Assembly: GCA_003635265.1 (NCBI GenBank)
Contig: PYIZ01000029.1
Span: 77,796-141,795 of the forward strand
Length of the DNA: 64,000 nt
Direction of reading: 5' to 3'
Source: Candidatus Poribacteria bacterium
GTDB lineage: Bacteria; Poribacteria; WGA-4E; PCPOR2b
Part shown: one piece after another, positions 1 through 64,000 of the stretch
Numbering within the stretch: the stretch's first letter is position 1
Layout: every line of letters begins with the position of its first letter
Notes under the pieces: generated by a model
What the model saw: the letters and a program-made list of their open reading frames with translations, nothing else
What the model was told of the DNA's origin: nothing
Databases searched by the model: none
Made by a program: the position numbers and the translations under genes

Positions 1-515
1 AGAAAACCGTTGAAGTCGATGTCCAGTTTGTAACCTTCTGGGACAACCTTTCCAACAGCCTCCACCTGCTCAAAAATGTCCCGCCACGGACGGGCTTTCA
101 GTTTAATGGAGGTGTAGCCACGCTTTATGGATTCCTCCGCCTCTTTCACCCAATCCTCCGGCGGCATGTCGATATCCCACCACGAAATCGGGCAGCGGTC
201 CCGAACCTTTGCGCCCAGCAATTGGTAAACAGGTACGCCAACCGATTTGCCGACGGCATCAAACAGGGACATCTGAATGCCGAAACCGATGCTGTCGTCC
301 TGCATGATTGCAAAGGCGTTTTGTCCGATAACTCGATCAAAGTTGCCGGATTCGTCTCCCAAATTTTCGCCATAGCCGATAACGCCGTTATCTAACTCAA
401 CACGGTATACCTCTACCTGCTCCGAGTGAGTCAGGGCGCGTTGCATGTGTTGAGTGACATAATCGGCATAAAAAGGGATGTGCAGTGTAATCATTTCAAG
501 GGTTTTAATCTTCAT
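1..515 (-). CDS. Enolase-superfamily enzyme (mandelate racemase / muconate lactonizing enzyme-like), N-terminal part; C-terminus lies beyond the window edge
   Basis: Own translation of the minus strand from ATG 513-515 stays open to base 1. It is absent from the ORF track because it runs off the edge. Sequence: MKIKTLEMITLHIPFYADYV...GVIGYGENLGD...CPISWWDIDMPPEDWVKEAEESIKRGYTSIKLKARPWRD...GYKLDIDFNGF. This layout is typical of the MR/MLE capping domain plus the start of the barrel. Confidence 0.6.
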   Translation of the reverse strand, partial: MKIKTLEMITLHIPFYADYVTQHMQRALTHSEQVEVYRVELDNGVIGYGENLGDESGNFDRVIGQNAFAIMQDDSIGFGIQMSLFDAVGKSVGVPVYQLLGAKVRDRCPISWWDIDMPPEDWVKEAEESIKRGYTSIKLKARPWRDIFEQVEAVGKVVPEGYKLDIDFNGF

Positions 516-657
516 TGTCGAAATCCTCCCAAGGGTTAAAAATCCAGTGTGTATTGTAGCATAGTTTTCGTTGGCGGGGCAAAAATTGTCGTTGGCATAG
601 ACCTTTTATTCTTTTTTTGCTATTATGTATCCAGCACACCTACTGAGAGGAGATTCC

Positions 658-1608
658 ATGAATCACAGAACAATTCCAGGGATAGAGAAAGAGATTTCAC
701 AACTTGTGCTCGGGTGTATGTTATTTACGCCCGATACGATGGAACACAGTTATTCCATGCTAGACGAATTTTTTGCAGCTGGCGGCAATGCACTTGATAG
801 CGCGTATAGCTACGGCGACGGTGATAGCGAGCGGCTGCTCGGTATGTGGATGAAAAATCGGAAAAACCGATCCGAGGTGTTTTTGGTTGATAAGGGCGGA
901 CATCCACACGCCGCAGTGCCACGTCCACGTCTAAGTCCAGAGGAGCTTGCACACGACATCCACGAAAGCCTCCTCCGTCTACAGACCGATTATATCGACC
1001 TGTTTCTGCTGCATCGTGATGATCCAAGCATTCCCGCTAGTACAATCATTGAGCATCTGAATCAGGAGATTCGTGCGGGCAACCTTCGAGCGATTGGCGC
1101 ATCAAATTGGGAACTTGAACGCCTCCAAGAGGCGAATGAATACGCTGCAGAACATGGATTGCACGGATTTATAGTTAGCAGCAACAATATCAGCTTGGCT
1201 GTCCCAATGGAACCGATGTGGAAGGGTGTGGTGTCTGTGTCCGAAGCGGCGTGGAGGTGGCACCATGAGACCCAATTTCCGCTGCTGCCCTGGTCCTCAC
1301 AGGCGCGAGGGTTCTTCAGCGGACGTTTTGCCCCTGACAAACGGGAAAACCGGGATATGGTGCGGGTGTACTATAACGATGCCAATTTTGAGCGACTCAG
1401 CCGGGCAGAAATACTTGGGGAGAAGAAGGGGTGTACGGCGATACAAATTTCACTTGCGTTCGTTTTGCATCAACCGTTTCCAACTTTTCCGCTCGTTGGT
1501 CCCTTAACTCACGAAGAGTTATCTTCATGTCTTGAAGCGTTGACGATTCAACTGTCCCCCGATGAGATGCGTTGGTTGAATCTGGAAGCTGATGACATTT
1601 CCGGCTAA
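658..1608 (+). CDS. Aldo/keto reductase
   Basis: ORF 625..1608. GAGGAG lies 5 nt upstream of ATG 658, favouring the MNHRTIPG start. AKR-like motifs: LDSAYSYGDGDSERLLG, YIDLFLLHRDD, IGASNW. Confidence 0.85.
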   Translation: MNHRTIPGIEKEISQLVLGCMLFTPDTMEHSYSMLDEFFAAGGNALDSAYSYGDGDSERLLGMWMKNRKNRSEVFLVDKGGHPHAAVPRPRLSPEELAHDIHESLLRLQTDYIDLFLLHRDDPSIPASTIIEHLNQEIRAGNLRAIGASNWELERLQEANEYAAEHGLHGFIVSSNNISLAVPMEPMWKGVVSVSEAAWRWHHETQFPLLPWSSQARGFFSGRFAPDKRENRDMVRVYYNDANFERLSRAEILGEKKGCTAIQISLAFVLHQPFPTFPLVGPLTHEELSSCLEALTIQLSPDEMRWLNLEADDISG

Positions 1609-1692
1609 AGCCGTCTGTTTCGGACGTTTGGCAGATCCAATCGGTTAGCATATACTACTGTCGGTTCACGTAAACGGATAGAAGACACCATT

Positions 1693-2451
1693 ATGACATT
1701 TCAAAAGGCACTTTATGCCCTCGGCGTCCGGGACAACACCCTTTCCGACGAGGAAAAGTTCAGGTTGGACCAAGATGGCTTTCTGCCCTTTCCGAACCTC
1801 ATCTCTGCCGAGTTGGTTGCTCGGATGCGTTCGGAAATGGAGGCGTTGTTCGCCCTCGAAAGCACCGGCGAACCGGGTATGCCAAAGGAGTGCACAAACA
1901 TGCAAAACAGATCCTCTGCCTTTGATGTCTGTTTCACACACCCGCGTTTGCTTGCGGCGGTTGCTCATGTGTTGAAGGAAGATTTTAGATCTCTAGGGAT
2001 CCATTCGCGCCCCAATCGACCAGGGGGTGGTCACCAACCGCTTCATGTTGACTATGGGGGACCGCCAGCCAAACCGGGCAGGTATTATGTCTGCAACTCA
2101 ATGTGGATGCTAACTGACTTTACCGAAGAGAATGGCCCCACTCGTGCCGTTCCCGGCTCCCATCGTAGCAGCAAACACCCACAAGATGTAATGGAATCAC
2201 CGGAGGAGGCACATCCGGATGAGATAAAACTGATCGGCACTGCCGGCACGGTTGTGGTCTTCAATAGCCATCTGTGGCACGGGGCTACCTTGAATCGCAG
2301 CCAAAACGATCGCCCAAACGTTACCAGTTTTTGGTGTCGTCGCCACGACCCGCATGTAGACAGATCGGGGTCGGATTGGGGTGTTCTCAATACAAAAACC
2401 TTTTCCCGTCTCAGTGAAGCGGCGCGATGTCTATTTGATCATGATTGTTGA
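1693..2451 (+). CDS. Phytanoyl-CoA dioxygenase (PhyH) family Fe(II)/2-oxoglutarate oxygenase
   Basis: ORF 1693..2451. HxD triad element in PLHVDYGG and distal His in HLWHGATLNRS. Confidence 0.8.
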   Translation: MTFQKALYALGVRDNTLSDEEKFRLDQDGFLPFPNLISAELVARMRSEMEALFALESTGEPGMPKECTNMQNRSSAFDVCFTHPRLLAAVAHVLKEDFRSLGIHSRPNRPGGGHQPLHVDYGGPPAKPGRYYVCNSMWMLTDFTEENGPTRAVPGSHRSSKHPQDVMESPEEAHPDEIKLIGTAGTVVVFNSHLWHGATLNRSQNDRPNVTSFWCRRHDPHVDRSGSDWGVLNTKTFSRLSEAARCLFDHDC

Positions 2452-2546
2452 ACCTTTTCTGGCGAATGGTCTTTGTAGGACACAAATTCACGCAGATAAA
2501 AGCAGAGGCACATAGAAAACTTGCACCGCAAAATAAGGAATAGTCT

Positions 2547-4040
2547 ATGTCTACCAAACCAAATGTGCTTTTAATAAGCACCGACCATTGGCCCGCTGCC
2601 CTGTTCGGCGCTGCGGGACATCCAGCCATCCAAACCCCTACCCTTGATGAACTCTGCCGCAGCGGGGTTCGGTTCAGTAACGCCTATGCCGAGTGCCCGG
2701 TCTGCATTCCCGCCCGTCGGACCCTCATGACGGGCACTACACCCCGCACCCACGGGGATCGGGTTTTCAAAGATAAGCTGACCATGCCCGCAATCCCGAC
2801 GATGGCACAAACCTTTCGGGACGCAGGGTATCAAGCCTATGCTGTTGGGAAACTACACGTCTACCCGCAACGCGATCGTATCGGCTTCGACGATGTGATT
2901 TTGGACGAGGAGGGGCGCGTCCAATACGGGGTTTTAGATGATTATGAGCTTTTCCTCGGCGACCAAGGGTATGCAGGACGACACTTTGATCACGGGATGG
3001 GTAACAACGAATATGTCAACCGCCCATGGCATCTTCCAGAGGAGACCCATGCGACCAATTGGGCGACGAGTCAGATGGCGCGAATTGTCAAACGCCGGGA
3101 TCCGAGTCGGCCCGCTTTCTGGTTCATCTCCTACCGTCACCCACACCCGCCAATCGTTCCCTTGCAAACGTATCTAGACCTGTACCGTGATATTCCGATT
3201 GATGAACCCTATCACGGCAGCTGGTCAGCTTCCTCAGAAGATTTATCCTTAAGCCTGCAAGCCAATACTGCGCGAGGCGTTAAGCTCACACCGCACCAGA
3301 CCATCGCCGCCCGCCGTGCCTTCTATGCCCTCTGTACCCATATTGACCATCAGTTGCGCGTCCTTCTCGGGACATTGCGTGAAGAAGGTGAACTCGACAA
3401 TACGATTATCTGTTTTACGTCCGATCACGGCGATATGCTCGGCAACCATAGTATGTGGGCGAAGCGGCTTTTCTACGAATATTCCGCCAACATCCCGATG
3501 ATTCTACTCGGCGTTGCTGGAGATGAACGGGTGGGTTACAGCCGCGTTGATGACCGATTGGTCGGTTGGGCGGATGTGATGCCAACATTGCTCGACTTGG
3601 CGGGGGTTGATATACCTGAGACGGTTGAAGGGATTTCGATGGTTAGCGAACAGAGACGAGATTGGTTCTACGGCGAGGTTGGCGAGGATAACCACGCCAC
3701 ACGCATGATCCACGCCGGACGTTACAAACTGATCTACTATCCGGTTGGCAACTGTCGGCAGCTTTTCGATTTACAAAACGATCCAGATGAATTGACAGAT
3801 CTCTCCGCTTCCGCTGAACATGCCGATATCCTCACCAATCTAACTGACCTACTGATTAGCCAACTCTATGGTGGCGATGAAGCTTGGGCTGAAAATGGAC
3901 AGCTTATCGGTCTCCCCGACCGAGACTTTGTCCCCGGTCCCAACAGAGGACTCTCCAGCCAACGCGGCTCGCATTGGCCCCAGCCCCCGCGCACAAACAT
4001 GCCGCAGATTCAGTGGCACTCCGAGGGAAAGGACAAATGA
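2547..4040 (+). CDS. Formylglycine-dependent sulfatase (arylsulfatase family)
   Basis: ORF 2547..4040. LLISTDHW N-terminus, CxPxR motif present as C-I-P-A-R in AECPVCIPARRTLMTG, and FTSDHGDMLGNH. No N-terminal signal peptide is visible. Confidence 0.9.
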   Translation: MSTKPNVLLISTDHWPAALFGAAGHPAIQTPTLDELCRSGVRFSNAYAECPVCIPARRTLMTGTTPRTHGDRVFKDKLTMPAIPTMAQTFRDAGYQAYAVGKLHVYPQRDRIGFDDVILDEEGRVQYGVLDDYELFLGDQGYAGRHFDHGMGNNEYVNRPWHLPEETHATNWATSQMARIVKRRDPSRPAFWFISYRHPHPPIVPLQTYLDLYRDIPIDEPYHGSWSASSEDLSLSLQANTARGVKLTPHQTIAARRAFYALCTHIDHQLRVLLGTLREEGELDNTIICFTSDHGDMLGNHSMWAKRLFYEYSANIPMILLGVAGDERVGYSRVDDRLVGWADVMPTLLDLAGVDIPETVEGISMVSEQRRDWFYGEVGEDNHATRMIHAGRYKLIYYPVGNCRQLFDLQNDPDELTDLSASAEHADILTNLTDLLISQLYGGDEAWAENGQLIGLPDRDFVPGPNRGLSSQRGSHWPQPPRTNMPQIQWHSEGKDK

Positions 4041-4071
4041 AATGTACTAAAGTTGGAAAACATACCTGCTC

Positions 4072-4133
4072 GGCTTGGATAGACATATCCAAGCCATCTC
4101 CGTGTGTGTGCAGTGGATTTGTCAATCCACTGC
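4072..4133. other. Two consecutive perfect hairpins (10-bp stem, 4-nt loop each) downstream of the sulfatase gene
   Basis: GGCTTGGATA-gaca-TATCCAAGCC (4072-4095) and GCAGTGGATT-tgtc-AATCCACTGC (4110-4133). No T-tract follows, so this is not a canonical intrinsic terminator. Confidence 0.7.
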
Positions 4134-4230
4134 GAGCGGTGGTTTTCGCATTTTACACTTCCCTTTTCTATGAACCCCCTAGTTCGGACTTCCTAGCCCG
4201 CCTGCGTCAATGAACAAATGATTTTCACGT

Positions 4231-4246
4231 CCCGATAGATCGGGAT
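4231..4246. repeat. CCCGAT-NN-ATCGGG palindrome, copy 1 of 3
   Basis: CCCGATAGATCGGGAT is identical to 23600-23615 and near-identical to 55269-55282 (CCCGATTTATCGGG). Confidence 0.8.
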
Positions 4247-4259
4247 CCTCGGAACGGGA

Positions 4260-4297
4260 TTTCACGCATCACGTTTCACGTTTTACGTTTCACGCTT
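4260..4297. repeat. Tandem 7-nt word array (CACGTTT-type), 5 units
   Basis: CACG/TACG recurs at 4263, 4270, 4277, 4284 and 4291 with an exact 7-nt period. The array ends 20 nt before the start of the next gene. Confidence 0.8.
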
Positions 4298-4315
4298 CAA
4301 TTAGGAGACTATCTT

Positions 4316-6319
4316 ATGGCAGACTGGTGGCACAGCAAAACATGGCGATTTATTCAAACCAACCTGCGAGAGATTGACATGCTCGACATTGATGCCGAGC
4401 GTGTAGTCGCTGATATGGGGTCGTTCAAAGCAAATGTACTGATGATTAATGCAGCGGGGATTATCGCTAGCTACCCCACGAAACTGCCGTACCATTTTCA
4501 GAGTCCGTTTCTGAAGGGGGATAGCTTGCAAACAATCATTGCCGCATGTCATCGCGCCGATATCCGCGTGATGGCACGCACCGATTTCTCTAAGGTGCGT
4601 TACCCAATTTACGAAGCACATCCGGAATGGGCGTCCCTTACCACTGAAGGCGGAATCATCGAATACAACGGAGATGTGCAGGTCTGCCTGAATGGAGGTT
4701 ATCAGCAGGAGTACGCCTTGCGGATTATTGAGGAACTGCTCACAACGCACGATTTCGACGGGATCTTCTTTAACATGGGCGGCTACCAAACGAGGGACTA
4801 TAGCGGTAACTATCACGGCATCTGCCATTGTGCCAACTGCGAACGGCTTTTTTCAGAGATGTTTGGATTGTCTCTGCCGACTGAAGAGAATCATGACGAT
4901 CCAACATTTCGGAAATACAACCTCTTCAAAGGACGGACATTACAAGCACACCACAAGAAGGTTTACGATTTCATTCACAGGCTGCGTCCCGATATTTGTA
5001 TCGCCAACCACCGGGAAATGCGTCGGGGGTTCAACCGGATGGAGGCAAACACTGCGATAGACCGCCCCCTGCCCCACTGGCAGTACAGCGCGTCCGACAA
5101 CACGAAATGGGCGGTGAGCAGCTATCCAGAAATGGTGTCCAGCGGTACGACCGTTGACTTTATCGACTTCCCTTACCGGCACGTCGCGGTGTCACCCCAT
5201 CAGCAGGCGTTACGTCTGGCGCAGAACTTAGCCAACGGTGGAGCACTGGATTACTACCTCATCGGGCGGTTGGACAATCATGAAGATAGGTCAGGGTTTG
5301 AGCCTATTAAGGAGATCTACCACTATCACGCAGCCAATGAAGCAGCATACACCGACAACCGATCGAAGGCGAATATTGCGCTACTGAAATCTGACCGAGT
5401 CAGTGCGGATGCATTCAAGGGCTGGTTCCGTTTCTTGGTTGAGAACCATTTCCTGTTTGATACCCTGACAGCGGATGCAGCACTCGATTTGGCGTGGAAC
5501 AAGTATCAGACGATTGTGTTACCCGACGTTCGACCGATGAGCGATGAGCTGGCCGGGAAGATCGATCGGTTTGTCGAGGAGGGCGGAACGGCGATCGCTG
5601 CTGGCCAAAGCGGATTCCGGGATGCGGACGATGAACCCAGATCGACACCCGCGCTAAAAAGTCTTGGGATCACACAGGTCCAACGAATACGGACCGATAT
5701 GCGTTCCTCATATTTCAAATTGGACGATAAACAGGGGTTTGAACGGTTCTCCGATACTGAGCTTATCTATATGGACGGAACCTACGTTTATGCGGCGTAT
5801 GCGTCGGATGTTCAGCCACGATTCAAGCTGATTCCGCCACATAACTTCGGTCCACCAGAGCGGTGCTATTACACGCAGGTCACGGAGCACCCGGCGTTCA
5901 CGGCTCGCCCCTTCGGAGGTGGAAAGGCGATCTATATCCCGTGGGAGCCGGGTCAGCTGTTCCACCGGCAAGGCTATCCCAATACCTTCGATTTTGTCGC
6001 TGATCTGCTGGAGGGAATTGCCGGGCTGACGCCAATCGGGGGCAATCTGTCACCGATGGTTGAGGTGACGTGGTTTGAAAAGGTGGATGGGGGTGCACAA
6101 CTGGTGCATCTGGTGAACAGTTCGGGACATTTCGGGGTGAGCTTTTACCCGCCGGTCAAAATGGTAGACTTGGAAATCGAATTGCCGTCAGCGAAGCCGC
6201 CGAAGTCCGTGCGAAGCCTAGTCTCAGAGGCAACATGTGCATACAACCGGTCAGATGACCTGCTGACGATTCGGATCCCTGAACTGAGGTTGTTTGAAGC
6301 AATTGAGATTGTGTTGTAG
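4316..6319 (+). CDS. GH42-like / GHL6-type glycoside hydrolase with beta-galactosidase-trimerisation-like C-terminal region
   Basis: ORF 4316..6319 with AGGAG at 4303-4307. The N-terminal TIM-barrel-like region carries a CxCxxC cluster (HGICHCANCERLF) like the zinc site of GH42 beta-galactosidases. The family call is from memory of similar sequences. Confidence 0.55.
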   Translation: MADWWHSKTWRFIQTNLREIDMLDIDAERVVADMGSFKANVLMINAAGIIASYPTKLPYHFQSPFLKGDSLQTIIAACHRADIRVMARTDFSKVRYPIYEAHPEWASLTTEGGIIEYNGDVQVCLNGGYQQEYALRIIEELLTTHDFDGIFFNMGGYQTRDYSGNYHGICHCANCERLFSEMFGLSLPTEENHDDPTFRKYNLFKGRTLQAHHKKVYDFIHRLRPDICIANHREMRRGFNRMEANTAIDRPLPHWQYSASDNTKWAVSSYPEMVSSGTTVDFIDFPYRHVAVSPHQQALRLAQNLANGGALDYYLIGRLDNHEDRSGFEPIKEIYHYHAANEAAYTDNRSKANIALLKSDRVSADAFKGWFRFLVENHFLFDTLTADAALDLAWNKYQTIVLPDVRPMSDELAGKIDRFVEEGGTAIAAGQSGFRDADDEPRSTPALKSLGITQVQRIRTDMRSSYFKLDDKQGFERFSDTELIYMDGTYVYAAYASDVQPRFKLIPPHNFGPPERCYYTQVTEHPAFTARPFGGGKAIYIPWEPGQLFHRQGYPNTFDFVADLLEGIAGLTPIGGNLSPMVEVTWFEKVDGGAQLVHLVNSSGHFGVSFYPPVKMVDLEIELPSAKPPKSVRSLVSEATCAYNRSDDLLTIRIPELRLFEAIEIVL

Positions 6320-6399
6320 ATGCTGGAAGGAAAATAAGTCAGGAAACGTCATTACTAAGCGTATTCATTTTCCCGTTTTGGCTCATACCCCGTTGTACC

Positions 6400-6424
6400 C
6401 GGTAGGCGGGGCATCTTGCCCCGC
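6400..6424 (+). repeat. REP-like element: GTAG head plus GC-rich hairpin
   Basis: cgGTAGGCGGGGCAtctTGCCCCGC. The same hairpin occurs at 9861-9885. Confidence 0.75.
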
Positions 6425-6668
6425 TGTTTGTAGTAGCGCATTCATTCTGGTCTGATCGGGGTTGGCACAACTTTATGGATTTCACCAATTTGTTACCCAA
6501 GGACCAATACGATGTTGGGTCCTTCGCACCTTTGGGACTAAACCGATCTCCGGTTTGCACGATGTCGGTCAATTTCTGACCCATGCTTAAGCGAAAGATG
6601 AGCCGGATAGGGTATCAATCCATAACAATTCCCTGCGACAGCATTTCTCCTTGAAATTTGTACATGGT

Positions 6669-6683
6669 TGGTACAAAAGTTGC
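6669..6683 (+). promoter_or_regulatory. Candidate sigma54 (-24/-12) promoter for the first PD40 gene
   Basis: TGGTAC-aaaag-TTGC has GG-N10-GC spacing. It lies about 40 nt upstream of ATG 6725, with GGGAGGAA at 6711-6718. Confidence 0.3.
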
Positions 6684-6724
6684 GCTTTATCAATCCAATC
6701 TACAAATTCAGGGAGGAACCCCCA

Positions 6725-7783
6725 ATGAATCGCAAGCGCATTTCAAGCACAATGCTCCTCCTTCTTGTGCTACTAAATATCTTATTCCTATTGGCAAACA
6801 TCGAAGCGGCTGCTGCTGCGGACGGGGTCATTGCATTCCTATCGTCTCGGAATAGTAAACCACCGAACCGGGGTATCAAGACGACGATTTATCTGATAAA
6901 TGCAGATGGCACCAACGAACGGAAATGGCTCGAAAACCGTCGGTGTGGTTACTACTCTCCAACTTGGTCGCCTGATGGTCGGTTCGTTGCCTTCTCTACA
7001 TGCGCCAATGACAGCGTCCATATTTTTGTTAAAGATCTCCGTACCAGCAGACAAAAGAGGATAACCCATAAGTGGGCAGGAGTATATCCCGGATATTTGG
7101 TCCGTTCCTGGTCTGGGGATGGTAAATCGTTAGCACTTTCATGTTGGGAAGCTCCCCCTCACGACGCTTCAGACATCTGCATTATTGATGTTGAAGGCAG
7201 GCGATTAAAGAACCTAACACAGCTTCCCGGCGTTGAGGATAGTAGTCCAAGTTGGTCTCCAGATTCCTCTAAAATTGCGTTTACGTCGAGCCGCGATGGA
7301 AATGACGAGATTTATGTCATGGATGCGGATGGCGGAAGCCCGGTCAATCTGACCAAGCACTCCAGAACGGATGCCGCGCCGGACTGGTCTCCGGATGGGA
7401 AAAGAATTGTATTTTATTCCGATCGGGAAGGGCAATCCGATATCTATGTGATGAACCCCGACGGTGCCAATCTGGTTAAGCTAACAGATCACCCCGCACA
7501 GGATCGCCTACCTTCGTGGTCTCCTGATGGACGGTGGATCGCCTTCATGTCGACCCGAGAAGATAGGAACTGGGAGATTTATGTCATGGATGCGACCGGA
7601 AACAATCAGACGCGAATCACCAATCATCCGTTTGCTGTCGATGTGAAGCCAGTTTCACGAGTCACCAATCATCCGGATAAGGATGTGAGGCCAGTCTGGG
7701 TGATTCCTGATCGGTCGCTTTCTGTCAATCCGCAAGGTAACCACGCCACATTGTGGGGGCAGCTCAAATCAGACAAACAGTGA
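6725..7783 (+). CDS. Secreted PD40 (TolB-like) beta-propeller repeat protein
   Basis: ORF 6668..7783. The start is moved to MNRKRISSTMLLLLVLLNILFLLANIEAAAA (signal peptide) behind a GGGAGG RBS. Blades repeat as SPxWSPDG..IAF.S.RDGN.EIYVMDADG. Confidence 0.85.
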   Translation: MNRKRISSTMLLLLVLLNILFLLANIEAAAAADGVIAFLSSRNSKPPNRGIKTTIYLINADGTNERKWLENRRCGYYSPTWSPDGRFVAFSTCANDSVHIFVKDLRTSRQKRITHKWAGVYPGYLVRSWSGDGKSLALSCWEAPPHDASDICIIDVEGRRLKNLTQLPGVEDSSPSWSPDSSKIAFTSSRDGNDEIYVMDADGGSPVNLTKHSRTDAAPDWSPDGKRIVFYSDREGQSDIYVMNPDGANLVKLTDHPAQDRLPSWSPDGRWIAFMSTREDRNWEIYVMDATGNNQTRITNHPFAVDVKPVSRVTNHPDKDVRPVWVIPDRSLSVNPQGNHATLWGQLKSDKQ

Positions 7784-7871
7784 GGGAGTCATCGCTGCTA
7801 GAGACATGGAAGTTGACCATCATATGAAACGCCGGTTCGCCTTGTAGACCGATCCCGAAAGGAGATGAAAA

Positions 7872-8858
7872 ATGACTCGAAAAAGATTTCCATGGCTTGT
7901 TTTTATCGGGGCTACGGTGTTCAGTAATTTTGCTTTGTTATCCAATGTTTGGACACAAGCACCAAAAAAGGCACAAATCGCTTTTGTCTCCGGTCGCGAT
8001 GGGGATGGAGAAATTTACGTGATGGATACCGATGGCAAAAATCAGCGGAACCTCACAAACCATCCGGCATCTGATTTCGCGCCTACTTGGTCTCCTGATG
8101 GTCGAAAAATCGCGTTTGTATCGACAAGGCGAAGAGGAAATTCCGATATTTACGTGATGGATGCAAAGGGAAAAGATGCCCAGAGACTCACAGATCATCC
8201 TGAATCAGACGAGAAGCCCGCATGGTCGCCCGATGGTCGAAAAATTGCCTTCAGTTCTAATCGAGATGGAAATTGGGAAATTTACGTAATGAATACCGAT
8301 GGCAAAAATCAGCGCAATCTAACAAACCATCCGCGGAATGATACTTCGCCCGCATGGTCGTCTGATACTCGAAAGATTGCTTTTAGGCGTGTAGGTGGTG
8401 GAACTCCTGGTATTTATGTAATGGATACTGATGGACAAAATCTTCATCGATTAAACGATGAATTACATCGTGCAACTCAACCGGCCTTGTCACCTGATGG
8501 TCGCAGGGTTGCTTTCACCTTAGGCGGAAGGCCTGGCAATGACATCTATGTGATAGATGCCGATGGAAAAAATGTCCGGCAGCTTACAGGTCCCCCAATG
8601 GATGATATCTGTCCTGCGTGGTCTCCTGACAGCCGGCAGATTGTCTTCGCCTCACGGAAAAATATTCTAGAACAGAGAAATTTTCAAAACAGGAACTACG
8701 ACATCTACGTCATTGATGTCGATGGAAACAATCTCCGGAACCTGACAAACCATCAGAGTGATGACCAAGAACCCGCATGGTTTGATCCTACATTTTCTGT
8801 TGCTACTGCTGATAAGCGTCTGCTCACTTGGGGGTGGCTCAAACAACTTGGCCGATAG
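7872..8858 (+). CDS. Secreted PD40 (TolB-like) beta-propeller repeat protein
   Basis: ORF 7872..8858 with an AGGAG RBS and a hydrophobic N-terminus. At least six PAWSPDGRKIAF...EIYVM(D/N)TDGKNQRNLT blades. Confidence 0.88.
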   Translation: MTRKRFPWLVFIGATVFSNFALLSNVWTQAPKKAQIAFVSGRDGDGEIYVMDTDGKNQRNLTNHPASDFAPTWSPDGRKIAFVSTRRRGNSDIYVMDAKGKDAQRLTDHPESDEKPAWSPDGRKIAFSSNRDGNWEIYVMNTDGKNQRNLTNHPRNDTSPAWSSDTRKIAFRRVGGGTPGIYVMDTDGQNLHRLNDELHRATQPALSPDGRRVAFTLGGRPGNDIYVIDADGKNVRQLTGPPMDDICPAWSPDSRQIVFASRKNILEQRNFQNRNYDIYVIDVDGNNLRNLTNHQSDDQEPAWFDPTFSVATADKRLLTWGWLKQLGR

Positions 8859-8937
8859 ATGAATACGAAAATTAGGGTGCCTAAAAAATAGCAGATTGTA
8901 TTCAGTATCTGTGTCTTCCTTCTCGGCAACGGCAGTG

Positions 8938-9035
8938 CAAAATCCGCCAAGAACCGACTGTAGTCCAGCTTGGATAATTCCTGACCGGTTGTTCCCGGTT
9001 GATACACGATATAGCCGTATTACATTGCTCAGAAG
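8938..9035 (+). pseudogene. Relic of a PD40-protein C-terminus
   Basis: The translation DCSPAWIIPDRLFPVDTRYSRITLL parallels the end of the 6725..7783 protein (DVRPVWVIPDRSLSVNPQGNHATLW). It has no upstream propeller, no start codon, and the WG-x-LK tail has decayed. Confidence 0.45.
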
Positions 9036-9081
9036 GGAGTATCTGTTCAGAAAGTTTAGCGTTGGAACAGTACAGGAGGAA

Positions 9082-9789
9082 ATGATGAAACAGCAAAAAG
9101 GATTTGACTGGTTTAAGTTGGCGACGACCGCGATGTTTGTTACCGGGATTGGACTTTGCCTGTTTTCCATTTTTTCGTGGATCGTTTTTCGTGAATCTTT
9201 GTCAACAAACACCGTTAAGGTTAATTTAGATGTGCCACCGGTCTCATCTATTGAATATAAAGCCCAATACCTTCAAAACGATCCATCATCTGAGTGGGAA
9301 GGCGCCATATATCAGGATACGACAACACAGGAAGATACGACGCAAATTAATAAAATCCCTCCACAGTTTGAGCCGCTAGACAGCGACCTATTATCCGAGT
9401 TTGAAGAAATCGTGTTTGATGATATAGATCAGACCGATGAATTTGGACAAACGCCGGAAGAGCTTGAACAAATGGCTGCTGACGTCCTTCAAAAACTTAA
9501 TGAAGTTGTTGGGGAATATCGAAGCATAGCCGCCGAAAGTGCTGACCTATTAAAAATGCCACCAAGTCCTGAAATCGGCAAGCGCTGGAACAACCTTAAA
9601 CAAGGAAAAATAGATCTCATGCCTCACGTAATCAACCTCGTGCAGACCTATCTGTTATATACAAAAGATACTGTTGCATTTAATCCCGGTGGAAAAATTG
9701 CGGAGGCAATTGAGGGGATCTTGGAAGTAGAGCTAGGTACGGCACCAGATGGAAGACCGATAATGGTAAGCATATCTCCGCATTTTTAG
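9082..9789 (+). CDS. Hypothetical membrane-anchored acidic protein
   Basis: ORF 8896..9789. AGGAGG at 9074-9079 favours the ATGATG start at 9082/9085. One TM helix (LATTAMFVTGIGLCLFSIFSWIVF), then a D/E/T/Q-rich linker and a helical C-terminus. I recognise no family. Confidence 0.6.
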   Translation: MMKQQKGFDWFKLATTAMFVTGIGLCLFSIFSWIVFRESLSTNTVKVNLDVPPVSSIEYKAQYLQNDPSSEWEGAIYQDTTTQEDTTQINKIPPQFEPLDSDLLSEFEEIVFDDIDQTDEFGQTPEELEQMAADVLQKLNEVVGEYRSIAAESADLLKMPPSPEIGKRWNNLKQGKIDLMPHVINLVQTYLLYTKDTVAFNPGGKIAEAIEGILEVELGTAPDGRPIMVSISPHF

Positions 9790-9814
9790 TAATTCTGGGC
9801 GGATATTCCCGATT

Positions 9815-9928
9815 CGCTCATGTAGAGAATTAGTGCAACAGCACCACTTACCTCAAAAACCGTAGGCGGGGCATCTTGCCCCGCCATCAATGCTTTCACC
9901 GTAATTGCACTCCGTTTTTACATGAGCC
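9815..9928. mobile_element. MITE-like element (GCTCATGTA...TACATGAGCC termini) carrying a REP hairpin as core
   Basis: Left GCTCATGTAGAGAATTAGTGCAA (9816-9838). Right TTGCACTCCGTTTTTACATGAGCC (9905-9928) is its inverted repeat. The core contains cGTAGGCGGGGCAtctTGCCCCGCC (9861-9885). No clear target-site duplication. Confidence 0.65.
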
Positions 9929-9981
9929 TTTTAACTTTGTTCTGGTATACCTGACTAACAACTTAGGTAAGGAGTTCTTTC

Positions 9982-10848
9982 ATGAACAAGCAACGATGTT
10001 TGTGCATCGTCTTTTCGCTTATCATTTTTGGGGGAGGAGTTCCTGACGGTTGGGGTCAAGCTGAATCTCCTCTGCCTCCGATCGACGCTCAATCCCTGAC
10101 TACAGGACTTGAAGCTACAGAATCGCTTATTGTGTCTGGAAAAGGGAAGGTGTATTTCACGTATGAAAGAAAGGATTTTCCAACTATTGAAGACTTCGGT
10201 TTTGACGGGCAGAAAACTGCTTTTAACTTTCATGTTGGCATCCTCAAGGACAGACGGGTTTTATTTGATGGCGAAAATGAGTTGATGATTCATAATGACC
10301 CAAACTCAGAAATCCCAAAACTTTATCTACATCCACGAAAGACAACACTTCTACATGAAGATCCGCGCAATTGGGGACTTCAGGTGTATGATATTCCTTT
10401 AAGCCAACACCTTCAGAAAAACGGAATGAAGATTCTTGGAAGTGAAGTCTTGGGAGAACTGCCATGCTACATCGTCGAGTCGAAGTGTAACGGAGAACCG
10501 ATAACGTTTTGGATCACCCCTGAGAGAGGCTTTCGTTGTGTACAAATTCAATATGACTCTATGTGGTATAATCCAGCCCCTTGGCCCACAGTGAAAACAG
10601 AGCGGATAGAGTATAAAGCGTACCAAATTGGTAATCAGGAGGTGTGGTTTCCTGCAGCGGGCAGCATGAAAACTCACAGGAAGTCAGATGGGCAATTTCT
10701 GAGCGGTCTTAACATGGAAGTAAAGGATTTTCAATTGAATGTTGATGTTTCGGATATATTTCAAGTTCAGATTGAGCCGGAGACAAAAGTGTGGGTTAAA
10801 AAGATGGAGGAATTTGTACCCCTCAAAGAAATTGATTGGAAGCCATAA
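9982..10848 (+). CDS. Hypothetical secreted protein, possibly LolA-fold (lipoprotein-sorting-like)
   Basis: ORF 9982..10848 with an AAGGAG RBS and signal peptide MNKQRCLCIVFSLIIFGGG. The ILGSEVLGELPCYIVES...ITFWITPERGF pattern resembles LolA-like domains. This is a weak call. Confidence 0.35.
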   Translation: MNKQRCLCIVFSLIIFGGGVPDGWGQAESPLPPIDAQSLTTGLEATESLIVSGKGKVYFTYERKDFPTIEDFGFDGQKTAFNFHVGILKDRRVLFDGENELMIHNDPNSEIPKLYLHPRKTTLLHEDPRNWGLQVYDIPLSQHLQKNGMKILGSEVLGELPCYIVESKCNGEPITFWITPERGFRCVQIQYDSMWYNPAPWPTVKTERIEYKAYQIGNQEVWFPAAGSMKTHRKSDGQFLSGLNMEVKDFQLNVDVSDIFQVQIEPETKVWVKKMEEFVPLKEIDWKP

Positions 10849-10881
10849 GCATACGGACCTATATAAAGAAGGAAAGAGACA

Positions 10882-11838
10882 ATGAAATTCCTACTGTTTA
10901 ACCAAACCTTACAGCCTCCGTGCCTGATTGTAATGCTGTGCCTTATGCTAATGTCAACAGGTCCAGCACAATCGCTCGATTCAATGATTGCTTTTTCTTC
11001 AGACCGTGAGGGTAGACTTGACATTTTTGTAATGAAGTCTGATGGTTCTCAGCAGCGCAATCTCACGAAAAATCCCACCTCAGTCCATATTGACCCTGCT
11101 TGGTCTCCCGATGGTCGGAAAATTGCCTTTGAGAGATTCGGAAAAATTTATGTTATGAACAACGCTGATGGCAAACATCTCATCAATCTGACCCCAAATC
11201 AACCTGGGAGCACGGCGCCTGCTTGGTTTCCTGATGGTCGAAAAATTGCCTTTGCAAAGGACAGGGACATTTATATTATGAATGCTAACGGTGAAAGCCC
11301 TGTCAATCTTACCGAAGGTCCCCCAGACGATAAAGATCCCGCTTGGTCTCCTGATGGACGAAAAATCGCCTTTGAGAGAGATTGGGATATTTATATCATG
11401 AATGCTAATGGCAAACGTCCTATCAGACTGACTTTCGTCATTGGTTTTAACAGGGAGCCCGCTTGGTCTCCCAATGGTCGGAAAATTGCTTTTCGGTCAA
11501 ACCGTGATGGAAACTGGGAGATTTATGTCATGAATGCTGACGGTACTGAGCAGGTCCAACTTACCAATACTGATACCCTCCCCAACGATTTTCCTGTTTA
11601 CAATAGAAACCCTTTCTGGTCTCCGAATAGTCGAAAAATTGGTTTTGATTCAAACCGCAATGGAAATTATGAAATTTATGTTATGGACGCTGACGGCGAG
11701 AATCCGACCAATCTCACGCAAAACCCAGCAAGTGATATAGGCGGTTCATGGGTTCTGGGTGAATTGGCAGTGTCTCCCAAGACAAGGTTATTGACGTTAT
11801 GGGGCGAAATAAAAACACTGGAAGGAGAGGAGAAATAA
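10882..11838 (+). CDS. Secreted PD40 (TolB-like) beta-propeller repeat protein
   Basis: ORF 10882..11838 with a hydrophobic N-terminus. Blades repeat as PAWSPDGRKIAFE...IYIMNANG. Confidence 0.88.
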   Translation: MKFLLFNQTLQPPCLIVMLCLMLMSTGPAQSLDSMIAFSSDREGRLDIFVMKSDGSQQRNLTKNPTSVHIDPAWSPDGRKIAFERFGKIYVMNNADGKHLINLTPNQPGSTAPAWFPDGRKIAFAKDRDIYIMNANGESPVNLTEGPPDDKDPAWSPDGRKIAFERDWDIYIMNANGKRPIRLTFVIGFNREPAWSPNGRKIAFRSNRDGNWEIYVMNADGTEQVQLTNTDTLPNDFPVYNRNPFWSPNSRKIGFDSNRNGNYEIYVMDADGENPTNLTQNPASDIGGSWVLGELAVSPKTRLLTLWGEIKTLEGEEK

Positions 11839-11892
11839 ATACTTCACGAAAGTCCATGCCGATTTCTGCGACTTGAGCAAATTGACTGTGCT

Positions 11893-13851
11893 TCAGCGTT
11901 CTTCTAATTTTTTTAATTCCCCCCACGTTATGATCCGTTTTCCAACAGCCTCCACCGCATACACGAAACCGGGTCTGACCCAATCCGCCTGTCTCGCATC
12001 TTCCATCCATAGCGTCACGGTTTCGGTGGCAAGATCGATCAGATAGAGCGAAGTTTCGCGATCTCTTTCTCTTCTTGGATCTCTCTCCTCTTGGTGGATC
12101 TCCATCTCTCCCTCTCTTCCTGATAAGATGAGTTGCGATCCATCAGGTCCCCAAACCAATCGAGACAAACTCCAATACTTTTTTCCAACTGTTCTTAGTA
12201 ATACGAATGCGTGTTTTTGTGCAGTATCAAGATTCATCAAATGCATCGTATATTCTGTTCCGAGGTGTATTGGTTCTATTGGTTCTCTTGCTTCCCTCGC
12301 ACTGAAAAGGAGATTGTCCCCTCCCGGCGACCATACAGGACTTGACCAATTGATAAGTTCGTCAGTTTTTAACGGGGTTGGTACCTTCCCATCGATCCGA
12401 ATCTTCATTAGACCCGCCGAGTTTTGTTCTTCGACGACGTAAATGAGATGTTGACTATCAGGGGACCAAGCCGGACGGAACCAACTTAGACCAGAGAAAT
12501 AGGTGAGCTTAAAACGGGTGATCAGATGTTCGTGGTGACCTTGTGAATCTGTGATATAAAGTCCCCAATCAACAACCTGTTCCCAATCAACCTGAGCGTC
12601 TCCAGACATAAAGGCAATCCATCTGCCATCTGGGGACCAAATTGGCGGCCCATCAAGTTCGCGGTGATGGTGCGTGATTTGCTGGACATTCTGCCCGTTT
12701 ATGTCCATCGTGTGGATTCTCGATGCGCCATTTTGAAGTGAGAGAAAGGCAATTTTGTGTCCGTCTGGAGACCAAATAGGTGCGAGGTTTAGACCGGGTT
12801 CAAACGTCAGTCGCTGTAGATTTTGACCGTCCGCCTCCATCACAAAAATTGCAGATTCAAAATCTCCAATTGCTTCCCCTTTTTTTACCAATCGGTCAAA
12901 CACAATTTTTTCTCCGTCGGGCGACCAGCTAGCATGCCCTTCTTCCTCTGGCGTTTGTGTCAAATTTATTATATCTTCGCCGTTGTTGTCCATGACGAAG
13001 ATGTCACTCCAATCAGGTCCTGGACGACCGACGGGACTTTGCATAACAAATAGGATTTTGTGGCCTTCTGGGTGCCAATCTAATGGGATTCTCTCCTCGG
13101 CACCCCCGGACGTTAAAGCGGTTATACTCTCTTTTGCCAAATTTATCATGTAGATTTGCAGTGGATTCGGTGGGGGCGGTTGTGTGATTACAATGTTATC
13201 AATGTATCCGATTTGGCTGCGTTTTGGTGACCAAGTGGGGAGGTCTACTCGTGTGAATGGGTGTGATGTAATATTGACGATGTCATTTCCATCGTTGCTA
13301 ATGATAGATATTCCTGCCCTGCCTACCCCGGTATCTTGATAATAATATATGATGTGCTCACTATCGGGGGACCAGTTAGGATTAGCAATCCACATTGGGG
13401 AGTCTGGTTGAAGGATATGTCGAATCTGGTGTCGTTTAATATCCATCACACAAAGATCTGTTTGTGGACCCTCCACTACGTCTGTAATCATGAGAAACAA
13501 GATTTTTTGCCCATCAGGTGACCAGTCTAGGTGTTCGTATCGAATATGCCGTTCGGCATTGTTGGTCAATTGTTCGAGTTGGCGTGTTGCGATGTTCAGT
13601 TTGAAAATGTTTGAGCTGTGTGCAACAAACACAACCTCAGTGCCATCCGGTGAAATTGAGGGCCAACTAGCAGACAGATTCCGGGTGAGTTGAACGGGGC
13701 GTCCATCTAAACCTTCAACCAAGAAGACTTCGGGAGTACCTTGGCGTTCGGAAACGAAGACGATTTTATCTTCCAATTCTCTTGCGTGCACGGATATGTC
13801 AATTAAAATCAGAAGCGCGATACACGAAAAGGCTAAAAGTTTCCTTTCCAT
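11893..13851 (-). CDS. Large secreted PD40/WD40-like beta-propeller protein (probably two propellers)
   Basis: ORF 11893..13851 with signal peptide MERKLLAFSCIALLILIDISVHA. Many WSPDG.KI.F blades across 652 aa. Confidence 0.85.
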   Translation of the reverse strand: MERKLLAFSCIALLILIDISVHARELEDKIVFVSERQGTPEVFLVEGLDGRPVQLTRNLSASWPSISPDGTEVVFVAHSSNIFKLNIATRQLEQLTNNAERHIRYEHLDWSPDGQKILFLMITDVVEGPQTDLCVMDIKRHQIRHILQPDSPMWIANPNWSPDSEHIIYYYQDTGVGRAGISIISNDGNDIVNITSHPFTRVDLPTWSPKRSQIGYIDNIVITQPPPPNPLQIYMINLAKESITALTSGGAEERIPLDWHPEGHKILFVMQSPVGRPGPDWSDIFVMDNNGEDIINLTQTPEEEGHASWSPDGEKIVFDRLVKKGEAIGDFESAIFVMEADGQNLQRLTFEPGLNLAPIWSPDGHKIAFLSLQNGASRIHTMDINGQNVQQITHHHRELDGPPIWSPDGRWIAFMSGDAQVDWEQVVDWGLYITDSQGHHEHLITRFKLTYFSGLSWFRPAWSPDSQHLIYVVEEQNSAGLMKIRIDGKVPTPLKTDELINWSSPVWSPGGDNLLFSAREAREPIEPIHLGTEYTMHLMNLDTAQKHAFVLLRTVGKKYWSLSRLVWGPDGSQLILSGREGEMEIHQEERDPRRERDRETSLYLIDLATETVTLWMEDARQADWVRPGFVYAVEAVGKRIITWGELKKLEER

Positions 13852-13870
13852 ATCAGCCGTTTTCCTTCTC

Positions 13871-13961
13871 GACTCATGTTAAGATTTAGTGCAAAGAAAC
13901 CGAGTTTTTTCTTCAAAACTTGGTTTCTCTTCGTGCTTTGCACTTTCTGTTTACATGAGCC
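13871..13961. mobile_element. MITE (91 bp) with a 9-bp target-site duplication
   Basis: GACTCATGTTAAGATTTAGTGCAA ... TTGCACTTTCTGTTTACATGAGCC, with a core 14-bp-class hairpin AGAAACCGAGTTTT/AAAACTTGGTTTCT. It is flanked by TTCCTTCTC at 13862-13870 and 13962-13970. Confidence 0.85.
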
Positions 13962-14002
13962 TTCCTTCTCATAATGCCGGTAGGCTGCCTCTTCGGATTA
14001 AC

Positions 14003-15262
14003 CTACTTCAAGCAACACTGCTTATACTTCTTACCGCTACCGCAGGGACAGGGCGAATTGCGCCCGACTTTCCGCGTGGGCACTACCGGCTTGGAACGCA
14101 GCAGTGGCATAATACTGTCAGCAGGGCGTCCAGCCTGTAACGCCGCAGCCATCATTTTCATCGGTCGGTCAATATGGTTGAAGAACTGCTTATAACCCGC
14201 ACAAAGATAGTTTAGACCCTCTTCACCGCTCGGCGTTTTGATGAAACGGTTCTTTGGACAGCCACCGTTGCAGACAAAACGGACTTCGCAGTCTAGGCAA
14301 TACTGAGGCAGAGTATCCCGCTTGTCGGTTCCGAACTTCCGTTGGAACGTTGATTCGACCAACGCTTCCATCGGGTTGTCCATAACGTTTCCGAGGAAGT
14401 ATTCCGGGTCAACGTAATGATCACAGGAGTAGAGGTCGCCGTTATGCTCGATTGCCATCGCGTTCCCGCAGGTCTCGTTGAAGATGCACAGACTTGGGTT
14501 ATACCCCAACCAAGCCTCTAATGCGACATCGAAAATTTGGACGAAGATCTTCCCAATATCGTTGACAACCCACTCATCGAAGATGGCACAGAGGAATTTA
14601 CCGTACTGCGCTGCGCGAACCGTGCGGTCGGTTACACCTTTCTCCTCCACGCGCTCGACAGCGGGGATAAACTGCATAAACTGAGTGCCAAGTTCCTTGA
14701 AATAGCGGTACACCTCAAGCGGATAATCGGCGTTGTGGCTGTTCACGACACAGAGCACATTGTAATCCACCTGATGCTTCTGTAGGAATCGCAATCCCCG
14801 AATGACATCATCGGAGGAAGGTCTGCCCCGCTTGTCGTAGCGATATTTATCGTGCAGTTCGGGAGGACCATCAATGCTAATACCGATTAGGAAGTTGTTC
14901 TGCTTGAAGAAGGTGCACCACTCATCATTCAGGAGCGTTGCATTGGTCTGGAATGTATTCTGGATGCGCGTGCCGACCCGTCGGTATGTCTCCTGATATT
15001 CGACAGCCCGCCGGAAGAAGTCGACGCCCATCAGTGTGGGTTCGCCCCCTTGCCAAGCAAAAGTTATCTCATTGACCTGCTGCGATTCGATATATTGACG
15101 GACATAATTTTCCAAAACCTCATCGGTCATCCGAAATGACCGCGTATCTGGATAGAGGTTCTCTTTATCCAGATAGAAGCAGTATTCACAATCCAAATTA
15201 CAGATTGCCCCAATCGGTTTTGTCATCACATGAAACGCACGTGGTGCTTTGTCTTCAATCAT
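14003..15262 (-). CDS. Anaerobic sulfatase-maturating enzyme (radical SAM/SPASM) with a C-terminal SEC-C motif
   Basis: ORF 14003..15262. FHVMTKPIGAICNLDCEYCFY (CxxxCxxC), GGEPTLMG, and SPASM Cys clusters (CDHY..., CLDCEVRFVCNGGCPKNRF). The C-terminal end is CPCGSGKKYKQCC. Its ATG overlaps the upstream stop (ATGA). Confidence 0.88.
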   Translation of the reverse strand: MIEDKAPRAFHVMTKPIGAICNLDCEYCFYLDKENLYPDTRSFRMTDEVLENYVRQYIESQQVNEITFAWQGGEPTLMGVDFFRRAVEYQETYRRVGTRIQNTFQTNATLLNDEWCTFFKQNNFLIGISIDGPPELHDKYRYDKRGRPSSDDVIRGLRFLQKHQVDYNVLCVVNSHNADYPLEVYRYFKELGTQFMQFIPAVERVEEKGVTDRTVRAAQYGKFLCAIFDEWVVNDIGKIFVQIFDVALEAWLGYNPSLCIFNETCGNAMAIEHNGDLYSCDHYVDPEYFLGNVMDNPMEALVESTFQRKFGTDKRDTLPQYCLDCEVRFVCNGGCPKNRFIKTPSGEEGLNYLCAGYKQFFNHIDRPMKMMAAALQAGRPADSIMPLLRSKPVVPTRKVGRNSPCPCGSGKKYKQCCLK

Positions 15263-16608
15263 TTTTTCACCTTCCTCTGGGTCGTAATCATCGCTACGTT
15301 GAAAACTGACCGCTCGTAGCCGCGCGATGGGCGGTTTACAATGTCGTCAAGTCCCCATAACGCCGATGAACTCCCACCATCAAAGTTTATTGCGTGCTTC
15401 GCGCCGAGGTCCCGCAAAAAACCAGCCATCTCATAAAGCGTCATGCCGATGCTATATCCGTATTGACGACCGTCCACCGCAATCAGGAATAGTTTATCAT
15501 CGTTAAATCCCAACGCGCTCCGCGGGTTCAATCGCGCCCCATTGCGGTGACGATAATTGGATCTGCCGCCTGACTGATGAAATTCCACAAGCTCCGGTTC
15601 AATTTTTCCATTCCGTAAGAGACGGAGATTTCCCCCGATCCCATCAGATACTCGCTGCCATTTGGCGGGTGAAAGCGCGATTTCGAGCGTACCTGTACCA
15701 CCCGCCCTGAATGTGGCATCCCATTTTATCGCTAACTGATAATCGAGTGCCAACACAACGCCGTTGGACGGGATTCCGCTGTTGCCCCGCCGATTGACCG
15801 CATCAATCTTGAAACGATTGCGATACCTGCCTGTAAGCGGCAATTCGAGTCCTTTGAGAGTAACTTCATAACTCCTTCGTGCAAGGGTCTCCTCTCCAAA
15901 TCGGGGTGTGTAGAGCACGGCAGCACAGTCAGCCTCAGGAATTTGATTAATACAATCGACTTCAAGCGATTCTCCATTGATTTGGATAATCCCGTTTAAT
16001 TCAACAGCATCGAGTAAAAATTCGCCATCGGTTGTTACACCAAAACTGGTTTCACCCCAAGGGGACGGTGGTGGAAAACCCCACCAATCGCGTCGTGGGG
16101 CGATACTAACCAATTCCCAGTCTTGGATATGGAGATTAAAGATGACCCCGCCACGCCCGACCCGGTCTCCGCGGAGACCGAAACTCCCATTGACGCCAGC
16201 TAGCAACGGAATATCTTGTTGTGCGAGCCGTCCCGCCATGCTGCTAATTGTCTCCCTGCCCAAGAGACGGTTGTTGGCGAGTTCAACCCCAAAGCGCAGA
16301 TTCCGAGATTCGCGCCTCATTTCAGCGACATAAACCGCTGCATCCCGCTCTTTCCACCAATCACGATAGATTCGTAAGCCTTGGGGCCAATCCGATTTTT
16401 TAAGGTAGTCCCGCTTCTTGGACGCAGGATTTGGACGGTCAGGGGGCGACTTACTGATGAGTCTAGATATAACGGAAGCGGACGCGGAATCGGTGTCGGG
16501 GCTCGGAGTAATCGCTCGTAACGCACCTATCCCCAAAATTAGGAGGAGCGTTAGCCCCCCAACGATGGCGATTTTGATGAGATAAACGCGTTGATTGCTC
16601 TTTTGCAT
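15259..16608 (-). CDS. Phosphodiester glycosidase family protein (DUF2233-like), membrane-anchored
   Basis: ORF 15259..16632. The start is moved to MQKSNQRVYLIKIAIVGGLTLLLILGIGAL (ATG 16606-16608, AAGGA upstream). The C-terminal FNDDKLFLIAVDGRQ...AINFDGGSSSALW is typical of the family. Confidence 0.7.
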   Translation of the reverse strand: MQKSNQRVYLIKIAIVGGLTLLLILGIGALRAITPSPDTDSASASVISRLISKSPPDRPNPASKKRDYLKKSDWPQGLRIYRDWWKERDAAVYVAEMRRESRNLRFGVELANNRLLGRETISSMAGRLAQQDIPLLAGVNGSFGLRGDRVGRGGVIFNLHIQDWELVSIAPRRDWWGFPPPSPWGETSFGVTTDGEFLLDAVELNGIIQINGESLEVDCINQIPEADCAAVLYTPRFGEETLARRSYEVTLKGLELPLTGRYRNRFKIDAVNRRGNSGIPSNGVVLALDYQLAIKWDATFRAGGTGTLEIALSPAKWQRVSDGIGGNLRLLRNGKIEPELVEFHQSGGRSNYRHRNGARLNPRSALGFNDDKLFLIAVDGRQYGYSIGMTLYEMAGFLRDLGAKHAINFDGGSSSALWGLDDIVNRPSRGYERSVFNVAMITTQRKVKK

Positions 16609-16645
16609 CCTCAATTGTCCTTGCTGTCCCATCGTTTTATATGGA

Positions 16646-16736
16646 GGTTCGTATTAAAAGAAAGTGCAAAATGCGAAGAGAAACCGAGTTTTTTCTTGAA
16701 AACTCGGTTTCTTTGCACCATTCCTTAACACGAGCC
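16646..16736. mobile_element. MITE (91 bp) with an 8-bp target-site duplication
   Basis: GGTTCGTATTAAAAGAAAGTGCAA ... TTGCACCATTCCTTAACACGAGCC, with core hairpin GAAACCGAGTTTT/AAAACTCGGTTTC. It is flanked by TATATGGA at 16638-16645 and 16737-16744. Confidence 0.85.
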
Positions 16737-16840
16737 TATATGGAAACTATGGATACTATTTTCACAAATGGCGTAGCAGTCTGTCAAGAATAAACGCAAT
16801 TGCGTTCGCTACCGCTCCCATCAATAGTCCATAAACCGGT

Positions 16841-16869
16841 TTGACTCCGAGGGGGTTTTCAAGTAAAAT
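16841..16869 (+). promoter_or_regulatory. Candidate sigma70 promoter for the aldo/keto reductase gene
   Basis: TTGACT (16841-16846), 17-nt spacer, TAAAAT (16864-16869). It lies about 45 nt upstream of ATG 16915, with a GGTGGAGGGA RBS. Confidence 0.5.
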
Positions 16870-16914
16870 GGTCTGTGTCAATCAATCAAGTCTTAACGAG
16901 GTGGAGGGACTCTA

Positions 16915-17901
16915 ATGAAATATAGAACATTTGGACAAACAGGCCTCACAGTTTCAGAAATCGGGATAGGGGCATTTCCAATCTCTGGTGTATACCAACA
17001 GGCAGATGGCACACGGACAGGTTGGACAGGGACCGATGAGCAGCAATCGATCGCGCTCATCCATCGCGCGGAAGAACTTGGCGTAAACCTGATTGATTCC
17101 GCAGAGAGTTACGGTGCCGGTCATAGCGAAGAAGTTGTTGGGCAGGCGTTGCAGGGGAGGCGGGATAAATGGATTATTGCCACCAAAGTCAGTCCAAACA
17201 GCGGCTTGGACGCAGACGATCCGGATCTACCGGCGCAGGCGAAAAAGCGAATCGTTGAAGCGGTCGAAGGAAGTCTGAAACGACTGAATACAGATTACAT
17301 TGACATCTATCAGCTTCATGCCATTCCGCTGGAAGGGGCGATGCCGGCTGTCATGGAGGCATTATCACAGTTGCGCGATGAGGGCAAGATCCGTTGGTAC
17401 GGTGTTTCGACGAATGATCGAGAGGCAATTGACAAACTCCGAGGGTTGGGTGAGATTCACATGCTACAAATTGGCTACAACCTGCTCGAACGCGATGCAG
17501 ACGATCTGCTTCATTTTGCCAAGCAGGAAAGCATCGGAACACTCATCCGTGTTCCATTGGCGAAGGGGATGTTGACAGGCAAATATTTCCAGAGCAGCGA
17601 AATCCCGGCAGAGGATATACGTTATGAGCGTTTTAATCGGCCGGGGTCGGTTGATGCCTTCAAGAAATTGCCGGCACTCGGTTTCCTCGCAGAAAACACG
17701 GGACGCACAATGGTTCAATCGGCGTTACGTTTTACACTTGACCATCCCGGCACCTCTTGCGTTATCGCTGGCGCGAAAACAATGCAACAGATTGAACAGA
17801 ATGTAGCTTCTGTCAATGTGCCGCCGCTCACCGAATCTGAACTGCAAAGGGCATTCGCCATCGCTGACACGATTCAGACGCCCAATTGGAGTGCAAACTG
17901 A
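16915..17901 (+). CDS. Aldo/keto reductase
   Basis: ORF 16915..17901. LIDSAESYGAGHSEEVVG, YIDIYQLH and a GVSTND-type pattern. Confidence 0.88.
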   Translation: MKYRTFGQTGLTVSEIGIGAFPISGVYQQADGTRTGWTGTDEQQSIALIHRAEELGVNLIDSAESYGAGHSEEVVGQALQGRRDKWIIATKVSPNSGLDADDPDLPAQAKKRIVEAVEGSLKRLNTDYIDIYQLHAIPLEGAMPAVMEALSQLRDEGKIRWYGVSTNDREAIDKLRGLGEIHMLQIGYNLLERDADDLLHFAKQESIGTLIRVPLAKGMLTGKYFQSSEIPAEDIRYERFNRPGSVDAFKKLPALGFLAENTGRTMVQSALRFTLDHPGTSCVIAGAKTMQQIEQNVASVNVPPLTESELQRAFAIADTIQTPNWSAN

Positions 17902-17911
17902 TTTAGGAGGA

Positions 17912-18003
17912 GGCTCATATAAAAAGAGAGTGCAAAGCATGAAGAGAAACCGAGTTTTTTCGGCAAAACTCGGTTTCTGTTACACGATTTCTTTACATGA
18001 GCC
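17912..18003. mobile_element. MITE (92 bp) with an 8-bp target-site duplication
   Basis: GGCTCATATAAAAAGAGAGTGCAA ... CACGATTTCTTTACATGAGCC, with core hairpin AGAAACCGAGTTTT/AAAACTCGGTTTCT. It is flanked by TAGGAGGA at 17904-17911 and 18004-18011. Confidence 0.85.
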
Positions 18004-18034
18004 TAGGAGGAAAGTATGACAAGCAATCCTATCG

Positions 18035-19147
18035 CTAAAAACGCGCCAACCGAAATGGGCTGATGTCAAAACCTGTTTTACCCTCAAGCCCCATTTCCGA
18101 AAGTATACGTCCGACAAGGCTAGCGAACTTGAAACCGTGCCCGGAGAACCCAGTTGCTAAGACAAGATTTGTGCAATCTGGATGTGTGTCGATAATGAAA
18201 TCCTCGTCGGGCGTTTCTGTGTAAAGACAAACCTGTGCGAAAAGTGCTTCACCGGCAGCATCGGGGATGCGTTCACGCAGAAAAGAACGGATATGCTCGA
18301 TGTATTCAGGGTCAGGTGTCCGATTACACGTATCAGGGGATACCGGCTGCCCCATGCCGTGCCGCGCCATCTTCACGCCTTCACGTCCAAACACGGGGAA
18401 TCCATATAAAACCTGATCCCACGTTACATCGAGGAAAATCGGAAATCTGCCGCGCTGAAACAGACTCGCATCGGTTGGTCGATAATACACAACCTGTTGC
18501 CGTGTTACGGTCAACGGGAGATTTAGTTCACTGAGAATCTGTCCGCTCCACGCCCCCGCAGTCACAATTACTTTTTTCCCTCGAAAGTGTTCACCCTCTG
18601 TAATTACTTCGGGATATGTCCCCTGCCAGTTAATCTCTATTACCGGCGTATTCTCCCGCACCTCCGCCCCGTGCGCTTCGGCGAGTTGCAGATAGGTCAG
18701 GACACAGGTTGAAGCCGGCAGAAAACCGGTATCTTTCTGCCACAAAACTTCCACACCGTCTCCAATCCTGAATTGTGGAAAACGATTTGCCAGTTCCCGT
18801 TGGTCCCACCATTCGGATTCAACGCCGGCAGCATCAAGGCTCACACGCATGTCGTGGAGATAATCGTGTCCGTCCGGTCCAATTATCACGCTGCCGGTTG
18901 TGAACAGCAGATCCTTCCCCGATTCCTTTTCCACTTCCCGCCATTCTGCATAGGCGTACTTCATCAATTCTGTGTAGAACTGCTTCTCGTAGATCAGGCG
19001 GATGATACGGTTGTCTCCGTGAGAACTGCCGAAAGTATGTCCGCGGGAAAACTGTTCTAGCACCAACGTGTTTGCCCCCGCCTTAGCGAGGTTATAGGCT
19101 GTCGCGCTTCCCATTACCCCTGCCCCAATCACAATGGCGTCATACAT
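18035..19147 (-). CDS. Monomeric sarcosine oxidase / N-methyltryptophan oxidase family FAD oxidoreductase
   Basis: ORF 18035..19147. MYDAIVIGAGVMGSATAYNLAKAG dinucleotide fold and a C-terminal ATGFSGHGFKF motif. Confidence 0.8.
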   Translation of the reverse strand: MYDAIVIGAGVMGSATAYNLAKAGANTLVLEQFSRGHTFGSSHGDNRIIRLIYEKQFYTELMKYAYAEWREVEKESGKDLLFTTGSVIIGPDGHDYLHDMRVSLDAAGVESEWWDQRELANRFPQFRIGDGVEVLWQKDTGFLPASTCVLTYLQLAEAHGAEVRENTPVIEINWQGTYPEVITEGEHFRGKKVIVTAGAWSGQILSELNLPLTVTRQQVVYYRPTDASLFQRGRFPIFLDVTWDQVLYGFPVFGREGVKMARHGMGQPVSPDTCNRTPDPEYIEHIRSFLRERIPDAAGEALFAQVCLYTETPDEDFIIDTHPDCTNLVLATGFSGHGFKFASLVGRILSEMGLEGKTGFDISPFRLARF

Positions 19148-19166
19148 TTTTTGTGTCTCCTGTCAG

Positions 19167-19925
19167 TTACTGCATCGGGAACGGTTTGGGGAGTTCATCA
19201 AAATTCTTCTCTCTGTTTTCGCCGCGCAACAAAATCGCTGACCAGTTGCGACCCAATGAGTTCCTTTCAACCTGCTTAACCCACGGTGGAACGTAGCGAA
19301 CTGTCAACCCACACCGCCGCCGTGTGGATTGATTGGGCAAACTTCCATGAATCAATGTGCCGTGATGGATTGAGATTTCGCCCGCTTTCAAAATCAGATC
19401 TACGGCGTTTTGGTCTTCATCCTCGCTGACCGGTACTTCCTGGTCGATGCTTAACAGGTTGCCTTCCTGCCCAGATTTCCCGTGATCCCGAATACCGGGA
19501 CGATGGGTGCCGGGAATCACACGCATACAACCGTTCTCGCAGTCGCTGTCGTCAATTGCATACCACGCGGTAATCGCTTCGGGCGGCTCAAGTCCCCAAT
19601 AGGTTACATCCTGATGCCATGCCACAAACTTTTTTTCGTCAGGACCATATTTGCAAAAGAAGTGCGACGATATCATCATAACATCGGGTCCTATCAGGGC
19701 TTCGATACAGTCGAGAATCTTCGGATGGGTTGCAATTTCCCAGATGAATTCTTCCTCAAGATGCCGGTCAACTAACCCGATCGCGCACTCCTCGCGTCCC
19801 AATCTGGCTTCCAATTCGTTGAACAGTGCCCGGTGTTGGGTGGCTTCCGTCTCATCCGAAATTTGAACTTTTGGAACGAAGCCTTCTGTTTCATAAGCCT
19901 TGATTTGTCCTTCGGTGAGGGACAT
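19167..19925 (-). CDS. Phytanoyl-CoA dioxygenase (PhyH) family oxygenase
   Basis: ORF 19167..19925. WHQDVTYW (HxD) and TLIHGSLPNQSTRRR. Confidence 0.82.
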   Translation of the reverse strand: MSLTEGQIKAYETEGFVPKVQISDETEATQHRALFNELEARLGREECAIGLVDRHLEEEFIWEIATHPKILDCIEALIGPDVMMISSHFFCKYGPDEKKFVAWHQDVTYWGLEPPEAITAWYAIDDSDCENGCMRVIPGTHRPGIRDHGKSGQEGNLLSIDQEVPVSEDEDQNAVDLILKAGEISIHHGTLIHGSLPNQSTRRRCGLTVRYVPPWVKQVERNSLGRNWSAILLRGENREKNFDELPKPFPMQ

Positions 19926-19945
19926 TTATCGCTCCTTTCGTGCAT

Positions 19946-20842
19946 CTAGCCGCGATCTGGTACACGCCATTGGGCGTACCAGCGAGAATCCTGCGACGGT
20001 CCATCATCATCGCTCCAGCGGCTTTGCATACTTTCAAAGTCCTTCAGTCGTGGACGCACATCGCGTTCCCAGATCTCTTCAATTTGATCGAAGGTGAGCG
20101 GCTGACGCGTAGCTGTCGATTCAGCGTAGGTGTTGAGCAGTTCTTTTGCTTTGGTATCAAGCCACTGAACCTCGTCAGTCACCATTCGCTCACCAACTTG
20201 GCGATCCGATTCGTGTGCGGTCGGTCCCATGGCAAAGTGGGGACCCGGCGCATCTTGCGCCGGTAGGCGTGAGACATCAACGCAATCTGGCTCTAATGCC
20301 CAGAGCAGCGAGGTCTCGACCTTACCAGCATGATCGCCTCCGCTATTGCCATCGCTATCGAAGCCGGGCTGATTCGCCTCAAAATCGGGTAGACCGTACA
20401 TCCGCATGCTAAAATGTGGTTGGATGATTTCAAGCAAAGTTTTAAGATCTTTCCAGTTGGGACCGTAGTGTCCCGTCAAAAGAATGGCAGCATGAAATCC
20501 CAAGGCATCGGCTGCCCGGACGTGGTAGCAGATATTCTTGAAATGCATCCATGCGGGCATCGCGGTGAGCCACGGACGTACCTCTCCGACAGTTCGATTT
20601 CCCCAAAGTGCATAACCGCCATGTTCGTGGATATGCCAGTAATCGGGCGGGGCAACAATACCGCCATGTTCATGGGCTGTTCGGCACGCGATTGCATGTG
20701 CTTTCAAAGCGTCAAGCCCGACCGCGTTCTGGGGACCGTGGGGTTCACACAAGCCGTAGCAGAAATAGACGACAGGACATTCCTCTAACGCGGCTTCTAG
20801 TTCATCGGGGAACATCCGTTCCCAGCGCACTTCTCTTTTCAT
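19946..20842 (-). CDS. Creatininase (creatinine amidohydrolase) family protein
   Basis: ORF 19946..20911. AAGGA lies 8 nt upstream of ATG 20840-20842, favouring the MKREVRWERMFPDELE start. The YGLCEPHGPQNAVGLD and LLTGHYGPN patterns resemble the family. Confidence 0.65.
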   Translation of the reverse strand: MKREVRWERMFPDELEAALEECPVVYFCYGLCEPHGPQNAVGLDALKAHAIACRTAHEHGGIVAPPDYWHIHEHGGYALWGNRTVGEVRPWLTAMPAWMHFKNICYHVRAADALGFHAAILLTGHYGPNWKDLKTLLEIIQPHFSMRMYGLPDFEANQPGFDSDGNSGGDHAGKVETSLLWALEPDCVDVSRLPAQDAPGPHFAMGPTAHESDRQVGERMVTDEVQWLDTKAKELLNTYAESTATRQPLTFDQIEEIWERDVRPRLKDFESMQSRWSDDDGPSQDSRWYAQWRVPDRG

Positions 20843-20884
20843 CCTGATTTCCTTTTGTGTCGTATGATTCCGTGTGGCACTCAC

Positions 20885-20913
20885 GATATAATGTTGTATC
20901 ATTGTTGCCACAA
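20885..20913 (-). promoter_or_regulatory. Weak candidate sigma70 promoter for the creatininase-PhyH-oxidase operon
   Basis: Minus strand: TTGTGG (20908-20913), 17-nt spacer, TATATC (20885-20890). It would place the transcription start inside the longer ORF-track start, supporting ATG 20842. Confidence 0.3.
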
Positions 20914-21122
20914 TCTTTTCAGATTCAATTCCTGTTTACTGTGTTTAATCTAAGCAGTTTCGCAAGGATTCTGCTCTACTTCGACAGAACTGAATTATGG
21001 CATCTTAATTGCGTATATTTAGACAGACCTTTGCCAAGCAAGATTTTATGATAGCTTCATACATCTGTCAATCACAATATATGGCAGGCGGAACACGGAC
21101 TTAACAGATTTTGATTTTTCGC

Positions 21123-21151
21123 TTGGCAGTGGGTATGTCCTATGATATACT
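21123..21151 (+). promoter_or_regulatory. Sigma70 promoter with extended -10 for the Tyr-rich lipoprotein / OMP pair
   Basis: TTGGCA (21123-21128), 17-nt spacer, TGaTATACT (-10 at 21146-21151). About 50 nt upstream of ATG 21205. Confidence 0.6.
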
Positions 21152-21204
21152 CAACATATCTTGCTGAATCAATCTACAAACAATTTGCGAAAGGAAGAAT
21201 AACC

Positions 21205-21813
21205 ATGGACAGACTCGTTCTCTCTGTCACACCCCTGCTGGCAGTAATTGCCCTCGCAGGGTGTTACACGCAGGTTGGTTACTATGAGCCACGTCATTCA
21301 ACCCGACAAACCTCCTATCATCATCAAGATGAGCACCAACGCAAAGATGGGGACGAAAAGGTGGAATCCGAGGAGAAAGCGCAAAAGGAAGTTGAAGACG
21401 AAGGGTACTACGGCCGTCGCAAGCCGAGCTACGGTTATTCTGGCCGTTATTCTCGATCTTACTACTACGGCGATTACTCCTATCCCGTCTATCCATACTA
21501 CTACGGTGGCTATCATCCCCTCTATCCCTATTACAGATATTCCTACCCATATTATTCATCTTATGGATATTATCACTATTATGGAGGTTATAGGTATCGT
21601 CCTTATCGATATGGGTACTCAAAGCCGCGCTCCAAAATTAGTGATTTAAATTTCGGGAAACGACGTTCGCAAAGCTATCGGGGGATCAGATCCCGCAATC
21701 CATCTTCAAGTCGTCCAGATAGGTCATTGAGGAGGAATGAAGAGAGTAAGTCTCCCTCTTCTAGTTCGTCTGAATCGCGGCGCGACAGATCTCGAAGATC
21801 CAGAAGGAGGTAA
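21205..21813 (+). CDS. Lipoprotein with an extreme Tyr-rich low-complexity core and an Arg/Ser-rich tail
   Basis: ORF 21142..21813. The start is moved to MDRLVLSVTPLLAVIALAGC (lipobox LAGC) behind AAGGAAG. By my count, 32 Tyr fall in the 75-residue stretch EGYYGRR...YRYGYSK (21400-21624). The tail is SSSSSESRRDRSRRSRRR. Confidence 0.7.
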   Translation: MDRLVLSVTPLLAVIALAGCYTQVGYYEPRHSTRQTSYHHQDEHQRKDGDEKVESEEKAQKEVEDEGYYGRRKPSYGYSGRYSRSYYYGDYSYPVYPYYYGGYHPLYPYYRYSYPYYSSYGYYHYYGGYRYRPYRYGYSKPRSKISDLNFGKRRSQSYRGIRSRNPSSSRPDRSLRRNEESKSPSSSSSESRRDRSRRSRRR

Positions 21814-21820
21814 CGGTCCA

Positions 21821-23107
21821 ATGACAAGATTGATGAAAACCACCATTGCTTTGGCATTGATGTTCGTCTGTTTTGTGTTTGGGAGTAGCATCGGAGTTGC
21901 ACAGGATGAGGAAATTGCCATCGGTAATACCTTTGGCCTTGGTGCAAGGACGATGGGAATGGGTGGGGCATTTCTCGCTGTTGCTGATGATTTCACGACA
22001 CTTTACTGGAACCCGGCGGGGCTCGCTCAAATTAGAAAGTTTGAATTGTTTGGCAGCCTGTCACACAGCGAGCTAGATTCAGAAACAGAATTCACTCGCG
22101 GTCGTGCTGCCGAAGCCGACAATTCAAAAACTCGTCCTAACTCAATAGGTCTCGTCTATCCTTTATACGCGAATCGTGGAGGCTTTGCGTTTGCGCTTGG
22201 ATATAATCGTCCTCAGAATTTTGATTCGGAGGTTGCCATTCAGGGACTGGACCCATCTTCTGGTTCAGTGTTTAGTGGCTTTGATGTGGATGAAACAACC
22301 TCTAACAATGGTGGTATGGGTATCTGGAGTTTTGGGATGGGTGTCTTTATATCAAAAAATATCTTGCTTGGTGGCTCAATAGATTTTTGGCAGGGTTCAA
22401 GTTTCAACGAGTTAAATAGCGCGGCAGAAGACATCAATAACATTGACCCAGAATTAGCAAGTTTTGCTTTTCACGACACTGTGGACCGAGACTATTCAGG
22501 GCTCAGTGGTCGGGTAGGCGTGCTTGCTTTCGCTGGGGAAAATGTAACACTCGGTGGGACTATTACACTACCAGCAGACCTTGAGGTTCACGAGGTCTGG
22601 GAACAGCAAACGATAGTGCAATTTGATGACGGTGAAGAGGATATGGAGAGTGATGCTGGATCAATCTTATACGATATTGAACGCCCGTTTGAGTTTGGTG
22701 GAGGTGTTGCTGTCAAGTTCTTAGAGAAGCGTTTGACGCTTGCCGGTGATATACAGTTTACAGACTGGACGCAGACCGAATATGACCCGCTACCAGCAGA
22801 AGATTCACAGAATAACTTCAGTCGGTATTATGACAGTACTATGCAGGTTCGCCTCGGTGCAGAGTATCGCATACCGCGAATCGAAGCCAGTGTACGCGTC
22901 GGTTACTTCCGTGATCCAATTCCGTTTCAAGATAGAGATATAGACAATGATCGAGACTTTTTGACACTTGGGGTAGGCAAGATTTTCGACCAGATTATTA
23001 AAATTGACGTTGCCTTCATGCGAGGTTCATGGGAACAATCAGGCAATTCACTCTCAGAAAGTCAAACCTCCAACCGGGTGTTTGTGTCTGCGGGCTATCG
23101 ATATTAA
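21821..23107 (+). CDS. Outer-membrane beta-barrel protein (FadL/PorV-like)
   Basis: ORF 21737..23107. The start is moved to MTRLMKTTIALALMFVCFVFGSSIGVAQ (signal peptide). AAGGAGG at 21804-21810 lies inside the end of the upstream gene. Contains the GARTMGMGGAFLAVADDFTTLYWNPAGLA motif, and the aromatic C-terminus ...FVSAGYRY is typical of OM barrels. Confidence 0.65.
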   Translation: MTRLMKTTIALALMFVCFVFGSSIGVAQDEEIAIGNTFGLGARTMGMGGAFLAVADDFTTLYWNPAGLAQIRKFELFGSLSHSELDSETEFTRGRAAEADNSKTRPNSIGLVYPLYANRGGFAFALGYNRPQNFDSEVAIQGLDPSSGSVFSGFDVDETTSNNGGMGIWSFGMGVFISKNILLGGSIDFWQGSSFNELNSAAEDINNIDPELASFAFHDTVDRDYSGLSGRVGVLAFAGENVTLGGTITLPADLEVHEVWEQQTIVQFDDGEEDMESDAGSILYDIERPFEFGGGVAVKFLEKRLTLAGDIQFTDWTQTEYDPLPAEDSQNNFSRYYDSTMQVRLGAEYRIPRIEASVRVGYFRDPIPFQDRDIDNDRDFLTLGVGKIFDQIIKIDVAFMRGSWEQSGNSLSESQTSNRVFVSAGYRY

Positions 23108-23173
23108 AGGTTGTGATGACGAAGGACAATTGAACCGCTCAATTTGGTTTTTGGTATAACTTGAGCAAGGTAT

Positions 23174-23210
23174 AAAAAAAGGCGTTGACTGAGCATCAAC
23201 GCCTTTTTTT
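23174..23210. terminator. Bidirectional rho-independent terminator
   Basis: AAAAAAA-GGCGTTGA-ctgagca-TCAACGCC-TTTTTTT. It sits between the convergent OMP gene (+) and rplQ (-). Confidence 0.85.
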
Positions 23211-23231
23211 ATGATCCTATGGATATCTGCA

Positions 23232-23585
23232 CTATTCTACCAATTGGATATACGCCATCTGAGCGGCGTCGCTACGCCTCAGTTCACCTCTAATGATACG
23301 GGTATATCCACCACTACGGTCTTGATAACGGGGTCCAAGATCGTCGAACAATTTTTGCAAAACTTCGTGGTCGTGGATAACCTTGGCAGCCTGACGGCGC
23401 GCATGTAAGTCGCCTCGTTTAGCGAGTGTAATCAGTTTTTCAGCGGTCCGCCTAAGTTCTTTGCACTTTGGCAAGGTTGTGCGAATCTGTTCGTGCTCGA
23501 ATAATGCGGTGGCTTGGTTGCTAAACAACGCCTTGCGATGTCCGCTTGTTCTACCAAGTTTCCTTCCCATTTTCCGGTGACGCAT
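23232..23585 (-). CDS. rplQ: 50S ribosomal protein L17
   Basis: ORF 23232..23585. [20 protein letters not shown]... Confidence 0.95.
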
Positions 23586-23599
23586 GACTATTCATCCTC

Positions 23600-23615
23600 C
23601 CCGATAGATCGGGAT
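23600..23615. repeat. CCCGAT-NN-ATCGGG palindrome, copy 2 of 3
   Basis: CCCGATAGATCGGGAT lies in the rpoA-rplQ spacer, abutting the rplQ RBS. Confidence 0.8.
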
Positions 23616-23639
23616 TTTCAACATTATATTTTGGGCAAC

Positions 23640-24605
23640 TCAATTATCATTGCCAAGTGTCATCCCTAAAGAAAGGCCCATCTCCGAAAGGATATCCTTA
23701 ATCTCATTGAGGGATTTTCTGCCGAAATTCCGAAATTTCAACATCTCTTGTTCAGTCTTAACCACCAGGTCTCGGATGGTTGTGATCTTCGCAGCTTCCA
23801 GACAATTGGAGGATCGGACTGAAAGTTCAAGTTCCGCAACAGGCTTCGATAGCCATTTCTCACGCTGCAGTTCTTCTTCGTCAATTTCCTCGACTGGTTC
23901 GACGTAGGTTTCATCGAAATCGCTAAAGAGCCTAAATTGATCTAGCAGAATGTCCGAAGCTTGTGTAACCGCTTCTTTCGCAGTGATACTGGCATCTGTC
24001 CACACTTCTAGGATAAGCCTGTCATAGTTAGTCATGTGTCCAACCCGTGTCTCTTCAACCACGAAATTGACTTTTCTGACTGGCGAAAACTTGGAATCGA
24101 CCGGGATAACTCCGATCTGTTGATTATAGTTCAGATGTTCCTCCCCGAACTCATATCCTCTGCTTCGACAAACTTGGATCTCCATATTCAAACCATCGCA
24201 CTGATCGAGCGTTGCGATATGTTGGTCCGGGTTGATGATCTCAACCTGTCCATTCGGTTGAATATCTGCTGCTGTAATGTTACCGGAGCCTTCTGCAGAT
24301 AAAACCAAGGTGATAACCTCATCCGTGTCAATTCGGAGTCGAATTTCTTTAAGGTTAAGCAGAACCTGAGTGACATCCTCCTTCATCCCATCAAGTGTCG
24401 AGAACTCATGCTTCACTCCATCAATAGCAACCGCAATAACAGCCGCGCCTTGAATCGAGGAAAGCAAAACGCGTCGAAGCGAGTTACCAATAGTCATTCC
24501 AAATCCTCGCTCAAGCGGTTCGGCGATAAATTTCCCATAATCAGGCCGCAGGTTATCAAGGTCGGTAACGAGGTGGTTTGGCTTGGTGATTTCCCTCCCT
24601 GTCAT
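23640..24605 (-). CDS. rpoA: DNA-directed RNA polymerase subunit alpha
   Basis: ORF 23640..24605. [12 protein letters not shown] and the C-terminal domain [11 protein letters not shown]. Confidence 0.95.
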
Positions 24606-24633
24606 CTATCTTATCCTCCTACAAGTGGCTGTG

Positions 24634-25260
24634 TTATTTGGAGTAAAGTTCAACGATTAACTGTGTTTGGAGGTCTGTGGCAAGTTGCTCGACGTTTGGA
24701 AACATCCTAACAACTCCCTCTTGTTTGTCGATATCCAACTCAAGCCAATCTGGTGTACCCCGGTGTTGAGAACGTTCTAATGCCTCTTGAATAACTGCCA
24801 CGTTACGACTTTTCTCGCGCGTTTGAATAACATCGCCAGGTTGTATCAGGTAAGAGGGAACATTGACTCTTTTTCCGTTCACAACAAAATGGTTATGTGT
24901 AACAAGTTGTCGAGCCTGCAAGCGTGAGTTAGCAAAACCGAGACGATAAATCACGTTGTCCAACCGGCGCTCCAATAATGTTAGTAAATTCTCTCTCACA
25001 ACACCTTTCTGATGTGCGGCTTTTGTATAGTAGTTCTTAAACGGCTTTTCTAAGATGCTATAGATGCGCTTCGATTTCTGCTTGGTGCGTAATTGGCGTC
25101 CGTAATCTTTGACTTTGGGCAGTTTTTGGCCATGTTGACCGGGTGGATAACTACGACGCTCAAATGAACACTTCGGGGAATCGCAGCGTTGTCCCTTCAA
25201 AAAAAGTTTTTCACCTTCTCTTCGACATAACTTACATACAGAACCTAAATATTTGCTCAT
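24634..25260 (-). CDS. rpsD: 30S ribosomal protein S4 (Cys4 zinc-finger form)
   Basis: ORF 24634..25260. [31 protein letters not shown]. Confidence 0.95.
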
Positions 25261-25318
25261 TCTTTTCTGGTTAAATTAGGACCATTTCCCCCTTTCTTAA
25301 AATCCCAATTTGCAAACG

Positions 25319-25711
25319 TTAGACGCGCCGCCGTTTAGGCGGTCGACAACCGTTATGAGGAATTGGGGTTACATCTTTCATTGCGGTAATTTCTAGCCCA
25401 GCTGCTGAGAGAGATCGAATTGCGGACTCTCTGCCAGACCCCGGTCCCTTGACCCGTACCTCAACCCGTTTCATGCCATGCTCCATCGCTTTCCTAGCAC
25501 AAGCTTCCGCAGTTTGTTGGGCGGCAAATGGCGTTGATTTCCGAGAACCGCGAAAGCTGCTACCTGCACTTGCCCAAGCGATTGCATTCCCGTTGAGATC
25601 GGTAATCGTAATAATCGTATTATTAAAGGTTGCTTGGATATGCGCAATTCCTTCAGAAATATTCTTTCTTTCTCTCCTCCTTGGACGGTTGGAGGAACCT
25701 GACTCTCGCAA
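25319..25711 (-). CDS. rpsK: 30S ribosomal protein S11
   Basis: ORF 25319..25711. [18 protein letters not shown]. Confidence 0.95.
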
Positions 25712-25749
25712 AACTGATCTCCTTTCTGAAGCTTAATGCACAAGTGGTA

Positions 25750-26145
25750 TTAACCACCCTTACGCGCTGCTTCTTTTGCCTTTCTTCCGACCGAAATAGT
25801 CTTTGCTTTCCCTTTGCGCGTCCGTGCATTAGTGCTCGTCCGCTGCCCCCGTGCCGGTAACTGCCGACGGTGGCGCAACCCACGATAACTATTGATGTCC
25901 ATCAACCGTTTGATATTCAACTCGACTTCACGTCGTAAGTCTCCTTCAACCTTGTAATCTTGGTTAATCGTTTCTCTTAATCGGCTGATTTCGGACTCAT
26001 CAAGATCTTGGGACTTTTTGGCGGGGTCAATATGTAGATCCTCGACCATTTTTGCGGCGGTCTGGCGCCCAATCCCATAAATATAGGTCAGGGCAATATC
26101 GATCCTTTTCGTTCGGGGTAAATCAACACCAGCAATTCTTGCCAT
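25750..26145 (-). CDS. rpsM: 30S ribosomal protein S13
   Basis: ORF 25750..26145. [26 protein letters not shown]. Confidence 0.95.
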
Positions 26146-26179
26146 GTTTTTCTCCTCCTTGCGCGCTTAGGTAAAATAC

Positions 26180-26296
26180 TTAACCTTGTCTTTGCTTATG
26201 CTTTGGATCCGCAGCGCAGATAACGCGGACAACACCTTTTCTTTTAATAACCTTGCACTGATTACACATTTTTCTTACTGAGGCACGGACTTTCAT
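26180..26296 (-). CDS. rpmJ: 50S ribosomal protein L36 (zinc form)
   Basis: Not in the ORF track because it is too short. Own translation of the minus strand gives [38 protein letters not shown] (38 aa), with ATG at 26294-26296 and stop at 26180-26182. Confidence 0.9.
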
Positions 26297-26323
26297 CATC
26301 TCTCCTCCACTGGAAAATGAACC

Positions 26324-27670
26324 CTATCTTGTGCGACGTCCCCTCACACGTCTGTCTTTCAGGAACCCTTCGTAATGCCTCATCGTCAAGTAGGACTCAA
26401 TTTGCGACACTGTATCTAATACGACTCCCACAACGATTAAGACTGAGGCACCACTGATTAACGCGCCAGTGCCTAGCCAACCTTGCAGAAGTAAGGGAAA
26501 CACCGCAATTGCGGCGAGAAATACCGCACCGGGTAAAGTGATTCTGGTTAAGGTATCGTTAATATAATCTGCTGTCCTTTTTCCCGGACGAATGCCCGGA
26601 ATAAATCCACCATACTTCCTCAAATCATCCGCCATTTGCACGGGATTAATCTGAACAGCTGTGTAGAAGTATGTAAAACCGATAATTAGAAGCGCGTAGA
26701 TCACCCAATATAAGGGGCTGGTTGCGCTGAAGGCTGCGAGCAGTCCGCCAATCCATGCCCATGCGGGAAACTGACTTTGCATAAGGCTTAGAACCGTTGA
26801 AGGGAATTGCATTAGGGTAACGGCGAAAATAATTGGAATCATGCCAGCTGCATTGACACGCAGCGGGATATGGGTTGCTTGTCCTCCCATCACCTTACGT
26901 CCGACAACTCGTCGTGCATATTGGACAGGAATTTTGCGGACACAGAAAGTGATGTACACGGTTCCCATAATCGCCACAACTCCCAAGGCGAGGAAGATGA
27001 CCAGCTTTGGAAGGTCAATTTGACGATTAAGGAGTTGGTTGAATATTGTTTGGATTCCACCCGGCATGCCCGAGAGAATGCCGATTGTAATAATTAGGGA
27101 AATGCCTTGACCAATTCCACGTTCCGTAATTTGTTCGCCGAGCCACATAACGAAGGATGTGCCAGCCATCAGGGTAATCATGGTTAGCAGAGTCCACCAG
27201 ATACCCGGATTCGTCACGATTTCAATGCTTTCGCTTCTGATAATGGCTCCCGGCCTTTGCAACATCAGGCTGATCATGACACCCTGAATCGCGCTAAGAA
27301 TAACAGTGGCATAGCGTGTATACTGGGTAATCTTTTTCCGTCCGTCCGGTTCTTTGGAAAGTTTCTCAAGGAAGGGGATAACGACGGTAAGGAGCTGCAT
27401 GACGATCGAAGCACTGATATACGGTTGAATACCAAGCGCAAAAATCGTCATCTGTTTGAATGCACCACCGGAAAAGAGATCAACGAAATCAAGGACGCTT
27501 CCACCGGTGCGGCCTCTTAAGCCATCAAAAAACTTCTCTAATTCGATATCGTCAATGCCGGGGAGTGTGATATGGGCACCCAAGCGATAAACAATTAACA
27601 GTAGCGCTGTAAAGATAATCCGCTGCCGCAATTCTGGAATTTTGAAAGCGTTTTGGAATGCCTTAATCAC
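26324..27670 (-). CDS. secY: Preprotein translocase subunit SecY
   Basis: ORF 26324..27670. Ten-TM pattern and the usual position between rplO and rpmJ. Confidence 0.95.
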   Translation of the reverse strand: MIKAFQNAFKIPELRQRIIFTALLLIVYRLGAHITLPGIDDIELEKFFDGLRGRTGGSVLDFVDLFSGGAFKQMTIFALGIQPYISASIVMQLLTVVIPFLEKLSKEPDGRKKITQYTRYATVILSAIQGVMISLMLQRPGAIIRSESIEIVTNPGIWWTLLTMITLMAGTSFVMWLGEQITERGIGQGISLIITIGILSGMPGGIQTIFNQLLNRQIDLPKLVIFLALGVVAIMGTVYITFCVRKIPVQYARRVVGRKVMGGQATHIPLRVNAAGMIPIIFAVTLMQFPSTVLSLMQSQFPAWAWIGGLLAAFSATSPLYWVIYALLIIGFTYFYTAVQINPVQMADDLRKYGGFIPGIRPGKRTADYINDTLTRITLPGAVFLAAIAVFPLLLQGWLGTGALISGASVLIVVGVVLDTVSQIESYLTMRHYEGFLKDRRVRGRRTR

Positions 27671-28117
27671 TTAAATCACCTCAATGCTGCCGCCTGTTGA
27701 TTCTATCTTTTCAATAGCAGATTTTGAGAATCGGTGTCCCTGTACCGTTAATTGCTTTTCGAGGTTGCCTTCTCCAAGGATTTTGATCTTTCCGTCTTTC
27801 TTCTTTGTAATTCCATTTTCTCGCAAAATCTCAGGGGTAATCGTTGTCCCGTTATCAAAATGATTTAGTGTTTGGATATTTACAATCTCATACTCAATCC
27901 GTTTATGTGCAATTCTTCTGGGACCACGTTTAGGCAAACGTCTCACCAATGGCATCTGTCCCCCTTCAAACCAAGCGGGAATGGAGACACCAGACCGGGA
28001 TTTCTGCCCTTTGTGGCCACGACCACAAGTTTTACCCCAACCCGAACTTTCGCCGCGCCCAACTCGCTTCCTATTACGCGTCGATTTTTCTGCAGGTTTG
28101 AGTTCGTTTAGTTTCAT
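27671..28117 (-). CDS. rplO: 50S ribosomal protein L15
   Basis: ORF 27671..28117. MKLNELKPAE...GRGHKGQKSRSG. Confidence 0.95.
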   Translation of the reverse strand: MKLNELKPAEKSTRNRKRVGRGESSGWGKTCGRGHKGQKSRSGVSIPAWFEGGQMPLVRRLPKRGPRRIAHKRIEYEIVNIQTLNHFDNGTTITPEILRENGITKKKDGKIKILGEGNLEKQLTVQGHRFSKSAIEKIESTGGSIEVI

Positions 28118-28146
28118 TAGGTATCTACTCCATTTTATGGATTAGT

Positions 28147-28234
28147 GGTTACGATTAAAAGTTCCGCAGAAACCGAGTTTTTTCTTCAAAACTCGGTTTC
28201 TCTATATGTTTTGCACTTTCTTTCTACATGAGCC
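28147..28234. mobile_element. MITE copy inside the spc operon (rplO-rpsE spacer)
   Basis: Right end TTGCACTTTCTTTCTACATGAGCC (28211-28234). Perfect core hairpin AGAAACCGAGTTTT-ttcttc-AAAACTCGGTTTCT (28168-28201). The left end GGTTACGATTAAAAGTTCCGCAG is degenerate. No clear TSD. Confidence 0.75.
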
Positions 28235-28314
28235 AAATGTTCCTGTTTTGCTTTAGGGATGAATTTTTCGTACGAATTAGACGCACACCCAATGGGAATT
28301 ATGGGAAAAGAGGA

Positions 28315-28824
28315 TTAGTCGAGTAGTTCCTCGACTGTTTTTCCACGAAGACGAGCCACGTCGTTGATGTCCTTTAGACCTTTTAGGGCTTCCATGGTGG
28401 CTTCTGCTGTGTTTTTCACATTTCGAGAACCGAGTCGTTTAGTCAGCACATCTTGCACCCCGGCAAACTCCAAAATGACTCTCGTTCCAGGGCCAGCGAT
28501 GATTCCAGTACCGGGACTAGCTGGCTTGAGCAGAACCTTTGCACCGCCATATTTCCCAATGATTTCATGGGGGATGGTGTTTCCTGACAGAGGTACACGA
28601 ATCAGGTTCTTTTTTGCATCAGCGATACTTTTACCTATGGCCGAGGGGATTTCATTTGCGCTCCCAAAGCCAAGTCCGACCACGCCCGATTGATCTCCAA
28701 CGACAGAAAGCGCATTAAAGCTAGGGGTTCGTCCGCCTTTGCGAACACGCATCACACGGTTGATATCTATTGGACGTTCCTCAAATTCAAATTCATCAGG
28801 ATTTATTCTTTCCCTCAAAAGCAA
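28315..28824 (-). CDS. rpsE: 30S ribosomal protein S5
   Basis: ORF 28315..28824. [19 protein letters not shown]. Confidence 0.95.
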
Positions 28825-28890
28825 TTCTCCTTCATTATCAAGCGTCAGTTGATCTTGCGACCACGCCTATAGCAGTTTCTCTTACAACTG

Positions 28891-29274
28891 TCAGAATCGG
28901 AGTCCCTCTTCTCTGGCAGCTTCAGCAAGTGCTTTAATTCTTCCGTGATAGAGATTTCCACCACGGTCAAAGACTACTGATTCAATTTGATGCTCTTTTG
29001 CTCGGCGAGCGATTAATGTGCCCACTTGTTGCGCTGCACCGATGTTGCCTTGTATTGACAGGCTATCTTTCAACTCTGGTGATAGGGTTGAAGCTGCAAT
29101 AAGCGTGTTACCGGCTTCGTCATCAATAATTTGAGCGTAAATATGCTTCAAACTCCTAAAAACCGAAAGCCTCGGTCTTTCTTTTGTCCCGATTATTTTT
29201 TTTCGTATCCGCTTCTGTCGCCTATGCCTCGCGATGTATTTTTCCTTAGACCGATCCAACGATTGTTCCTCCAA
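28891..29274 (-). CDS. rplR: 50S ribosomal protein L18
   Basis: ORF 28891..29274. [23 protein letters not shown]. Confidence 0.95.
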
Positions 29275-29374
29275 ATATTAATAAAAAAGGATCGACAAAT
29301 CCGGCTACGATAATTTTGGCTTACCGACTTGTAAATCCTTTAGTCTACAAAAATATAGCAATTGAACCGCTACC

Positions 29375-29941
29375 CTACACCCCAGTTTTACCTTCCTTGT
29401 TACGGACGCGTTCACCTTCGTAACGGAGCCCTTTGGAAGGTTCGTAGACTTCGGGTTTCTTGATCTGACGGATTGAAGCAGCAACTTGACCGACAAGTGC
29501 CTTGTCAATACCGCTCACCGTTATTGGTGTGTGAGGTTGACCTCCTACAGTTTCGGAATCACCTACACTCAGGGTTATCCCTTCAGGAGGCTCATAGGTT
29601 ACTGGGTGAGAATACCCGACATTTAGGACTAGACGTTTCTGGCGGTCTACTTCCGCACGATATCCAACGCCAACGAGGATGAGTTTTTTTTCAAAACCTT
29701 CGGTTACGCCTGTTACCATATTGGCGATGAGGCTACGTGTTAATCCGTGCAACGATCTGTGCGTTTTTTGGTTTGTCAATCTATCAATCGTGATGGATTC
29801 GTCGCCTAAATTGACTACTATGCCAGCCGGAACTGTCCAATTGAGAGTGCCTTTTGGACCTTCAACAGTGATGTCGTTTTGATCCAAGGCTACCTTAACC
29901 TTTGAATCCATACTAATTGGCATTTGCCCTATTCGTGACAT
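29375..29941 (-). CDS. rplF: 50S ribosomal protein L6
   Basis: ORF 29375..29962. The start is moved to MSRIGQMPI (ATG 29939-29941, GGAG upstream). Confidence 0.93.
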   Translation of the reverse strand: MSRIGQMPISMDSKVKVALDQNDITVEGPKGTLNWTVPAGIVVNLGDESITIDRLTNQKTHRSLHGLTRSLIANMVTGVTEGFEKKLILVGVGYRAEVDRQKRLVLNVGYSHPVTYEPPEGITLSVGDSETVGGQPHTPITVSGIDKALVGQVAASIRQIKKPEVYEPSKGLRYEGERVRNKEGKTGV

Positions 29942-29971
29942 TGTATTCGTCTCCGAATTCAAACTGAAAAA

Positions 29972-30370
29972 TTACCAGATATGACAGAGGACTTCACCAC
30001 CAATGCCAGACTTCCTGCATTCGGAGGCTGTCTTAACACCTTGCGAGGTAGACAATATAGCAATCCCTAAATTTCCATACACATTAGGAAGCTGGTCTGC
30101 TTTCACGTACACTCGCCGTCCCGGTTTGCTAATTCTTTTGAGTCCTGTTATAACCTTTTCTTTGCCTTCGCCATACTTCAAATAGATACGCAAAATACCT
30201 TGTTTGCCGTCATCGATCCAACGATAATTGCGGATGTACCCTTCCTCATGTAGAGTGCGGGTAATCTCCATTTTTAGTTTTGATGCGGGTATTTCGACGC
30301 GTTCATGTCCAACCATATTCGCATTGCGAACACGGGTCAGCATATCCGCAACCGGATCTGTCATTGACAT
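29972..30370 (-). CDS. rpsH: 30S ribosomal protein S8
   Basis: ORF 29972..30370. [15 protein letters not shown]. Confidence 0.95.
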
Positions 30371-30406
30371 CAGCTTTCTCCTTTACTCGTGCCAACAAAT
30401 AAGACA

Positions 30407-30592
30407 CTACCAACTTGCCTTTGTGACTCCCGGAATTTTACCCGATCTTGCGAAGAGGCGAAAACAGATTCGGCAAAGATCAAACTTCCGCAGATAACTG
30501 CGGGCTCTGCCACAGTTACGACAACGATTATATTTTCGAACCTGAAACTTCGGGGTTCTTTTTTGCTTGGCAATGAGAGCTTTTGTTGCCAA
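30407..30592 (-). CDS. rpsN: 30S ribosomal protein S14, short zinc-binding (type Z) form
   Basis: ORF 30407..30622. A TTG start at 30590-30592 sits 7 nt after AGGAG and gives a 61-aa protein, (M)[15 protein letters not shown]...CRNCGR...CRICF...GVTKASW. Confidence 0.9.
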
Positions 30593-30639
30593 ATGAAGGC
30601 TCCTTTCCTTCACTCCTATCAAGGGCTAGCATATACGGG

Positions 30640-31182
30640 CTAAGATTCTCTAAACGGCATTCCCATCAGTCGTAGTAACTCGCGTCCTTCTTCATCGGTT
30701 GGAGCCGTTGTTCCAATAGTGATATTTAATCCACGAACTTCGCTTATGGTGTCGTATTCGATCTCTGGAAAAATGACTTGCTCTTGGAGCCCCAAGGAAT
30801 AGTTGCCGCGTCCATCAAATGAATCCGGGGAGAGTCCCCGAAAATCACGAATCTGGGGAAGGACAACGTTGACGAGTTTATTGAAAAATTCATACATCCT
30901 ATCCTGTCGCAAGGTCGTTTTGCAGCCAATAGCCATACCTGTACGGACCTTGAAGGCTGACACAGATTTCTTGGCACGGGTAATAACTGCCCGCTGGCCA
31001 CTGATTTGTGTCAGTTCTTCGACTGCATTATCCAAAAGTTTTGAATCGTCTATGGCAGCACCAACCCCCATATTGAGAGTTATCTTGCTAAGTTTTGGCA
31101 CCTGCATAACGTTCGGATAGTCGAAACGTTGTTGCAACGCAGGGAAGACTTCTTCTTGATAAAAAGATTTAAATACGCTCAT
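30640..31182 (-). CDS. rplE: 50S ribosomal protein L5
   Basis: ORF 30640..31182. Confidence 0.95.
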
Positions 31183-31234
31183 TGATTCATACCTTATCGG
31201 TTGCGGAACTTCCTCAAGACAGGTTTCGCGTCAA

Positions 31235-31585
31235 CTAGTCGCGCTCAACAGACTCACCACATTTTCTGCATACACGTGCGTGGTAGCTTTTCGTCCGCCC
31301 TCCAATTTCCTTCTCAAAGATACTGCGCTTGGTTCGGGCGGGCGCGTTACAACTTGGGCAAATCAGCTTTAGGTTAGCGATATTAATTGTCCCTTCTCTT
31401 TCGACGATGCCGCCTTGCGGTGCCTGCGGGCTCGGACGGGTATGCCTTTTGATCATGTGGATCCCTTCAACAGTGGCGCGGCGTTTATGCGGCAGCATTT
31501 CTAGAATAACGCCGGTTTTACCCTTATCCTTCCCACTCAATACTAACACGTTGTCATTTTTCCTTACGTGCAATCTGGTTTGCAA
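31235..31585 (-). CDS. rplX: 50S ribosomal protein L24 with a C-terminal Cys4 (CxxC...CxxC) segment
   Basis: ORF 31235..31585. KOW region VLVLSGKDKGKTG. Cys76/79 (CPSC) and Cys106/109 (CRKC). Confidence 0.93.
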   Translation of the reverse strand: MQTRLHVRKNDNVLVLSGKDKGKTGVILEMLPHKRRATVEGIHMIKRHTRPSPQAPQGGIVEREGTINIANLKLICPSCNAPARTKRSIFEKEIGGRTKSYHARVCRKCGESVERD

Positions 31586-31607
31586 CGGTACTACCTCCTA
31601 GGCGGCT

Positions 31608-31976
31608 TTATATGACCTCTGGTGCTAAAGAGACAATTCGCGCAAATGCTTTTTCTCTGAGTTCACGAGCAACGGGACCGAAAATGCGTGTTCCGCGAGG
31701 CTGGTCTTGGGCATCAATCAAAACGGCAGCATTTCTATCGAATTTGATATAAGAACCATCGAGTCTGCGATGTTCCTTGGTTGCACGTACCACGACAGCT
31801 CGTACAACATCTCCCTTTTTCACTTGGCTATTTGGATTTGCTTCTTTCACACTTGCCACAATAACATCACCAACTCGTGCGTAGCGCCTTCTGCTACCGC
31901 CGAGCACGCGAATACACATAAGCTGCTTTGCGCCTGTATTATCCGCACAATTCAATAGAGTGTATGCTTGAACCAT
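31608..31976 (-). CDS. rplN: 50S ribosomal protein L14
   Basis: ORF 31608..31976. [17 protein letters not shown]. Confidence 0.95.
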
Positions 31977-32014
31977 TGGTTGTTACCTTCCTAAGTTTAA
32001 CTCCGTCTTCCACT

Positions 32015-32290
32015 TCACGCATCAATTGATTCTGTCTTGGAGACAACTTCGCGAACTTTCCAACGTTTACGACGGCTAAGTGGGCGAACTTCGACAACTT
32101 GCACGAGATCACCGACTCGACACTCATTCTGCTCGTCGTGAGCCAGAACCTTTGTGGAACTTCTTACAATTTTCTTATAAAGGGGGTGTTGATAAGTCCG
32201 AACAATTTCAACGGCAACAGTTTTATCCATCCGATCACTTGTGACCGTACCCGTTCTGAACTTACGATTCCCTCGCTGATGCTTATCCAC
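32015..32290 (-). CDS. rpsQ: 30S ribosomal protein S17
   Basis: ORF 32015..32290. Confidence 0.95.
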   Translation of the reverse strand: MDKHQRGNRKFRTGTVTSDRMDKTVAVEIVRTYQHPLYKKIVRSSTKVLAHDEQNECRVGDLVQVVEVRPLSRRKRWKVREVVSKTESIDA

Positions 32291-32312
32291 GCTTTTCCTC
32301 TCGTAACTTTAG

Positions 32313-32519
32313 TTATGGCGACTCTTCAATCCCAAGTTCACGTAGCCGAAGAATTGTGTGAATCCGTGCGATATCCTTCTTGCCCTTTTTTAATTGGGAT
32401 GTATCTTCAAGTTGCCCTAGTATTCTTCGGAACTTGATGTTAAACGCGGTGTCCTTAAAATCTCGAAGGTCGTTTTCCAACTCCTCAGATGATTTGTTGC
32501 GCAACTCATTAGCAGTCAT
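32313..32519 (-). CDS. rpmC: 50S ribosomal protein L29
   Basis: ORF 32313..32561. The start is moved to [10 protein letters not shown] (ATG 32517-32519), which removes the overlap with rplP. Confidence 0.9.
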
Positions 32520-32526
32520 TGTTTGG

Positions 32527-32940
32527 TTATTCTCCCATTCGACTGATAAACTTCGTCTCAATCGGCAATTTGTGGGCTGCTCTGGTCATGGCTTCCTTTG
32601 CTACGTCTTCTGGGACACCGCTCAATTCATATAAAATGCGTCCCGGTTTAACAACAGCCACCCAAAACTCAGGAGCTCCTTTCCCGCTTCCCATTCTGGT
32701 TTCAGCGGGTTTCTTCGTTACCGGTTTATGCGGAAAGATTTTAATCCAAACCGTGCCACCACGACGCACATGACGGGTGATTGCCTGTCGCGCAGATTCA
32801 ATTTGGCGGCTCGTGATCCAACCCGGCTCCATCGCTTTCAAACCATATTCGCCGAAATCTATTCGTGAACCTCGGTAAGGTTTGCCACGGCGTTTACCGC
32901 GCTGCACTTTACGGTGTAGAATCCGTTTGGGCATTAACAT
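32527..32940 (-). CDS. rplP: 50S ribosomal protein L16
   Basis: ORF 32527..32940. [16 protein letters not shown]. Confidence 0.95.
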
Positions 32941-32979
32941 ATTATGTACTCCTTCTGATTCATACTCAGGAACGAGCGT

Positions 32980-33813
32980 TTACGATCCTCGATTCTCACG
33001 ATTGGTTCTACGTGGTCCCCGCCGCCTGTCTTGATCTCTTCTGCGTCTGGGTCTACCTTCGGAACGTGCTGCTGGACCGTCTTCGTCTGAAAATCGTGAT
33101 GGCCGTCTTTCAGACGAATCAGTTGGTACCTGCGTAGCACGGCCGGAAGGGGAAAGTTCGGGTCTACCAATAATCTCCCCCTTAAAAATCCACGTTTTAA
33201 TGCCAATCTTACCGTAGGTTGTATCGGCTTCAGCAAAGCCATAATCAATATTCGCCCTGAGCGTATGAAGCGGCACCCTGCCCTCAATATTTGATTCTGA
33301 GCGTGCCATTTCGGCGCCCCCAAGTCGACCACCGATACTGATTTTAACCCCTTGGGCACCGGCTTTCATTGAAGCGATAATACTTTTTTTCATTGCCTGT
33401 CTAAAATTGGATCGACGCACGATCTGCAGTGCAACCGCTTCAGCAACAAGTTGAGCATCTAATTCAGGGCGCTTGATTTCGGTGACATTAATTCGAACTG
33501 TGCGTTCACCGTTTGAACCCGAATCTGTCTGCAAGATATGCTCTAAGTCCGCTTGTAACTTTTCTGCCTCAACACCACGCCGTCCAATGACGATACCCGG
33601 ACGCGCTGTGTGTATATGAATATTACACCTATCGCCAACCCTTTCGATTTCGATACGAGAAATGCCGGCACGCGACAATCTTTCCTTAATGAAGGACTGA
33701 ATTTTCAAATCCTCATGAAGCCATTGGGCATACTCTTTTTCGTTGTACCATTTCGAGTCCCAATTTTCAATGATGCCTAGGCGTAGTCCACGCGGGTGCG
33801 TTTTCTGTCCCAC
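32980..33813 (-). CDS. rpsC: 30S ribosomal protein S3 with a roughly 55-aa charged C-terminal extension
   Basis: ORF 32980..33828. A GTG start at 33811-33813 sits 5 nt after GGAGGAGG and gives (M)[12 protein letters not shown]. The tail is ...[44 protein letters not shown]. Confidence 0.93.
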
Positions 33814-33906
33814 TAAAACCTCCTCCAAAATTCAGTTAGGCACAGGTTGTCGAACGACGGAGGTAAAAGAACATGGGTCAGTCTATGCCGCAGACCGGTA
33901 GGATTC

Positions 33907-34272
33907 TCAATATTCATCTTCATCTTCCTCTTCGTCTAGTACGACTGTAATATGGCACCTACGATGTAAGACCCTGTTTGCCATACCTCGTGCCCGTGGG
34001 CGAAACCATCTTCGGGTAAGGCCATCATTGACGACAATCTGTTTGACAACTAGATTGCTCTCGTCAATAGTGGCACCCTGCTGTTGTGCATTATATCGTG
34101 CATTCGCGGTAGCTGATTGAATCAGTTTGCGGATTACAGGAGAGGCTGCTTTATGTGTAAATGTTAATTGATTTATTGCCTCTTCGACATATTGATCTTT
34201 GATCAAATCAGCGACCAAACGCGCTTTGCGCGGGGCAATCGGCACGTTTCGGATACTTGCTCGAGCCTCCAT
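33907..34272 (-). CDS. rplV: 50S ribosomal protein L22
   Basis: ORF 33907..34272. Confidence 0.95.
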   Translation of the reverse strand: MEARASIRNVPIAPRKARLVADLIKDQYVEEAINQLTFTHKAASPVIRKLIQSATANARYNAQQQGATIDESNLVVKQIVVNDGLTRRWFRPRARGMANRVLHRRCHITVVLDEEEDEDEY

Positions 34273-34384
34273 GTCAAAATTCTCCTAAATTAGCTTGAGC
34301 ATTTGTAATAACTTGCGCTCATCATCTCGATTTCTCAAAGGGGTGAGTACACGAATCGAGTTTATTTTACCTATTGAGTATACT

Positions 34385-34654
34385 TTATCTCGCACCACCA
34401 CTCGCGTGCGATCTGAATGTTCGAGTGGGAGAAAATTCACCTAATTTATGTCCCACCATGTTTTCTGTAATATAAACAGGGAAAAATTTCTTGCCGTTAT
34501 GAATGGCGAGGGTGTGACCAATCAGGTCCGGCGTCACCATAGATCTGCGCGACCATGTGCGAATCACACGTTTTGTTCCAGACCGATTCATCGCTTCAAT
34601 TTTTTTGAGAAGTTTTGGATCTATGTAAGGTCCTTTTTTCACAGAACGGGGCAT
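34385..34654 (-). CDS. rpsS: 30S ribosomal protein S19
   Basis: ORF 34385..34654. [12 protein letters not shown]. Confidence 0.95.
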
Positions 34655-34712
34655 GACGCTTCTCCTGATAATGGTCGAAAAGACACGAAAACTCTATGTC
34701 AACCGAGGTAAA

Positions 34713-35537
34713 TTATTTCCGACGACTGACAATATATCTGCCAGATCGCTTTTTAGGATCTCTTGTTTTATACCCTTTGGTTGGAACACCCCACGGTGTT
34801 ACGGGGTGCCTTCCACCAGCACTTTTTCCTTCGCCGCCGCCATGCGGATGATCAATTGGATTCATTGCCACACCGCGCACTTTGGGGCGATGTCCTTTCC
34901 ATCGGTTTCGTCCTGCTTTACCAATAGATAGGTTTGCGTGGTCAACATTACCCACCTGTCCAATGGTCGCCATACATGTCACTGGAAGTAAACGAACTTC
35001 GCCAGAAGGCATTTGAATCCGCGCATGCTTTCCTTCACGGTCTACCAACTGTGCCACAGCACCTGCGCTTCGTACGAGTTGCCCACCTTTACCCGGCTGC
35101 ATTTCTATGTTATGTATTGAGGTGCCGAGAGGAATCCTTTCAAGGGGCAAGGCGTTTCCAACTCTGATGGGTGCATCTGGACCAGCGTTTAACACATCAT
35201 CAACCTGTAGTCCTAGAGGTGCGATGATATAGCGTTTCTCTCCATCGGCGTAATGGAGCAGGGCAATCCGGGCAGATCGACTGGGATCATACTCGATTGA
35301 GGCGACCGTAGCGGGGACGCCAAATTTATCACGCTTAAATTCAATAGCTCGATACCGTCGTTTATGGCCTCCACCGCGCCTGCGGACAGTCATACGACCC
35401 AGCGAATTACGTCCTCCCTTTTTCTTTAATCCCTTTGTTAACGATTTTTCGGATTGCCGCCGGGTTACCTCTTCAAAGGCATCCCCTGTAATAAATCGGC
35501 GACTGGGTGTGACGGGTGAATACGTTTTAACTGCCAC
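34713..35537 (-). CDS. rplB: 50S ribosomal protein L2
   Basis: ORF 34713..35537. [13 protein letters not shown]. Confidence 0.95.
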
Positions 35538-35574
35538 GCTAAATCCCTCCTAGTAAGGCTTCAAACCTGCACCA

Positions 35575-35874
35575 CTATATTGTTTCAAAAGCCTCAATGA
35601 TTGTTCCTTCAGTAACAGTGATAATTACCTTTTTCCAGTTAGGTCGCCGCCCCTGTCGATACCGCCAAAATTGTCCTTTGGTCTTCCCGCGGACCTGCAT
35701 GGTATTAATCTTTAAGATCTTATCCTTGAGATCGAATAGTTCTTCAGCTGCCTTACGGATCTCCGCTTTAGTGGCTTTGATATCAACAACAAAGGCGTAT
35801 TTGTTCGATTCTCTGAGGATTGTGGTCTTTTCGGTTATTAACGGTTGCTTGATAATCCGATATGGGTCTTTCAT
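35575..35874 (-). CDS. rplW: 50S ribosomal protein L23
   Basis: ORF 35575..35874. Confidence 0.93.
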   Translation of the reverse strand: MKDPYRIIKQPLITEKTTILRESNKYAFVVDIKATKAEIRKAAEELFDLKDKILKINTMQVRGKTKGQFWRYRQGRRPNWKKVIITVTEGTIIEAFETI

Positions 35875-36516
35875 CTATGCTTCCTCTGTTGGCTGACCGA
35901 ACTTTTCTTCTAGCTTTTCTGCTGCACTTTCTGTGAAGACAATCTTATCATGCCAAAGCACATCGTACACATTAAGGGTATTCCAAACACAGCTGTTTAC
36001 GTTCGGGATATTCCGTACCGATAGACGGATGTTTGATTCAGGTTCGCCGAGGACAAAGAGGACTTTATCCGCGAGTCCTAAATTCCCCAAAACTTGAACC
36101 ATATCCTTCGTTTTCGGAACATCTAACGTAAAGTCTTCAATCAGCATACAATCATCACTTTGAAATTTGCCTGCTAAAGCTGATTGTAATCCGAGTTGAC
36201 GTACCTTCTTCGGCGTGTGTTGGCGATAACTGCGCGGCTTTGGACCGAATGCAACGCCGCCATGCACCCGTATGGGAGACTTGCCATCCCCGACTCGGGC
36301 ACGGCCCGTTCCTTTCTGGCGATATAGCTTTTTACCACTCCCACGGACTTCTGACCGTGTTTTGGTGGAAGCGGTGCCTCGACGTTGGTTCGCAAGATAT
36401 GCAACGACGCATTGATGTATAACTGCCTCATTAACGGGTGCATTTACGAACGCGTCAGATAATTCTTTCTGTTTTTGGGTGTCCCCAGAACGGTCATATA
36501 CATCTAAAGCTGCCAT
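35875..36516 (-). CDS. rplD: 50S ribosomal protein L4
   Basis: ORF 35875..36516. It abuts rplW with no gap. Confidence 0.95.
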
Positions 36517-36542
36517 GCGTGATAATCCTCAAAAGGGTGTAT

Positions 36543-37181
36543 TTATTGTTCAGCCTTTACTGCTTTTTTGATAATGAGTAGTCCATTGGGTGGGCCGGGA
36601 ACAGCACCTTTAACAAGTAATAGGTTTCTATCGGAATCTGCTTGGACAACCTGTAGATTCTGAGTCGTCACCTGTGTCCCACCATGTCGTCCGGGCATCT
36701 TTTTGCCCTTGAAAACGCGTGAGGGCCATGCACTATGGCCAATGGATCCGGGTCGTCGATGGTTTTTCTCACTACCGTGAGTCTGCTTCATACCAGAAAA
36801 TCCCCATCGTTTAACCACACCCGTGAATCCACGTCCTTTAGATGTTCCCGTTACATCAATCAGATCTCCCGGGGAAAAAATGCCCACGTCAACGTTTGAA
36901 CCAACCTCTAAGCCCTCTGTGCTATCAACGCGCACCTCCCGCAAAAATCGATGTGGTGTGACGTTTGCTTTTTGGAAATGTCCACTCTCAGGGCGATTGA
37001 CCTTGTTTTCGCGCCGAGCGCCGAAGCCTAGTTGGATGGCATTATAACCCTCATGGTCTTGAGTTTTGACCTGTACTATCGGGCAGGGGCCCGCTTCGAC
37101 CACCGTAACTGGAATCGCAGCTCCGGATTCATCAAAGATTTGGGTCATACCAATCTTCTTCCCTAATATTCCACTACTCAT
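36543..37181 (-). CDS. rplC: 50S ribosomal protein L3
   Basis: ORF 36543..37196. The start is moved to MSSGILGKKIGMTQIF (ATG 37179-37181, GGAG upstream). Confidence 0.93.
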   Translation of the reverse strand: MSSGILGKKIGMTQIFDESGAAIPVTVVEAGPCPIVQVKTQDHEGYNAIQLGFGARRENKVNRPESGHFQKANVTPHRFLREVRVDSTEGLEVGSNVDVGIFSPGDLIDVTGTSKGRGFTGVVKRWGFSGMKQTHGSEKNHRRPGSIGHSAWPSRVFKGKKMPGRHGGTQVTTQNLQVVQADSDRNLLLVKGAVPGPPNGLLIIKKAVKAEQ

Positions 37182-37225
37182 ATCGCATCTCCGCAACGAG
37201 GGTATTCAGGTTCAACGACGCGTGC

Positions 37226-37537
37226 CTACAGAAGCGTAATTTTGACATCAACGCCCGCTGGTAGATCTAAGCGCATCAGCGCATTGACTGTCTTGGGAGT
37301 CGTCTGTAAAATATCCAATAACCGTTTGTGAATTCGCATTTGAAACTGTTCGCGGGATTTTTTGTCTTTGAAAGTTGATCGCTGCACAGTGTAAATGTGC
37401 TGCTTAATCGGAAGCGGAATCGGACCTGAGACCAATGCGCCTGTGCGCCGAGCGGTCTCCGCAATTTGCCCCGCAGAGTGATCTAACAAACGGTAATCAA
37501 ATGATTTCAGACGAATCCTGATTTTCTGGTTATCCAT
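37226..37537 (-). CDS. rpsJ: 30S ribosomal protein S10
   Basis: ORF 37226..37552. The start is moved to [14 protein letters not shown] (ATG 37535-37537). Confidence 0.93.
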
Positions 37538-37565
37538 CAATACTCCAACCAAATTTGGTTCATTG

Positions 37566-37613
37566 GTTCATTGGCTCATCAATGAACTAATGAGCCAATG
37601 ACCTCAGGTGGTT
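37566..37613. repeat. Palindromic array of TGAACCAA-type 8-mers forming a long hairpin between tuf and rpsJ
   Basis: TTGGTTCA TTGGTTCA TTGGCTCA | tcaatgaacta | ATGAGCCAATGACC. The stem GGT(T)CATTGGCTCAT/ATGAGCCAATGACC is about 14 bp with one bulge and a 10-nt loop. Confidence 0.75.
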
Positions 37614-37614
37614 A

Positions 37615-38814
37615 TTACTCAATAACCTGTGAAACAACGCCGGCTCCGACGGTGTGTCCGCCTTCACGAATTGCAAACCGCAGCTCCTCTTCCAGAGCGA
37701 TGGGTTTGGTGAGTTCAACGGTAATTTGGATATTATCTCCGGGCATTACCATTTCAACACCTTCGGGAAGATTCATCACACCCGTCACATCCGTTGTACG
37801 GAAATAGAACTGGGGACGATAGCCACTGAAGAACGGCGTCCAGCGACCACCTTCGTCTTTGTTCAGAATATAGATTTCAGCCGCAAACTGCGTGTGCGGG
37901 GTAATACTACCCGGCGCAGCGAGAACTTGTCCGCGCTCAACGTCCTCACGTTCAATACCACGAAGCAGAACGCCAACGTTATCGCCTGCGCGACCTTCGT
38001 CGAGTAGTTTACGGAACATCTCTACACCGGTGGCAACCGTGTCAGTGGTCGGTGCAAGTCCAACAATTTCAACTGTGTCGCCAACATTAACAATACCGCG
38101 TTCGACACGACCTGTCACAACTGTACCCCGCCCAGTGATTGAGAAGATATCTTCCACAGGCATTAGGAAGGGCCTATCTACATCTCGAACCGGCTCCGGA
38201 ATCCAACTGTCACATGCCTCCATAAGTTCTAAAATTGACTGACATGCCTCGGCATTCGGATCGCCACCAGATTCCATCGCTTCAAGGGCAGACCCACTAA
38301 TAACTGGGATGTCGTCGCCGGGGAACTCATATTCAGTGAGTAGTTCTCGCACTTCAAGTTCTACCAACTCCAGAAGCTCTTCATCGTCAACCATGTCTGC
38401 CTTATTCAGGTAGACAACGAGACTCGGCACGTTCACCTGTCGTGCCAAAAGAACGTGCTCACGGGTTTGGGGCATGGGACCGTCAGCAGCGGAGACAACA
38501 AGAATTGCGCCATCCATCTGCGCTGCACCAGTAATCATGTTTTTGATATAGTCAGCGTGTCCGGGACAGTCTACGTGAGCGTAGTGGCGATTCTCTGTCT
38601 CATACTCAACGTGCGCGGTATTAATGGTAATCCCACGCTCTTTTTCTTCAGGAGCTGCATCAATCTCTTCGTAGGTTTTTATATACTCACTTCCGGAGAG
38701 ATTTGACAACACCATGGTGATTGCAGCGGTTAATGTGGTTTTACCGTGATCAACGTGTCCAATTGTGCCAACATTGACGTGTGGCTTATTCCTTTCAAAT
38801 TTTTCTTTTGCCAT
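37615..38814 (-). CDS. tuf: Elongation factor Tu
   Basis: ORF 37615..38814. [22 protein letters not shown]. Confidence 0.97.
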
Positions 38815-38907
38815 GAGTAAATCTCCTCACATTCTTGTAAACTTAAATAACATCCATTAACCTCACTGCCGGATATTAGCAATAAGCTACATCAACAGCG
38901 GGAATGG

Positions 38908-41049
38908 TTAAACAGAAAATCCGTTTGATGAGATAATTTCTTCAGCAATACTCTGGGGAACGGAACTATAATGTGCAAACTCCATCGAATAAGTTGCCCG
39001 TCCTTGCGTCAGCGAACGGAGCGTTTTAACATAGCCGAACATTTCAGCAAGCGGAACATAGGATTTAATAACCTGCGTTCCGGACTTGGGGTGCATATCT
39101 GTCTGGAGAATTTGTGCACGACGCGCATTTAAATCCCCCATTACCTTTCCCAAATAGTCATCCGGGGCGATAACTTCAATCTCCATGATTGGTTCAAGCA
39201 GCATCGGATCTGCGCGTTTCACTGCGTCTTTGAAGGCGATCCGAGCAGCGTTTGAAAATGCAATCTCTGAAGAATCAACGGGGTGGTAAGAACCATCGTA
39301 CAATCGCACACCCACATCAACGAGGGGATAACCCGCTAAAGTTCCGGCGGTTACTGCCTCTTCAAGCCCCTTACGAACAGCGGGTATATACTCTTGAGGA
39401 ATGACGCCTCCCTTTATTTCGTTGACGAATTCAAAACCGGATCCTTGTTCTAATGGATAAATCTCAATGACCACATGTCCGAATTGACCGCGCCCACCGG
39501 ATTGACGAACAAAACGTTCGTTGGATATTGCAGAACGTTGGATAGTCTCTCGGTATGAAACTTGAGGTTGGCCAATCTCTGCTGAAACCTTAAATTCCCG
39601 AACCAAGCGATCCACGATAATCTCTAGATGCAACTCTCCCATGCCGGACAGGAGCGTTTGTCCTGTTTCTGGGTCCTGATGAATCTTAAAAGTTGGGTCT
39701 TCTTCAGCCAACTTTGATAGGGCTATGTTCATCTTTTCGATGTCTGACTTGGTTTGAGGCTCGATAGCGATGGACATTACTGGAGATGGAAATGCCATTG
39801 ATTCCAAGACGATTGGGTCATTCGGATCGCAGATGGTATCCCCAGTCATCACAGATTTGAATCCAATGATGGCAGCGATATCGCCTGCATAGATGGCTTG
39901 GCGTTCCTCACGCTTGTTTGCGTGTAACTGCATCAACCTACCGATCCTTTCAAACTTCCGGTGCGTACTGTTGTATACAGTCATCCCTTTAGCTAAAACA
40001 CCGGAGTAGACACGGAGGAATGTAAGTTTGCCAACGTGCGGATCAGTTGTAATTTTGAATGCTAGCGCAGAAAAAGGCGCATCATCGTCTGCTAAACGGG
40101 TTCCTTCCTCTTCAACATCTGGATTCAAGCCGGTTACCGGTGGTACGTCTGTTGGGGAGGGCAGATAATCGACCACTGCATCTAGTAACGGTTGGACACC
40201 TTTATTCTTCAGGGCGGTGCCGCACAAGACAGGCACAATTTTTCCGCTTAACGTCGCGTTCCTCAAACCTGCTTTAATCTCTTCTTCGGACAACTCAATC
40301 CCATCAATATATTTAGCCAAGAGGTCATCATCACAATCGGCGATTGCTTCCAACATCTGTTCCCGGTATTCCAGAACACTTCCCATCATTTCATCTGGAA
40401 TATCTGTATCAAACATTATAGATCCTGCACTAGCTTCGTCCCATGCGAGACCTTTCAGTGAAATCAGATCGACAATGCCGCTGAAACTCTCGGCGGAACC
40501 AATTGGTAGTTGGATGGGTACTGCGGAAGTACCAAGTCGCTCAACCATCATTTCGACCGTTCGGAAAAAGTCTGCACCGGTCCGATCCATTTTATTGATC
40601 AGTGCGATACGCGGTACCTGATATTTATCTGCTTGTCTCCAAACCGTTTCTGATTGAGGCTCTACGCCGCCAACTGCGCAGAAAACAGCGACAGCTCCAT
40701 CAAGGATTCGCAGCGATCTTTCAACTTCAACGGTGAAGTCGATATGTCCGGGGGTATCAATAATGTTGATACCGTGTCCATTCCATTGGCACGTTGTTGC
40801 GGCAGCGGTGATGGTGATACCTCGTTCCTGTTCCTGTGCCATCCAATCCATTGTTGTTGTGCCGTCGTCGACCTCTCCCATACGATGCACTTTGCCTGTA
40901 TAGTACAACATGCGTTCGGTTACAGTTGTCTTGCCTGCATCAATATGCGCCATGATGCCGATGTTGCGTGTATGGGTCAATGGAAACCGGCGCTGCTCTA
41001 TGGAACGCCGGTTTTCAGAGATCATTCGATTTTGCTTTGTAGCTCTCAT
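38908..41049 (-). CDS. fusA: Elongation factor G
   Basis: ORF 38908..41049. [22 protein letters not shown]. The exact start is uncertain (M1 or M9); the N-terminus is slightly longer than usual. Confidence 0.95.
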
Positions 41050-41097
41050 TTTTCCTAAACTTCCTACGATACAATAAAAAAGATAAAAAGTTACTAC

Positions 41098-41568
41098 CTA
41101 CCAACGATAATGTGCAAATGCTCTGTTTGCTTCTGCCATACGATGTTGATCAAGTTTTCTGCTAATGGAAGCCCCATCATTCCTAGCGGCGTCTAATAGT
41201 TCTCCCGCCAACCGCTCTGCCATCGTTTTCTCTCGACGGTCTCTTGCAGATTGGATAATCCAGCGAAGTGCCAATGTCGTGCGGCGTTCTGCCTTAACGT
41301 CAACGGGAACTTGGTAGGTTGCTCCTCCAACACGCCGAGACCGAATCTCAAGCACCGGCTTAACGTTGTTGATTGCTTCGTGGAAAACTGTAAGTCCATC
41401 TTGGTTAGCGCGTTGCTCAACAATGTCTATACTGTCATATAGAATTGCACGCGCAACACTCTTTTTTCCACGAGCCATTAAGAAATTTATAAATTTCGCA
41501 ACTAGCTTACTATTATATTTTGGGTCTGGGAGTACGTCCCGTTTAACAACCTCTGCACGACGTGGCAT
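41098..41568 (-). CDS. rpsG: 30S ribosomal protein S7
   Basis: ORF 41098..41568. Confidence 0.95.
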
Positions 41569-41584
41569 ACCTTACTTGCCTCCT

Positions 41585-41956
41585 CTAGCCGGCACTCTTT
41601 GCGCCATATTTCGATCTGGCTTGCCGTCGATTTTCAACACCCGCTGTGTCTAATGTGCCTCGGACAATGTGATATCTGACATTGGGCAAATCCTTAACTC
41701 TTCCGCCTCGCACAAGTACAACCGAGTGTTCTTGAAGATTATGATCTATGCCGGGGATATAGCAGGTAGCTTCTTGACCATTTGTGAAACGGACACGAGC
41801 GACCTTGCGAAGTGCTGAATTCGGTTTCTTAGGTGTTATTGTCCTGACTTGTAAGCAGATGCCTCGTCGTTGAGGGCAACTGTCTAAGACCGGAGATTTG
41901 CTTTTCTTACTTGTTCTTTTCCGAGATTTTCTGACTAGCTGATTTATTGTTGGCAT
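41585..41956 (-). CDS. rpsL: 30S ribosomal protein S12
   Basis: ORF 41585..41956. [10 protein letters not shown]...[10 protein letters not shown]. Confidence 0.97.
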
Positions 41957-42136
41957 ATCAACCTCGATTGACTAATGATGTGCAGGCATAAATAAAGCCC
42001 CGCTATGGGGGCTCACAAAGTTGTCCGCTATAACGAAGTAACTGTGAAAAACACGCCAAAGTGTTTTAGAACTATAAAGTCCTCCCCTTTTCCGCCTGAC
42101 TTAAGGCGAAAATCCTAAGTTAGCGTCAAAGGGCGA

Positions 42137-42165
42137 ATTATACCAAACTTACGATTGAATGTCAA
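42137..42165 (-). promoter_or_regulatory. Consensus sigma70 promoter of the ribosomal supercluster
   Basis: Minus strand: TTGACA (42160-42165), exact 17-nt spacer, TATAAT (42137-42142). It lies about 175 nt upstream of the rpsL ATG. Confidence 0.65.
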
Positions 42166-42249
42166 GCCCTTTTCTGCATTTTTTATTAAGTTTTTTCATG
42201 CCGCCTTAAAATTAACGGAATATTACAAATTATGTTTCCTATAACTTGG

Positions 42250-43257
42250 TCACATCCGTATCGCCGGCTCTTGAATTGTATCCAACAATTGAGTGATTAC
42301 AGCATCAGAATCAACGCCCTCAGCTTCCGCGTGGAAATTGGTGAGAACACGATGCCGGAGAACGGCGTGCGCCACCGATTTAACGTCTTCTATAGACGCA
42401 TTCACACGCCCCCGTAGGATGCCGCGCGCTTTCGCACCAAGGATGAGGTACTGTCCCGCCCGTGGACCTGCACCCCATCTTACCCACTGTTGGATAAAAT
42501 CTGGGGCATCTTTGCCTTTGGGACGAGTTGCCCGCGCTAACTGGACCGCATACTGCACAACGTTATCAGCGGCTGAAACCCGCCGGACAATCTGATTAAG
42601 CGTTATGATGTCCTCGCCGGAAAGCACGGCTTCAAGTTCAGGCTCCTCAACGCTGGTTGTCGAGGAAACAATCGCGACCTCCTCCTCCTCACTCGGATAA
42701 TCGATTACAATCTTAAACATGAAACGGTCCAGTTGAGCCTCCGGCAGCGGATATGTTCCTTCCTGCTCAATTGGATTCTGTGTGGCAAGCACAAAGAACG
42801 GTTGTTCCAGAGTATACATGGTCCCACCCGCTGTGACATGATATTCCTGCATCGCTTCGAGTAACGCAGCTTGGGTCTTGGGTGGAGTTCGGTTGATTTC
42901 ATCGGCAAGCAGAATGTTGGCGAATATCGGACCTTGGATGAAACGAATCTCCCGATGACCGGTGGAGCGTTCTTCTTCCAAAACGTCTGTGCCGGTAATG
43001 TCAGCAGGCATTAGATCCGGCGTGAACTGAATTCGCTTGAACTGAAGATTGAGGATTTGGGCAAGGGTCTTAATCGTCAAGGTTTTGGCGAGCCCGGGCA
43101 CACCTTCGAGCAAACAGTGGCCGCCTGCAAAGAATGCCATCAGCATCTGATCAATCACCTCCTCTTGACCGACAATTACTTTCTTGAGCTGCTCTGAGAT
43201 GAGGTCTCTGGCATCCATCAGTTTTTCAATTGCTTGAACTTCTTCTGTCGCTGGCAT
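42250..43257 (-). CDS. MoxR-family AAA+ ATPase
   Basis: ORF 42250..43257. Walker A GVPGLAKT, Walker B LLADEINR. The 335-aa size is typical of MoxR. Confidence 0.88.
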
Positions 43258-43286
43258 AATGTCTATGACTCCTTAGTTTTTCTGTT

Positions 43287-43388
43287 CGTAGGTCGGGTTG
43301 AACGGTTAAACGTAAAGTCCTATCAAATCCAATAGACGTTCGATTGTTCAACAACACTTACTTCTAGACAGCTAGAGTGAAACCCGAC
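43287..43388 (+). repeat. REP-like element, long variant (GTAG head, GTCGGGTT...AACCCGAC stem with an 81-nt insert)
   Basis: cGTAGGTCGGGTTGAACGG...GTGAAACCCGAC. The ends match the short copy at 52298-52333. Confidence 0.6.
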
Positions 43389-43405
43389 AAAGCTTTTCTG
43401 AATTC

Positions 43406-43432
43406 GATGCGGTTTCCAACCGCACCTACCGG
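43406..43432 (-). repeat. REP-like element (GTAG head plus hairpin), inverted relative to its neighbour
   Basis: The reverse complement reads ccgGTAGGTGCGGTTggaaAACCGCAtc. It is of the same type as 46756-46782. Confidence 0.7.
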
Positions 43433-43488
43433 ACCTGGGGAAAATATAGAATTACCGAATTATTTTCTGAAACTTCGTTTTCCCTCAA

Positions 43489-44652
43489 TCAGCGGGAATG
43501 GTTCCAACTCGCTACGAAATCGTCAATGTCGAAGGCAGGCATCTCGTTGAAGATATAAGGAGTTGGCTCCTTGTTCTGGAAGCCGGGCACGAGTTGTGGC
43601 GAATCGGTCTGGAGTGCGCTATCCAACGAGAGGAACCGCTGCCACAGCAGTTCTCGCTCCGATTCCGTGAAGCGATCAGACATTGGCTCGCGCGGATGGT
43701 GGCGTATATTCTTCGCCCGTTTGGACAACAGCACGAGACAGGTCATTCGACCTTCTACCCCTGGGTGCAGTTCAGCCAACCCCTGACGAAATCCTCCTTC
43801 ATCTAACCCGATAATTGCGCGAAAAATGCGCTCAATCAAGGCGAGTTCGCCTCGTTCCAGATCGAGAAAATGTTCAAACTTAATCCCTAGATGCGCCGGT
43901 AACCGATCAATCAACTCCGGTTGCCAGACGAAGGAGTGTGCGTGTGGGTATATACCGTTACCAAAGGCACGATAGGTATATTGTAGGGTCCGACGCAACT
44001 TTGTGCTGTAGTTGCTACCCCAATGTAGAATCGCGTTCAGGTATACAACGCCATCGCCTGCCTTCAACTCAATCGGGATACCACTGTCCAACGGCTCATG
44101 TTCGCTTTTGGATAACTGCCGATTTTCCGCCTCGGTGTTAAACCTTCTGTGGCTGCCGGGAACTGCCCATAGCACATCATCGTCATACAGCGGGATGTTC
44201 CACTGCGTGTATGCTGGAGGGTTCGCTAGAGAGTCTGTGAACAATCCCTCCAACGGTCCCTCGCGCCATGACCGGATATCGCGATGCCAGTCCCACGGAC
44301 CGTGGTCTACCCGTGGGTTGCAGAACATGCCAAACTGCAACGGTGCTACCTCCTCCGCCTGCATTAACTGCTTGCTGATTCCGTAGGTGTTCTCATGAAA
44401 CACAAACTCTACCGACTCCGCTGCCTCTGGATCGACCACCCGATCGAATAACACCCGTGGTTGTGGACCTGACTCCCACTCTCCGCCCGGCGGTTCGCCC
44501 GGCTTGCGATTGTCCGCCCACCACCGCTTATGCCGTTCGAGCATCTGCTCACAATGTGTCCGCAACGACTCAAGTTGTTGCGGTGGGACACACTCGCGTA
44601 CGATGATGTAGCCTTTGGCCTGAAGTTCTTTCGTGTTTACGGCTGTCGTCAC
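43489..44652 (-). CDS. PhyH-like Fe(II)/2-oxoglutarate oxygenase (long paralog)
   Basis: ORF 43489..44721 (TTG start in the track). A REP palindrome covers 44709-44734, so I favour the in-frame GTG at 44650-44652 ((M)TTAVNTKELQAKGYIIV). The start remains uncertain. HxD in WDWHRDI, then PGSHRR and distal His in NAILHWGS. Confidence 0.6.
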   Translation of the reverse strand: MTTAVNTKELQAKGYIIVRECVPPQQLESLRTHCEQMLERHKRWWADNRKPGEPPGGEWESGPQPRVLFDRVVDPEAAESVEFVFHENTYGISKQLMQAEEVAPLQFGMFCNPRVDHGPWDWHRDIRSWREGPLEGLFTDSLANPPAYTQWNIPLYDDDVLWAVPGSHRRFNTEAENRQLSKSEHEPLDSGIPIELKAGDGVVYLNAILHWGSNYSTKLRRTLQYTYRAFGNGIYPHAHSFVWQPELIDRLPAHLGIKFEHFLDLERGELALIERIFRAIIGLDEGGFRQGLAELHPGVEGRMTCLVLLSKRAKNIRHHPREPMSDRFTESERELLWQRFLSLDSALQTDSPQLVPGFQNKEPTPYIFNEMPAFDIDDFVASWNHSR

Positions 44653-44708
44653 GGTATCCAATTTACCGATTTTGTTTCGGTTTATGTTAAGAAATTGTGC
44701 AACAGGAA

Positions 44709-44734
44709 CCGTAGGGAACAACGATCGTTGTTCC
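44709..44734 (+). repeat. REP-like element (GTAG head plus a perfect 20-bp palindrome)
   Basis: ccGTAG-GGAACAACGA|TCGTTGTTCC. Confidence 0.7.
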
Positions 44735-44746
44735 TTACTGCTGCAT

Positions 44747-44796
44747 CAATGAACCAATGAACTAATGAACCAGTGAACTAATGAACCAGTGAACTA
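44747..44796. repeat. Tandem 8-nt word array ((C/T)A(A/G)TGAAC), 6 units
   Basis: CAATGAAC CAATGAAC TAATGAAC CAGTGAAC TAATGAAC CAGTGAAC ta. Confidence 0.85.
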
Positions 44797-44802
44797 TAAC
44801 AG

Positions 44803-44830
44803 TTTTCACGTTTCACGCATCACGTTTCAT
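44803..44830. repeat. Tandem 7-nt word array (CACGTTT-type), same word as at 4260-4297
   Basis: CACG at 44807, 44814 and 44821, then CAT at 44828, with a 7-nt period. Confidence 0.8.
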
Positions 44831-44866
44831 ATTCTTAGCGTTTCACACTTTCTTTTAATATGAACC

Positions 44867-45811
44867 TCATTGCTTTCTTTGAATTTCTGCGGTCTGCTTC
44901 GCAACCGTCTCAAGTTGGTCTTCATCCCACTGTTCTTGCTGCTGCAATGCGTACAACGATGTATAACCCCCCGACCAATCAGGAGGCACTAGGCAGGGAC
45001 GGTCATCGTGGTGCGCCCAGCGTGCCGGCTCGCCCTTTACAATGGTGCCTTCATATCGACTGGGTAACGGATTGGCGGTGTAGGTGAAAGCGTCGGCTGA
45101 CGAATAGATGTTCAGCAATAACGGGCGCCCTTGGTCGGAAAGGTTCGGCTTGGAACCGTGAATAACGCGACAGTTATGAATCGTGATGGATCCGGCGGGT
45201 CCCTTCAGATACTCAACATTCTCTGTGTCAACGCTCTTGGCATCTTCGTCGCTGAGGCAACCGACCCATTGATTGCTGTCATTGTATTGATTGAAGAGTT
45301 CGCCCTTGTGGCTTCCGGCGATCGCACCGAGGGGTCCCTGATCATCGTCCACATCATAAAGATAGACCCCGATTGTGAGCGGACTATAGTTGGTATGGGG
45401 CCAATAGGTGATGTCTTGATGCCACTTAACCTCTTCGCCGCCTTCTGCCCATTTGAAGTTCAGTTTAGAGTGATGGAATTTCACGTCCGGTCCTACCAGA
45501 TCCGCTGCCACATCGACGATAATCGACTGCGAAGCAAACTCCCAATAGGTCGGGTGATGTTCAACCGGACTAGTCAAGCGGCGCAGGCGCGGATTGTCCG
45601 CCGTGTGACCCGGCTCCAGATCGAACACCATGTCTGACTTGTCCAAGGAACGGCTGCGCTGCACCATTTCGTCCGTAACGTCGATCAGACGTTCGACCCA
45701 ATCCTGCGGTACAATGCTTTCAACGAGCAGGTATCCGTTATCAAAGTAAAATTGACGTTGCTCTTGGGTGAGCGTTTCAGGTTCATGGGACAATATCTTC
45801 TCAGGTGTCAT
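44867..45811 (-). CDS. Phytanoyl-CoA dioxygenase (PhyH) family oxygenase
   Basis: ORF 44867..45811. WHQDITYW, AGSHKG, RVIHGSKPNLS. Confidence 0.82.
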   Translation of the reverse strand: MTPEKILSHEPETLTQEQRQFYFDNGYLLVESIVPQDWVERLIDVTDEMVQRSRSLDKSDMVFDLEPGHTADNPRLRRLTSPVEHHPTYWEFASQSIIVDVAADLVGPDVKFHHSKLNFKWAEGGEEVKWHQDITYWPHTNYSPLTIGVYLYDVDDDQGPLGAIAGSHKGELFNQYNDSNQWVGCLSDEDAKSVDTENVEYLKGPAGSITIHNCRVIHGSKPNLSDQGRPLLLNIYSSADAFTYTANPLPSRYEGTIVKGEPARWAHHDDRPCLVPPDWSGGYTSLYALQQQEQWDEDQLETVAKQTAEIQRKQ

Positions 45812-45860
45812 CAGATAACCTCCTGCTGTGCGGAATCAGCGATAGAATCTATGTTTTCTG

Positions 45861-46715
45861 CTAACCGGACCTTCGCTGATACAAAACCCGCCCATACGGT
45901 TCAGCGTTCCCATCGTATTTTGGGTTCAGGCGGCGAACCATTTCTTGCGCCTCTTGAGACCAATCTTCGGGGATAGGGTGTGTTTTGCTCGCTAGCTGTG
46001 CTTTGATGCGCTCCGGCAACTCGTAAAAATCGGGCTGGAACCACAGTGTGATGACTGTGCGGCGTTCGTCGGAGTTGTTCGCATACGAGGCGTGCAGCAA
46101 ACGTGAATCACCAATCAGCAGATCACCCGCTTTGACCGGGACATCAATTTCGTCGGGGCGCGTCGAAAATTCAGGGCGGTCTAAGTTTTTTGCCGCTGAA
46201 ATCTCACCGGCGTGTGGCTCCATAATTAAATCGTGGAGTGGGTTGTGCTTGTAATGCGACCCCGGAATCACACGGAGACAACCGTTATGGGGTGTGGTAT
46301 CGGTCAGGTAGTACATAAAGAAGACCTGCTGTGGTCGTGGGTCGTAGGTGCTTGGATCTTCCCAACCAAACCAGTCGTAATGCCAAAACAGCGGTGGACT
46401 GTGCGGCGGCTTGCTCAGGATATATCCACTGGTAAAGGTTGGATCCTTGAACCCCATTGATTTCAACGCGTCAAGCGACAGCTGCCACGCAATCAGTTCC
46501 GCGAAAACCGGGTCCTCGTAAGTTCTGAACGCGCTACCTTGAGAGCGAAAATATTTCCTATGCTCCTCTGTCATGTTTTCGCAGAGTTGGTCTGTCACGC
46601 TCCGAAGTTGGTCGAGTAGCGCATCACTCAGGATATTTTCAAAGACACAGAACCCTTCATTGACGAGTTGGTTATATTTCTCTTTCGACATACAGCCCCT
46701 CACATTACAGCCCAA
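45861..46715 (-). CDS. Phytanoyl-CoA dioxygenase (PhyH) family oxygenase
   Basis: ORF 45861..46715. WHYDWFGW, IPGSHYKH, LLHASYANNSDERR. Confidence 0.8.
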   Translation of the reverse strand: MGCNVRGCMSKEKYNQLVNEGFCVFENILSDALLDQLRSVTDQLCENMTEEHRKYFRSQGSAFRTYEDPVFAELIAWQLSLDALKSMGFKDPTFTSGYILSKPPHSPPLFWHYDWFGWEDPSTYDPRPQQVFFMYYLTDTTPHNGCLRVIPGSHYKHNPLHDLIMEPHAGEISAAKNLDRPEFSTRPDEIDVPVKAGDLLIGDSRLLHASYANNSDERRTVITLWFQPDFYELPERIKAQLASKTHPIPEDWSQEAQEMVRRLNPKYDGNAEPYGRVLYQRRSG

Positions 46716-46755
46716 TTATGGTGAATTTGAAAAATAAATAGACACTTTCGCCCCT

Positions 46756-46782
46756 CGGTAGGTGCGGTTTCCTAACCGCACC
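46756..46782 (+). repeat. REP-like element (GTAG head plus hairpin)
   Basis: cgGTAGGTGCGGTTtcctAACCGCACC, itself bracketed by a 7-bp inverted repeat AGACACT/AGTGTCT (46740-46746 / 46790-46796). Confidence 0.7.
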
Positions 46783-47162
46783 GGTTTGGAGTGTCTCATT
46801 AATTCTAAGATCCACTATAAGTCAAGTTAAAGCCCTGATTATTGTAGTCGAACAAGAAGAACAAAGTCAAGAATAGAAATTTACGGTAAGATTGAGAATC
46901 GGCGGGTGTTGTCGCAATCTCTCAAACCGGAGTTCGATACGCCGTGGCGCTATCCGGTCAAAATTGAAGGCTACACCGAATCTCCAAAGCCGCGGTTGGC
47001 TGGACAGCGATTTCTTGAATCAGTCCGTTGACGGCGGCTTTTTGTATTTCAAGGGTATCGACGGTGTGGAAGGAGCTAGCTTAGAAGGTAGGAATATCAT
47101 GTAGTTTCGGGATGGGGATTGGGAGTGGAGGCTGTTTCGATCTCTTATTGGGCAGGTGATGC

Positions 47163-47191
47163 GGTGGGTTGCCGCCTTGCCCACCTTTTTT
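47163..47191 (+). terminator. Terminator-like hairpin plus T6 with no obvious upstream gene
   Basis: GGTGGG(T)-loop-(G)CCCACC followed by TTTTTTATT. It lies in a 612-bp gene-free gap. Confidence 0.3.
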
Positions 47192-47327
47192 ATTAGATAC
47201 TTTCTGGGGGTTCAAAAACAAGGGAGAATCCCATGCAGTATTTTCAATCTGCGTCCGTTTTTTGTCGACTTGAATTTTAACACTGAGAGGAAATCTGACT
47301 GGAAATTTTAAGCAGCGTACCCAAAAG

Positions 47328-47906
47328 TTACGGGAGATTGTTGGCAGCTCGAATCTCTTCTTTGCTATACGCCTCATCCATCCATTCAGTAATACGCCAT
47401 TCTTGCTTACTGGAATCCTTATTTCTTCTCAACTCAAAGGAAAACACATTATTCCCTTCTGCGAACCAACCCGTAAATCCTCCTTCAAGGGCCTCTCCAT
47501 CAGCGACAAACCCTTGGATCCGATAATGGTTTCTGACCTCTGCTCGCGTCCGATCTGTATTCAGTTGTATCTCGGGTGGTTCAGACAATTCAATCTCAAT
47601 ATCTTGGAACATGTCAAAAACGCGCTTTGCTGCATCTCTTTCGTCCCGGATATCGTCAAATACAACATCATCCGTTTTATCGTCGTTTGTTCCCATATCT
47701 GAAACGTAAAGAAATCCATCTTCCCAGAACGCACTCATATACCTATCAAGGTCTTCGCTCTGATAACCTTCACGCCAGTTTTTCAGAACTTGATTAATTA
47801 GAACAAGCTCTGGTGGTTGGGGTATGGGACTACTTACATCCCCGCAACTTGTAAGCACACTAAAAACGAGCAATAGCCCAATGATTTTAGCGAATACTTT
47901 TAACAT
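47328..47906 (-). CDS. Lipoprotein with an NTF2-like (SnoaL/DUF4440-type) domain
   Basis: ORF 47328..47954. The start is moved to MLKVFAKIIGLLLVFSVLTSC (lipobox LTSC) 7 nt after GGAGGGAG. The VLKNWREGYQSEDLDRYMSAFWEDGFLY pattern fits the NTF2 fold. Confidence 0.55.
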   Translation of the reverse strand: MLKVFAKIIGLLLVFSVLTSCGDVSSPIPQPPELVLINQVLKNWREGYQSEDLDRYMSAFWEDGFLYVSDMGTNDDKTDDVVFDDIRDERDAAKRVFDMFQDIEIELSEPPEIQLNTDRTRAEVRNHYRIQGFVADGEALEGGFTGWFAEGNNVFSFELRRNKDSSKQEWRITEWMDEAYSKEEIRAANNLP

Positions 47907-48430
47907 GGCTAAACTCCCTCCATAAGAACCAGATGTGTTCGCGCGACCTTTCAACCCGCAGGAGCGTTAGGTGACAACCTGAATTATAGAATATGGACGT
48001 ATTTCATTTTCATTAGTGTTAGACAATGAATTCTTCCTTCATATTTTGGGGTCTGGAATTAGTAGAGGTGAGGAAGAATGTGTTTTTTTGGTCCATCCGG
48101 GAATCGAAGGAATTTAGGCGACTTGGTGATACACGCCTCGTGGAAGTCGGGCGAACTGCATTCTAACTCTGAATAAAATCGTTTCCATGATGATACGCCG
48201 TAGCATTGTTTGCTGGATATGATACCTATAATGGTTAAATACTATTCATTATAGCGTGTATCTAGGGTGTGTTCTTGAAAAAGAACTAACTGGAAGGAGA
48301 GTAATAAAAAACATGTGATAGGGGGCGTACCCTCCGAATTACGACTCTGACCATGTACGTATGGCGTTTCACGATTCGGACCGGCACTGGAACAACAGGT
48401 AATAACTCGCGCTGTTCTATCCTTATTTCG

Positions 48431-48460
48431 TTGACTTTCGTCCGATGGTTCATGTATGAT
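48431..48460 (+). promoter_or_regulatory. Candidate sigma70 promoter (extended -10) for the TIM-barrel / orphan / BKACE operon
   Basis: TTGACT (48431-48436), 18-nt spacer, TGtATGAT with the -10 hexamer TATGAT at 48455-48460. GGGGGAG RBS precedes ATG 48495. Confidence 0.45.
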
Positions 48461-48494
48461 TGGACAATCAAATCAGTGCAATGGGGGAGCACCC

Positions 48495-49373
48495 ATGATT
48501 AAACTCGGTTGTAATAGCTTGGTGAAAGACAGAGATAACCCCGGCGGGTGGATAGATATTGAGGCGATGATTGATTTAATTCACACGTTGCGGCTCGATA
48601 TGATTGATTTTCAACTCGATAGAGGGTTTCGTTCTCTAGAACCCGCATATCTTCGTAGGATCAAGATTCTGTGCCATAAGTACGGGTTACCGATAGGTTT
48701 CATAGGAGCCGGCAGCGGATTTGTCGGCACCGCTCAATCGCCGGATGGGAGTGTGGTTGGTGCGTCGTTATCGCCGGAAGAATTACAACAGCGGATCGAT
48801 GTAGTCAAGGAAGCTGTGGATGTTGCCGTGTTCATGGGTGCCCCACTGATTCGTCTATTCGGCGGCGGCGTGCCTGAAGCGACCGAGAACCGTGAGGCGG
48901 TGTGGTCAACGATGATCTCTGGCTTCCAAGCAGTCTCCGACTATGCAGCTGAGAAAGGTATCCTCATCGGTCTTCACAACCATCCGCCGGCTGTGGAACC
49001 GACGAGCGACGATATCTTGCGCATCCTGAACGACGTTGACCGTGAGAACTTCACCTTCATCTTGGACACAGGTAGATGGCGCGGTGCACCGACAAGCAGG
49101 GAAGAGACTTCCGATTCAAGCGAGAATATCTACAAATACATGGAACAGACGGCACCCTACGCCTCATACGTGCGTGCCAAGATCTATAAGGTTGATAGCG
49201 GTAGGGAGGAGTTACTCGATTATAGACGTATTGTTGATATTCTCAAGAAAGTGAATTTCAACGGGAATATGTCGATTGTTTTCGAGGATCAGGGCAATCA
49301 GTGCGGTTACGCCGAAGCTATTGAGTTAGCAGTCAAACATTTACGGGGATTGCTTGCGGAGTCAGAGGAGTGA
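48495..49373 (+). CDS. Xylose isomerase-like TIM-barrel protein (sugar phosphate isomerase/epimerase family)
   Basis: ORF 48456..49373. The start is moved to MIKLGCNSL. Motifs: PLIRLFGG and ILIGLHNHP. Confidence 0.7.
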   Translation: MIKLGCNSLVKDRDNPGGWIDIEAMIDLIHTLRLDMIDFQLDRGFRSLEPAYLRRIKILCHKYGLPIGFIGAGSGFVGTAQSPDGSVVGASLSPEELQQRIDVVKEAVDVAVFMGAPLIRLFGGGVPEATENREAVWSTMISGFQAVSDYAAEKGILIGLHNHPPAVEPTSDDILRILNDVDRENFTFILDTGRWRGAPTSREETSDSSENIYKYMEQTAPYASYVRAKIYKVDSGREELLDYRRIVDILKKVNFNGNMSIVFEDQGNQCGYAEAIELAVKHLRGLLAESEE

Positions 49374-49379
49374 GAAAGG

Positions 49380-51404
49380 ATGACCTCAACCGAAAAGCAG
49401 GAAATTCCGTGGAAGAACATAGGCGAACCACTAGCAGATTTGCTTCGGTATGAACGTGAGATTGGCTACTACGAGCACGCAAGCTACGCTCTGCTGTCAA
49501 CGGTGGTCCATGAAGCGGCAGATTCGGCGTGGCAAAAATTCCTATTGGCGGGGGATAACTTCGCTTCAGTGGTTGAGCAGGTCATCACCATATCCAATAG
49601 AGAATCCAAAAATCCCAAAGAGGTTCTTGACCCGATCCACGAACTAGTCAACGCCGCTTACACTCACTCGCCAGAACGAGCAGAGCAGTTCCTGAACGTG
49701 TACCTGAAGTACAGACCGAGTTTCCCAGATCCCATCCGAGAGGAGTTGGACGCGTTCTCAATGCGGGGGAAACGTCGGGTTGCCCTACGTGCGATTGCTT
49801 TCGCAGCGGAGATGGAGCGTCTTCGACCATTCCAGTCAGACAGTAGTATAGCATTAGCAGTGTCCGAGCATTGGTACGAACAGATTCTGCAAGGGGGCAT
49901 AACCGCACGTCAAGCGCGTAGGATACCTGCACAGATACTCACCGCAAAAAAACGCTTGCTTAACCATCTGCGTGAGATTGAGGAAGATAACCAGATCGGT
50001 GATGAGGTCATCTTCGATAGGTATGTGGATGTTTTTAAGTCAACCAATATTTTGGCGTTGACGGACGTTATTATTGGGATGCACCGCTTCAATCTGATAC
50101 ATAGTTTTCATGTCAAATTTAATGTAGAACAGATTGAACGTTTCCTAAAAAACTTTCCGAAGACGGAGGTGTTAAACCGCTTTGAGAAGTTAGAGAAGTG
50201 GCTGGGTAAATACCACAAGACAAATCACGACGGCACGATATTAACTCCACCGCTGATCGATTTTTTATCGAAGGATTCGGACTTTGACGCGCTTCTATCT
50301 GAGCTTGACCGATACAGAGCGGATACACGGAACGGACGATTCGATATAAACAACATTTTGCAACGAGATCTGGAATTCAGGCGCTTCGCCTATGAATACA
50401 CACGCGTTCTGGAACCGTTGACCTATCAACTCCAAAATCGATACCCACCGCCGAAATCGAACGAAGAACTGTACCAACTGTTCAATCAGCTTGAAGAACT
50501 ACCGCCGGTTGCCGCTGATGAACCCCGTTTAAGCAAACAACACCTCTCAGAAGTTGGCCGTACTGCTTATGAAGCCGTGGAATTTCTCAGGTTTTTGAAA
50601 GGATTCCGAGGACGCACAAGTAGGCACATCGTAGTGGTGGGAAATGACCGTTACGGACGGCAGTGGGTTGTAGAGCCTATTGAGGCGTATCTCAAAGAGG
50701 GGTTCACGCTTAGGTATGATCGCGTGCGTTCCGGCACCTCTACGAGATTGAGTGTGCCCCCTGCGTTCCCAAGAGACTTTGTCAAAGAAATTAGCGAGCA
50801 GATGCCTCATATCGTCATTGTGGACGCGTCCCATGCGCCACCGAACAACGATGTGATGCAACTTTCCCGCGGTCTCCGAAGCTATGCCCACTGGTTCGCT
50901 GTATTCAACGACCTCCGCTCCGAGGGCAACATTGCTATATACCAAGATGAGAGTTCCCTGCCTGCAGAGCATCTTCCTGAACTGATGAAATGGCATGACT
51001 ACGTTGCGCGGAGAGAACAGTTACAGGAGTGGGTCGCGCCGGGACAGACTTACCGGGTGACAACTTGGGCGCCAGAGTTAAAAGACACTGTGATACTAGG
51101 TGATATGCAAGTGAAGCGTTATCCGGCGGTCTCCCATGAGGAAATAGGGGGAGATCTACCGCTAGTGATTCTGGCAAACCCCATCATATACCGCACAGAG
51201 GGGACTGACCTTCCAAGTGTCCTACGAGGAACCACACCGCGTTACTTCGATGATCCCGAAGCCCACGCAGACGATAGTATTGTGTTCGGGTTTGGTTCTC
51301 ATGGGCTTGAAACCCGACTCGAAGGAATGAGCACGGAACAGTTTGTTCAGACGGTTCAGGGATACATCAAGGAAGAGATTGATAGACTGTTAGAGGACTC
51401 ATAA
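49380..51404 (+). CDS. Hypothetical 674-aa protein, no recognisable family
   Basis: ORF 49380..51404. Its start is 6 nt after the upstream stop, with a GAAAGGA RBS. The N-terminal half looks helical. The C-terminal half contains RHIVVVGNDRYG and HIVIVDASHAPPN strand-like motifs. I recognise no catalytic signature. Confidence 0.6.
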   Translation: MTSTEKQEIPWKNIGEPLADLLRYEREIGYYEHASYALLSTVVHEAADSAWQKFLLAGDNFASVVEQVITISNRESKNPKEVLDPIHELVNAAYTHSPERAEQFLNVYLKYRPSFPDPIREELDAFSMRGKRRVALRAIAFAAEMERLRPFQSDSSIALAVSEHWYEQILQGGITARQARRIPAQILTAKKRLLNHLREIEEDNQIGDEVIFDRYVDVFKSTNILALTDVIIGMHRFNLIHSFHVKFNVEQIERFLKNFPKTEVLNRFEKLEKWLGKYHKTNHDGTILTPPLIDFLSKDSDFDALLSELDRYRADTRNGRFDINNILQRDLEFRRFAYEYTRVLEPLTYQLQNRYPPPKSNEELYQLFNQLEELPPVAADEPRLSKQHLSEVGRTAYEAVEFLRFLKGFRGRTSRHIVVVGNDRYGRQWVVEPIEAYLKEGFTLRYDRVRSGTSTRLSVPPAFPRDFVKEISEQMPHIVIVDASHAPPNNDVMQLSRGLRSYAHWFAVFNDLRSEGNIAIYQDESSLPAEHLPELMKWHDYVARREQLQEWVAPGQTYRVTTWAPELKDTVILGDMQVKRYPAVSHEEIGGDLPLVILANPIIYRTEGTDLPSVLRGTTPRYFDDPEAHADDSIVFGFGSHGLETRLEGMSTEQFVQTVQGYIKEEIDRLLEDS

Positions 51405-51431
51405 TATTACAATATTTTGGAGGAACCGATT

Positions 51432-52253
51432 ATGGCAAAGACAATTGTTTCGGTAGCGGTAGTGGGATCGGGACCCACCAAGGAGATGAATCCTGCTGTA
51501 CCGTATACGCCTAAGGATATTGCACAAGCCGCGATTGAAAGCGGTCGAGCCGGCGCGTCGATTGCACACATCCACGTGCGCGACCCCGAAACAGGAATCG
51601 TGTGTTCAAGGCTTGAACTCTTCGCAGAGGTTGTGGATCGGATTCGCCAAGAGTCCGACATCTTAATCAACCTCACAACGAGCGGGGGAAATATCCCCGG
51701 AAAAAACATCATCGAAGAACGACTTGAGCCCGTCACCTTAAAACCTGAAATTTGTTCCCTTGATGTCGGCTCACTGAACTTTGGAGACCGGATGTTTCTC
51801 AATCCGCCGGAGTGGGGGCGAGCTGCAGCCCAACGAATGCGTGAGCAGGGGGTCAAACCGGAAATTGAGGTCTTCGACGCGGGGCACATACGACAGGCAA
51901 TACACTTAATTAACGAAGGACTGTTTGAGGATCCACCGTATATCCAACTGTGTATGGGTGCTGGCTGGGGTATTGAAGCGACGCCGGACAATATGCTGTT
52001 CATGCAGAACCTATTGCCGCCCGATATCCCTTGGTCTGTTATGGGTGTCGGTCGGACACAGTTGCCGATGATTACGATGGGCATCATTCTAGGCGGTCAT
52101 ATTCGCGTCGGTTTTGAAGACAATATCTATCTCCGCAGGGGCGTGCTGCTGAAAAGCAACGCCCAAATGGTCGAGGTCGCTGTGAATTTGGTCCAGCAGC
52201 TACAAGGTGAAGTTGCCACCCCTAGCGACGCACGTCAAATTCTTGGAATATAA
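51432..52253 (+). CDS. Beta-keto acid cleavage enzyme (BKACE / DUF849, 3-keto-5-aminohexanoate cleavage enzyme family)
   Basis: ORF 51417..52253 (TTG in the track). ATG 51432 sits 7 nt after [57 protein letters not shown] is the characteristic N-terminus. Confidence 0.8.
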
Positions 52254-52297
52254 TTAAGGATACTCGCGTTGCTAGGGCGTGTTGACATTTGACAGCG

Positions 52298-52333
52298 CGT
52301 AGGTTGGGTTGAACGGGAACCGTGAAACCCAAC
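52298..52333 (+). repeat. REP-like element, short variant of 43287-43388
   Basis: cGTAGGTTGGGTTGAACGGgaaCCGTGAAACCCAAC. Confidence 0.7.
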
Positions 52334-52346
52334 GATTTTCCCTCCC

Positions 52347-52370
52347 CGTAGGTCGGGCATCTTGCCCGAC
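52347..52370 (+). repeat. REP-like element (GTAG head plus hairpin)
   Basis: cGTAGGTCGGGCAtctTGCCCGAC. It has the same loop and architecture as 6400 and 9861. Confidence 0.75.
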
Positions 52371-52374
52371 TCAT

Positions 52375-52448
52375 AGCCCCAGCGGGGCGATATGTGTATA
52401 GCATTCATGGTAAAGCTACCCCTAAAGCCCCAGCGGGGCGACATGTGT
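52375..52448 (+). repeat. Two 23-nt direct repeats separated by 28 nt
   Basis: AGCCCCAGCGGGGCGATATGTGT (52375-52397) and AGCCCCAGCGGGGCGACATGTGT (52426-52448), 22/23 identical. Each holds a GCCCC-agc-GGGGC mini-hairpin. Confidence 0.8.
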
Positions 52449-52563
52449 GCTTGCGTCATTTTAGAGAAGGTTTAGTGCATGGGTAAGCGTTCAAGTACTA
52501 TGAATTTCCCTCTCCGTTTGTGACCTGAACGGTTGCGTCCATAGAAAGAGGTTGACTCGCTTG

Positions 52564-53439
52564 ATGTCACGGAAAAAGGGTTCACTGGATTTTCTAGAGG
52601 GTGTCACGGAGGAGACTGTTGAATGGCGAATGCTCAATATGGATTCCGAGTTGGTCACAGCCAACCTGAGTCGTACAATCGGTCCGGGCATTCACAGTAC
52701 CCTCGATCCCCACTGGAATTATAACGCCAAACGTGGCGACGGGGTCGTTCCGCTCAATAACATCCTGAGATTTGAAACCTTCGGCGTACACTGTCCTTTG
52801 GGGACAAAGCTGCGTCAGGAAACGCGGTTACGACTGGTGACGACACGGGGCGAGAACGGAACCCTAAAGCGCGGTCATCTTGCGATGAACTGTGAACTGT
52901 TCAACAAAGACGACAACTCCCAACGACCGGTCGGACGCGCCGAATTTTGGATGGCACTGACCCGTCCGCTTGCCGCCCCGGGTCAACATAGACCAACCGA
53001 CGTACCGGAGCCGATCAGGTTCTTGAAGGAGCATGAAGTGACTGAGTGTGATCTGGTCAGTCGAGACATTGAGTCATACCGCTGCCAAGCCTTCGGCGAC
53101 GGACAGGCCTTCCACGACACGATACCGCATGTCTTCCATATGGACAGGTCGGATATCTACCGACACATTAATACGGCTGTGTACATGAACCAAGCACAGG
53201 ATTACCTAGCCCTCCTGTATCACAAAGTCGGGGGGGACGCCGGGCGGCTGCGATTCCGCGAAATCACAATCTATTTTCGCAAACCTTTTGTGCCGGGACA
53301 GGCGGCGGAAGTAGAGTTGGATTTCGTTGAATATGCAGACCGTTTCCATGGTGCTGTCCGCCTCTATCATTCTGATGGTGAGAAAGGTCGAAGTGAGCGG
53401 ATCTCGGTGGCAATGGAAACACGGGGTCCCCTTCATTGA
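52564..53439 (+). CDS. Hotdog-fold thioesterase (acyl-ACP thioesterase-like, probably double hotdog)
   Basis: ORF 52552..53439 (TTG in the track); the first ATG is at 52564. The C-terminal half has the 4HBT-type signature HMDRSDIYRHINTAVYMNQAQDYL. The start is uncertain. Confidence 0.5.
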   Translation: MSRKKGSLDFLEGVTEETVEWRMLNMDSELVTANLSRTIGPGIHSTLDPHWNYNAKRGDGVVPLNNILRFETFGVHCPLGTKLRQETRLRLVTTRGENGTLKRGHLAMNCELFNKDDNSQRPVGRAEFWMALTRPLAAPGQHRPTDVPEPIRFLKEHEVTECDLVSRDIESYRCQAFGDGQAFHDTIPHVFHMDRSDIYRHINTAVYMNQAQDYLALLYHKVGGDAGRLRFREITIYFRKPFVPGQAAEVELDFVEYADRFHGAVRLYHSDGEKGRSERISVAMETRGPLH

Positions 53440-53531
53440 AAAATCGCTACGGAGGTACGGCGGTCACAGTAAGGCAGCAAGGAAGAAAATGGGAGAACGC
53501 GACGTTCTGTTATCCCGTTTTCCGGTCTGCT

Positions 53532-53563
53532 CACTTTCACACCTACACACTTTCACACTTTCA
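53532..53563. repeat. Tandem 8-nt word array (CACTTTCA-type), 4 units
   Basis: CACTTTCA CACCTACA CACTTTCA CACTTTCA. It lies about 50 nt upstream of the GMC oxidoreductase start. Confidence 0.8.
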
Positions 53564-53610
53564 ATTTTTCTCCGCGTTTCAGCGGTTGATTTTGGATTGA
53601 GGAGGATGAA

Positions 53611-55170
53611 ATGAAATACGACACAATCATCGTTGGAGCAGGAGCGGCTGGAGCGATACTTGCAGCCCGACTCACCGAAGATCCGGGGCGATCCGTCCTG
53701 TTACTGGAAGCAGGTCCTGACTTCCCAGATTTTGAGCAGCTTCCGGAGGAAATCAAGTACGGTTATGGACGTGACCGCAACATCTGGGCGCGAGCCTTTG
53801 GTCGCCCGACCAAATTCGGTTGGGATTACACCGCCCGCGCAACCGATAGTGCCCCCACCATGTTTGTCCCACGCGGCAGGATAGTTGGTGGTTCAAGCGC
53901 GGTGAACGCGCAAATCTTCCTCCGCGGCGTGCCAGAAGACTACGATACGTGGGCTTCTTTGGGCAACGACAAATGGAGTTACTTGGAACTGCTCCCCTGC
54001 TTTCGCAGAAACGAGGCGGATCCCGACTATAGCGATTCCTATCACGGCAACACGGGTCCCATCCGCGCACGGCGGCACACATACGAAGAGTTGAACCCTG
54101 AACAGGCAGCTTTCTACGATGCGTCTCTGGATGCGGGCTATCCGGATTGTCCCGATCACAATGACCCCGACTCTACGGGCGTGGGTACACTTGCGCTCAA
54201 TAACCCGGACGGCATCCGCTGGAGCACAGCGATCGGCTACCTCGACCCAGCGCGCCATCGTCTGAACCTCACGATTAAAGCAAACTGCTTGGTACACCGG
54301 CTTCTGTTTGAGGGCAAGCGGGCTGTTGGCGTCCAAGTGGAGAGCGGCGGCGAGATGTTCGATGTGTATGGCGAGGAGATCGTTCTATCCGGCGGTTCTA
54401 TCGGTTCACCGCATATCCTGATGCTTTCGGGTATCGGACCCGCCGATCATCTCAAGACGGTTGGTACTCCTGTCGTGCACGACCTGCCAGGCGTTGGGCA
54501 GAACCTGAGAGACCATCCGCAGGTGTCGGCTACGTTGAGAGTAAAGGAGACGTTTCTGCCCAATGGCACAGAGCCGCGACTTCAGATCGGGCTCCGATAC
54601 ACGGCGGAGGGTTCCAACCTTCGCAACGACATGTTTCTCCTCCCAACCGCTTTCGCCACCGAGGAGGGGTATCTCGTCGAATCTCACTCCGTACCTTTGG
54701 GGTTTCACATTGCTGCTTGCATATACCTTGCTGTCGGCGCGGGCGAAATCCGGCTTGCTTCGTCCGATCCGCATCAACAGCCTGTTCTAGATTATAACTA
54801 CCTGACAGAGTCCTTTGACCGCGAACGGCTGCGCGAGTCGGTGCGTATCATCATTGATCTGCTCGAACACGATGCCTTCAAGAAGTTGGTAGCGGAACGG
54901 CTTGCGCCGACGGATGCCGATCTAGCGACGGACAGAACCTTGGACGAGTGGCTGCTGCGCCAAGTAGCTACCAGTCACCATATCTCATCGACCTGCAAGA
55001 TGGGACCGGACTCTGACCCAATGGCTGTGGTTGATCAGTACGGTAAGGTCTACGGTGTCGAGGGGCTGCGGGTGGCAGACGCTTCGATTATGCCCGACTG
55101 CATTCGTGCCAACACCAACGTGACGACTATGGTCATCGGAGAGCGCATCTCGGACTTCATGATGAGCTGA
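53611..55170 (+). CDS. GMC-family FAD oxidoreductase (choline dehydrogenase-like)
   Basis: ORF 53611..55170 with a GAGGAGG RBS. YDTIIVGAGAAGAILAARLTED, and a C-terminal HHISSTCKMG active-site region. Confidence 0.88.
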   Translation: MKYDTIIVGAGAAGAILAARLTEDPGRSVLLLEAGPDFPDFEQLPEEIKYGYGRDRNIWARAFGRPTKFGWDYTARATDSAPTMFVPRGRIVGGSSAVNAQIFLRGVPEDYDTWASLGNDKWSYLELLPCFRRNEADPDYSDSYHGNTGPIRARRHTYEELNPEQAAFYDASLDAGYPDCPDHNDPDSTGVGTLALNNPDGIRWSTAIGYLDPARHRLNLTIKANCLVHRLLFEGKRAVGVQVESGGEMFDVYGEEIVLSGGSIGSPHILMLSGIGPADHLKTVGTPVVHDLPGVGQNLRDHPQVSATLRVKETFLPNGTEPRLQIGLRYTAEGSNLRNDMFLLPTAFATEEGYLVESHSVPLGFHIAACIYLAVGAGEIRLASSDPHQQPVLDYNYLTESFDRERLRESVRIIIDLLEHDAFKKLVAERLAPTDADLATDRTLDEWLLRQVATSHHISSTCKMGPDSDPMAVVDQYGKVYGVEGLRVADASIMPDCIRANTNVTTMVIGERISDFMMS

Positions 55171-55178
55171 CAAAACCA

Positions 55179-55215
55179 GAAAGTGAGAAGGGGAGAAAGG
55201 GCGAAAGTGTGAAAA
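55179..55215. repeat. 8-nt word array (GAAAGTGN), inverse orientation of 55284-55315
   Basis: GAAAGTGA GAAGGGGA GAAAGGGC GAAAGTGT GAAAA. Confidence 0.75.
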
Positions 55216-55267
55216 TACGATTTGCCAAACTAATAGCATTTGTCTTTTGCTCATGCCGTTCCGAGCA

Positions 55268-55283
55268 TCCCGATTTATCGGGA
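55268..55283. repeat. CCCGAT-NN-ATCGGG palindrome, copy 3 of 3
   Basis: TCCCGATTTATCGGGA. Confidence 0.75.
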
Positions 55284-55315
55284 CTTTCTCACCTGCCCAC
55301 TTTCCCACTTTCTTT
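55284..55315. repeat. 8-nt word array (CACTTTC-type)
   Basis: CTTTCTCA CCTGCCCA CTTTCCCA CTTTCTTT. Confidence 0.75.
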
Positions 55316-55326
55316 TTCTAGCATCC

Positions 55327-55352
55327 CTGCGTCCTTGCGCCTTTGCGTTTTA
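55327..55352. repeat. 8-nt word array (CTTTGCGT-type), inverted partner of 58260-58281
   Basis: The reverse complement TAAAACGCAAAGGCGCAAGGACGCAG matches 58260-58281 at 20/22 positions. Confidence 0.8.
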
Positions 55353-55364
55353 TCTTTCTTAATC

Positions 55365-56567
55365 CTATTTGCGTTGCCGTGAGGTCTCCGGCACCAGCCA
55401 GAGGAAGATTGCCACCGCCATATACCCGACCCCTGATAGAACTACAGCGGAAAGCCCCAATCCCGACACATCTGCAATCTCACCGACAATCCAAGGTCCC
55501 GCTGCGTGACCGACATCACCTATGAGCCGCCAGACTGCAAGGAACTCTCCTGTGCCATCACGTGGAGCAAGGTCAGCTCCTGTCGTCATCATTGTACCGG
55601 AACCGAGTCCGTTGCCAAGCCCCATTACAATGCCTGCAATCAGTAGAGTCAAGTAGCTGCCTGTCAAAGGCACCATCGCCATTCCCGTGGCGAAGATGAA
55701 AAAGCAGGGAACGATAGCGTATCTCCTGCCAAACCGATCCATAATAAATCCCGCCACCGGAAACATCACCATATCGATAAATGAGGAGAGACTGAAAATC
55801 AACCCCACTGTCTGACGGTCTAGCCCGATGACATCGCGTCCATAAAGAATAATAATAATCCGTCGCCCTGCTCGGAGGGTTTGGACGCAGATCTGCCCCA
55901 TTCCAGCCGTGAGTAATGCACGGTAATGTGTCTTCAATATGTCAATAAACTGTTTCAGATGCAGCCGACGAGGCCCTACAACTGAAGGACGTTTTGTTTC
56001 GTGGATAAAGAAAAGGCAGAACAGGAAATTGACCCCCATAATCGCTGCACAGGCAAAGAATGGGGCACTCAGACCGTAATATTTACCGATGAAGCCCCCA
56101 ATCGCAGGTCCTAAGAAAGTGCCGATCCGACTGACTCCGCCGAACATTGCGAGCGATCTGCCCCGTTCCTCAATTGGGACCGCATCCGTCAAATAGGTAT
56201 ATCGGGCGATAGTCCATAGGGCGCTACCGATTCCCGCGATGAGTTGGTAGACAAGCAGTTCAAGAACAGTGTGGGCGAGTCCAACGGCGAGGGTGGATAA
56301 TCCCACCACGGCAGCACCAATTAACATTGATGATTTTCGCCCTGTCCGTTCGATTAAGATACCGGCTGGCACATCAGCGATTAGGACGCCGACGCCCTGC
56401 ATACCGAGGACGAGCCCCATCAGGCTATAGGAGGGATTAAAGGATTTTGCGTATTCAGGGAGGATTGGGATGAGGATGCCACCGCCAACGGAAAGCAGAA
56501 AGGCGGGGAAATAGATCGGCAGGATGAGCGATCGCCGCGTAAACGGTTGCTCTCGTGAATTCTGCAT
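55365..56567 (-). CDS. MFS transporter
   Basis: ORF 55365..56687. The start is moved to MQNSREQPF (ATG 56565-56567), which removes the overlap with the upstream gene. The hydrophobicity pattern suggests about 12 TM segments. Confidence 0.8.
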   Translation of the reverse strand: MQNSREQPFTRRSLILPIYFPAFLLSVGGGILIPILPEYAKSFNPSYSLMGLVLGMQGVGVLIADVPAGILIERTGRKSSMLIGAAVVGLSTLAVGLAHTVLELLVYQLIAGIGSALWTIARYTYLTDAVPIEERGRSLAMFGGVSRIGTFLGPAIGGFIGKYYGLSAPFFACAAIMGVNFLFCLFFIHETKRPSVVGPRRLHLKQFIDILKTHYRALLTAGMGQICVQTLRAGRRIIIILYGRDVIGLDRQTVGLIFSLSSFIDMVMFPVAGFIMDRFGRRYAIVPCFFIFATGMAMVPLTGSYLTLLIAGIVMGLGNGLGSGTMMTTGADLAPRDGTGEFLAVWRLIGDVGHAAGPWIVGEIADVSGLGLSAVVLSGVGYMAVAIFLWLVPETSRQRK

Positions 56568-56580
56568 AGTCGAGTTTTCG

Positions 56581-57648
56581 CTATCCGTACCTTTCTCGAA
56601 GAATTTCTGCCGCTTTCGCTTCGTTTTTGAGCTTTTGGTATGCCTCGTCGATAGGAATTTCTGCTGCGCTGCCGGGCGCAAATCCACAGTCTGGATTCAG
56701 AGTGATACGCTCAGGGGACAGGTGGCGCAACGCGCTTTCAACCCGTGCAACAATCTCTTCAGGCGTGTCAATATGTTCGCCTCGACAATCGACGCAGCCG
56801 AGACCGACGGTCTTATCTTCAGGGATCTCCTTCAACACTGCAAGATCGCCAGCGACTGGAATCGTGAACTCCATCAGATACTGATCAACTTTGAGCCGTT
56901 TCAGGTAAGGCAGAATCGGTTCATATCCCCCTTCGCCAATCCAGCCATCACGCCCTTTATTACGTCGGCACAGGTGGATGGCAATCTGAATCCCATCAAC
57001 ACTGTCAATAATCTGATTCAGCAGATCGACACACAAATCCATCTCACGGTCAGGATCCTCGTAACTCGCCCGGACAGACCCATCAACAAAGAGACACAGA
57101 TGTGGATCATCAAACTGAGCGACGGTTGCCCCTGCCTCCCTGATGGCGATAAGTTCGTTTCGCAAGATATCGACGAGATCATACATGAATGACTCGCGTG
57201 TTGGGTATGCGTCCCGCGATTTTTTTGGGTCCCACATCCGCTGTCCTAACAGATACGGAGATGGGAGACACACCTTTGTCAGTCGATCGGTGTGCTGCTG
57301 CAAAAATGCTGCCTCCGCTGCAATAACCCCCGGCTGCTTGAGGCGTATTTTATCGACCGCGGTTGTCCAGTGCATCCCCTCCTGCATACTCAACTCGAAT
57401 CCACTTGCGATGTCTGCGATTACGCCGATGTAGGAACGCCGCCGCCACTCGCCATCGGAGATGATGTCGATCCCCGCAGCTTCCTGTAGCGCAATGATGT
57501 ATCGGACAGCGGCATCCATCTCTTTTTGCGTTTCAGCTTCAGAACGTTGTAGCTCGTTTTCCAGTGCAAGCAGATCGCGGACAAAATCAGACCGTGGCAT
57601 ACTGCCCACAACAGTGGTTGGGAATAGGGGGAGTTGTTGATTTAACAT
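56581..57648 (-). CDS. Cobalamin-independent methionine synthase-like methyltransferase (MetE C-terminal domain family)
   Basis: ORF 56581..57648. LPLFPTTVVGSMPRS, IAIHLCRRN, LNPDCGF (Zn-ligand motifs). Confidence 0.78.
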   Translation of the reverse strand: MLNQQLPLFPTTVVGSMPRSDFVRDLLALENELQRSEAETQKEMDAAVRYIIALQEAAGIDIISDGEWRRRSYIGVIADIASGFELSMQEGMHWTTAVDKIRLKQPGVIAAEAAFLQQHTDRLTKVCLPSPYLLGQRMWDPKKSRDAYPTRESFMYDLVDILRNELIAIREAGATVAQFDDPHLCLFVDGSVRASYEDPDREMDLCVDLLNQIIDSVDGIQIAIHLCRRNKGRDGWIGEGGYEPILPYLKRLKVDQYLMEFTIPVAGDLAVLKEIPEDKTVGLGCVDCRGEHIDTPEEIVARVESALRHLSPERITLNPDCGFAPGSAAEIPIDEAYQKLKNEAKAAEILRERYG

Positions 57649-57664
57649 AGGATTGTCACACCCT

Positions 57665-58210
57665 TTAAGTATTCATCTCCGAGAGCGCATTCTCATAGCC
57701 TGCGTAGGTCGCATCGTCAAAGAGGACGAAACGCACCTCTTCGATGCCATCGTGTCCTTCTAGGAATTCTTTCACCGCATTGAGAGCGGTGCCAGCTGCT
57801 CTGTCAATCGGATAGCCGTAGATACCTGTGCTGATTGATGGGAACGCAACTGTCTTGATGTTGTGTTTGAGCGCTAGGCTCAAGCTCTCCCGGTAACAAC
57901 TAGCGAGGAGATTCGGCTCGCCGGCATTTCCGCCCCGCCAGATCGGTCCCACAGTGTGGATGACACGGTTCGCGGGGAGATTTCCGCCCGTTGTGATCAC
58001 CGCACTCCCCGTCGGACAACCGCCCTGCTCGGCACGGATTTCGTTGCATTCCGCCATAATCGCCGGTCCCCCGGCGCGGTGGATTGCGCCATCAACACCA
58101 CCGCCGCCCATAAGTTGCTCATTCGCGGCGTTGACAATCGCATCAACCTGTTCTTTTGTAATATCTCCTTGTACAAGGGTGAGAGTCGTTTGGTTAATTT
58201 TGACTTGCAT
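57665..58210 (-). CDS. Macro-domain protein (O-acetyl-ADP-ribose deacetylase-like)
   Basis: ORF 57665..58282. The start is moved to MQVKINQTTLTLVQGDIT (ATG 58208-58210, GGAGG 6 nt upstream). Motifs: AIVNAANEQLMGGGGVDGAIHRAGG and AFPSISTGIYGYP. Confidence 0.88.
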   Translation of the reverse strand: MQVKINQTTLTLVQGDITKEQVDAIVNAANEQLMGGGGVDGAIHRAGGPAIMAECNEIRAEQGGCPTGSAVITTGGNLPANRVIHTVGPIWRGGNAGEPNLLASCYRESLSLALKHNIKTVAFPSISTGIYGYPIDRAAGTALNAVKEFLEGHDGIEEVRFVLFDDATYAGYENALSEMNT

Positions 58211-58259
58211 CGGTGCCTCCGTGTATGAAACGTGAAGACCAGAAAACGCGGATTTATTT

Positions 58260-58294
58260 AACGCAAAGGCGCAGAGACGCAAAGACGCAAGGAC
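58260..58294. repeat. Tandem 8-nt word array (ACGCAAAG-type), 4 units
   Basis: ACGCAAAG GCGCAGAG ACGCAAAG ACGCAAGG. It lies 50-85 nt upstream of the macro-domain start. Confidence 0.85.
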
Positions 58295-58339
58295 TTAAAT
58301 ATTTCTTTACGTCATGGCGTTCTATTTTTCTTAGCGTCA

Positions 58340-58375
58340 TAATGAACGAATGAACTTCTGAACCAATGAACTAAC
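58340..58375. repeat. Degenerate TGAAC-word array, same family as 44747-44796
   Basis: TAATGAAC GAATGAAC ttcTGAAC CAATGAAC taac. Confidence 0.75.
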
Positions 58376-58387
58376 ATAGTCTCTATA

Positions 58388-60487
58388 TCATTCAGTTACG
58401 GGACTCATAAGAATATTTCCGTCGCTATCCAGATACCCGCGATAGTCGGGTGGAACGACAATGGTTGAATCGTATTCATCAATGAGTAAGGGACCGGTTG
58501 TGCCTTCCTCTCCCAGATCGTGACGCGAAATGACAAGGGTATCAATTGTCCCCCACGATTCACCGAAATAAGCCTCCCGACTCGCTGCACGTGCTCCCAA
58601 CCGTTCTGCCGGATTAAGTACACCTTGTTGACCGCGTATGCCCGCCTGCCCAATCAGCCGTACCGCCACAACTTCGACCGGGTTGTCCGGATCAGATCGG
58701 TGTCCATAGAGCCGTTCATGCTCTGTTTCAAAGGTTGTGTATAGCGTTTTTACTGTCGTTTCGGTGAAGTGCTCATCCGCCACTGGGAGGCGTATCTCTG
58801 ACGCTTGTCCCTTAAAGCGAACATCAACGCTGCAACTCAGCGTCACTTGATCGGCGGGATAGCCTTCGGTATCAAATTGAGCGAGCATATTGCGCTGCAT
58901 CTCCGCTTTGATCCCTTCCAAAACCGTTGCATTGAGCGTCTCACCGGAGAGCAGACAACTACGGACATCGTGATGTTCGACACCGGAAAAGAGTAGACCC
59001 AAGGTGCTAAATAGACCGGGCAGCGGCGGCACAATAACCTGACGAATCAAGAGTTCCTTTGCCAACCCCGCTGCGTGAATCGGACCAGATCCCCCAAAAG
59101 CCATCAGGGCAAATTCGCGTGGATCGCGTCCACGCTCGGTGGAAACAGCACGCAGTGCTCGCATGGTGCGGGCATTGGCAATTCGGTGAATTCCCTCCGC
59201 CGCCTGAAGCAGATCCATGCCAAGGGGCGCAGCAATGTGGTCGTATATCGTTCGTTGGGCAGTTTCAATGTCAATACTCACCTCTCCATCAGCCAATTCA
59301 CCGGGGCGAATATAGCCCAACACCACATTGGCATCGGTGACGGTCGGCTCAGTGCCTCCGCGTTGATAGCAGACCGGTCCCGGGACAGCACCTGCACTAC
59401 GGGGACCGACGTGCAAACCGCCCGCACCATCCAGATACGCGATGCTGCCGCCACCTGATCCAACTTCAGCGATGTCAATACTCGGAGCGCGAATCAGTTC
59501 ACCACCCCCACCAACGAGCCGATTCCCCGCCGAAACCGAAGCACCAACTTCGTATTCTGGGCTGTAAGCCACTGCACCATCCTCAATCATGGAGGCTTTA
59601 GCGGTGGTGCCTCCCATATCGAGTGTAATGAGGTTATCCGTTCCTAGCCGTTGTGCCGTAAATCCAGCCGCCAACACACCGGCAGCGGGACCTGATTCCA
59701 AGACAAAGACCGGCAATCGTGCAGCGTCTGATTCTGGTGTTAGTCCGCCCGCTGACTGCATCATCAACAACGGTCCTTCAATCCCCATATCCTGTAAACC
59801 GCTGCGCATAGCGTTCAGGTAACGCTGCATGACGGGACGGACGTAGGCGTTGACGACAGTTGTGGCGGTCCGTTCGTACTCTTTGCGTTCCGGGAGCACT
59901 TCAGATGATAGAGAAACCGGTACATCTGGCAGCTGTGCTCTCAAGAAATCGCCGACGATGTTTTCGTGTTGGGGGAAGGCGTAGGCGTGGAGGGTACAAA
60001 CCGCCACAGATTCAACCGCCTCTTTCTCCAATTCCTCCTTGAGCTGCCACAGTTCGGACTCCGATAGTGGGGTCAGCACCTCGCCGGATGCAGAGATCCG
60101 TTCCGTCAGTTCAAAGCGCAGGTAGCGTTCGACAAGTGCTTCGGGCTTTTCAAAGAACAGGTCGTACATCTGGGGCGCACGGATGCGCCTCAGTTCGAGA
60201 ACATCTCGGAAGCCTTTGGTGGTGATCAGGGCGGTTTTCGCACCTCGTTTTTCTAAAACAGCGTTGGTTGCCACCGTGGTGCCGTGTGCGACTTCGCTGA
60301 CGGTTGTTCCTGCAGCGTCGGTTGTGCGTAATAGATGCTCGATTGCATTTAGCACTGCCCTTTCAAAATCAGGCGGTGTGGAAGGGACTTTATGGGTCCA
60401 GATGTTTCCACTGGTGTCAATTAGGACAACATCGGTGAAGGTGCCGCCGACATCCGCACCAATTCGCATTGTGTTTTGATTAGTCAT
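58388..60487 (-). CDS. Hydantoinase/oxoprolinase A-subunit family protein (HyuA-like)
   Basis: ORF 58388..60544. The likely start is MTNQNTMRIGADVGGTFTDVVLID (ATG 60485-60487, 2 nt after the upstream stop) or the ATG six codons later. The roughly 700-aa size is typical of HyuA. Confidence 0.82.
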   Translation of the reverse strand: MTNQNTMRIGADVGGTFTDVVLIDTSGNIWTHKVPSTPPDFERAVLNAIEHLLRTTDAAGTTVSEVAHGTTVATNAVLEKRGAKTALITTKGFRDVLELRRIRAPQMYDLFFEKPEALVERYLRFELTERISASGEVLTPLSESELWQLKEELEKEAVESVAVCTLHAYAFPQHENIVGDFLRAQLPDVPVSLSSEVLPERKEYERTATTVVNAYVRPVMQRYLNAMRSGLQDMGIEGPLLMMQSAGGLTPESDAARLPVFVLESGPAAGVLAAGFTAQRLGTDNLITLDMGGTTAKASMIEDGAVAYSPEYEVGASVSAGNRLVGGGGELIRAPSIDIAEVGSGGGSIAYLDGAGGLHVGPRSAGAVPGPVCYQRGGTEPTVTDANVVLGYIRPGELADGEVSIDIETAQRTIYDHIAAPLGMDLLQAAEGIHRIANARTMRALRAVSTERGRDPREFALMAFGGSGPIHAAGLAKELLIRQVIVPPLPGLFSTLGLLFSGVEHHDVRSCLLSGETLNATVLEGIKAEMQRNMLAQFDTEGYPADQVTLSCSVDVRFKGQASEIRLPVADEHFTETTVKTLYTTFETEHERLYGHRSDPDNPVEVVAVRLIGQAGIRGQQGVLNPAERLGARAASREAYFGESWGTIDTLVISRHDLGEEGTTGPLLIDEYDSTIVVPPDYRGYLDSDGNILMSPVTE

Positions 60488-60489
60488 CG

Positions 60490-62157
60490 TTATCGTGGGA
60501 TTACTGGTAATGTAATGTGAGAAGGATATTGTGCGTTGTGGCAAATTGTCTGGTGTGCTAATTCAATCTCGGCGTCCAGTCCCGGTGTGCTGCCGGTGTT
60601 TTGGTTCCGGTCAAAGCGCGGGAAGTTGCTACTGGAAACCTCGACGCGAATTTGGTGCCCCGCCTTGAAGAGGTTGCTTGTTTCCCAAAGTATAACCTTG
60701 TAGGCACAGATGGTTTCGGGTTCGATCAATGTCGGTTCTTCGTATGAATTGCGGAATCGCGCCCGTAGGATGCCTTCGCAGATGTTAATCGCTTTCCCGC
60801 CCGGATGGACATCGACGAGCGTTGCGGTGAAATCGGTATCGGGCGCACTAGAGGCGGCGTAGAGTGTAAGTTCAATCTGTCCTGTGACCTCCAAATCCTC
60901 GGTGAGCGGCGGCGTGGAATAGACCAGTACATCGTCTCGGCGTTCCACAGAGCGTCTGTCTTGTGGACCCGTGTTATCAATAAACATACTCTGGCCGCCC
61001 ACGGTGGGAACAGGATTTTCGGGATCGTAGGTGAAGGAATCTGTTGGTTCATCTTGTGGAGGTTGAACTGTCAGTTCGCCGTCGCCGTGGAGAGAGTTAG
61101 CGCGTCCCCCGCTGTGTAGGTAGAATTTGGTATATCGCGTCCGCGCAAGGGGCCACTCATGCTCATCGCGCCAGACGTTTTCCCCCATCACAAAAATTCG
61201 GACGGGAGGTTCGTCGTCTATGCCGGTGTCGATACCTTTTAGCCGTTGATCATACCAACGCAGGTGAGCGTCCGGAATATCTATCGCTGCGTTTGAACCG
61301 AAATCGATATCACCGAACGGTTCAGCGCTGCCAATCGCAGAATGCGTCCACGGTCCCACTAGCAATTTTGTCCGTTCTCTGGCTTCCTCCGTCCGAGCAT
61401 GTGTTGTCCAACCGTTGAAACACTTGAAGCCTTCGTGAACGAGGTTATCGTACCACCCGGTGATAAAATACGCAGGCGTTTCGACTTCAGCGTACCTGTA
61501 CTTCATGCTGTAGGATTTCCAGAAATCGTCAAAGGCGTTGTGTCGGATCGCCTCTCTGTAGAACGGACGATCCCCGATGCTGTCAAGAGCAGAAATCAGC
61601 GGCAATCTCCGATAAACCTCTTCCCAATCGATTAGATCTCTCGGCGCGTTCTGGTTTGTGCGGTTGCCAAGCCAGATGAAGTTCATAGCGTTCTGAAGCT
61701 GCAGGACACCGTTATACCGCATGTGTCCGTAATTGTCCTCTTGGTTGGCTATTGGAACGAGTGCCTTGACATAGGGGCTGCGGAGCGCTGCTGGCAGAAT
61801 CTGAGTAAATCCGGGATAGGAAACGCCAAAAGTCCCGATGTTGCCGTCGCACCACGGCTGGGCACCCAGCCACTGCTGCGTGTCGTAACCATCATTGGTT
61901 TCGTCGATATAGGGTCGCCACAGTCCCTCCGAATCGTAGCGTCCACGGGAGTCCTGCATCACCACTGCGTAACCGCTCTGTGCGAAACGCACCGCCCAAT
62001 CCACATAACGCGGATGTTGCGTGCTGTAGGGAGACCTGATGAGCAGCACAGGAAACTTATCGCCAGCGGTAGGTCGGTACAAGGCACCGTAGAGCCGGAC
62101 ACCATCGCGCATGGGGATTTTGAGGTCTAACTGGAGGCGGATATCTTGGTTTGGCAT
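60490..62157 (-). CDS. CocE/NonD-family serine hydrolase (X-Pro dipeptidyl-peptidase S15 family)
   Basis: ORF 60490..62157 with an AAGGAG RBS. IPMRDGVRLYGALYRP, the nucleophile motif GVSYPG, and a C-terminal beta-sandwich region. Confidence 0.82.
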   Translation of the reverse strand: MPNQDIRLQLDLKIPMRDGVRLYGALYRPTAGDKFPVLLIRSPYSTQHPRYVDWAVRFAQSGYAVVMQDSRGRYDSEGLWRPYIDETNDGYDTQQWLGAQPWCDGNIGTFGVSYPGFTQILPAALRSPYVKALVPIANQEDNYGHMRYNGVLQLQNAMNFIWLGNRTNQNAPRDLIDWEEVYRRLPLISALDSIGDRPFYREAIRHNAFDDFWKSYSMKYRYAEVETPAYFITGWYDNLVHEGFKCFNGWTTHARTEEARERTKLLVGPWTHSAIGSAEPFGDIDFGSNAAIDIPDAHLRWYDQRLKGIDTGIDDEPPVRIFVMGENVWRDEHEWPLARTRYTKFYLHSGGRANSLHGDGELTVQPPQDEPTDSFTYDPENPVPTVGGQSMFIDNTGPQDRRSVERRDDVLVYSTPPLTEDLEVTGQIELTLYAASSAPDTDFTATLVDVHPGGKAINICEGILRARFRNSYEEPTLIEPETICAYKVILWETSNLFKAGHQIRVEVSSSNFPRFDRNQNTGSTPGLDAEIELAHQTICHNAQYPSHITLPVIPR

Positions 62158-62185
62158 GGAATACTCCTTTACATTGGAACAAACT

Positions 62186-64000
62186 TTACTTCAGAATCAG
62201 CATCTTCCTCGTTGCTGTGAACTCTCCCGCTGTTAATGTGTAAAAATAGAGACCGCTGGCGACAGATTCGCCTAGCTGGTTCCGTCCGTCCCAATACACC
62301 GCGCGACTACGATTACGATACATACCCGCTGCTTGATGCCCCAACGCCAAACGGCGAGCTAGCTGCCCGTTAATATCATAAATCGTCAGTATCACATCTG
62401 CTGACTCCGCCAACTGATACGGTATCCATGTCTCTGGATTAAAGGGATTCGGATAGTTATGGAGCAGCGCGGTCTCTTTAGGTATCAGTGAGGCTAACAG
62501 ATTTTCCAGAAATTCGATACCCTGTTTGAAGACAAGCGAACCGTCATCTTCCAACCGTGCCTGTGCAATCCACGCTTCTATCATAGCAGGATCTAGCCTC
62601 TCTGCTTCGATCGCCGGTGCAGCCGGTGCTATAGTGCTGCCAATTTTCCGCGCCACGAGGACAATGTCGAGGATGCTGACAACGCCATCACGGTTGAGAT
62701 CCACCGGTGAGTTGGGGGGCACTTTGTTTCCCAACTGCTGTGCGATGAGAACCAGGTCTAGGATACTGACCCTTCCATCTCTATTCACATCCCCGGTTGC
62801 CAGTTGTTCCTCCACAGTGATGCGGATCTGCTGAGGCACTGCAGAGATCTGCTGCCCGGTAATAGCGGCGAACTCAAAGTTCTGCAGTGCCAACTCTGTT
62901 TCACCGACGGATTTCGCCTTGAACGTCACCTGAAGCAGAGTGCCGGTGCCCGTCACACCTTGGCTAGACAGCCGCGCTGCACTGAGTTGCGTGATCTTAC
63001 CCGCTGCGTTGTCAATGCTGCCACTCTGAAAGAAGGTCGTTCCACCATCGGTCTTCAAAAAATCGCCTTCGCTCACGTCAATAGCCTCAAGGATGGCAGG
63101 GTCGAAGGCAATATCAAACTGCCAACCTGCAAAGTCGATAACATTTTCCGCATGGATATTGAGAGTAAAGGTATCGCCCGTATGAATTGGCGTCTGAGAA
63201 AAAATGTATCCCACACCGGTGGTTGCTACTGTATATTCCGTGCCAAGCTTAAACCCAAACTCGCCGTTATGAATCCTATTATTTAACTCAACTGCAACTA
63301 ATAGAATATTTTTTCCCGCCCTAAGTGTGACCGGGGCAAAATCGGTGTAACCCCCAGACCCAAAAATTTGGAAATTATTGTAAACCAGCGTCCCGTTGAG
63401 CCAAACCCTTAGCCCATCATCGGCACCGACGTGCAACGTTGTCTCCTGTTCCTCTGGCGAATACAAGGATACAGTACCGTAGATGACCCCGGAAAAAGGG
63501 GAAGCAGGAAGTTGTAGCATATCGCCGATGTTATTTTGTACCCCAGATGGGAGTTTGTGGGAGACCCACACCTCATCGCCAACAGGCTTTCCCACCGTTG
63601 CCCCGCGGGTAGCAACCCCTAATTCTGTTACCGTGCCCCCACTCACTTCTGATAGTAAATCCGTGTTGCTATCCAGTCTTCTGTCCGGTAACACGACCCA
63701 TAGCCACGGACCTTCTATATTCGGTCCCCCGTCTTTAGGAATCCCCGGATTGCCGGACCAAGAGAGTTTTATCTTCTTGCGTAACTCCTCCAAAGGTGAA
63801 AGGTCAGAAATGTTATTGCGATCAACCGCTAGCCATGTTAAGTTGGTTAAGTTCGCAATCGGCGATACATCCAATATATCGTTGTTATCAAGTCTTAGCC
63901 ATTTCAAGTTCATTAACCCAGCAATCGGCGATATATCCGATATATCGTTATCTTGAAGACCTAGACGGGTTAATCCGGTTAATCCTGCAAGCGGGGATAT
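62186..64000 (-). CDS. Multidomain surface protein: LRR - PA14-like lectin - cohesin - dockerin pair - T9SS-type/FlgD-like C-terminal domain. The N-terminus lies beyond the window.
   Basis: ORF 62186..63913, but my translation stays open and LRR-like up to base 64000 (ISPLAGLTGLTRLGLQDNDISDISPIAGLMNLKWLRLDNN). HVGADDGLRVWLNGTLV is PA14-like. FDIAFDPAILEAIDVSEGDF is cohesin-like. GDVNRDGRVSILDLVLI and DLNRDGVVSILDIVLV are dockerin repeats. NYPNPFNPETWIPYQL...GLYFYTLTAGEFTATRKMLILK is the C-terminal sorting-type domain. Confidence 0.8.
   Translation of the reverse strand: MSPLAGLTGLTRLGLQDNDISDISPIAGLMNLKWLRLDNNDILDVSPIANLTNLTWLAVDRNNISDLSPLEELRKKIKLSWSGNPGIPKDGGPNIEGPWLWVVLPDRRLDSNTDLLSEVSGGTVTELGVATRGATVGKPVGDEVWVSHKLPSGVQNNIGDMLQLPASPFSGVIYGTVSLYSPEEQETTLHVGADDGLRVWLNGTLVYNNFQIFGSGGYTDFAPVTLRAGKNILLVAVELNNRIHNGEFGFKLGTEYTVATTGVGYIFSQTPIHTGDTFTLNIHAENVIDFAGWQFDIAFDPAILEAIDVSEGDFLKTDGGTTFFQSGSIDNAAGKITQLSAARLSSQGVTGTGTLLQVTFKAKSVGETELALQNFEFAAITGQQISAVPQQIRITVEEQLATGDVNRDGRVSILDLVLIAQQLGNKVPPNSPVDLNRDGVVSILDIVLVARKIGSTIAPAAPAIEAERLDPAMIEAWIAQARLEDDGSLVFKQGIEFLENLLASLIPKETALLHNYPNPFNPETWIPYQLAESADVILTIYDINGQLARRLALGHQAAGMYRNRSRAVYWDGRNQLGESVASGLYFYTLTAGEFTATRKMLILK

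Follow-up and report, generated by a model that had tools for sequence, protein, structure and literature searches.

REP and REPIN elements, hairpins that bear a conserved tetranucleotide at the 5' side, are mobilised by RAYT (HUH) transposases. In the IS1595 family, target-site duplications are usually 8 bp; in the related eukaryotic Merlin elements, GG is conserved at the termini and the duplications measure 8-9 bp (PMC8101967). The targets of ISApl4 are A/T-rich and 8 bp long (PMC12561309), and an IS1595-derived MITE is present in Haloquadratum (PMC3852290). The ends of ISL3 elements have been reported as GGCTCTTCG... (PMC11448079, PMC6305408), with direct repeats of 8 bp (PMC11448079).

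We analysed a 64-kb window (the whole stretch of 64,000 nucleotides studied here) from a genome of Candidatus Poribacteria, for which a preliminary description had proposed a five-copy MITE family with terminal inverted repeats and transposase-type duplications. Poribacteria are known mainly as sponge symbionts. The proposal was supported: all five copies were found at their coordinates, with the termini, 14-bp stem and 6-nt loop that had been described, and the repeats do form a family of small non-coding mobile elements, one that is common in Poribacteria genomes. The window copies are bounded by GGCTCATG...CATGAGCC; the element end is GGCTCATGTTAAGAAATCGTGCAA, the opposite end, read inward, is GGCTCATRTAAAAAGAAAGTGCAAAG, and the terminal repeat pair of the MITE type is GGCTCATGT...GTGCAA. 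These inverted repeats are imperfect, ~24-26 bp long, and kept over ~100 ends. The usual core is a hairpin with the stem AGAAACCGAGTTTT / AAAACTCGGTTTCT; three copies pair throughout this stem, and the copy at 13871 has a single mismatch in it. Differing hairpin cores are found inside the same termini, so the core is modular and its hairpin cassettes are interchangeable. The window elements span 70-188 bp, and no ORF fits inside them.

Three copies of the usual type are bracketed by exact duplications, as had been noted for the pairs beginning at 13862, 16638 and 17904. The 91-bp copy at 13871-13961 (plus strand; hairpin 13895-13928) lies between a radical-SAM maturase gene and a PD40-repeat gene and is flanked by TTCCTTCTC (13862-13870 / 13962-13970), a 9-bp repeat for which an alternative reading is an 8-bp duplication combined with a terminal indel of 1 nt. 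The 91-bp copy at 16646-16736 (minus strand; hairpin 16679-16712) is flanked by the 8-bp TATATGGA (16638-16645 / 16737-16744). The 92-bp copy at 17912-18003 (minus strand; hairpin 17945-17978), located between convergent aldo-keto reductase and FAD-oxidase genes, is flanked by the 8-bp TAGGAGGA (17904-17911 / 18004-18011). A fourth, at 28165-28234 (plus strand, 70 bp), is a one-ended derivative that retains the hairpin (28168-28201) and the right terminus only. It sits in a ribosomal-protein operon, between rpsE and rplO, with the flanks AAAAGTTC (28157-28164) and AAATGTTC (28235-28242). This copy had been taken to be two-ended and to start at 28147; it has no left inverted repeat, and the supposed degenerate left terminus is host sequence, since alignment to the empty sites of three relatives (L176, L178 and L179) limits the insert to 28165-28234. 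A profile built from four copies found those four at E = 1e-22 to 1e-27 and the copy at 9815 at E = 0.002.

The copy at 9815-9928 (plus strand, 114 bp, termini CGCTCATG...CATGAGCC) has as its core a GC-rich, GTAG-headed hairpin at 9862-9884, and no duplication is recognisable in its flanks. The hairpin had been viewed as a second repeat system nested in this one copy. Another genome, however, carries a 115-bp element that is ~88% similar (L072, 3870-3984) and has an exact 8-bp duplication, AACACGGA. Therefore, the copy at 9815 represents a subfamily of its own and not a nested insertion peculiar to one copy. Two further features are new here. At 44679-44866 (plus strand) lies a sixth, two-ended copy, a 188-bp long variant that has the family's termini and another core, made up of the GTAG-headed hairpin GGAACAACGATCGTTGTTCC, tandem repeats of the 8-nt unit AATGAACY, and CGTTTCAC repeats; its flanks show no recognisable duplication, and long variants resembling it were seen in L054, L046 and L020. 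At 4141-4176 (plus strand), a lone right-end terminus, TTTTACACTTCCCTTTTCTATGAACC, adjoins other small hairpins; it is similar to a 289-bp composite in L001 and is either a remnant or one segment of a composite repeat of larger size.

Further copies, sought genome-wide and in relatives, proved numerous: a scan with the hairpin pattern returned more than 116 stretches, almost all of them from genomes of Candidatus Poribacteria, in many species, and among the stretches listed dozens hold a full-length copy bracketed by an exact 8-bp duplication. For 52 two-ended elements from all sampled DNA we scored the flanks for duplications. An 8-bp duplication was exact in 19/52 and had one mismatch in 10/52 (29/52 in total), against a mean of 0.74 (≤1 mismatch) with permuted flanks and 0 with offset flanks. 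The target preference is AT-rich (72% A+T in the 29 scored duplications versus a 50% background) and not purine-rich as previously suggested; the two RBS-like targets are atypical.

The mobility of the family is shown directly by empty sites in close relatives (aldo-keto reductase 94-96% identical, or L15 protein identical). The sites orthologous to copy 17912 are empty in L124 and L126, where a 25-30 bp intergenic gap contains a single target copy, and the site of copy 16646 is empty in L124, with a single TATACGGA; in both cases the whole 91-92 bp is missing. For copy 28165, the sites in L176, L178 and L179 are empty and an identical filled site is present in L177. All empty sites of these three copies hold one copy of the 8-bp target. 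Because they are missing from some close relatives, copies 16646, 17912 and 28165 are younger insertions. Copy 13871 is common to the relative L124, with the same duplication, and is therefore an older, shared insertion.

A terminus-pattern scan of metagenomes, using a pattern built from the MITE termini, recovered insertion sequences (IS) of 977-978 bp with these repeats at both ends; the element of L130 and L134/L139/L140/L158 is 977 bp long, with IRL GGCTCATGTAAAAAGAATGTGCAAAG and IRR GGCTCATRTTAAAWGATTGTGCAAAG. The IS contain two overlapping ORFs, a zinc-ribbon/HTH ORF (ORF1) and a DDE_Tnp_IS1595 ORF (ORF2), and the transposase stop codon is located within the right repeat. ORF2 matches PF12762 with E = 5.7e-19 and 3.6e-16. 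Its match to NF033547 (64 bits) is under the model's 75-bit cut-off because ORF2 alone was scored, and ORF1 matches the IS1595 zinc ribbon PF12760 weakly and below cut-off (E = 7e-4). The IS thus encode an IS1595-family transposase. A full-length IS with these termini, which the preliminary description had recommended searching for, does exist, in metagenome and assembly contigs, and its transposase belongs to IS1595 rather than to ISL3. Named relatives of the transposase come from Chloroflexota. One IS copy is located in a conjugative transfer cluster. The IS also generates duplications, of 8 bp in L183 (TTAAACTT) and 9 bp in L182 (AAGGATAAA), and is polymorphic, the site AAGTTTAA being filled in L184 and empty in the co-occurring dominant strain L185. 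No duplication was seen at the copies in the short-read contigs L130, L134 and L139, which are possibly chimeric assemblies.

The left repeat of the IS is identical to the MITE right end at 25/26 bases, part of which reflects ascertainment because the IS was found with a pattern of MITE termini; the right repeat is identical to the MITE left end at 20/24 bases, and a left/right asymmetry at position 10 is common to IS and MITE ends. Past ~26 bp, the similarity between IS and MITE is not significant compared to shuffles. The MITE left end differs from both the left and the right repeat of the IS at 4-5 positions, and the true parent of the MITE is therefore probably a closer, unseen relative of the recovered IS. 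A tblastn search for an IS1595 transposase gave none in the window or in the ~1 Mb of sampled poribacterial DNA.

We consider it very likely that the repeats are MITEs of ~91 bp whose ends come from an IS1595-family IS and which are moved by such a transposase in trans. The two MITE ends would be the counterparts of the right and left inverted repeats of the ~978-bp IS. A transposase of the IS1595 clade, supplied in trans, would bind both ends and insert the MITE at an AT-rich site through an 8-bp staggered cut, the repair of which would leave a duplication of 8 bp, occasionally 9 bp. The poribacterial copies would thus be moved by this transposase clade, and a copy of its gene would reside, or recently have resided, in the MITE-bearing poribacterial genomes. 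The elements have what defines a MITE: they are short and non-coding, they carry terminal repeats and fixed-length duplications, and they are multi-copy and polymorphic. As judged from sequence, their termini, common to PF12762-encoding elements, and their 8-9-bp duplications mark them as apparent IS1595 derivatives.

Mobilisation by an ISL3-family transposase, the partner proposed in the preliminary description, would fit the GGCTC start and the size of the duplications, as ISL3 ends also start with GGCTC and ISL3 elements also make 8-bp duplications, and an ISL3-linked MITE in Microcystis (PMC11448079) and ISArsp7 (PMC6305408) can be cited in its favour. However, only these five terminal bases are common to the MITE and the published ISL3 ends, 8-bp duplications are just as typical of IS1595 (PMC8101967), and every recovered autonomous element that has the full 24-26-bp termini encodes an IS1595 transposase and not an ISL3 transposase (PF01610). 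Six-frame translations of the sampled loci also contained no ISL3-like C-terminal motif, which is a weak test. An ISL3 partner is in our view very improbable. The same holds for the view that the repeat is a regulatory element or a structured RNA under conservation, for instance a terminator or an RNA-stability hairpin, to which the flanking repeats would be incidental. The whole element does fold into a long stem (-33 to -40 kcal/mol, z = -6 to -9), strong conservation of the hairpin sequence extends to other phyla, and copies 13871 and 28165 lie inside operons. As the primary explanation, a structured RNA is nonetheless already refuted by the empty sites, with their precise single target copy, in close relatives. 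In addition, duplications occur at dozens of unrelated sites, copies lie between convergent, divergent and tandem genes alike, the T-run signature of a terminator was not found, and Rfam gave no match at gathering score across the whole window, only chance-level matches to miRNA models (E ~0.1-0.6). The element may still have a secondary, exapted role.

It is also conceivable, but unlikely, that the mobile unit is the 34-bp palindromic hairpin itself, moved in REP-like fashion by a hairpin-recognising enzyme, and that the MITE shell is one landing place among others. In 66/127 occurrences the hairpin has no MITE termini nearby, several occurrences belong to other repeat families, four are in Chloroflexota contigs of 48-64% GC, and the window has GTAG-headed hairpins typical of REPs. 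On the other hand, inverted repeats and 8-bp duplications account for insertions 16646 and 17912, whose empty sites lack the entire 91-92 bp; duplications are also present in hairpin-less subfamilies that share these termini (L072, L055, L062); and the surroundings of solo hairpins show neither a duplication nor a conserved target. Mobility of the MITE and of the hairpin are compatible, in that the hairpin can be a separate cargo. We entertain as a tentative and rather doubtful idea that the palindrome AGAAACCGAGTTTT-N6-AAAACTCGGTTTCT, whose stem recurs unchanged in Chloroflexota contigs that differ widely in GC content, is a module that spreads by itself or is under functional constraint, with the MITE as its carrier only. 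If so, the palindrome without MITE termini (half of its poribacterial occurrences), its presence in other repeat families, its stem in Chloroflexota, the Chloroflexota relatives of the transposase and the IS copy in a conjugative cluster would together suggest that Chloroflexota and Poribacteria have exchanged both a hairpin cassette and a lineage of transposons, perhaps in a shared habitat, which is a guess, and the hairpin might have a host function.

With the probably IS1595-derived MITEs described here, an uncultivated phylum gains a defined, recently active transposon family together with a likely transposase family. The definition of the family aids intergenic annotation and helps to account for assembly breaks, and the presence or absence of single copies can be used to tell strains apart. 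The case also illustrates that a family guess from five terminal bases and the length of the duplication is unsafe: these two features suit ISL3 as well as IS1595. Only the interchangeability of the hairpin cores and the recurrence of one hairpin in a second phylum may go beyond routine mobile-element annotation.

Among known systems, the REP and REPIN elements resemble the core of some copies, being small, palindromic and intergenic hairpins, some GTAG-headed. Unlike the elements here, REPs have neither terminal inverted repeats nor a target-site duplication, and the main MITE hairpin has no GTAG head; on these features the family does not fit the REP/REPIN class. The ISL3-derived MITE of Microcystis aeruginosa, with GGCTCTTCG ends (PMC11448079), is alike in its GGCTC start, 8-bp duplication, shortness and lack of coding sequence, but the rest of the terminus differs from that of ISL3-derived MITEs and the matching autonomous elements encode IS1595 transposases. 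Closest are the IS and MITEs of the IS1595 family, with which the poribacterial elements share duplications of 8, occasionally 9 bp, AT-rich targets, small size and lack of coding capacity; the ISHwa6-related MITE of Haloquadratum walsbyi, for instance, is 165 bp long, its repeats measuring 25 bp and its duplication 8 bp (PMC3852290). The poribacterial termini start with GG, as in the Merlin elements related to IS1595, and are nearly identical to those of elements encoding DDE_Tnp_IS1595 and IS1595 zinc-ribbon domains. They differ from known IS1595 systems in their host, Candidatus Poribacteria, in their modular core, and in that the transposase of the matching IS is split over two overlapping ORFs.

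The MITE family of the window is real, recently active and widespread in Candidatus Poribacteria, and its termini are the termini of an IS1595-family clade. Five copies of this ~91-bp non-coding element had been described, starting at 9815, 13871, 16646, 17912 and 28147, and reading all five intervals bore out the copies together with their termini and stem; the direct repeats flanking copies 13871, 16646 and 17912 are exact, as claimed. Four copies, 88-92 bp long as delimited in the preliminary description, have the common termini GGCTCATG...CATGAGCC, with the variants CGCTCATG, GACTCATG and GGTTCG among the window copies. A 14-bp stem (AGAAACCGAGTTTT / AAAACTCGGTTTCT; one mismatch in 13871) with a 6-nt loop is also common to four copies, and copy 9815 has a GC-rich GTAG-headed hairpin inside the same termini. 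In a multiple alignment the MITE is asymmetric: the “left” end GGCTCATGTTAAGAAATnGTGCAA runs into the hairpin without a spacer, and after the hairpin come 12 nt of spacer and then the “right” end TTTGCACTTTCTTTTTACATGAGCC. The + strand carries copies 13871 and 28147, the - strand 16646 and 17912. A profile built from four copies recovers those four at E = 1e-22 to 1e-27 and adds a 188-bp element at 44679-44866, which has the same termini and a different core, as well as a lone right end at 4141-4176.

The same termini surround several interiors: (i) the 34-bp hairpin, (ii) this hairpin with extra small hairpins (TTCCGC..GCGGAA, TCCCGAT..ATCGGGA), (iii) a hairpin with a GTAG head together with AATGAACY and CGTGAAAC repeats, ~180 bp, as in 44679-44866, and (iv) the GC-rich hairpin of copy 9815. 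The last had been read as two nested repeat systems. A counterpart in another genome (locus L072) is ~88% similar and has an exact duplication, so the 9815 type forms a subfamily and is not a single case of nesting. Runs of the 8-nt unit AATGAACY lie at 44744-44792, within the long MITE variant, and at 37555-37601 and 58345-58374; the unit recurs in long MITE variants of loci L020, L046 and L054.

Other repeats share the window. GTAG-headed GC-rich hairpins at 6402-6424, 9862-9884 and 52348-52370 (GTAGGCGGGGCATCTTGCCCCGC twice identical, plus one variant) neighbor repeated AGCCCCAGCGGGGCGAYATGTGT units (see also 52300-52335 and 52375-52448); these hairpins and their adjoining units resemble REPs and are distinct from the MITE. 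The largest direct-repeat families, unrelated to the MITE, are strongly repeated 120-135-bp units in a cluster of paralogous PD40/Tricorn-type beta-propeller genes on both strands at 6900-13851.

A hairpin scan with one genome per species returned at least 116 stretches, nearly all in Candidatus Poribacteria genomes of many species, and a handful of matches in Chloroflexota contigs. In the 922 kb of DNA retrieved the profile gave 169 non-overlapping matches, and inspection with flanks revealed dozens of ~91-bp full-length copies with exact 8-bp flanking repeats at unrelated sites (for example TTACTCAT, TATAAAGT, AAAATTGA, TCAGACAT, AAGAAAAA and AACGTGAA). When all elements with two recognizable termini were scored (n = 52), the 8-bp duplication was exact in 19 and had one mismatch in 10; permuted flanks gave a mean of 0.74 and flanks shifted by 8 bp gave none. 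The scored duplications are 72% A+T against a background of 50%, and the target preference is AT-rich, not purine-rich as had been hinted. A literature search found no paper connecting Poribacteria with MITEs. MITE variants are also present in metagenome contigs of 41-48% GC (L127-L159; for example L136 2787-2957, L141 6746-6836, L155 2466-2575 and L135/L151), where the left terminus CGCTCATGTTAAGAAATCGTGCAAAG is nearly invariant and the hairpins differ (AGAAACCGAGTTTCTCGGAGAAACTCGGTTTCT, or CCTTGAAAAGG...CCTTTTCAAGG); with these variants, the family reaches beyond the genomes sampled.

BLAST of the window against the hairpin-scan loci found no orthologous MITE region. An exact look-up of the window aldo-keto reductase gave no record, and orthologous loci were reached instead through its homologues, which are 94-96% identical and lie on 5-6.6-Mb contigs, the best named one being poribacterial. 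Copy 17912, filled in the window (TGATT-TAGGAGGA-[92 bp]-TAGGAGGA-AAGTATGACAAGC), has an empty site in the relatives' loci L126 (TGATT-TAGGGGAA-ATGCGACAAGC) and L124, and the site of copy 16646 reads CCCATCGTTTTATACGGAAACTGTGGAT in L124, with no insert. Copy 13871 is common to L124 with the same duplication and is therefore an older insertion. For copy 9815 a difference in gene order prevented alignment of the orthologous site. The window L15 protein is unchanged on six other contigs, in three of which the rpsE-rplO spacer is 113-118 bp versus 197 bp with copy 28147. Alignment with the empty sites limits the DNA inserted at this copy to 28165-28234, with flanks AAAAGTTC and AAATGTTC. The right end and hairpin described for it are present, but its supposed decayed left terminus is host sequence found in the empty sites, and the copy is thus single-terminus.

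Relatives carry further insertions at these loci. At ~6150-6330 of L126, the orthologue of window 16632-16760, an unrelated small element (ends CAGGACTTACGCA...TGCGTAAGTCCT, flanked by TATAGAG) occupies the exact site of copy 16646, a spot that may be an insertion hot spot. Intergenic regions flanking the reductase in L125 (10990-11270) and L124 (~9860-9990) hold other insertions, rich in GTAG-headed hairpins such as GTAGGTCGAGATTCATATCTCGAC and GTAGGTGCGGTTTGTAACCGCACC, and the window has none there; turnover is fast in the intergenic regions around this gene.

The MITE would fold very stably if transcribed, as might be expected were it primarily an RNA or regulatory element. That reading is excluded: relatives have empty sites, and the element has neither an Rfam match nor a terminator-like tail. 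With so stable a fold, it may have a secondary effect. Movement by a REP/RAYT mechanism is likewise at odds with the data, because such a mechanism does not generate inverted repeats with 8-bp duplications.

The 34-bp hairpin, which may behave independently of the MITE, also occurs by itself, 66 of 127 occurrences having no MITE terminus within 120 bp (L008 2597, L017 5727, L077 604, L082 2109 and 62 more in poribacterial loci). Four of these 66 are in Chloroflexota contigs of 48-64% GC, with an identical stem; the L077 palindrome is longer by ~10 bp on each side. The palindrome GAAACCGAGTTTT-N6-AAAACTCGGTTTC is found inside other repeat families too. Among full-length MITEs of L001-L116 and the window, oriented by their termini, the loop and its reverse complement are about equally common (CAAGAA 8 versus TTCTTG 6; GAAGAA 6 versus TTCTTC 5; TCCGAA 2 versus TTCGGA 2). 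This is so in both subfamilies and suggests that the loop has inverted repeatedly across the perfect stem.

Insertion sequences with the same ends came from a scan of metagenome contigs that used a consensus of both termini and one position chosen to exclude ~75% of MITE ends. The 33 stretches obtained are mostly MITE variants whose hairpin differs slightly, some of them with 8-bp duplications, and five are ends of one 977-bp element (contigs L130 and L134/L139/L140/L158) with left repeat GGCTCATGTAAAAAGAATGTGCAAAG and right repeat GGCTCATRTTAAAWGATTGTGCAAAG. Its ORF2 matches DDE_Tnp_IS1595 (E = 5.7e-19 and 3.6e-16) and NCBIfam IS1595, its ORF1 weakly matches the IS1595 zinc ribbon, and the TGA within ...CATGAGCC serves as stop codon of the transposase. 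Of 26 bases in the MITE right end, 25 agree with the IS left repeat; for the MITE left end against the IS right repeat the count is 20 of 24. Position 10 is asymmetric in the same way in both, since the MITE left end and IS right repeat have T there and the MITE right end and IS left repeat have A. A suspected similarity of MITE and IS further inward, which would have included the transposase C-terminal codons, is not significant in shuffle tests (p = 0.3-0.98).

Transposase relatives number 2862 at E <= 1e-10, most of them ~170-180 aa and on ~1-kb contigs; those that are named are Chloroflexota, and more distant ones keep GGCTCA...GTG[A/C]AA ends. Duplications flank two well-assembled IS copies, 8 bp long (TTAAACTT) at one and 9 bp (AAGGATAAA) at the other. 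The former is filled in a 3x-coverage strain and empty, with a single AAGTTTAA, in the 189x dominant 6.8-Mb chromosome of the same sample; homologues of the adjoining MFS gene are only 56% identical and named as Chloroflexota. The transposase of this clade is split in two overlapping ORFs, ORF2 being in the +1 frame (L130 587-696, L139 1246-1409), and the overlap contains GGGGGAAAAAAGGGG, with an A-run at L130 665-670. Since nearly all listed homologues are ~170-180 aa, the split looks conserved; programmed frameshifting or transcriptional slippage may lie behind it. One copy of the clade, at ~9600-10600 of L186, sits between DUF4141 and TrbL genes in a Trb/VirB-type conjugative transfer cluster, a possible route of spread between lineages.

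A transposase gene resident in the MITE-bearing genomes was not found in the poribacterial sample. A full-length element was sought in ~1 Mb of DNA from poribacterial loci: pairs of termini spaced by 250-4000 bp yielded none, a generic scan for inverted repeats with duplications gave unrelated elements only, and multi-copy ORFs gave nothing relevant. Neither an IS1595 nor an ISL3-like protein was found in the sample, and a regex for the ISL3 C-terminal motif, which is a weak test, had no match in the sampled loci. Two candidates were discarded: seven viral-contig matches to the terminus are chance matches within sequence that looks coding, one stretch accounting for six of them, and a 44-nt inverted repeat at 53551 / 55171 is low-complexity and flanks an ordinary GMC oxidoreductase gene. 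In locus L047 the left terminus of one MITE copy holds a ~925-bp element (3139-4063) whose inverted repeats are 16-17 bp long (AACGCAAGTTGCTAGT), and TTAAGAAATA, which is MITE sequence, seems to be duplicated on either side of this element.

Elements of the IS1595 family usually make 8-bp duplications and encode zinc-finger and DDE_Tnp_IS1595 domains, and in the related Merlin elements the termini are GG and the duplications 8-9 bp (PMC8101967). A/T-richness of the targets has a parallel in one family member, which favors A/T-rich 8-bp targets (PMC12561309), and a MITE related to IS1595 is already on record (PMC3852290). The preliminary description had guessed an ISL3-family partner. This attribution is not supported. 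The published ISL3 ends, GGCTCTTCG... (PMC11448079, PMC6305408), have only five bases in common with the MITE termini, which are those of the IS1595-family clade.

Follow-up and report, generated by a model that had tools for sequence, protein, structure and literature searches.

A widespread outer-membrane pair of a FadL-fold barrel and a tyrosine-rich lipoprotein, predicted to be disordered, in Poribacteria and FCB-group phyla

Introduction

How can an outer-membrane barrel and a lipoprotein work together as one unit? In the BAM machinery of Bacteroidota, the conserved N-terminus of the lipoprotein BamH is wedged between strands of the barrel BamG, and a second such pair, BamG2-BamH2, is found in a putative operon (PMC12578637, PMC12611786). 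Surface lipoproteins of the same group are recognized by an acidic export signal after the Cys (PMC12578637). BamA of Bacteroidota has a disordered extracellular loop 3 rich in Tyr, Gly and Asn, in which 12-13 residues out of 38-39 are Tyr. In the RcsF/OMP complexes, a disordered segment of the lipoprotein RcsF runs through the lumen of its partner barrel (PMC7553776, PMC9907809). The locus described here bears on the delivery of lipoproteins to the cell surface and on roles of the FadL fold beyond lipid uptake, questions that have been sharpened by the Bacteroidota BAM structures of 2025.

Poribacteria are a candidate phylum that was discovered in marine sponges. In a contig of this phylum we analysed a window, that is, a whole stretch of 64,000 nucleotides, to which all coordinates below refer. 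It contains two adjacent genes, here called A and B, which an initial annotation had taken as a tyrosine-rich lipoprotein coupled to a barrel. Tyr/Arg-rich disordered sequences have been discussed mostly for eukaryotic condensates and marine adhesives. Genes A and B constitute an undescribed but widespread outer-membrane pair, present in Poribacteria and many phyla of the FCB group.

Organization of the locus

The two genes form a self-contained bicistron with its own promoter, a coupled ribosome-binding site and a terminator. The promoter (21,123-21,151, + strand) is of an extended -10, sigma-70 type and consists of TTGGCA (21,123-21,128), a 17-nt spacer and TG-a-TATACT (21,143-21,151); it scored 10/12 matches in a promoter scan, with the TG extension present. 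Gene A starts with ATG at 21,205 and ends with its stop codon at 21,811-21,813 on the + strand. Its last Arg codons, AGA AGG AGG, double as the Shine-Dalgarno sequence AAGGAGG of gene B (21,804-21,810, + strand), and a 7-nt spacer separates the stop codon of gene A from the ATG of gene B at 21,821.

Downstream of gene B is a bidirectional intrinsic terminator (23,174-23,210), composed of A7, an 8-bp GC stem with arms at 23,181-23,188 and 23,196-23,203, a 7-nt loop and T7, so that an A-run stands on one side and a T-run on the other. It is located between the convergent gene B and rplQ and is common to both. Its folding is stable (dG -24.4 kcal/mol, z -5.7), and none of 200 shuffled sequences was equally stable. 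The consensus scanner did not call this terminator, probably because its A/U runs pair with each other and lengthen the stem. Thus, the promoter and terminator that the initial annotation had placed around the two genes, and the ribosome-binding site that it had placed inside the end of the first one, are all borne out.

Coding status and regions of gene A

It had been cautioned from the beginning that alternative frames of this low-complexity DNA are open and that coding needs to be confirmed. Such frames are indeed there, for instance at 21,248-21,649 on the + strand and at 21,227-21,622 on the - strand. Might gene A then be spurious or misframed, its DNA being open by chance in several frames? 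Among public gene calls, one or more (P0140) did take an alternative frame and joined it to the barrel gene. However, dN/dS computed in the called frame against five relatives (dS 0.5-0.8) is 0.18-0.24 overall, with 0.11-0.23 in the tyrosine block, 0.14-0.26 in the tail and 0.23-0.52 in the acidic spacer. Loss or frameshift of the ORF in relatives had been named as evidence that would speak against the gene; it is intact in 20 Poribacteria loci. Length differences among 21 loci are all in frame, and the lipobox and motifs are kept at 35% identity and across phyla. Gene A truly codes in the called frame and is under purifying selection, and the idea of a spurious gene can practically be dismissed. 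As for P0140 itself (579 aa), a natural fusion of A and B was considered and rejected, since its N-terminal part is an alternative frame of the Tyr-rich DNA.

Gene A (21,205-21,813) encodes 202 amino acids, 37 of which are Tyr and 30 Arg. The region for the signal peptide and the lipobox L-A-G-C occupies 21,205-21,264 on the + strand, like all the regions below, with the codon for Cys20 at 21,262-21,264. The sequence MDRLVLSVTPLLAVIALAG-C fits a positive n-region, a hydrophobic h-region and a lipobox of the form [LVI][ASTVI][GAS]C, and none of 25 homologous sequences departs from G19 and C20, which are kept across phyla too. The product is predicted to leave the cytoplasm by the Sec route, to receive its lipid at Cys20 and to be destined for the outer membrane. 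A lipid-proximal segment, C-Y-T-Q-V-G-Y-Y (21,262-21,285), follows, in which C20, Y21, T22, Q23, G25, Y26 and Y27 are invariant in the gene A alignment, and which we propose as a barrel-docking motif. The acidic spacer (aa 28-65; 21,286-21,399) is the fastest-evolving part of the gene, and residues 21-65 have a net charge of -5.

The tyrosine block (aa 66-140; 21,400-21,624) opens with an invariant E-G-Y-Y-G-R-R-K-P and has 32 Tyr in 75 residues, exactly as first counted, in addition to 11 Gly, 9 Ser, 8 Arg and 7 Pro. No recent tandem repeat underlies it: Tandem Repeats Finder gave a single weak array of 18 nt and two copies at 21,549-21,585. The rest of the protein is a polycationic Ser/Arg tail (aa 141-202; 21,625-21,810) of net charge +15, which contains 19 Ser and 18 Arg and terminates with ...SSSSSESRRDRSRRSRRR, that is, with RRR. 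Near its beginning is a short motif, D-L-N-F-G-K-R-R-S-Q-S-Y-R-G (21,643-21,684), where G151, R154, S155, R159 and G160 are invariant or nearly so. The three regions behind the lipobox are thus as initially described. In the AlphaFold (AF2) model, secondary structure is seen only in the signal peptide (pLDDT 46.7, pTM 0.13), and the product is predicted to be fully disordered, with no folded domain. The bacterial repertoire would hereby gain a fully disordered, exported and membrane-anchored protein rich in Tyr and Arg.

The CYTQ family and its pairing with a barrel gene

The initial annotation knew of no bacterial lipoprotein family like this one, and this still holds: gene A has no match in Pfam, NCBIfam or PDB, a PDB search with the lipoprotein profile gave no meaningful match, and in the literature we found no description of a Tyr-rich lipoprotein in Poribacteria or of one paired with FadL. 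A suggested search for homologues found 74 of gene A. Beyond what had been foreseen, the family is large, extends over several phyla and is marked by the CYTQ segment. While a word-indexed profile search with a multi-phylum N-terminal alignment brought just eight new proteins, the family became visible through an exhaustive HMMER search, in which it reached at least 264 clusters (50% identity) at E <= 1e-3. Named members are all 'hypothetical protein', so that these clusters, from several poorly studied phyla including Poribacteria, can now be placed in a family.

What defines this family is its invariant C-Y-T-Q-hydrophobic segment, together with other short linear motifs, and not Tyr repeats. 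C-Y-T-[QKRME]-hydrophobic is found in 134 of 145 distant family representatives. About five residues past the aromatic block, a motif R-x-F/I/V/W-G-x-T/R-R, of which the short motif of gene A is the local form, occurs in 33 of 121 sequences against 1.1 in shuffles; this pattern was redrawn after reading the sequences, a narrower first regular expression for the post-aromatic basic motif having hit 5/121. A dibasic pair is present in the last four residues of 67 of the 121 members (5.5 in shuffles). Net charge per residue is -0.16 in the region before the aromatic block and +0.12 in the tails, whose length varies from 35 to 250 aa. The family plan is accordingly lipobox, C-Y-T-Q-hydrophobic, acidic stretch, Tyr/Trp block, R-x-F-G-x-T/R-R, Ser/Arg tail and dibasic end, and this architecture of motifs and charges far exceeds shuffled controls. 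Gene A itself has the features by which we propose to recognize the family: a lipobox followed by CYTQ and a hydrophobic residue, the order acidic, aromatic, cationic, and a gene for a FadL-fold barrel next downstream.

The barrel had been suggested as a dedicated export or anchoring partner, and conservation of the pair supports a partnership. Gene A is followed by gene B in 19 of 20 Poribacteria loci, even in lineages whose A proteins are 35-40% identical and whose surroundings differ, and the pair is found at 17 further loci from Calditrichota, Latescibacterota, Bacteroidota/Cytophagia, KSB1, Marinimicrobia, Ignavibacteria and unclassified MAGs. The two genes are tightly spaced, with 4-nt overlaps or gaps of mostly 11-60 nt, and a search begun from the lipoprotein likewise reaches the barrel gene. 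In one Poribacteria genome, OZ251518.1, the barrel lies beside rplQ/rpoA with a DNA methylase gene in the place of the lipoprotein; thus, the barrel can exist without an adjacent partner. No third gene was universal among the neighbourhoods compared. Some lineages only have recurring neighbours, namely an ORF of about 250 aa weakly resembling YjbH/DUF5777, TonB_C genes, and sigma-54 two-component genes. Neither T9SS genes nor C-terminal sorting domains were linked to the pair.

The barrel and its relatives

Gene B (21,821-23,107, + strand) encodes 428 amino acids with a signal peptide of residues 1-27, predicted to be cleaved after A27, and a conserved mature N-terminus, Q-x-E-E-I-A-I-G-N-T-F-G-x-G-A-R. 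As first supposed, the protein looks like a FadL/PorV-type barrel. It matches Pfam Toluene_X (PF03349) at 37.7 bits, above the gathering score of 29.7, over residues 46-406, and PF03349 is precomputed on nearly all of its 596 homologues. The best Foldseek matches are TodX, FadL and BamG (E 1e-12 to 1e-14, TM 0.55-0.6), and the top 27 PDB matches are all FadL, TodX, TbuX, CymD or BamG (E 1e-9 to 1e-14, TM 0.5-0.6); a PDB search with the barrel profile gave weak partial matches only. The model is moderate (pLDDT 61.7), and residues 17-66 are below 50; this N-terminal part is highly conserved in sequence. Gene B is modelled as a FadL-fold barrel of the 14-strand type, the strand count being ambiguous at this pLDDT.

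Is the barrel, then, a true transporter of the FadL type? In such a case, B would import hydrophobic or aromatic compounds, and the aromatic block of A would concentrate them at the channel mouth. The Toluene_X score and the structural matches to TodX, CymD and FadL point in this direction, and there is a precedent in VolA of Vibrio cholerae, a surface lipoprotein reported to act beside FadL in lipid use (PMC3656444). However, the 37.7 bits are a weak match to profiles of transport-type FadL, conserved genes for catabolism or fatty acids are absent from the neighbourhood of the pair, which in Poribacteria adjoins the ribosomal-protein/rpoA cluster, and the Ser/Arg tail and the acidic spacer would have no role. 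We regard capture of substrates as very improbable.

A second possibility is that B is a BamG-like protein bound to BamA, with A replacing BamH or the Tyr-rich loop of BamA, and that the two together help outer-membrane proteins or surface lipoproteins to fold. BamG (NCBIfam NF053685) is the best full-length NCBIfam match of gene B and of partner barrels from other phyla, of which ten were tested and nine score 37.6-83.5 bits over most of the model; the tenth, a Marinimicrobia barrel (L050), has no BamG match. BamG chains from BAM structures of B. thetaiotaomicron, P. gingivalis and F. johnsoniae are among the best structural matches of B, BamG holds a lipidated lipoprotein N-terminus, a disordered Tyr-rich loop lies over BamA in Bacteroidota, and the mean column identity of B across Poribacteria, 69%, is unusually high for an outer-membrane protein. 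Against this reading, gene B scores 57.6 bits, far under the BamG equivalog cut-off of 250, A resembles neither BamH nor any PDB chain in sequence or fold, and bamA and bamD were unlinked to the pair in every locus examined. Moreover, the FCB phyla in which the pair occurs are reported to possess a BamG/BamH of their own, so that A-B would be an extra paralogue. A BAM accessory thus seems improbable, if a little less so than a substrate importer.

A proposed two-partner module

What else might a barrel and an unfolded lipoprotein do together? We tentatively propose that A and B are a two-partner module, in which the CYTQ segment docks on or threads through the barrel and the disordered chain is displayed as a binder at the envelope or surface. 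The invariant N-terminal segment of A would bind the barrel of its own pair, either at the lateral opening that is typical of the FadL fold or through it, much as the lipidated N-terminus of BamH lodges in BamG; a physical complex of A and B through this segment is the part that we hold to be likely. Because A is entirely unfolded by prediction, the barrel might also be a conduit that brings the chain to the cell surface, and exposure of at least a part of A by this way is conceivable, though we would not count on it. The chain, a polyampholyte with a Tyr(/Trp)-Pro-Gly block as 'sticker', may be a multivalent aromatic and cationic binder of polyanionic polymers of the envelope or matrix, for which LPS, capsule, EPS, eDNA, and host or mineral surfaces are candidates. 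A final role in adhesion or envelope organization, rather than in transport or BAM assistance, is a still more tentative suggestion. Several points do not sit easily with the module: FadL-type lumens are normally plugged by an N-terminal hatch and B keeps a highly conserved N-terminus, one Poribacteria genome has the barrel without a lipoprotein gene next to it, and a polycationic chain would equally suit binding of peptidoglycan in the periplasm.

The last point leads to another reading, a tether, in which the long Ser/Arg tail attaches to peptidoglycan or to anionic lipids of the inner membrane and ties the outer membrane non-covalently to the wall, resembling OmpA, Pal or Lpp but divided over two proteins. 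Outer-membrane lipoproteins sit on the inner leaflet by default, and long disordered linkers that span the periplasm occur in LpoB, TonB and TolA. In A, Y-T-Q-hydrophobic stands right behind the Cys where Bacteroidota surface lipoproteins have their acidic export signal, which favours the tether and speaks against the module; the positive charge of the tails, their length and the conserved dibasic end fit the tether too. On the other hand, a lipid anchor alone would suffice for this purpose, so that the tether does not explain why the barrel gene is strictly syntenic and translationally coupled or why the lipid-proximal motif does not vary. It also gives the acidic and aromatic blocks nothing obvious to do, there is no known peptidoglycan-binding domain, and the C-terminal residue is Arg, not Lys as in the covalent attachment of Lpp. 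We consider the tether possible but rather unlikely.

An extended form of the two-partner module can be imagined, in which the pair is a new surface route for lipoproteins: a lateral gate of FadL type would export and anchor one dedicated unfolded lipoprotein, and its Tyr/Arg 'sticker-and-spacer' chain would self-associate or cross-link into a coat like a condensate, hydrogel or glue. This is quite doubtful, but if true, bacteria would have their own version of FUS-like or mussel-foot-like materials, and the system would be spread widely through Poribacteria and the phyla of the FCB group. It is to be noted that the pair is a simple two-gene case, made up of a barrel and a lipoprotein that needs no unfolding and carries an invariant lipid-proximal motif, and docking or threading is directly testable in it.

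Comparison with known systems

The initial annotation had likened gene A to eukaryotic phase-separating RNA-binding proteins. A kinship with them, functional or evolutionary, does not stand: the likeness to FUS-like [G/S]Y[G/S] sequences, RS domains and mussel foot proteins is one of composition (Tyr, Arg and Gly/Ser spacers), while A is a secreted bacterial lipoprotein with neither an RRM nor any other Pfam domain, and homology is absent. Its Sec/SPII signal and predicted lipidation mean that the product would leave the cytoplasm. Tyr and Arg could associate in A by the physical principles that govern such sequences; nothing points to DOPA or phosphorylation chemistry in it.

Among lipoproteins, A differs from the Bacteroidota surface type, since it begins with C-Y-T-Q-V-G-Y-Y-E and acidic residues start at +6 to +12 throughout the family, and from the Braun lipoprotein (Lpp), since a helix is predicted in its signal peptide only and its C-terminus is Arg-Arg-Arg. 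Loop 3 of BamA is part of BamA and not a separate lipoprotein, and has no cationic tail; with A it has in common that it is disordered and rich in Tyr, and it belongs to an outer-membrane machine of related phyla.

As to the barrel, PorV and PorQ of type IX secretion are, like B, FadL-fold barrels with protein partners, and their profiles (NCBIfam NF033709, NF033710 and NF033711 were used) match the N-terminal 40-50 residues of B. However, every family cut-off is missed (PorV_fam, 60.4 bits against 90, best at residues 39-75; T9SS_OM_PorV, 18.9 bits against 250), and A does not have a T9SS C-terminal domain. RcsF of Enterobacteria has a folded signalling domain, works with general porins encoded elsewhere and shares no sequence similarity with A, but its complexes with OmpA, OmpC and OmpF resemble the threading proposed for A through B.

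BamG-BamH differs from A-B in the low score of B against the BamG cut-off, in the nature of the lipoprotein (BamH is large and folded, serves as a scaffold and has an acidic export signal, where A is predicted to be disordered, is Tyr-rich and polycationic and starts with C-Y-T-Q), and in its tie to BamA, of which the A-B loci show no sign. Still, both combine a FadL-fold barrel with a lipoprotein in FCB-group phyla, the barrel in BamG-BamH holds the conserved lipidated N-terminus of BamH, and the paralogous BamG2-BamH2 pair is, like A-B, encoded together.

Reading frame and layout of the gene pair

Gene A is a 202-aa ORF on the forward strand, running from an ATG at 21205 to a stop at 21811-21813, and the coordinates, lipobox, acidic region, tyrosine count and tail given for it in the initial annotation proved exact. 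A signal peptide (residues 1-19) ending in the lipobox L-A-G-C is followed by an acidic region (residues 21-65), by a Tyr block (residues 66-140, nucleotides 21400-21624) with exactly 32 Tyr in 75 residues, which by a repeat check of that DNA is not a recent tandem repeat, and by a tail formed by the last 62 residues, with 19 Ser, 18 Arg and a net charge of +15, which terminates in SSSSSESRRDRSRRSRRR. As had been cautioned, alternative frames are open across the Tyr-rich DNA, for example at 21248-21649 (+). The reading that gene A is non-coding or wrongly framed is nevertheless contradicted by its conservation among Poribacteria, and was rejected. Against five relatives at dS 0.5-0.8, dN/dS in the called frame is 0.11-0.23 for the Tyr block, 0.14-0.26 for the tail and 0.23-0.52 for the acidic spacer, and the ORF is intact in 20 further Poribacteria loci, with every length change in frame. 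Because dN/dS is low and the ORF is kept in this way, there is strong sequence evidence that the called frame is the genuine coding frame. Those best matches that bear a name come from Candidatus Poribacteria, which makes the window part of a Poribacteria chromosome. P0140, a 579-aa public protein call with the appearance of an A-B fusion, turned out to be false, the barrel gene having been extended upstream through an alternative frame (…TTATPIPPIHT…); automatic gene calls at this locus cannot be relied on.

In an AlphaFold prediction with 25 homologues, gene A has no predicted structure past the signal-peptide helix (pLDDT 46.7, pTM 0.13). Its product is an exported, lipobox-bearing, disordered polyampholyte. 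The likeness noted earlier to eukaryotic phase-separating RNA-binding proteins goes no further than composition, since the product is exported and has no RNA-binding domain; self-association driven by Tyr and Arg at the membrane surface is a legitimate physical possibility.

Gene B (21821-23107, +; 428 aa) starts 7 nt past the gene A stop, and the two are framed, as had been claimed, by a promoter and a strong terminator. The promoter (21123-21151, +; TTGGCA, 17-nt spacer, TG-a-TATACT) was recovered by a promoter scan, and the terminator hairpin (23174-23210), with an A-run and a T-run, separates gene B from rplQ, which converges on it (dG -24.4 kcal/mol, z -5.7). The Shine-Dalgarno sequence of gene B, AAGGAGG, is indeed inside the end of gene A, built from its final three Arg codons AGA AGG AGG (21802-21813). 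Gene A is therefore coupled to the barrel gene both transcriptionally and translationally. In other phyla the terminal basic codons of the lipoprotein are CGN or AGA, unlike a Shine-Dalgarno sequence, so the basic C-terminus is a feature of the protein, and in the lineage of the window the bases at 21802-21813 serve twice, as conserved dibasic C-terminus and as translation signal.

A further promoter-like site on the reverse strand (21043-21071; TTGACA, 17-nt spacer, TAAAAT; near-consensus, 11/12) points toward a divergent creatininase-family gene (19946-20911), and the 290-nt intergenic region therefore holds two back-to-back promoters. One Poribacteria lineage has, 3′ of the barrel on the same strand, a 223-aa ORF (L001 8221-8892) with no Pfam match; it is missing in the window, where the terminator comes directly after the barrel.

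Conservation of the pair and of its short motifs

The proposal that the barrel is a dedicated partner is borne out by gene order. Poribacteria lipoproteins with just 35-40% identity to gene A still stand directly 5′ of the barrel in differing surroundings, and the lipoprotein is present in 19 of the 20 species-level loci with upstream sequence. In the sole exception, L057 (OZ251518.1, 2812-5260), the barrel adjoins rplQ/rpoA and has an N6/N4 DNA methylase gene on its upstream side, and a search of 4 kb found no CYTQ lipoprotein; either this gene has been lost or an insertion was followed by its relocation. When the barrel profile was scanned across one genome per species beyond Poribacteria, barrels of 24-34% identity were found in Calditrichota, Latescibacterota, Bacteroidota/Cytophagia, KSB1, Marinimicrobia, Ignavibacteria and unclassified MAGs. 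At 17 of these loci the upstream gene again encodes a lipoprotein built on this plan, mostly after a gap of 11-60 nt and with a 4-nt overlap in two, and the reverse search from distant lipoproteins recovered the barrel. The lipoprotein is absent at many other barrel homologues of 23-33% identity (several Latescibacterota loci; Gemmatimonadota, Planctomycetota, Aminicenantes and Pseudomonadota-labelled MAGs).

Composition of the lipoprotein differs by phylum, members outside Poribacteria using Tyr and Trp with tails to about 250 aa of Ser/Thr/Arg/Lys/Gly, while its architecture stays the same, as do several short motifs. Behind the lipobox, every sequence of the Poribacteria alignment has C-Y-T-Q plus a hydrophobic residue, a segment that 134 of 145 distant representatives also carry. 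After it come an acidic stretch (-0.16 charge per residue), an aromatic Tyr/Trp-Pro-Gly-Asp block and, about 5 residues further, R-x-[F/I/V/W]-G-x-[T/R]-R (33/121 sequences vs 1.1 in shuffles), which in the window reads D-L-N-F-G-K-R-R-S-Q-S-Y-R-G; the cationic tail (+0.12 charge per residue) has a dibasic end in 67 of 121 sequences against 5.5 in shuffles. Both the pair and a set of short linear motifs are thus kept across phyla. An exhaustive HMMER search gave 264 clusters (50% identity) at E <= 1e-3, every name given in the sources is "hypothetical protein", and no member matches Pfam or NCBIfam, nor any PDB chain, in agreement with the earlier view of an undescribed family.

Several neighbours recur. 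One, an ORF of roughly 250 aa that probably encodes a small beta-barrel and has weak, sub-threshold YjbH/DUF5777 matches, stands just 5′ of the lipoprotein (L028 1058-1831, L049 2140-2925, L045 2629-3393, L059 1566-2882), or directly 5′ of the barrel with no lipoprotein between in several Latescibacterota loci (L038 3267-3995 and similar); in certain lineages it may add a third component. In L052 (6931-8381), a second, shorter lipoprotein, starting C-Y-T-M-L and resembling that of L045, comes after a YjbH-like ORF a few kb 3′ of the main pair, a hint that the module has paralogous sub-types. TonB C-terminal-domain genes flank the pair on either side in Cytophagia, KSB1 and an unclassified MAG (L029 1756-2415 and 5246-6094; homologous ORFs in L052 and L053), and sigma-54 two-component regulator genes lie 5′ of it in Calditrichota (L042 7-2559).

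The barrel and its possible roles

The structural reading of the pair as lipoprotein and FadL/PorV-like barrel holds. Gene B is above the Pfam FadL/TodX threshold, and its AF2 model, of moderate quality (pLDDT 61.7), clearly shows a barrel of the FadL fold: its 27 top-ranked Foldseek matches are TodX, CymD, FadL, TbuX and BamG chains, the last from three Bacteroidota BAM structures. That gene A captures substrate for a true FadL transporter is nonetheless very improbable, as catabolic neighbours are not conserved beside the pair. By profile, BamG is closest over the full length and PorV/PorQ for the N-terminal 40 residues, and an accessory role in the BAM complex would agree with this BamG likeness; however, bamA/bamD are unlinked in every locus examined, phyla carrying the pair reportedly own BamG/BamH, and gene B scores under the cut-off, so such a role is unlikely. 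Since gene B, like the partner barrels tested from other phyla, falls under every curated BamG and PorV/PorQ cut-off, it forms a subfamily of its own. It is unusually conserved within Poribacteria (69% mean column identity, long non-strand segments included).

How might the two products work together? The C-Y-T-Q-hydrophobic segment, invariant and lipid-proximal, probably serves to dock the lipoprotein on its cognate barrel, and formation of an A-B complex is rather likely. Because the family never holds a folded domain, the barrel could also be a conduit through which the disordered chain crosses the membrane, in the way that OmpA/C/F have RcsF threaded through them (PMC7553776; PMC9907809). 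Bacteroidota BamA has a disordered Tyr/Gly/Asn-rich loop on its extracellular face, and such sequences thus do occur at the surface in related bacteria. A displayed aromatic and cationic chain would bind polyanionic envelope or matrix polymers. Nearly as likely as this model, though doubtful in itself, is a periplasmic tether whose cationic tail binds peptidoglycan or inner-membrane lipids: the acidic export signal after Cys is absent and outer-membrane lipoproteins by default stay on the inner leaflet, but it is left unexplained why a lipid-anchored protein would need a barrel of its own. By analogy with BamG-BamH, RcsF and the BamA loop, docking with at least partial surface display is favored; surface exposure taken singly is conceivable but somewhat short of even, and an adhesive or organizing role is more tentative still.

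Nothing in the libraries and literature searched describes this lipoprotein family, the invariant motif, the complete disorder or the spread across phyla. Systems in which a FadL-fold barrel has its own lipoprotein have been known since 2025, and BamG-BamH offers the best precedent for docking through C-Y-T-Q: the N-terminus of BamH, highly conserved and lipidated, sits wedged between BamG strands or in a BamG groove, and the paralogous BamG2-BamH2 genes form a reported putative operon (PMC12578637; PMC12611786).
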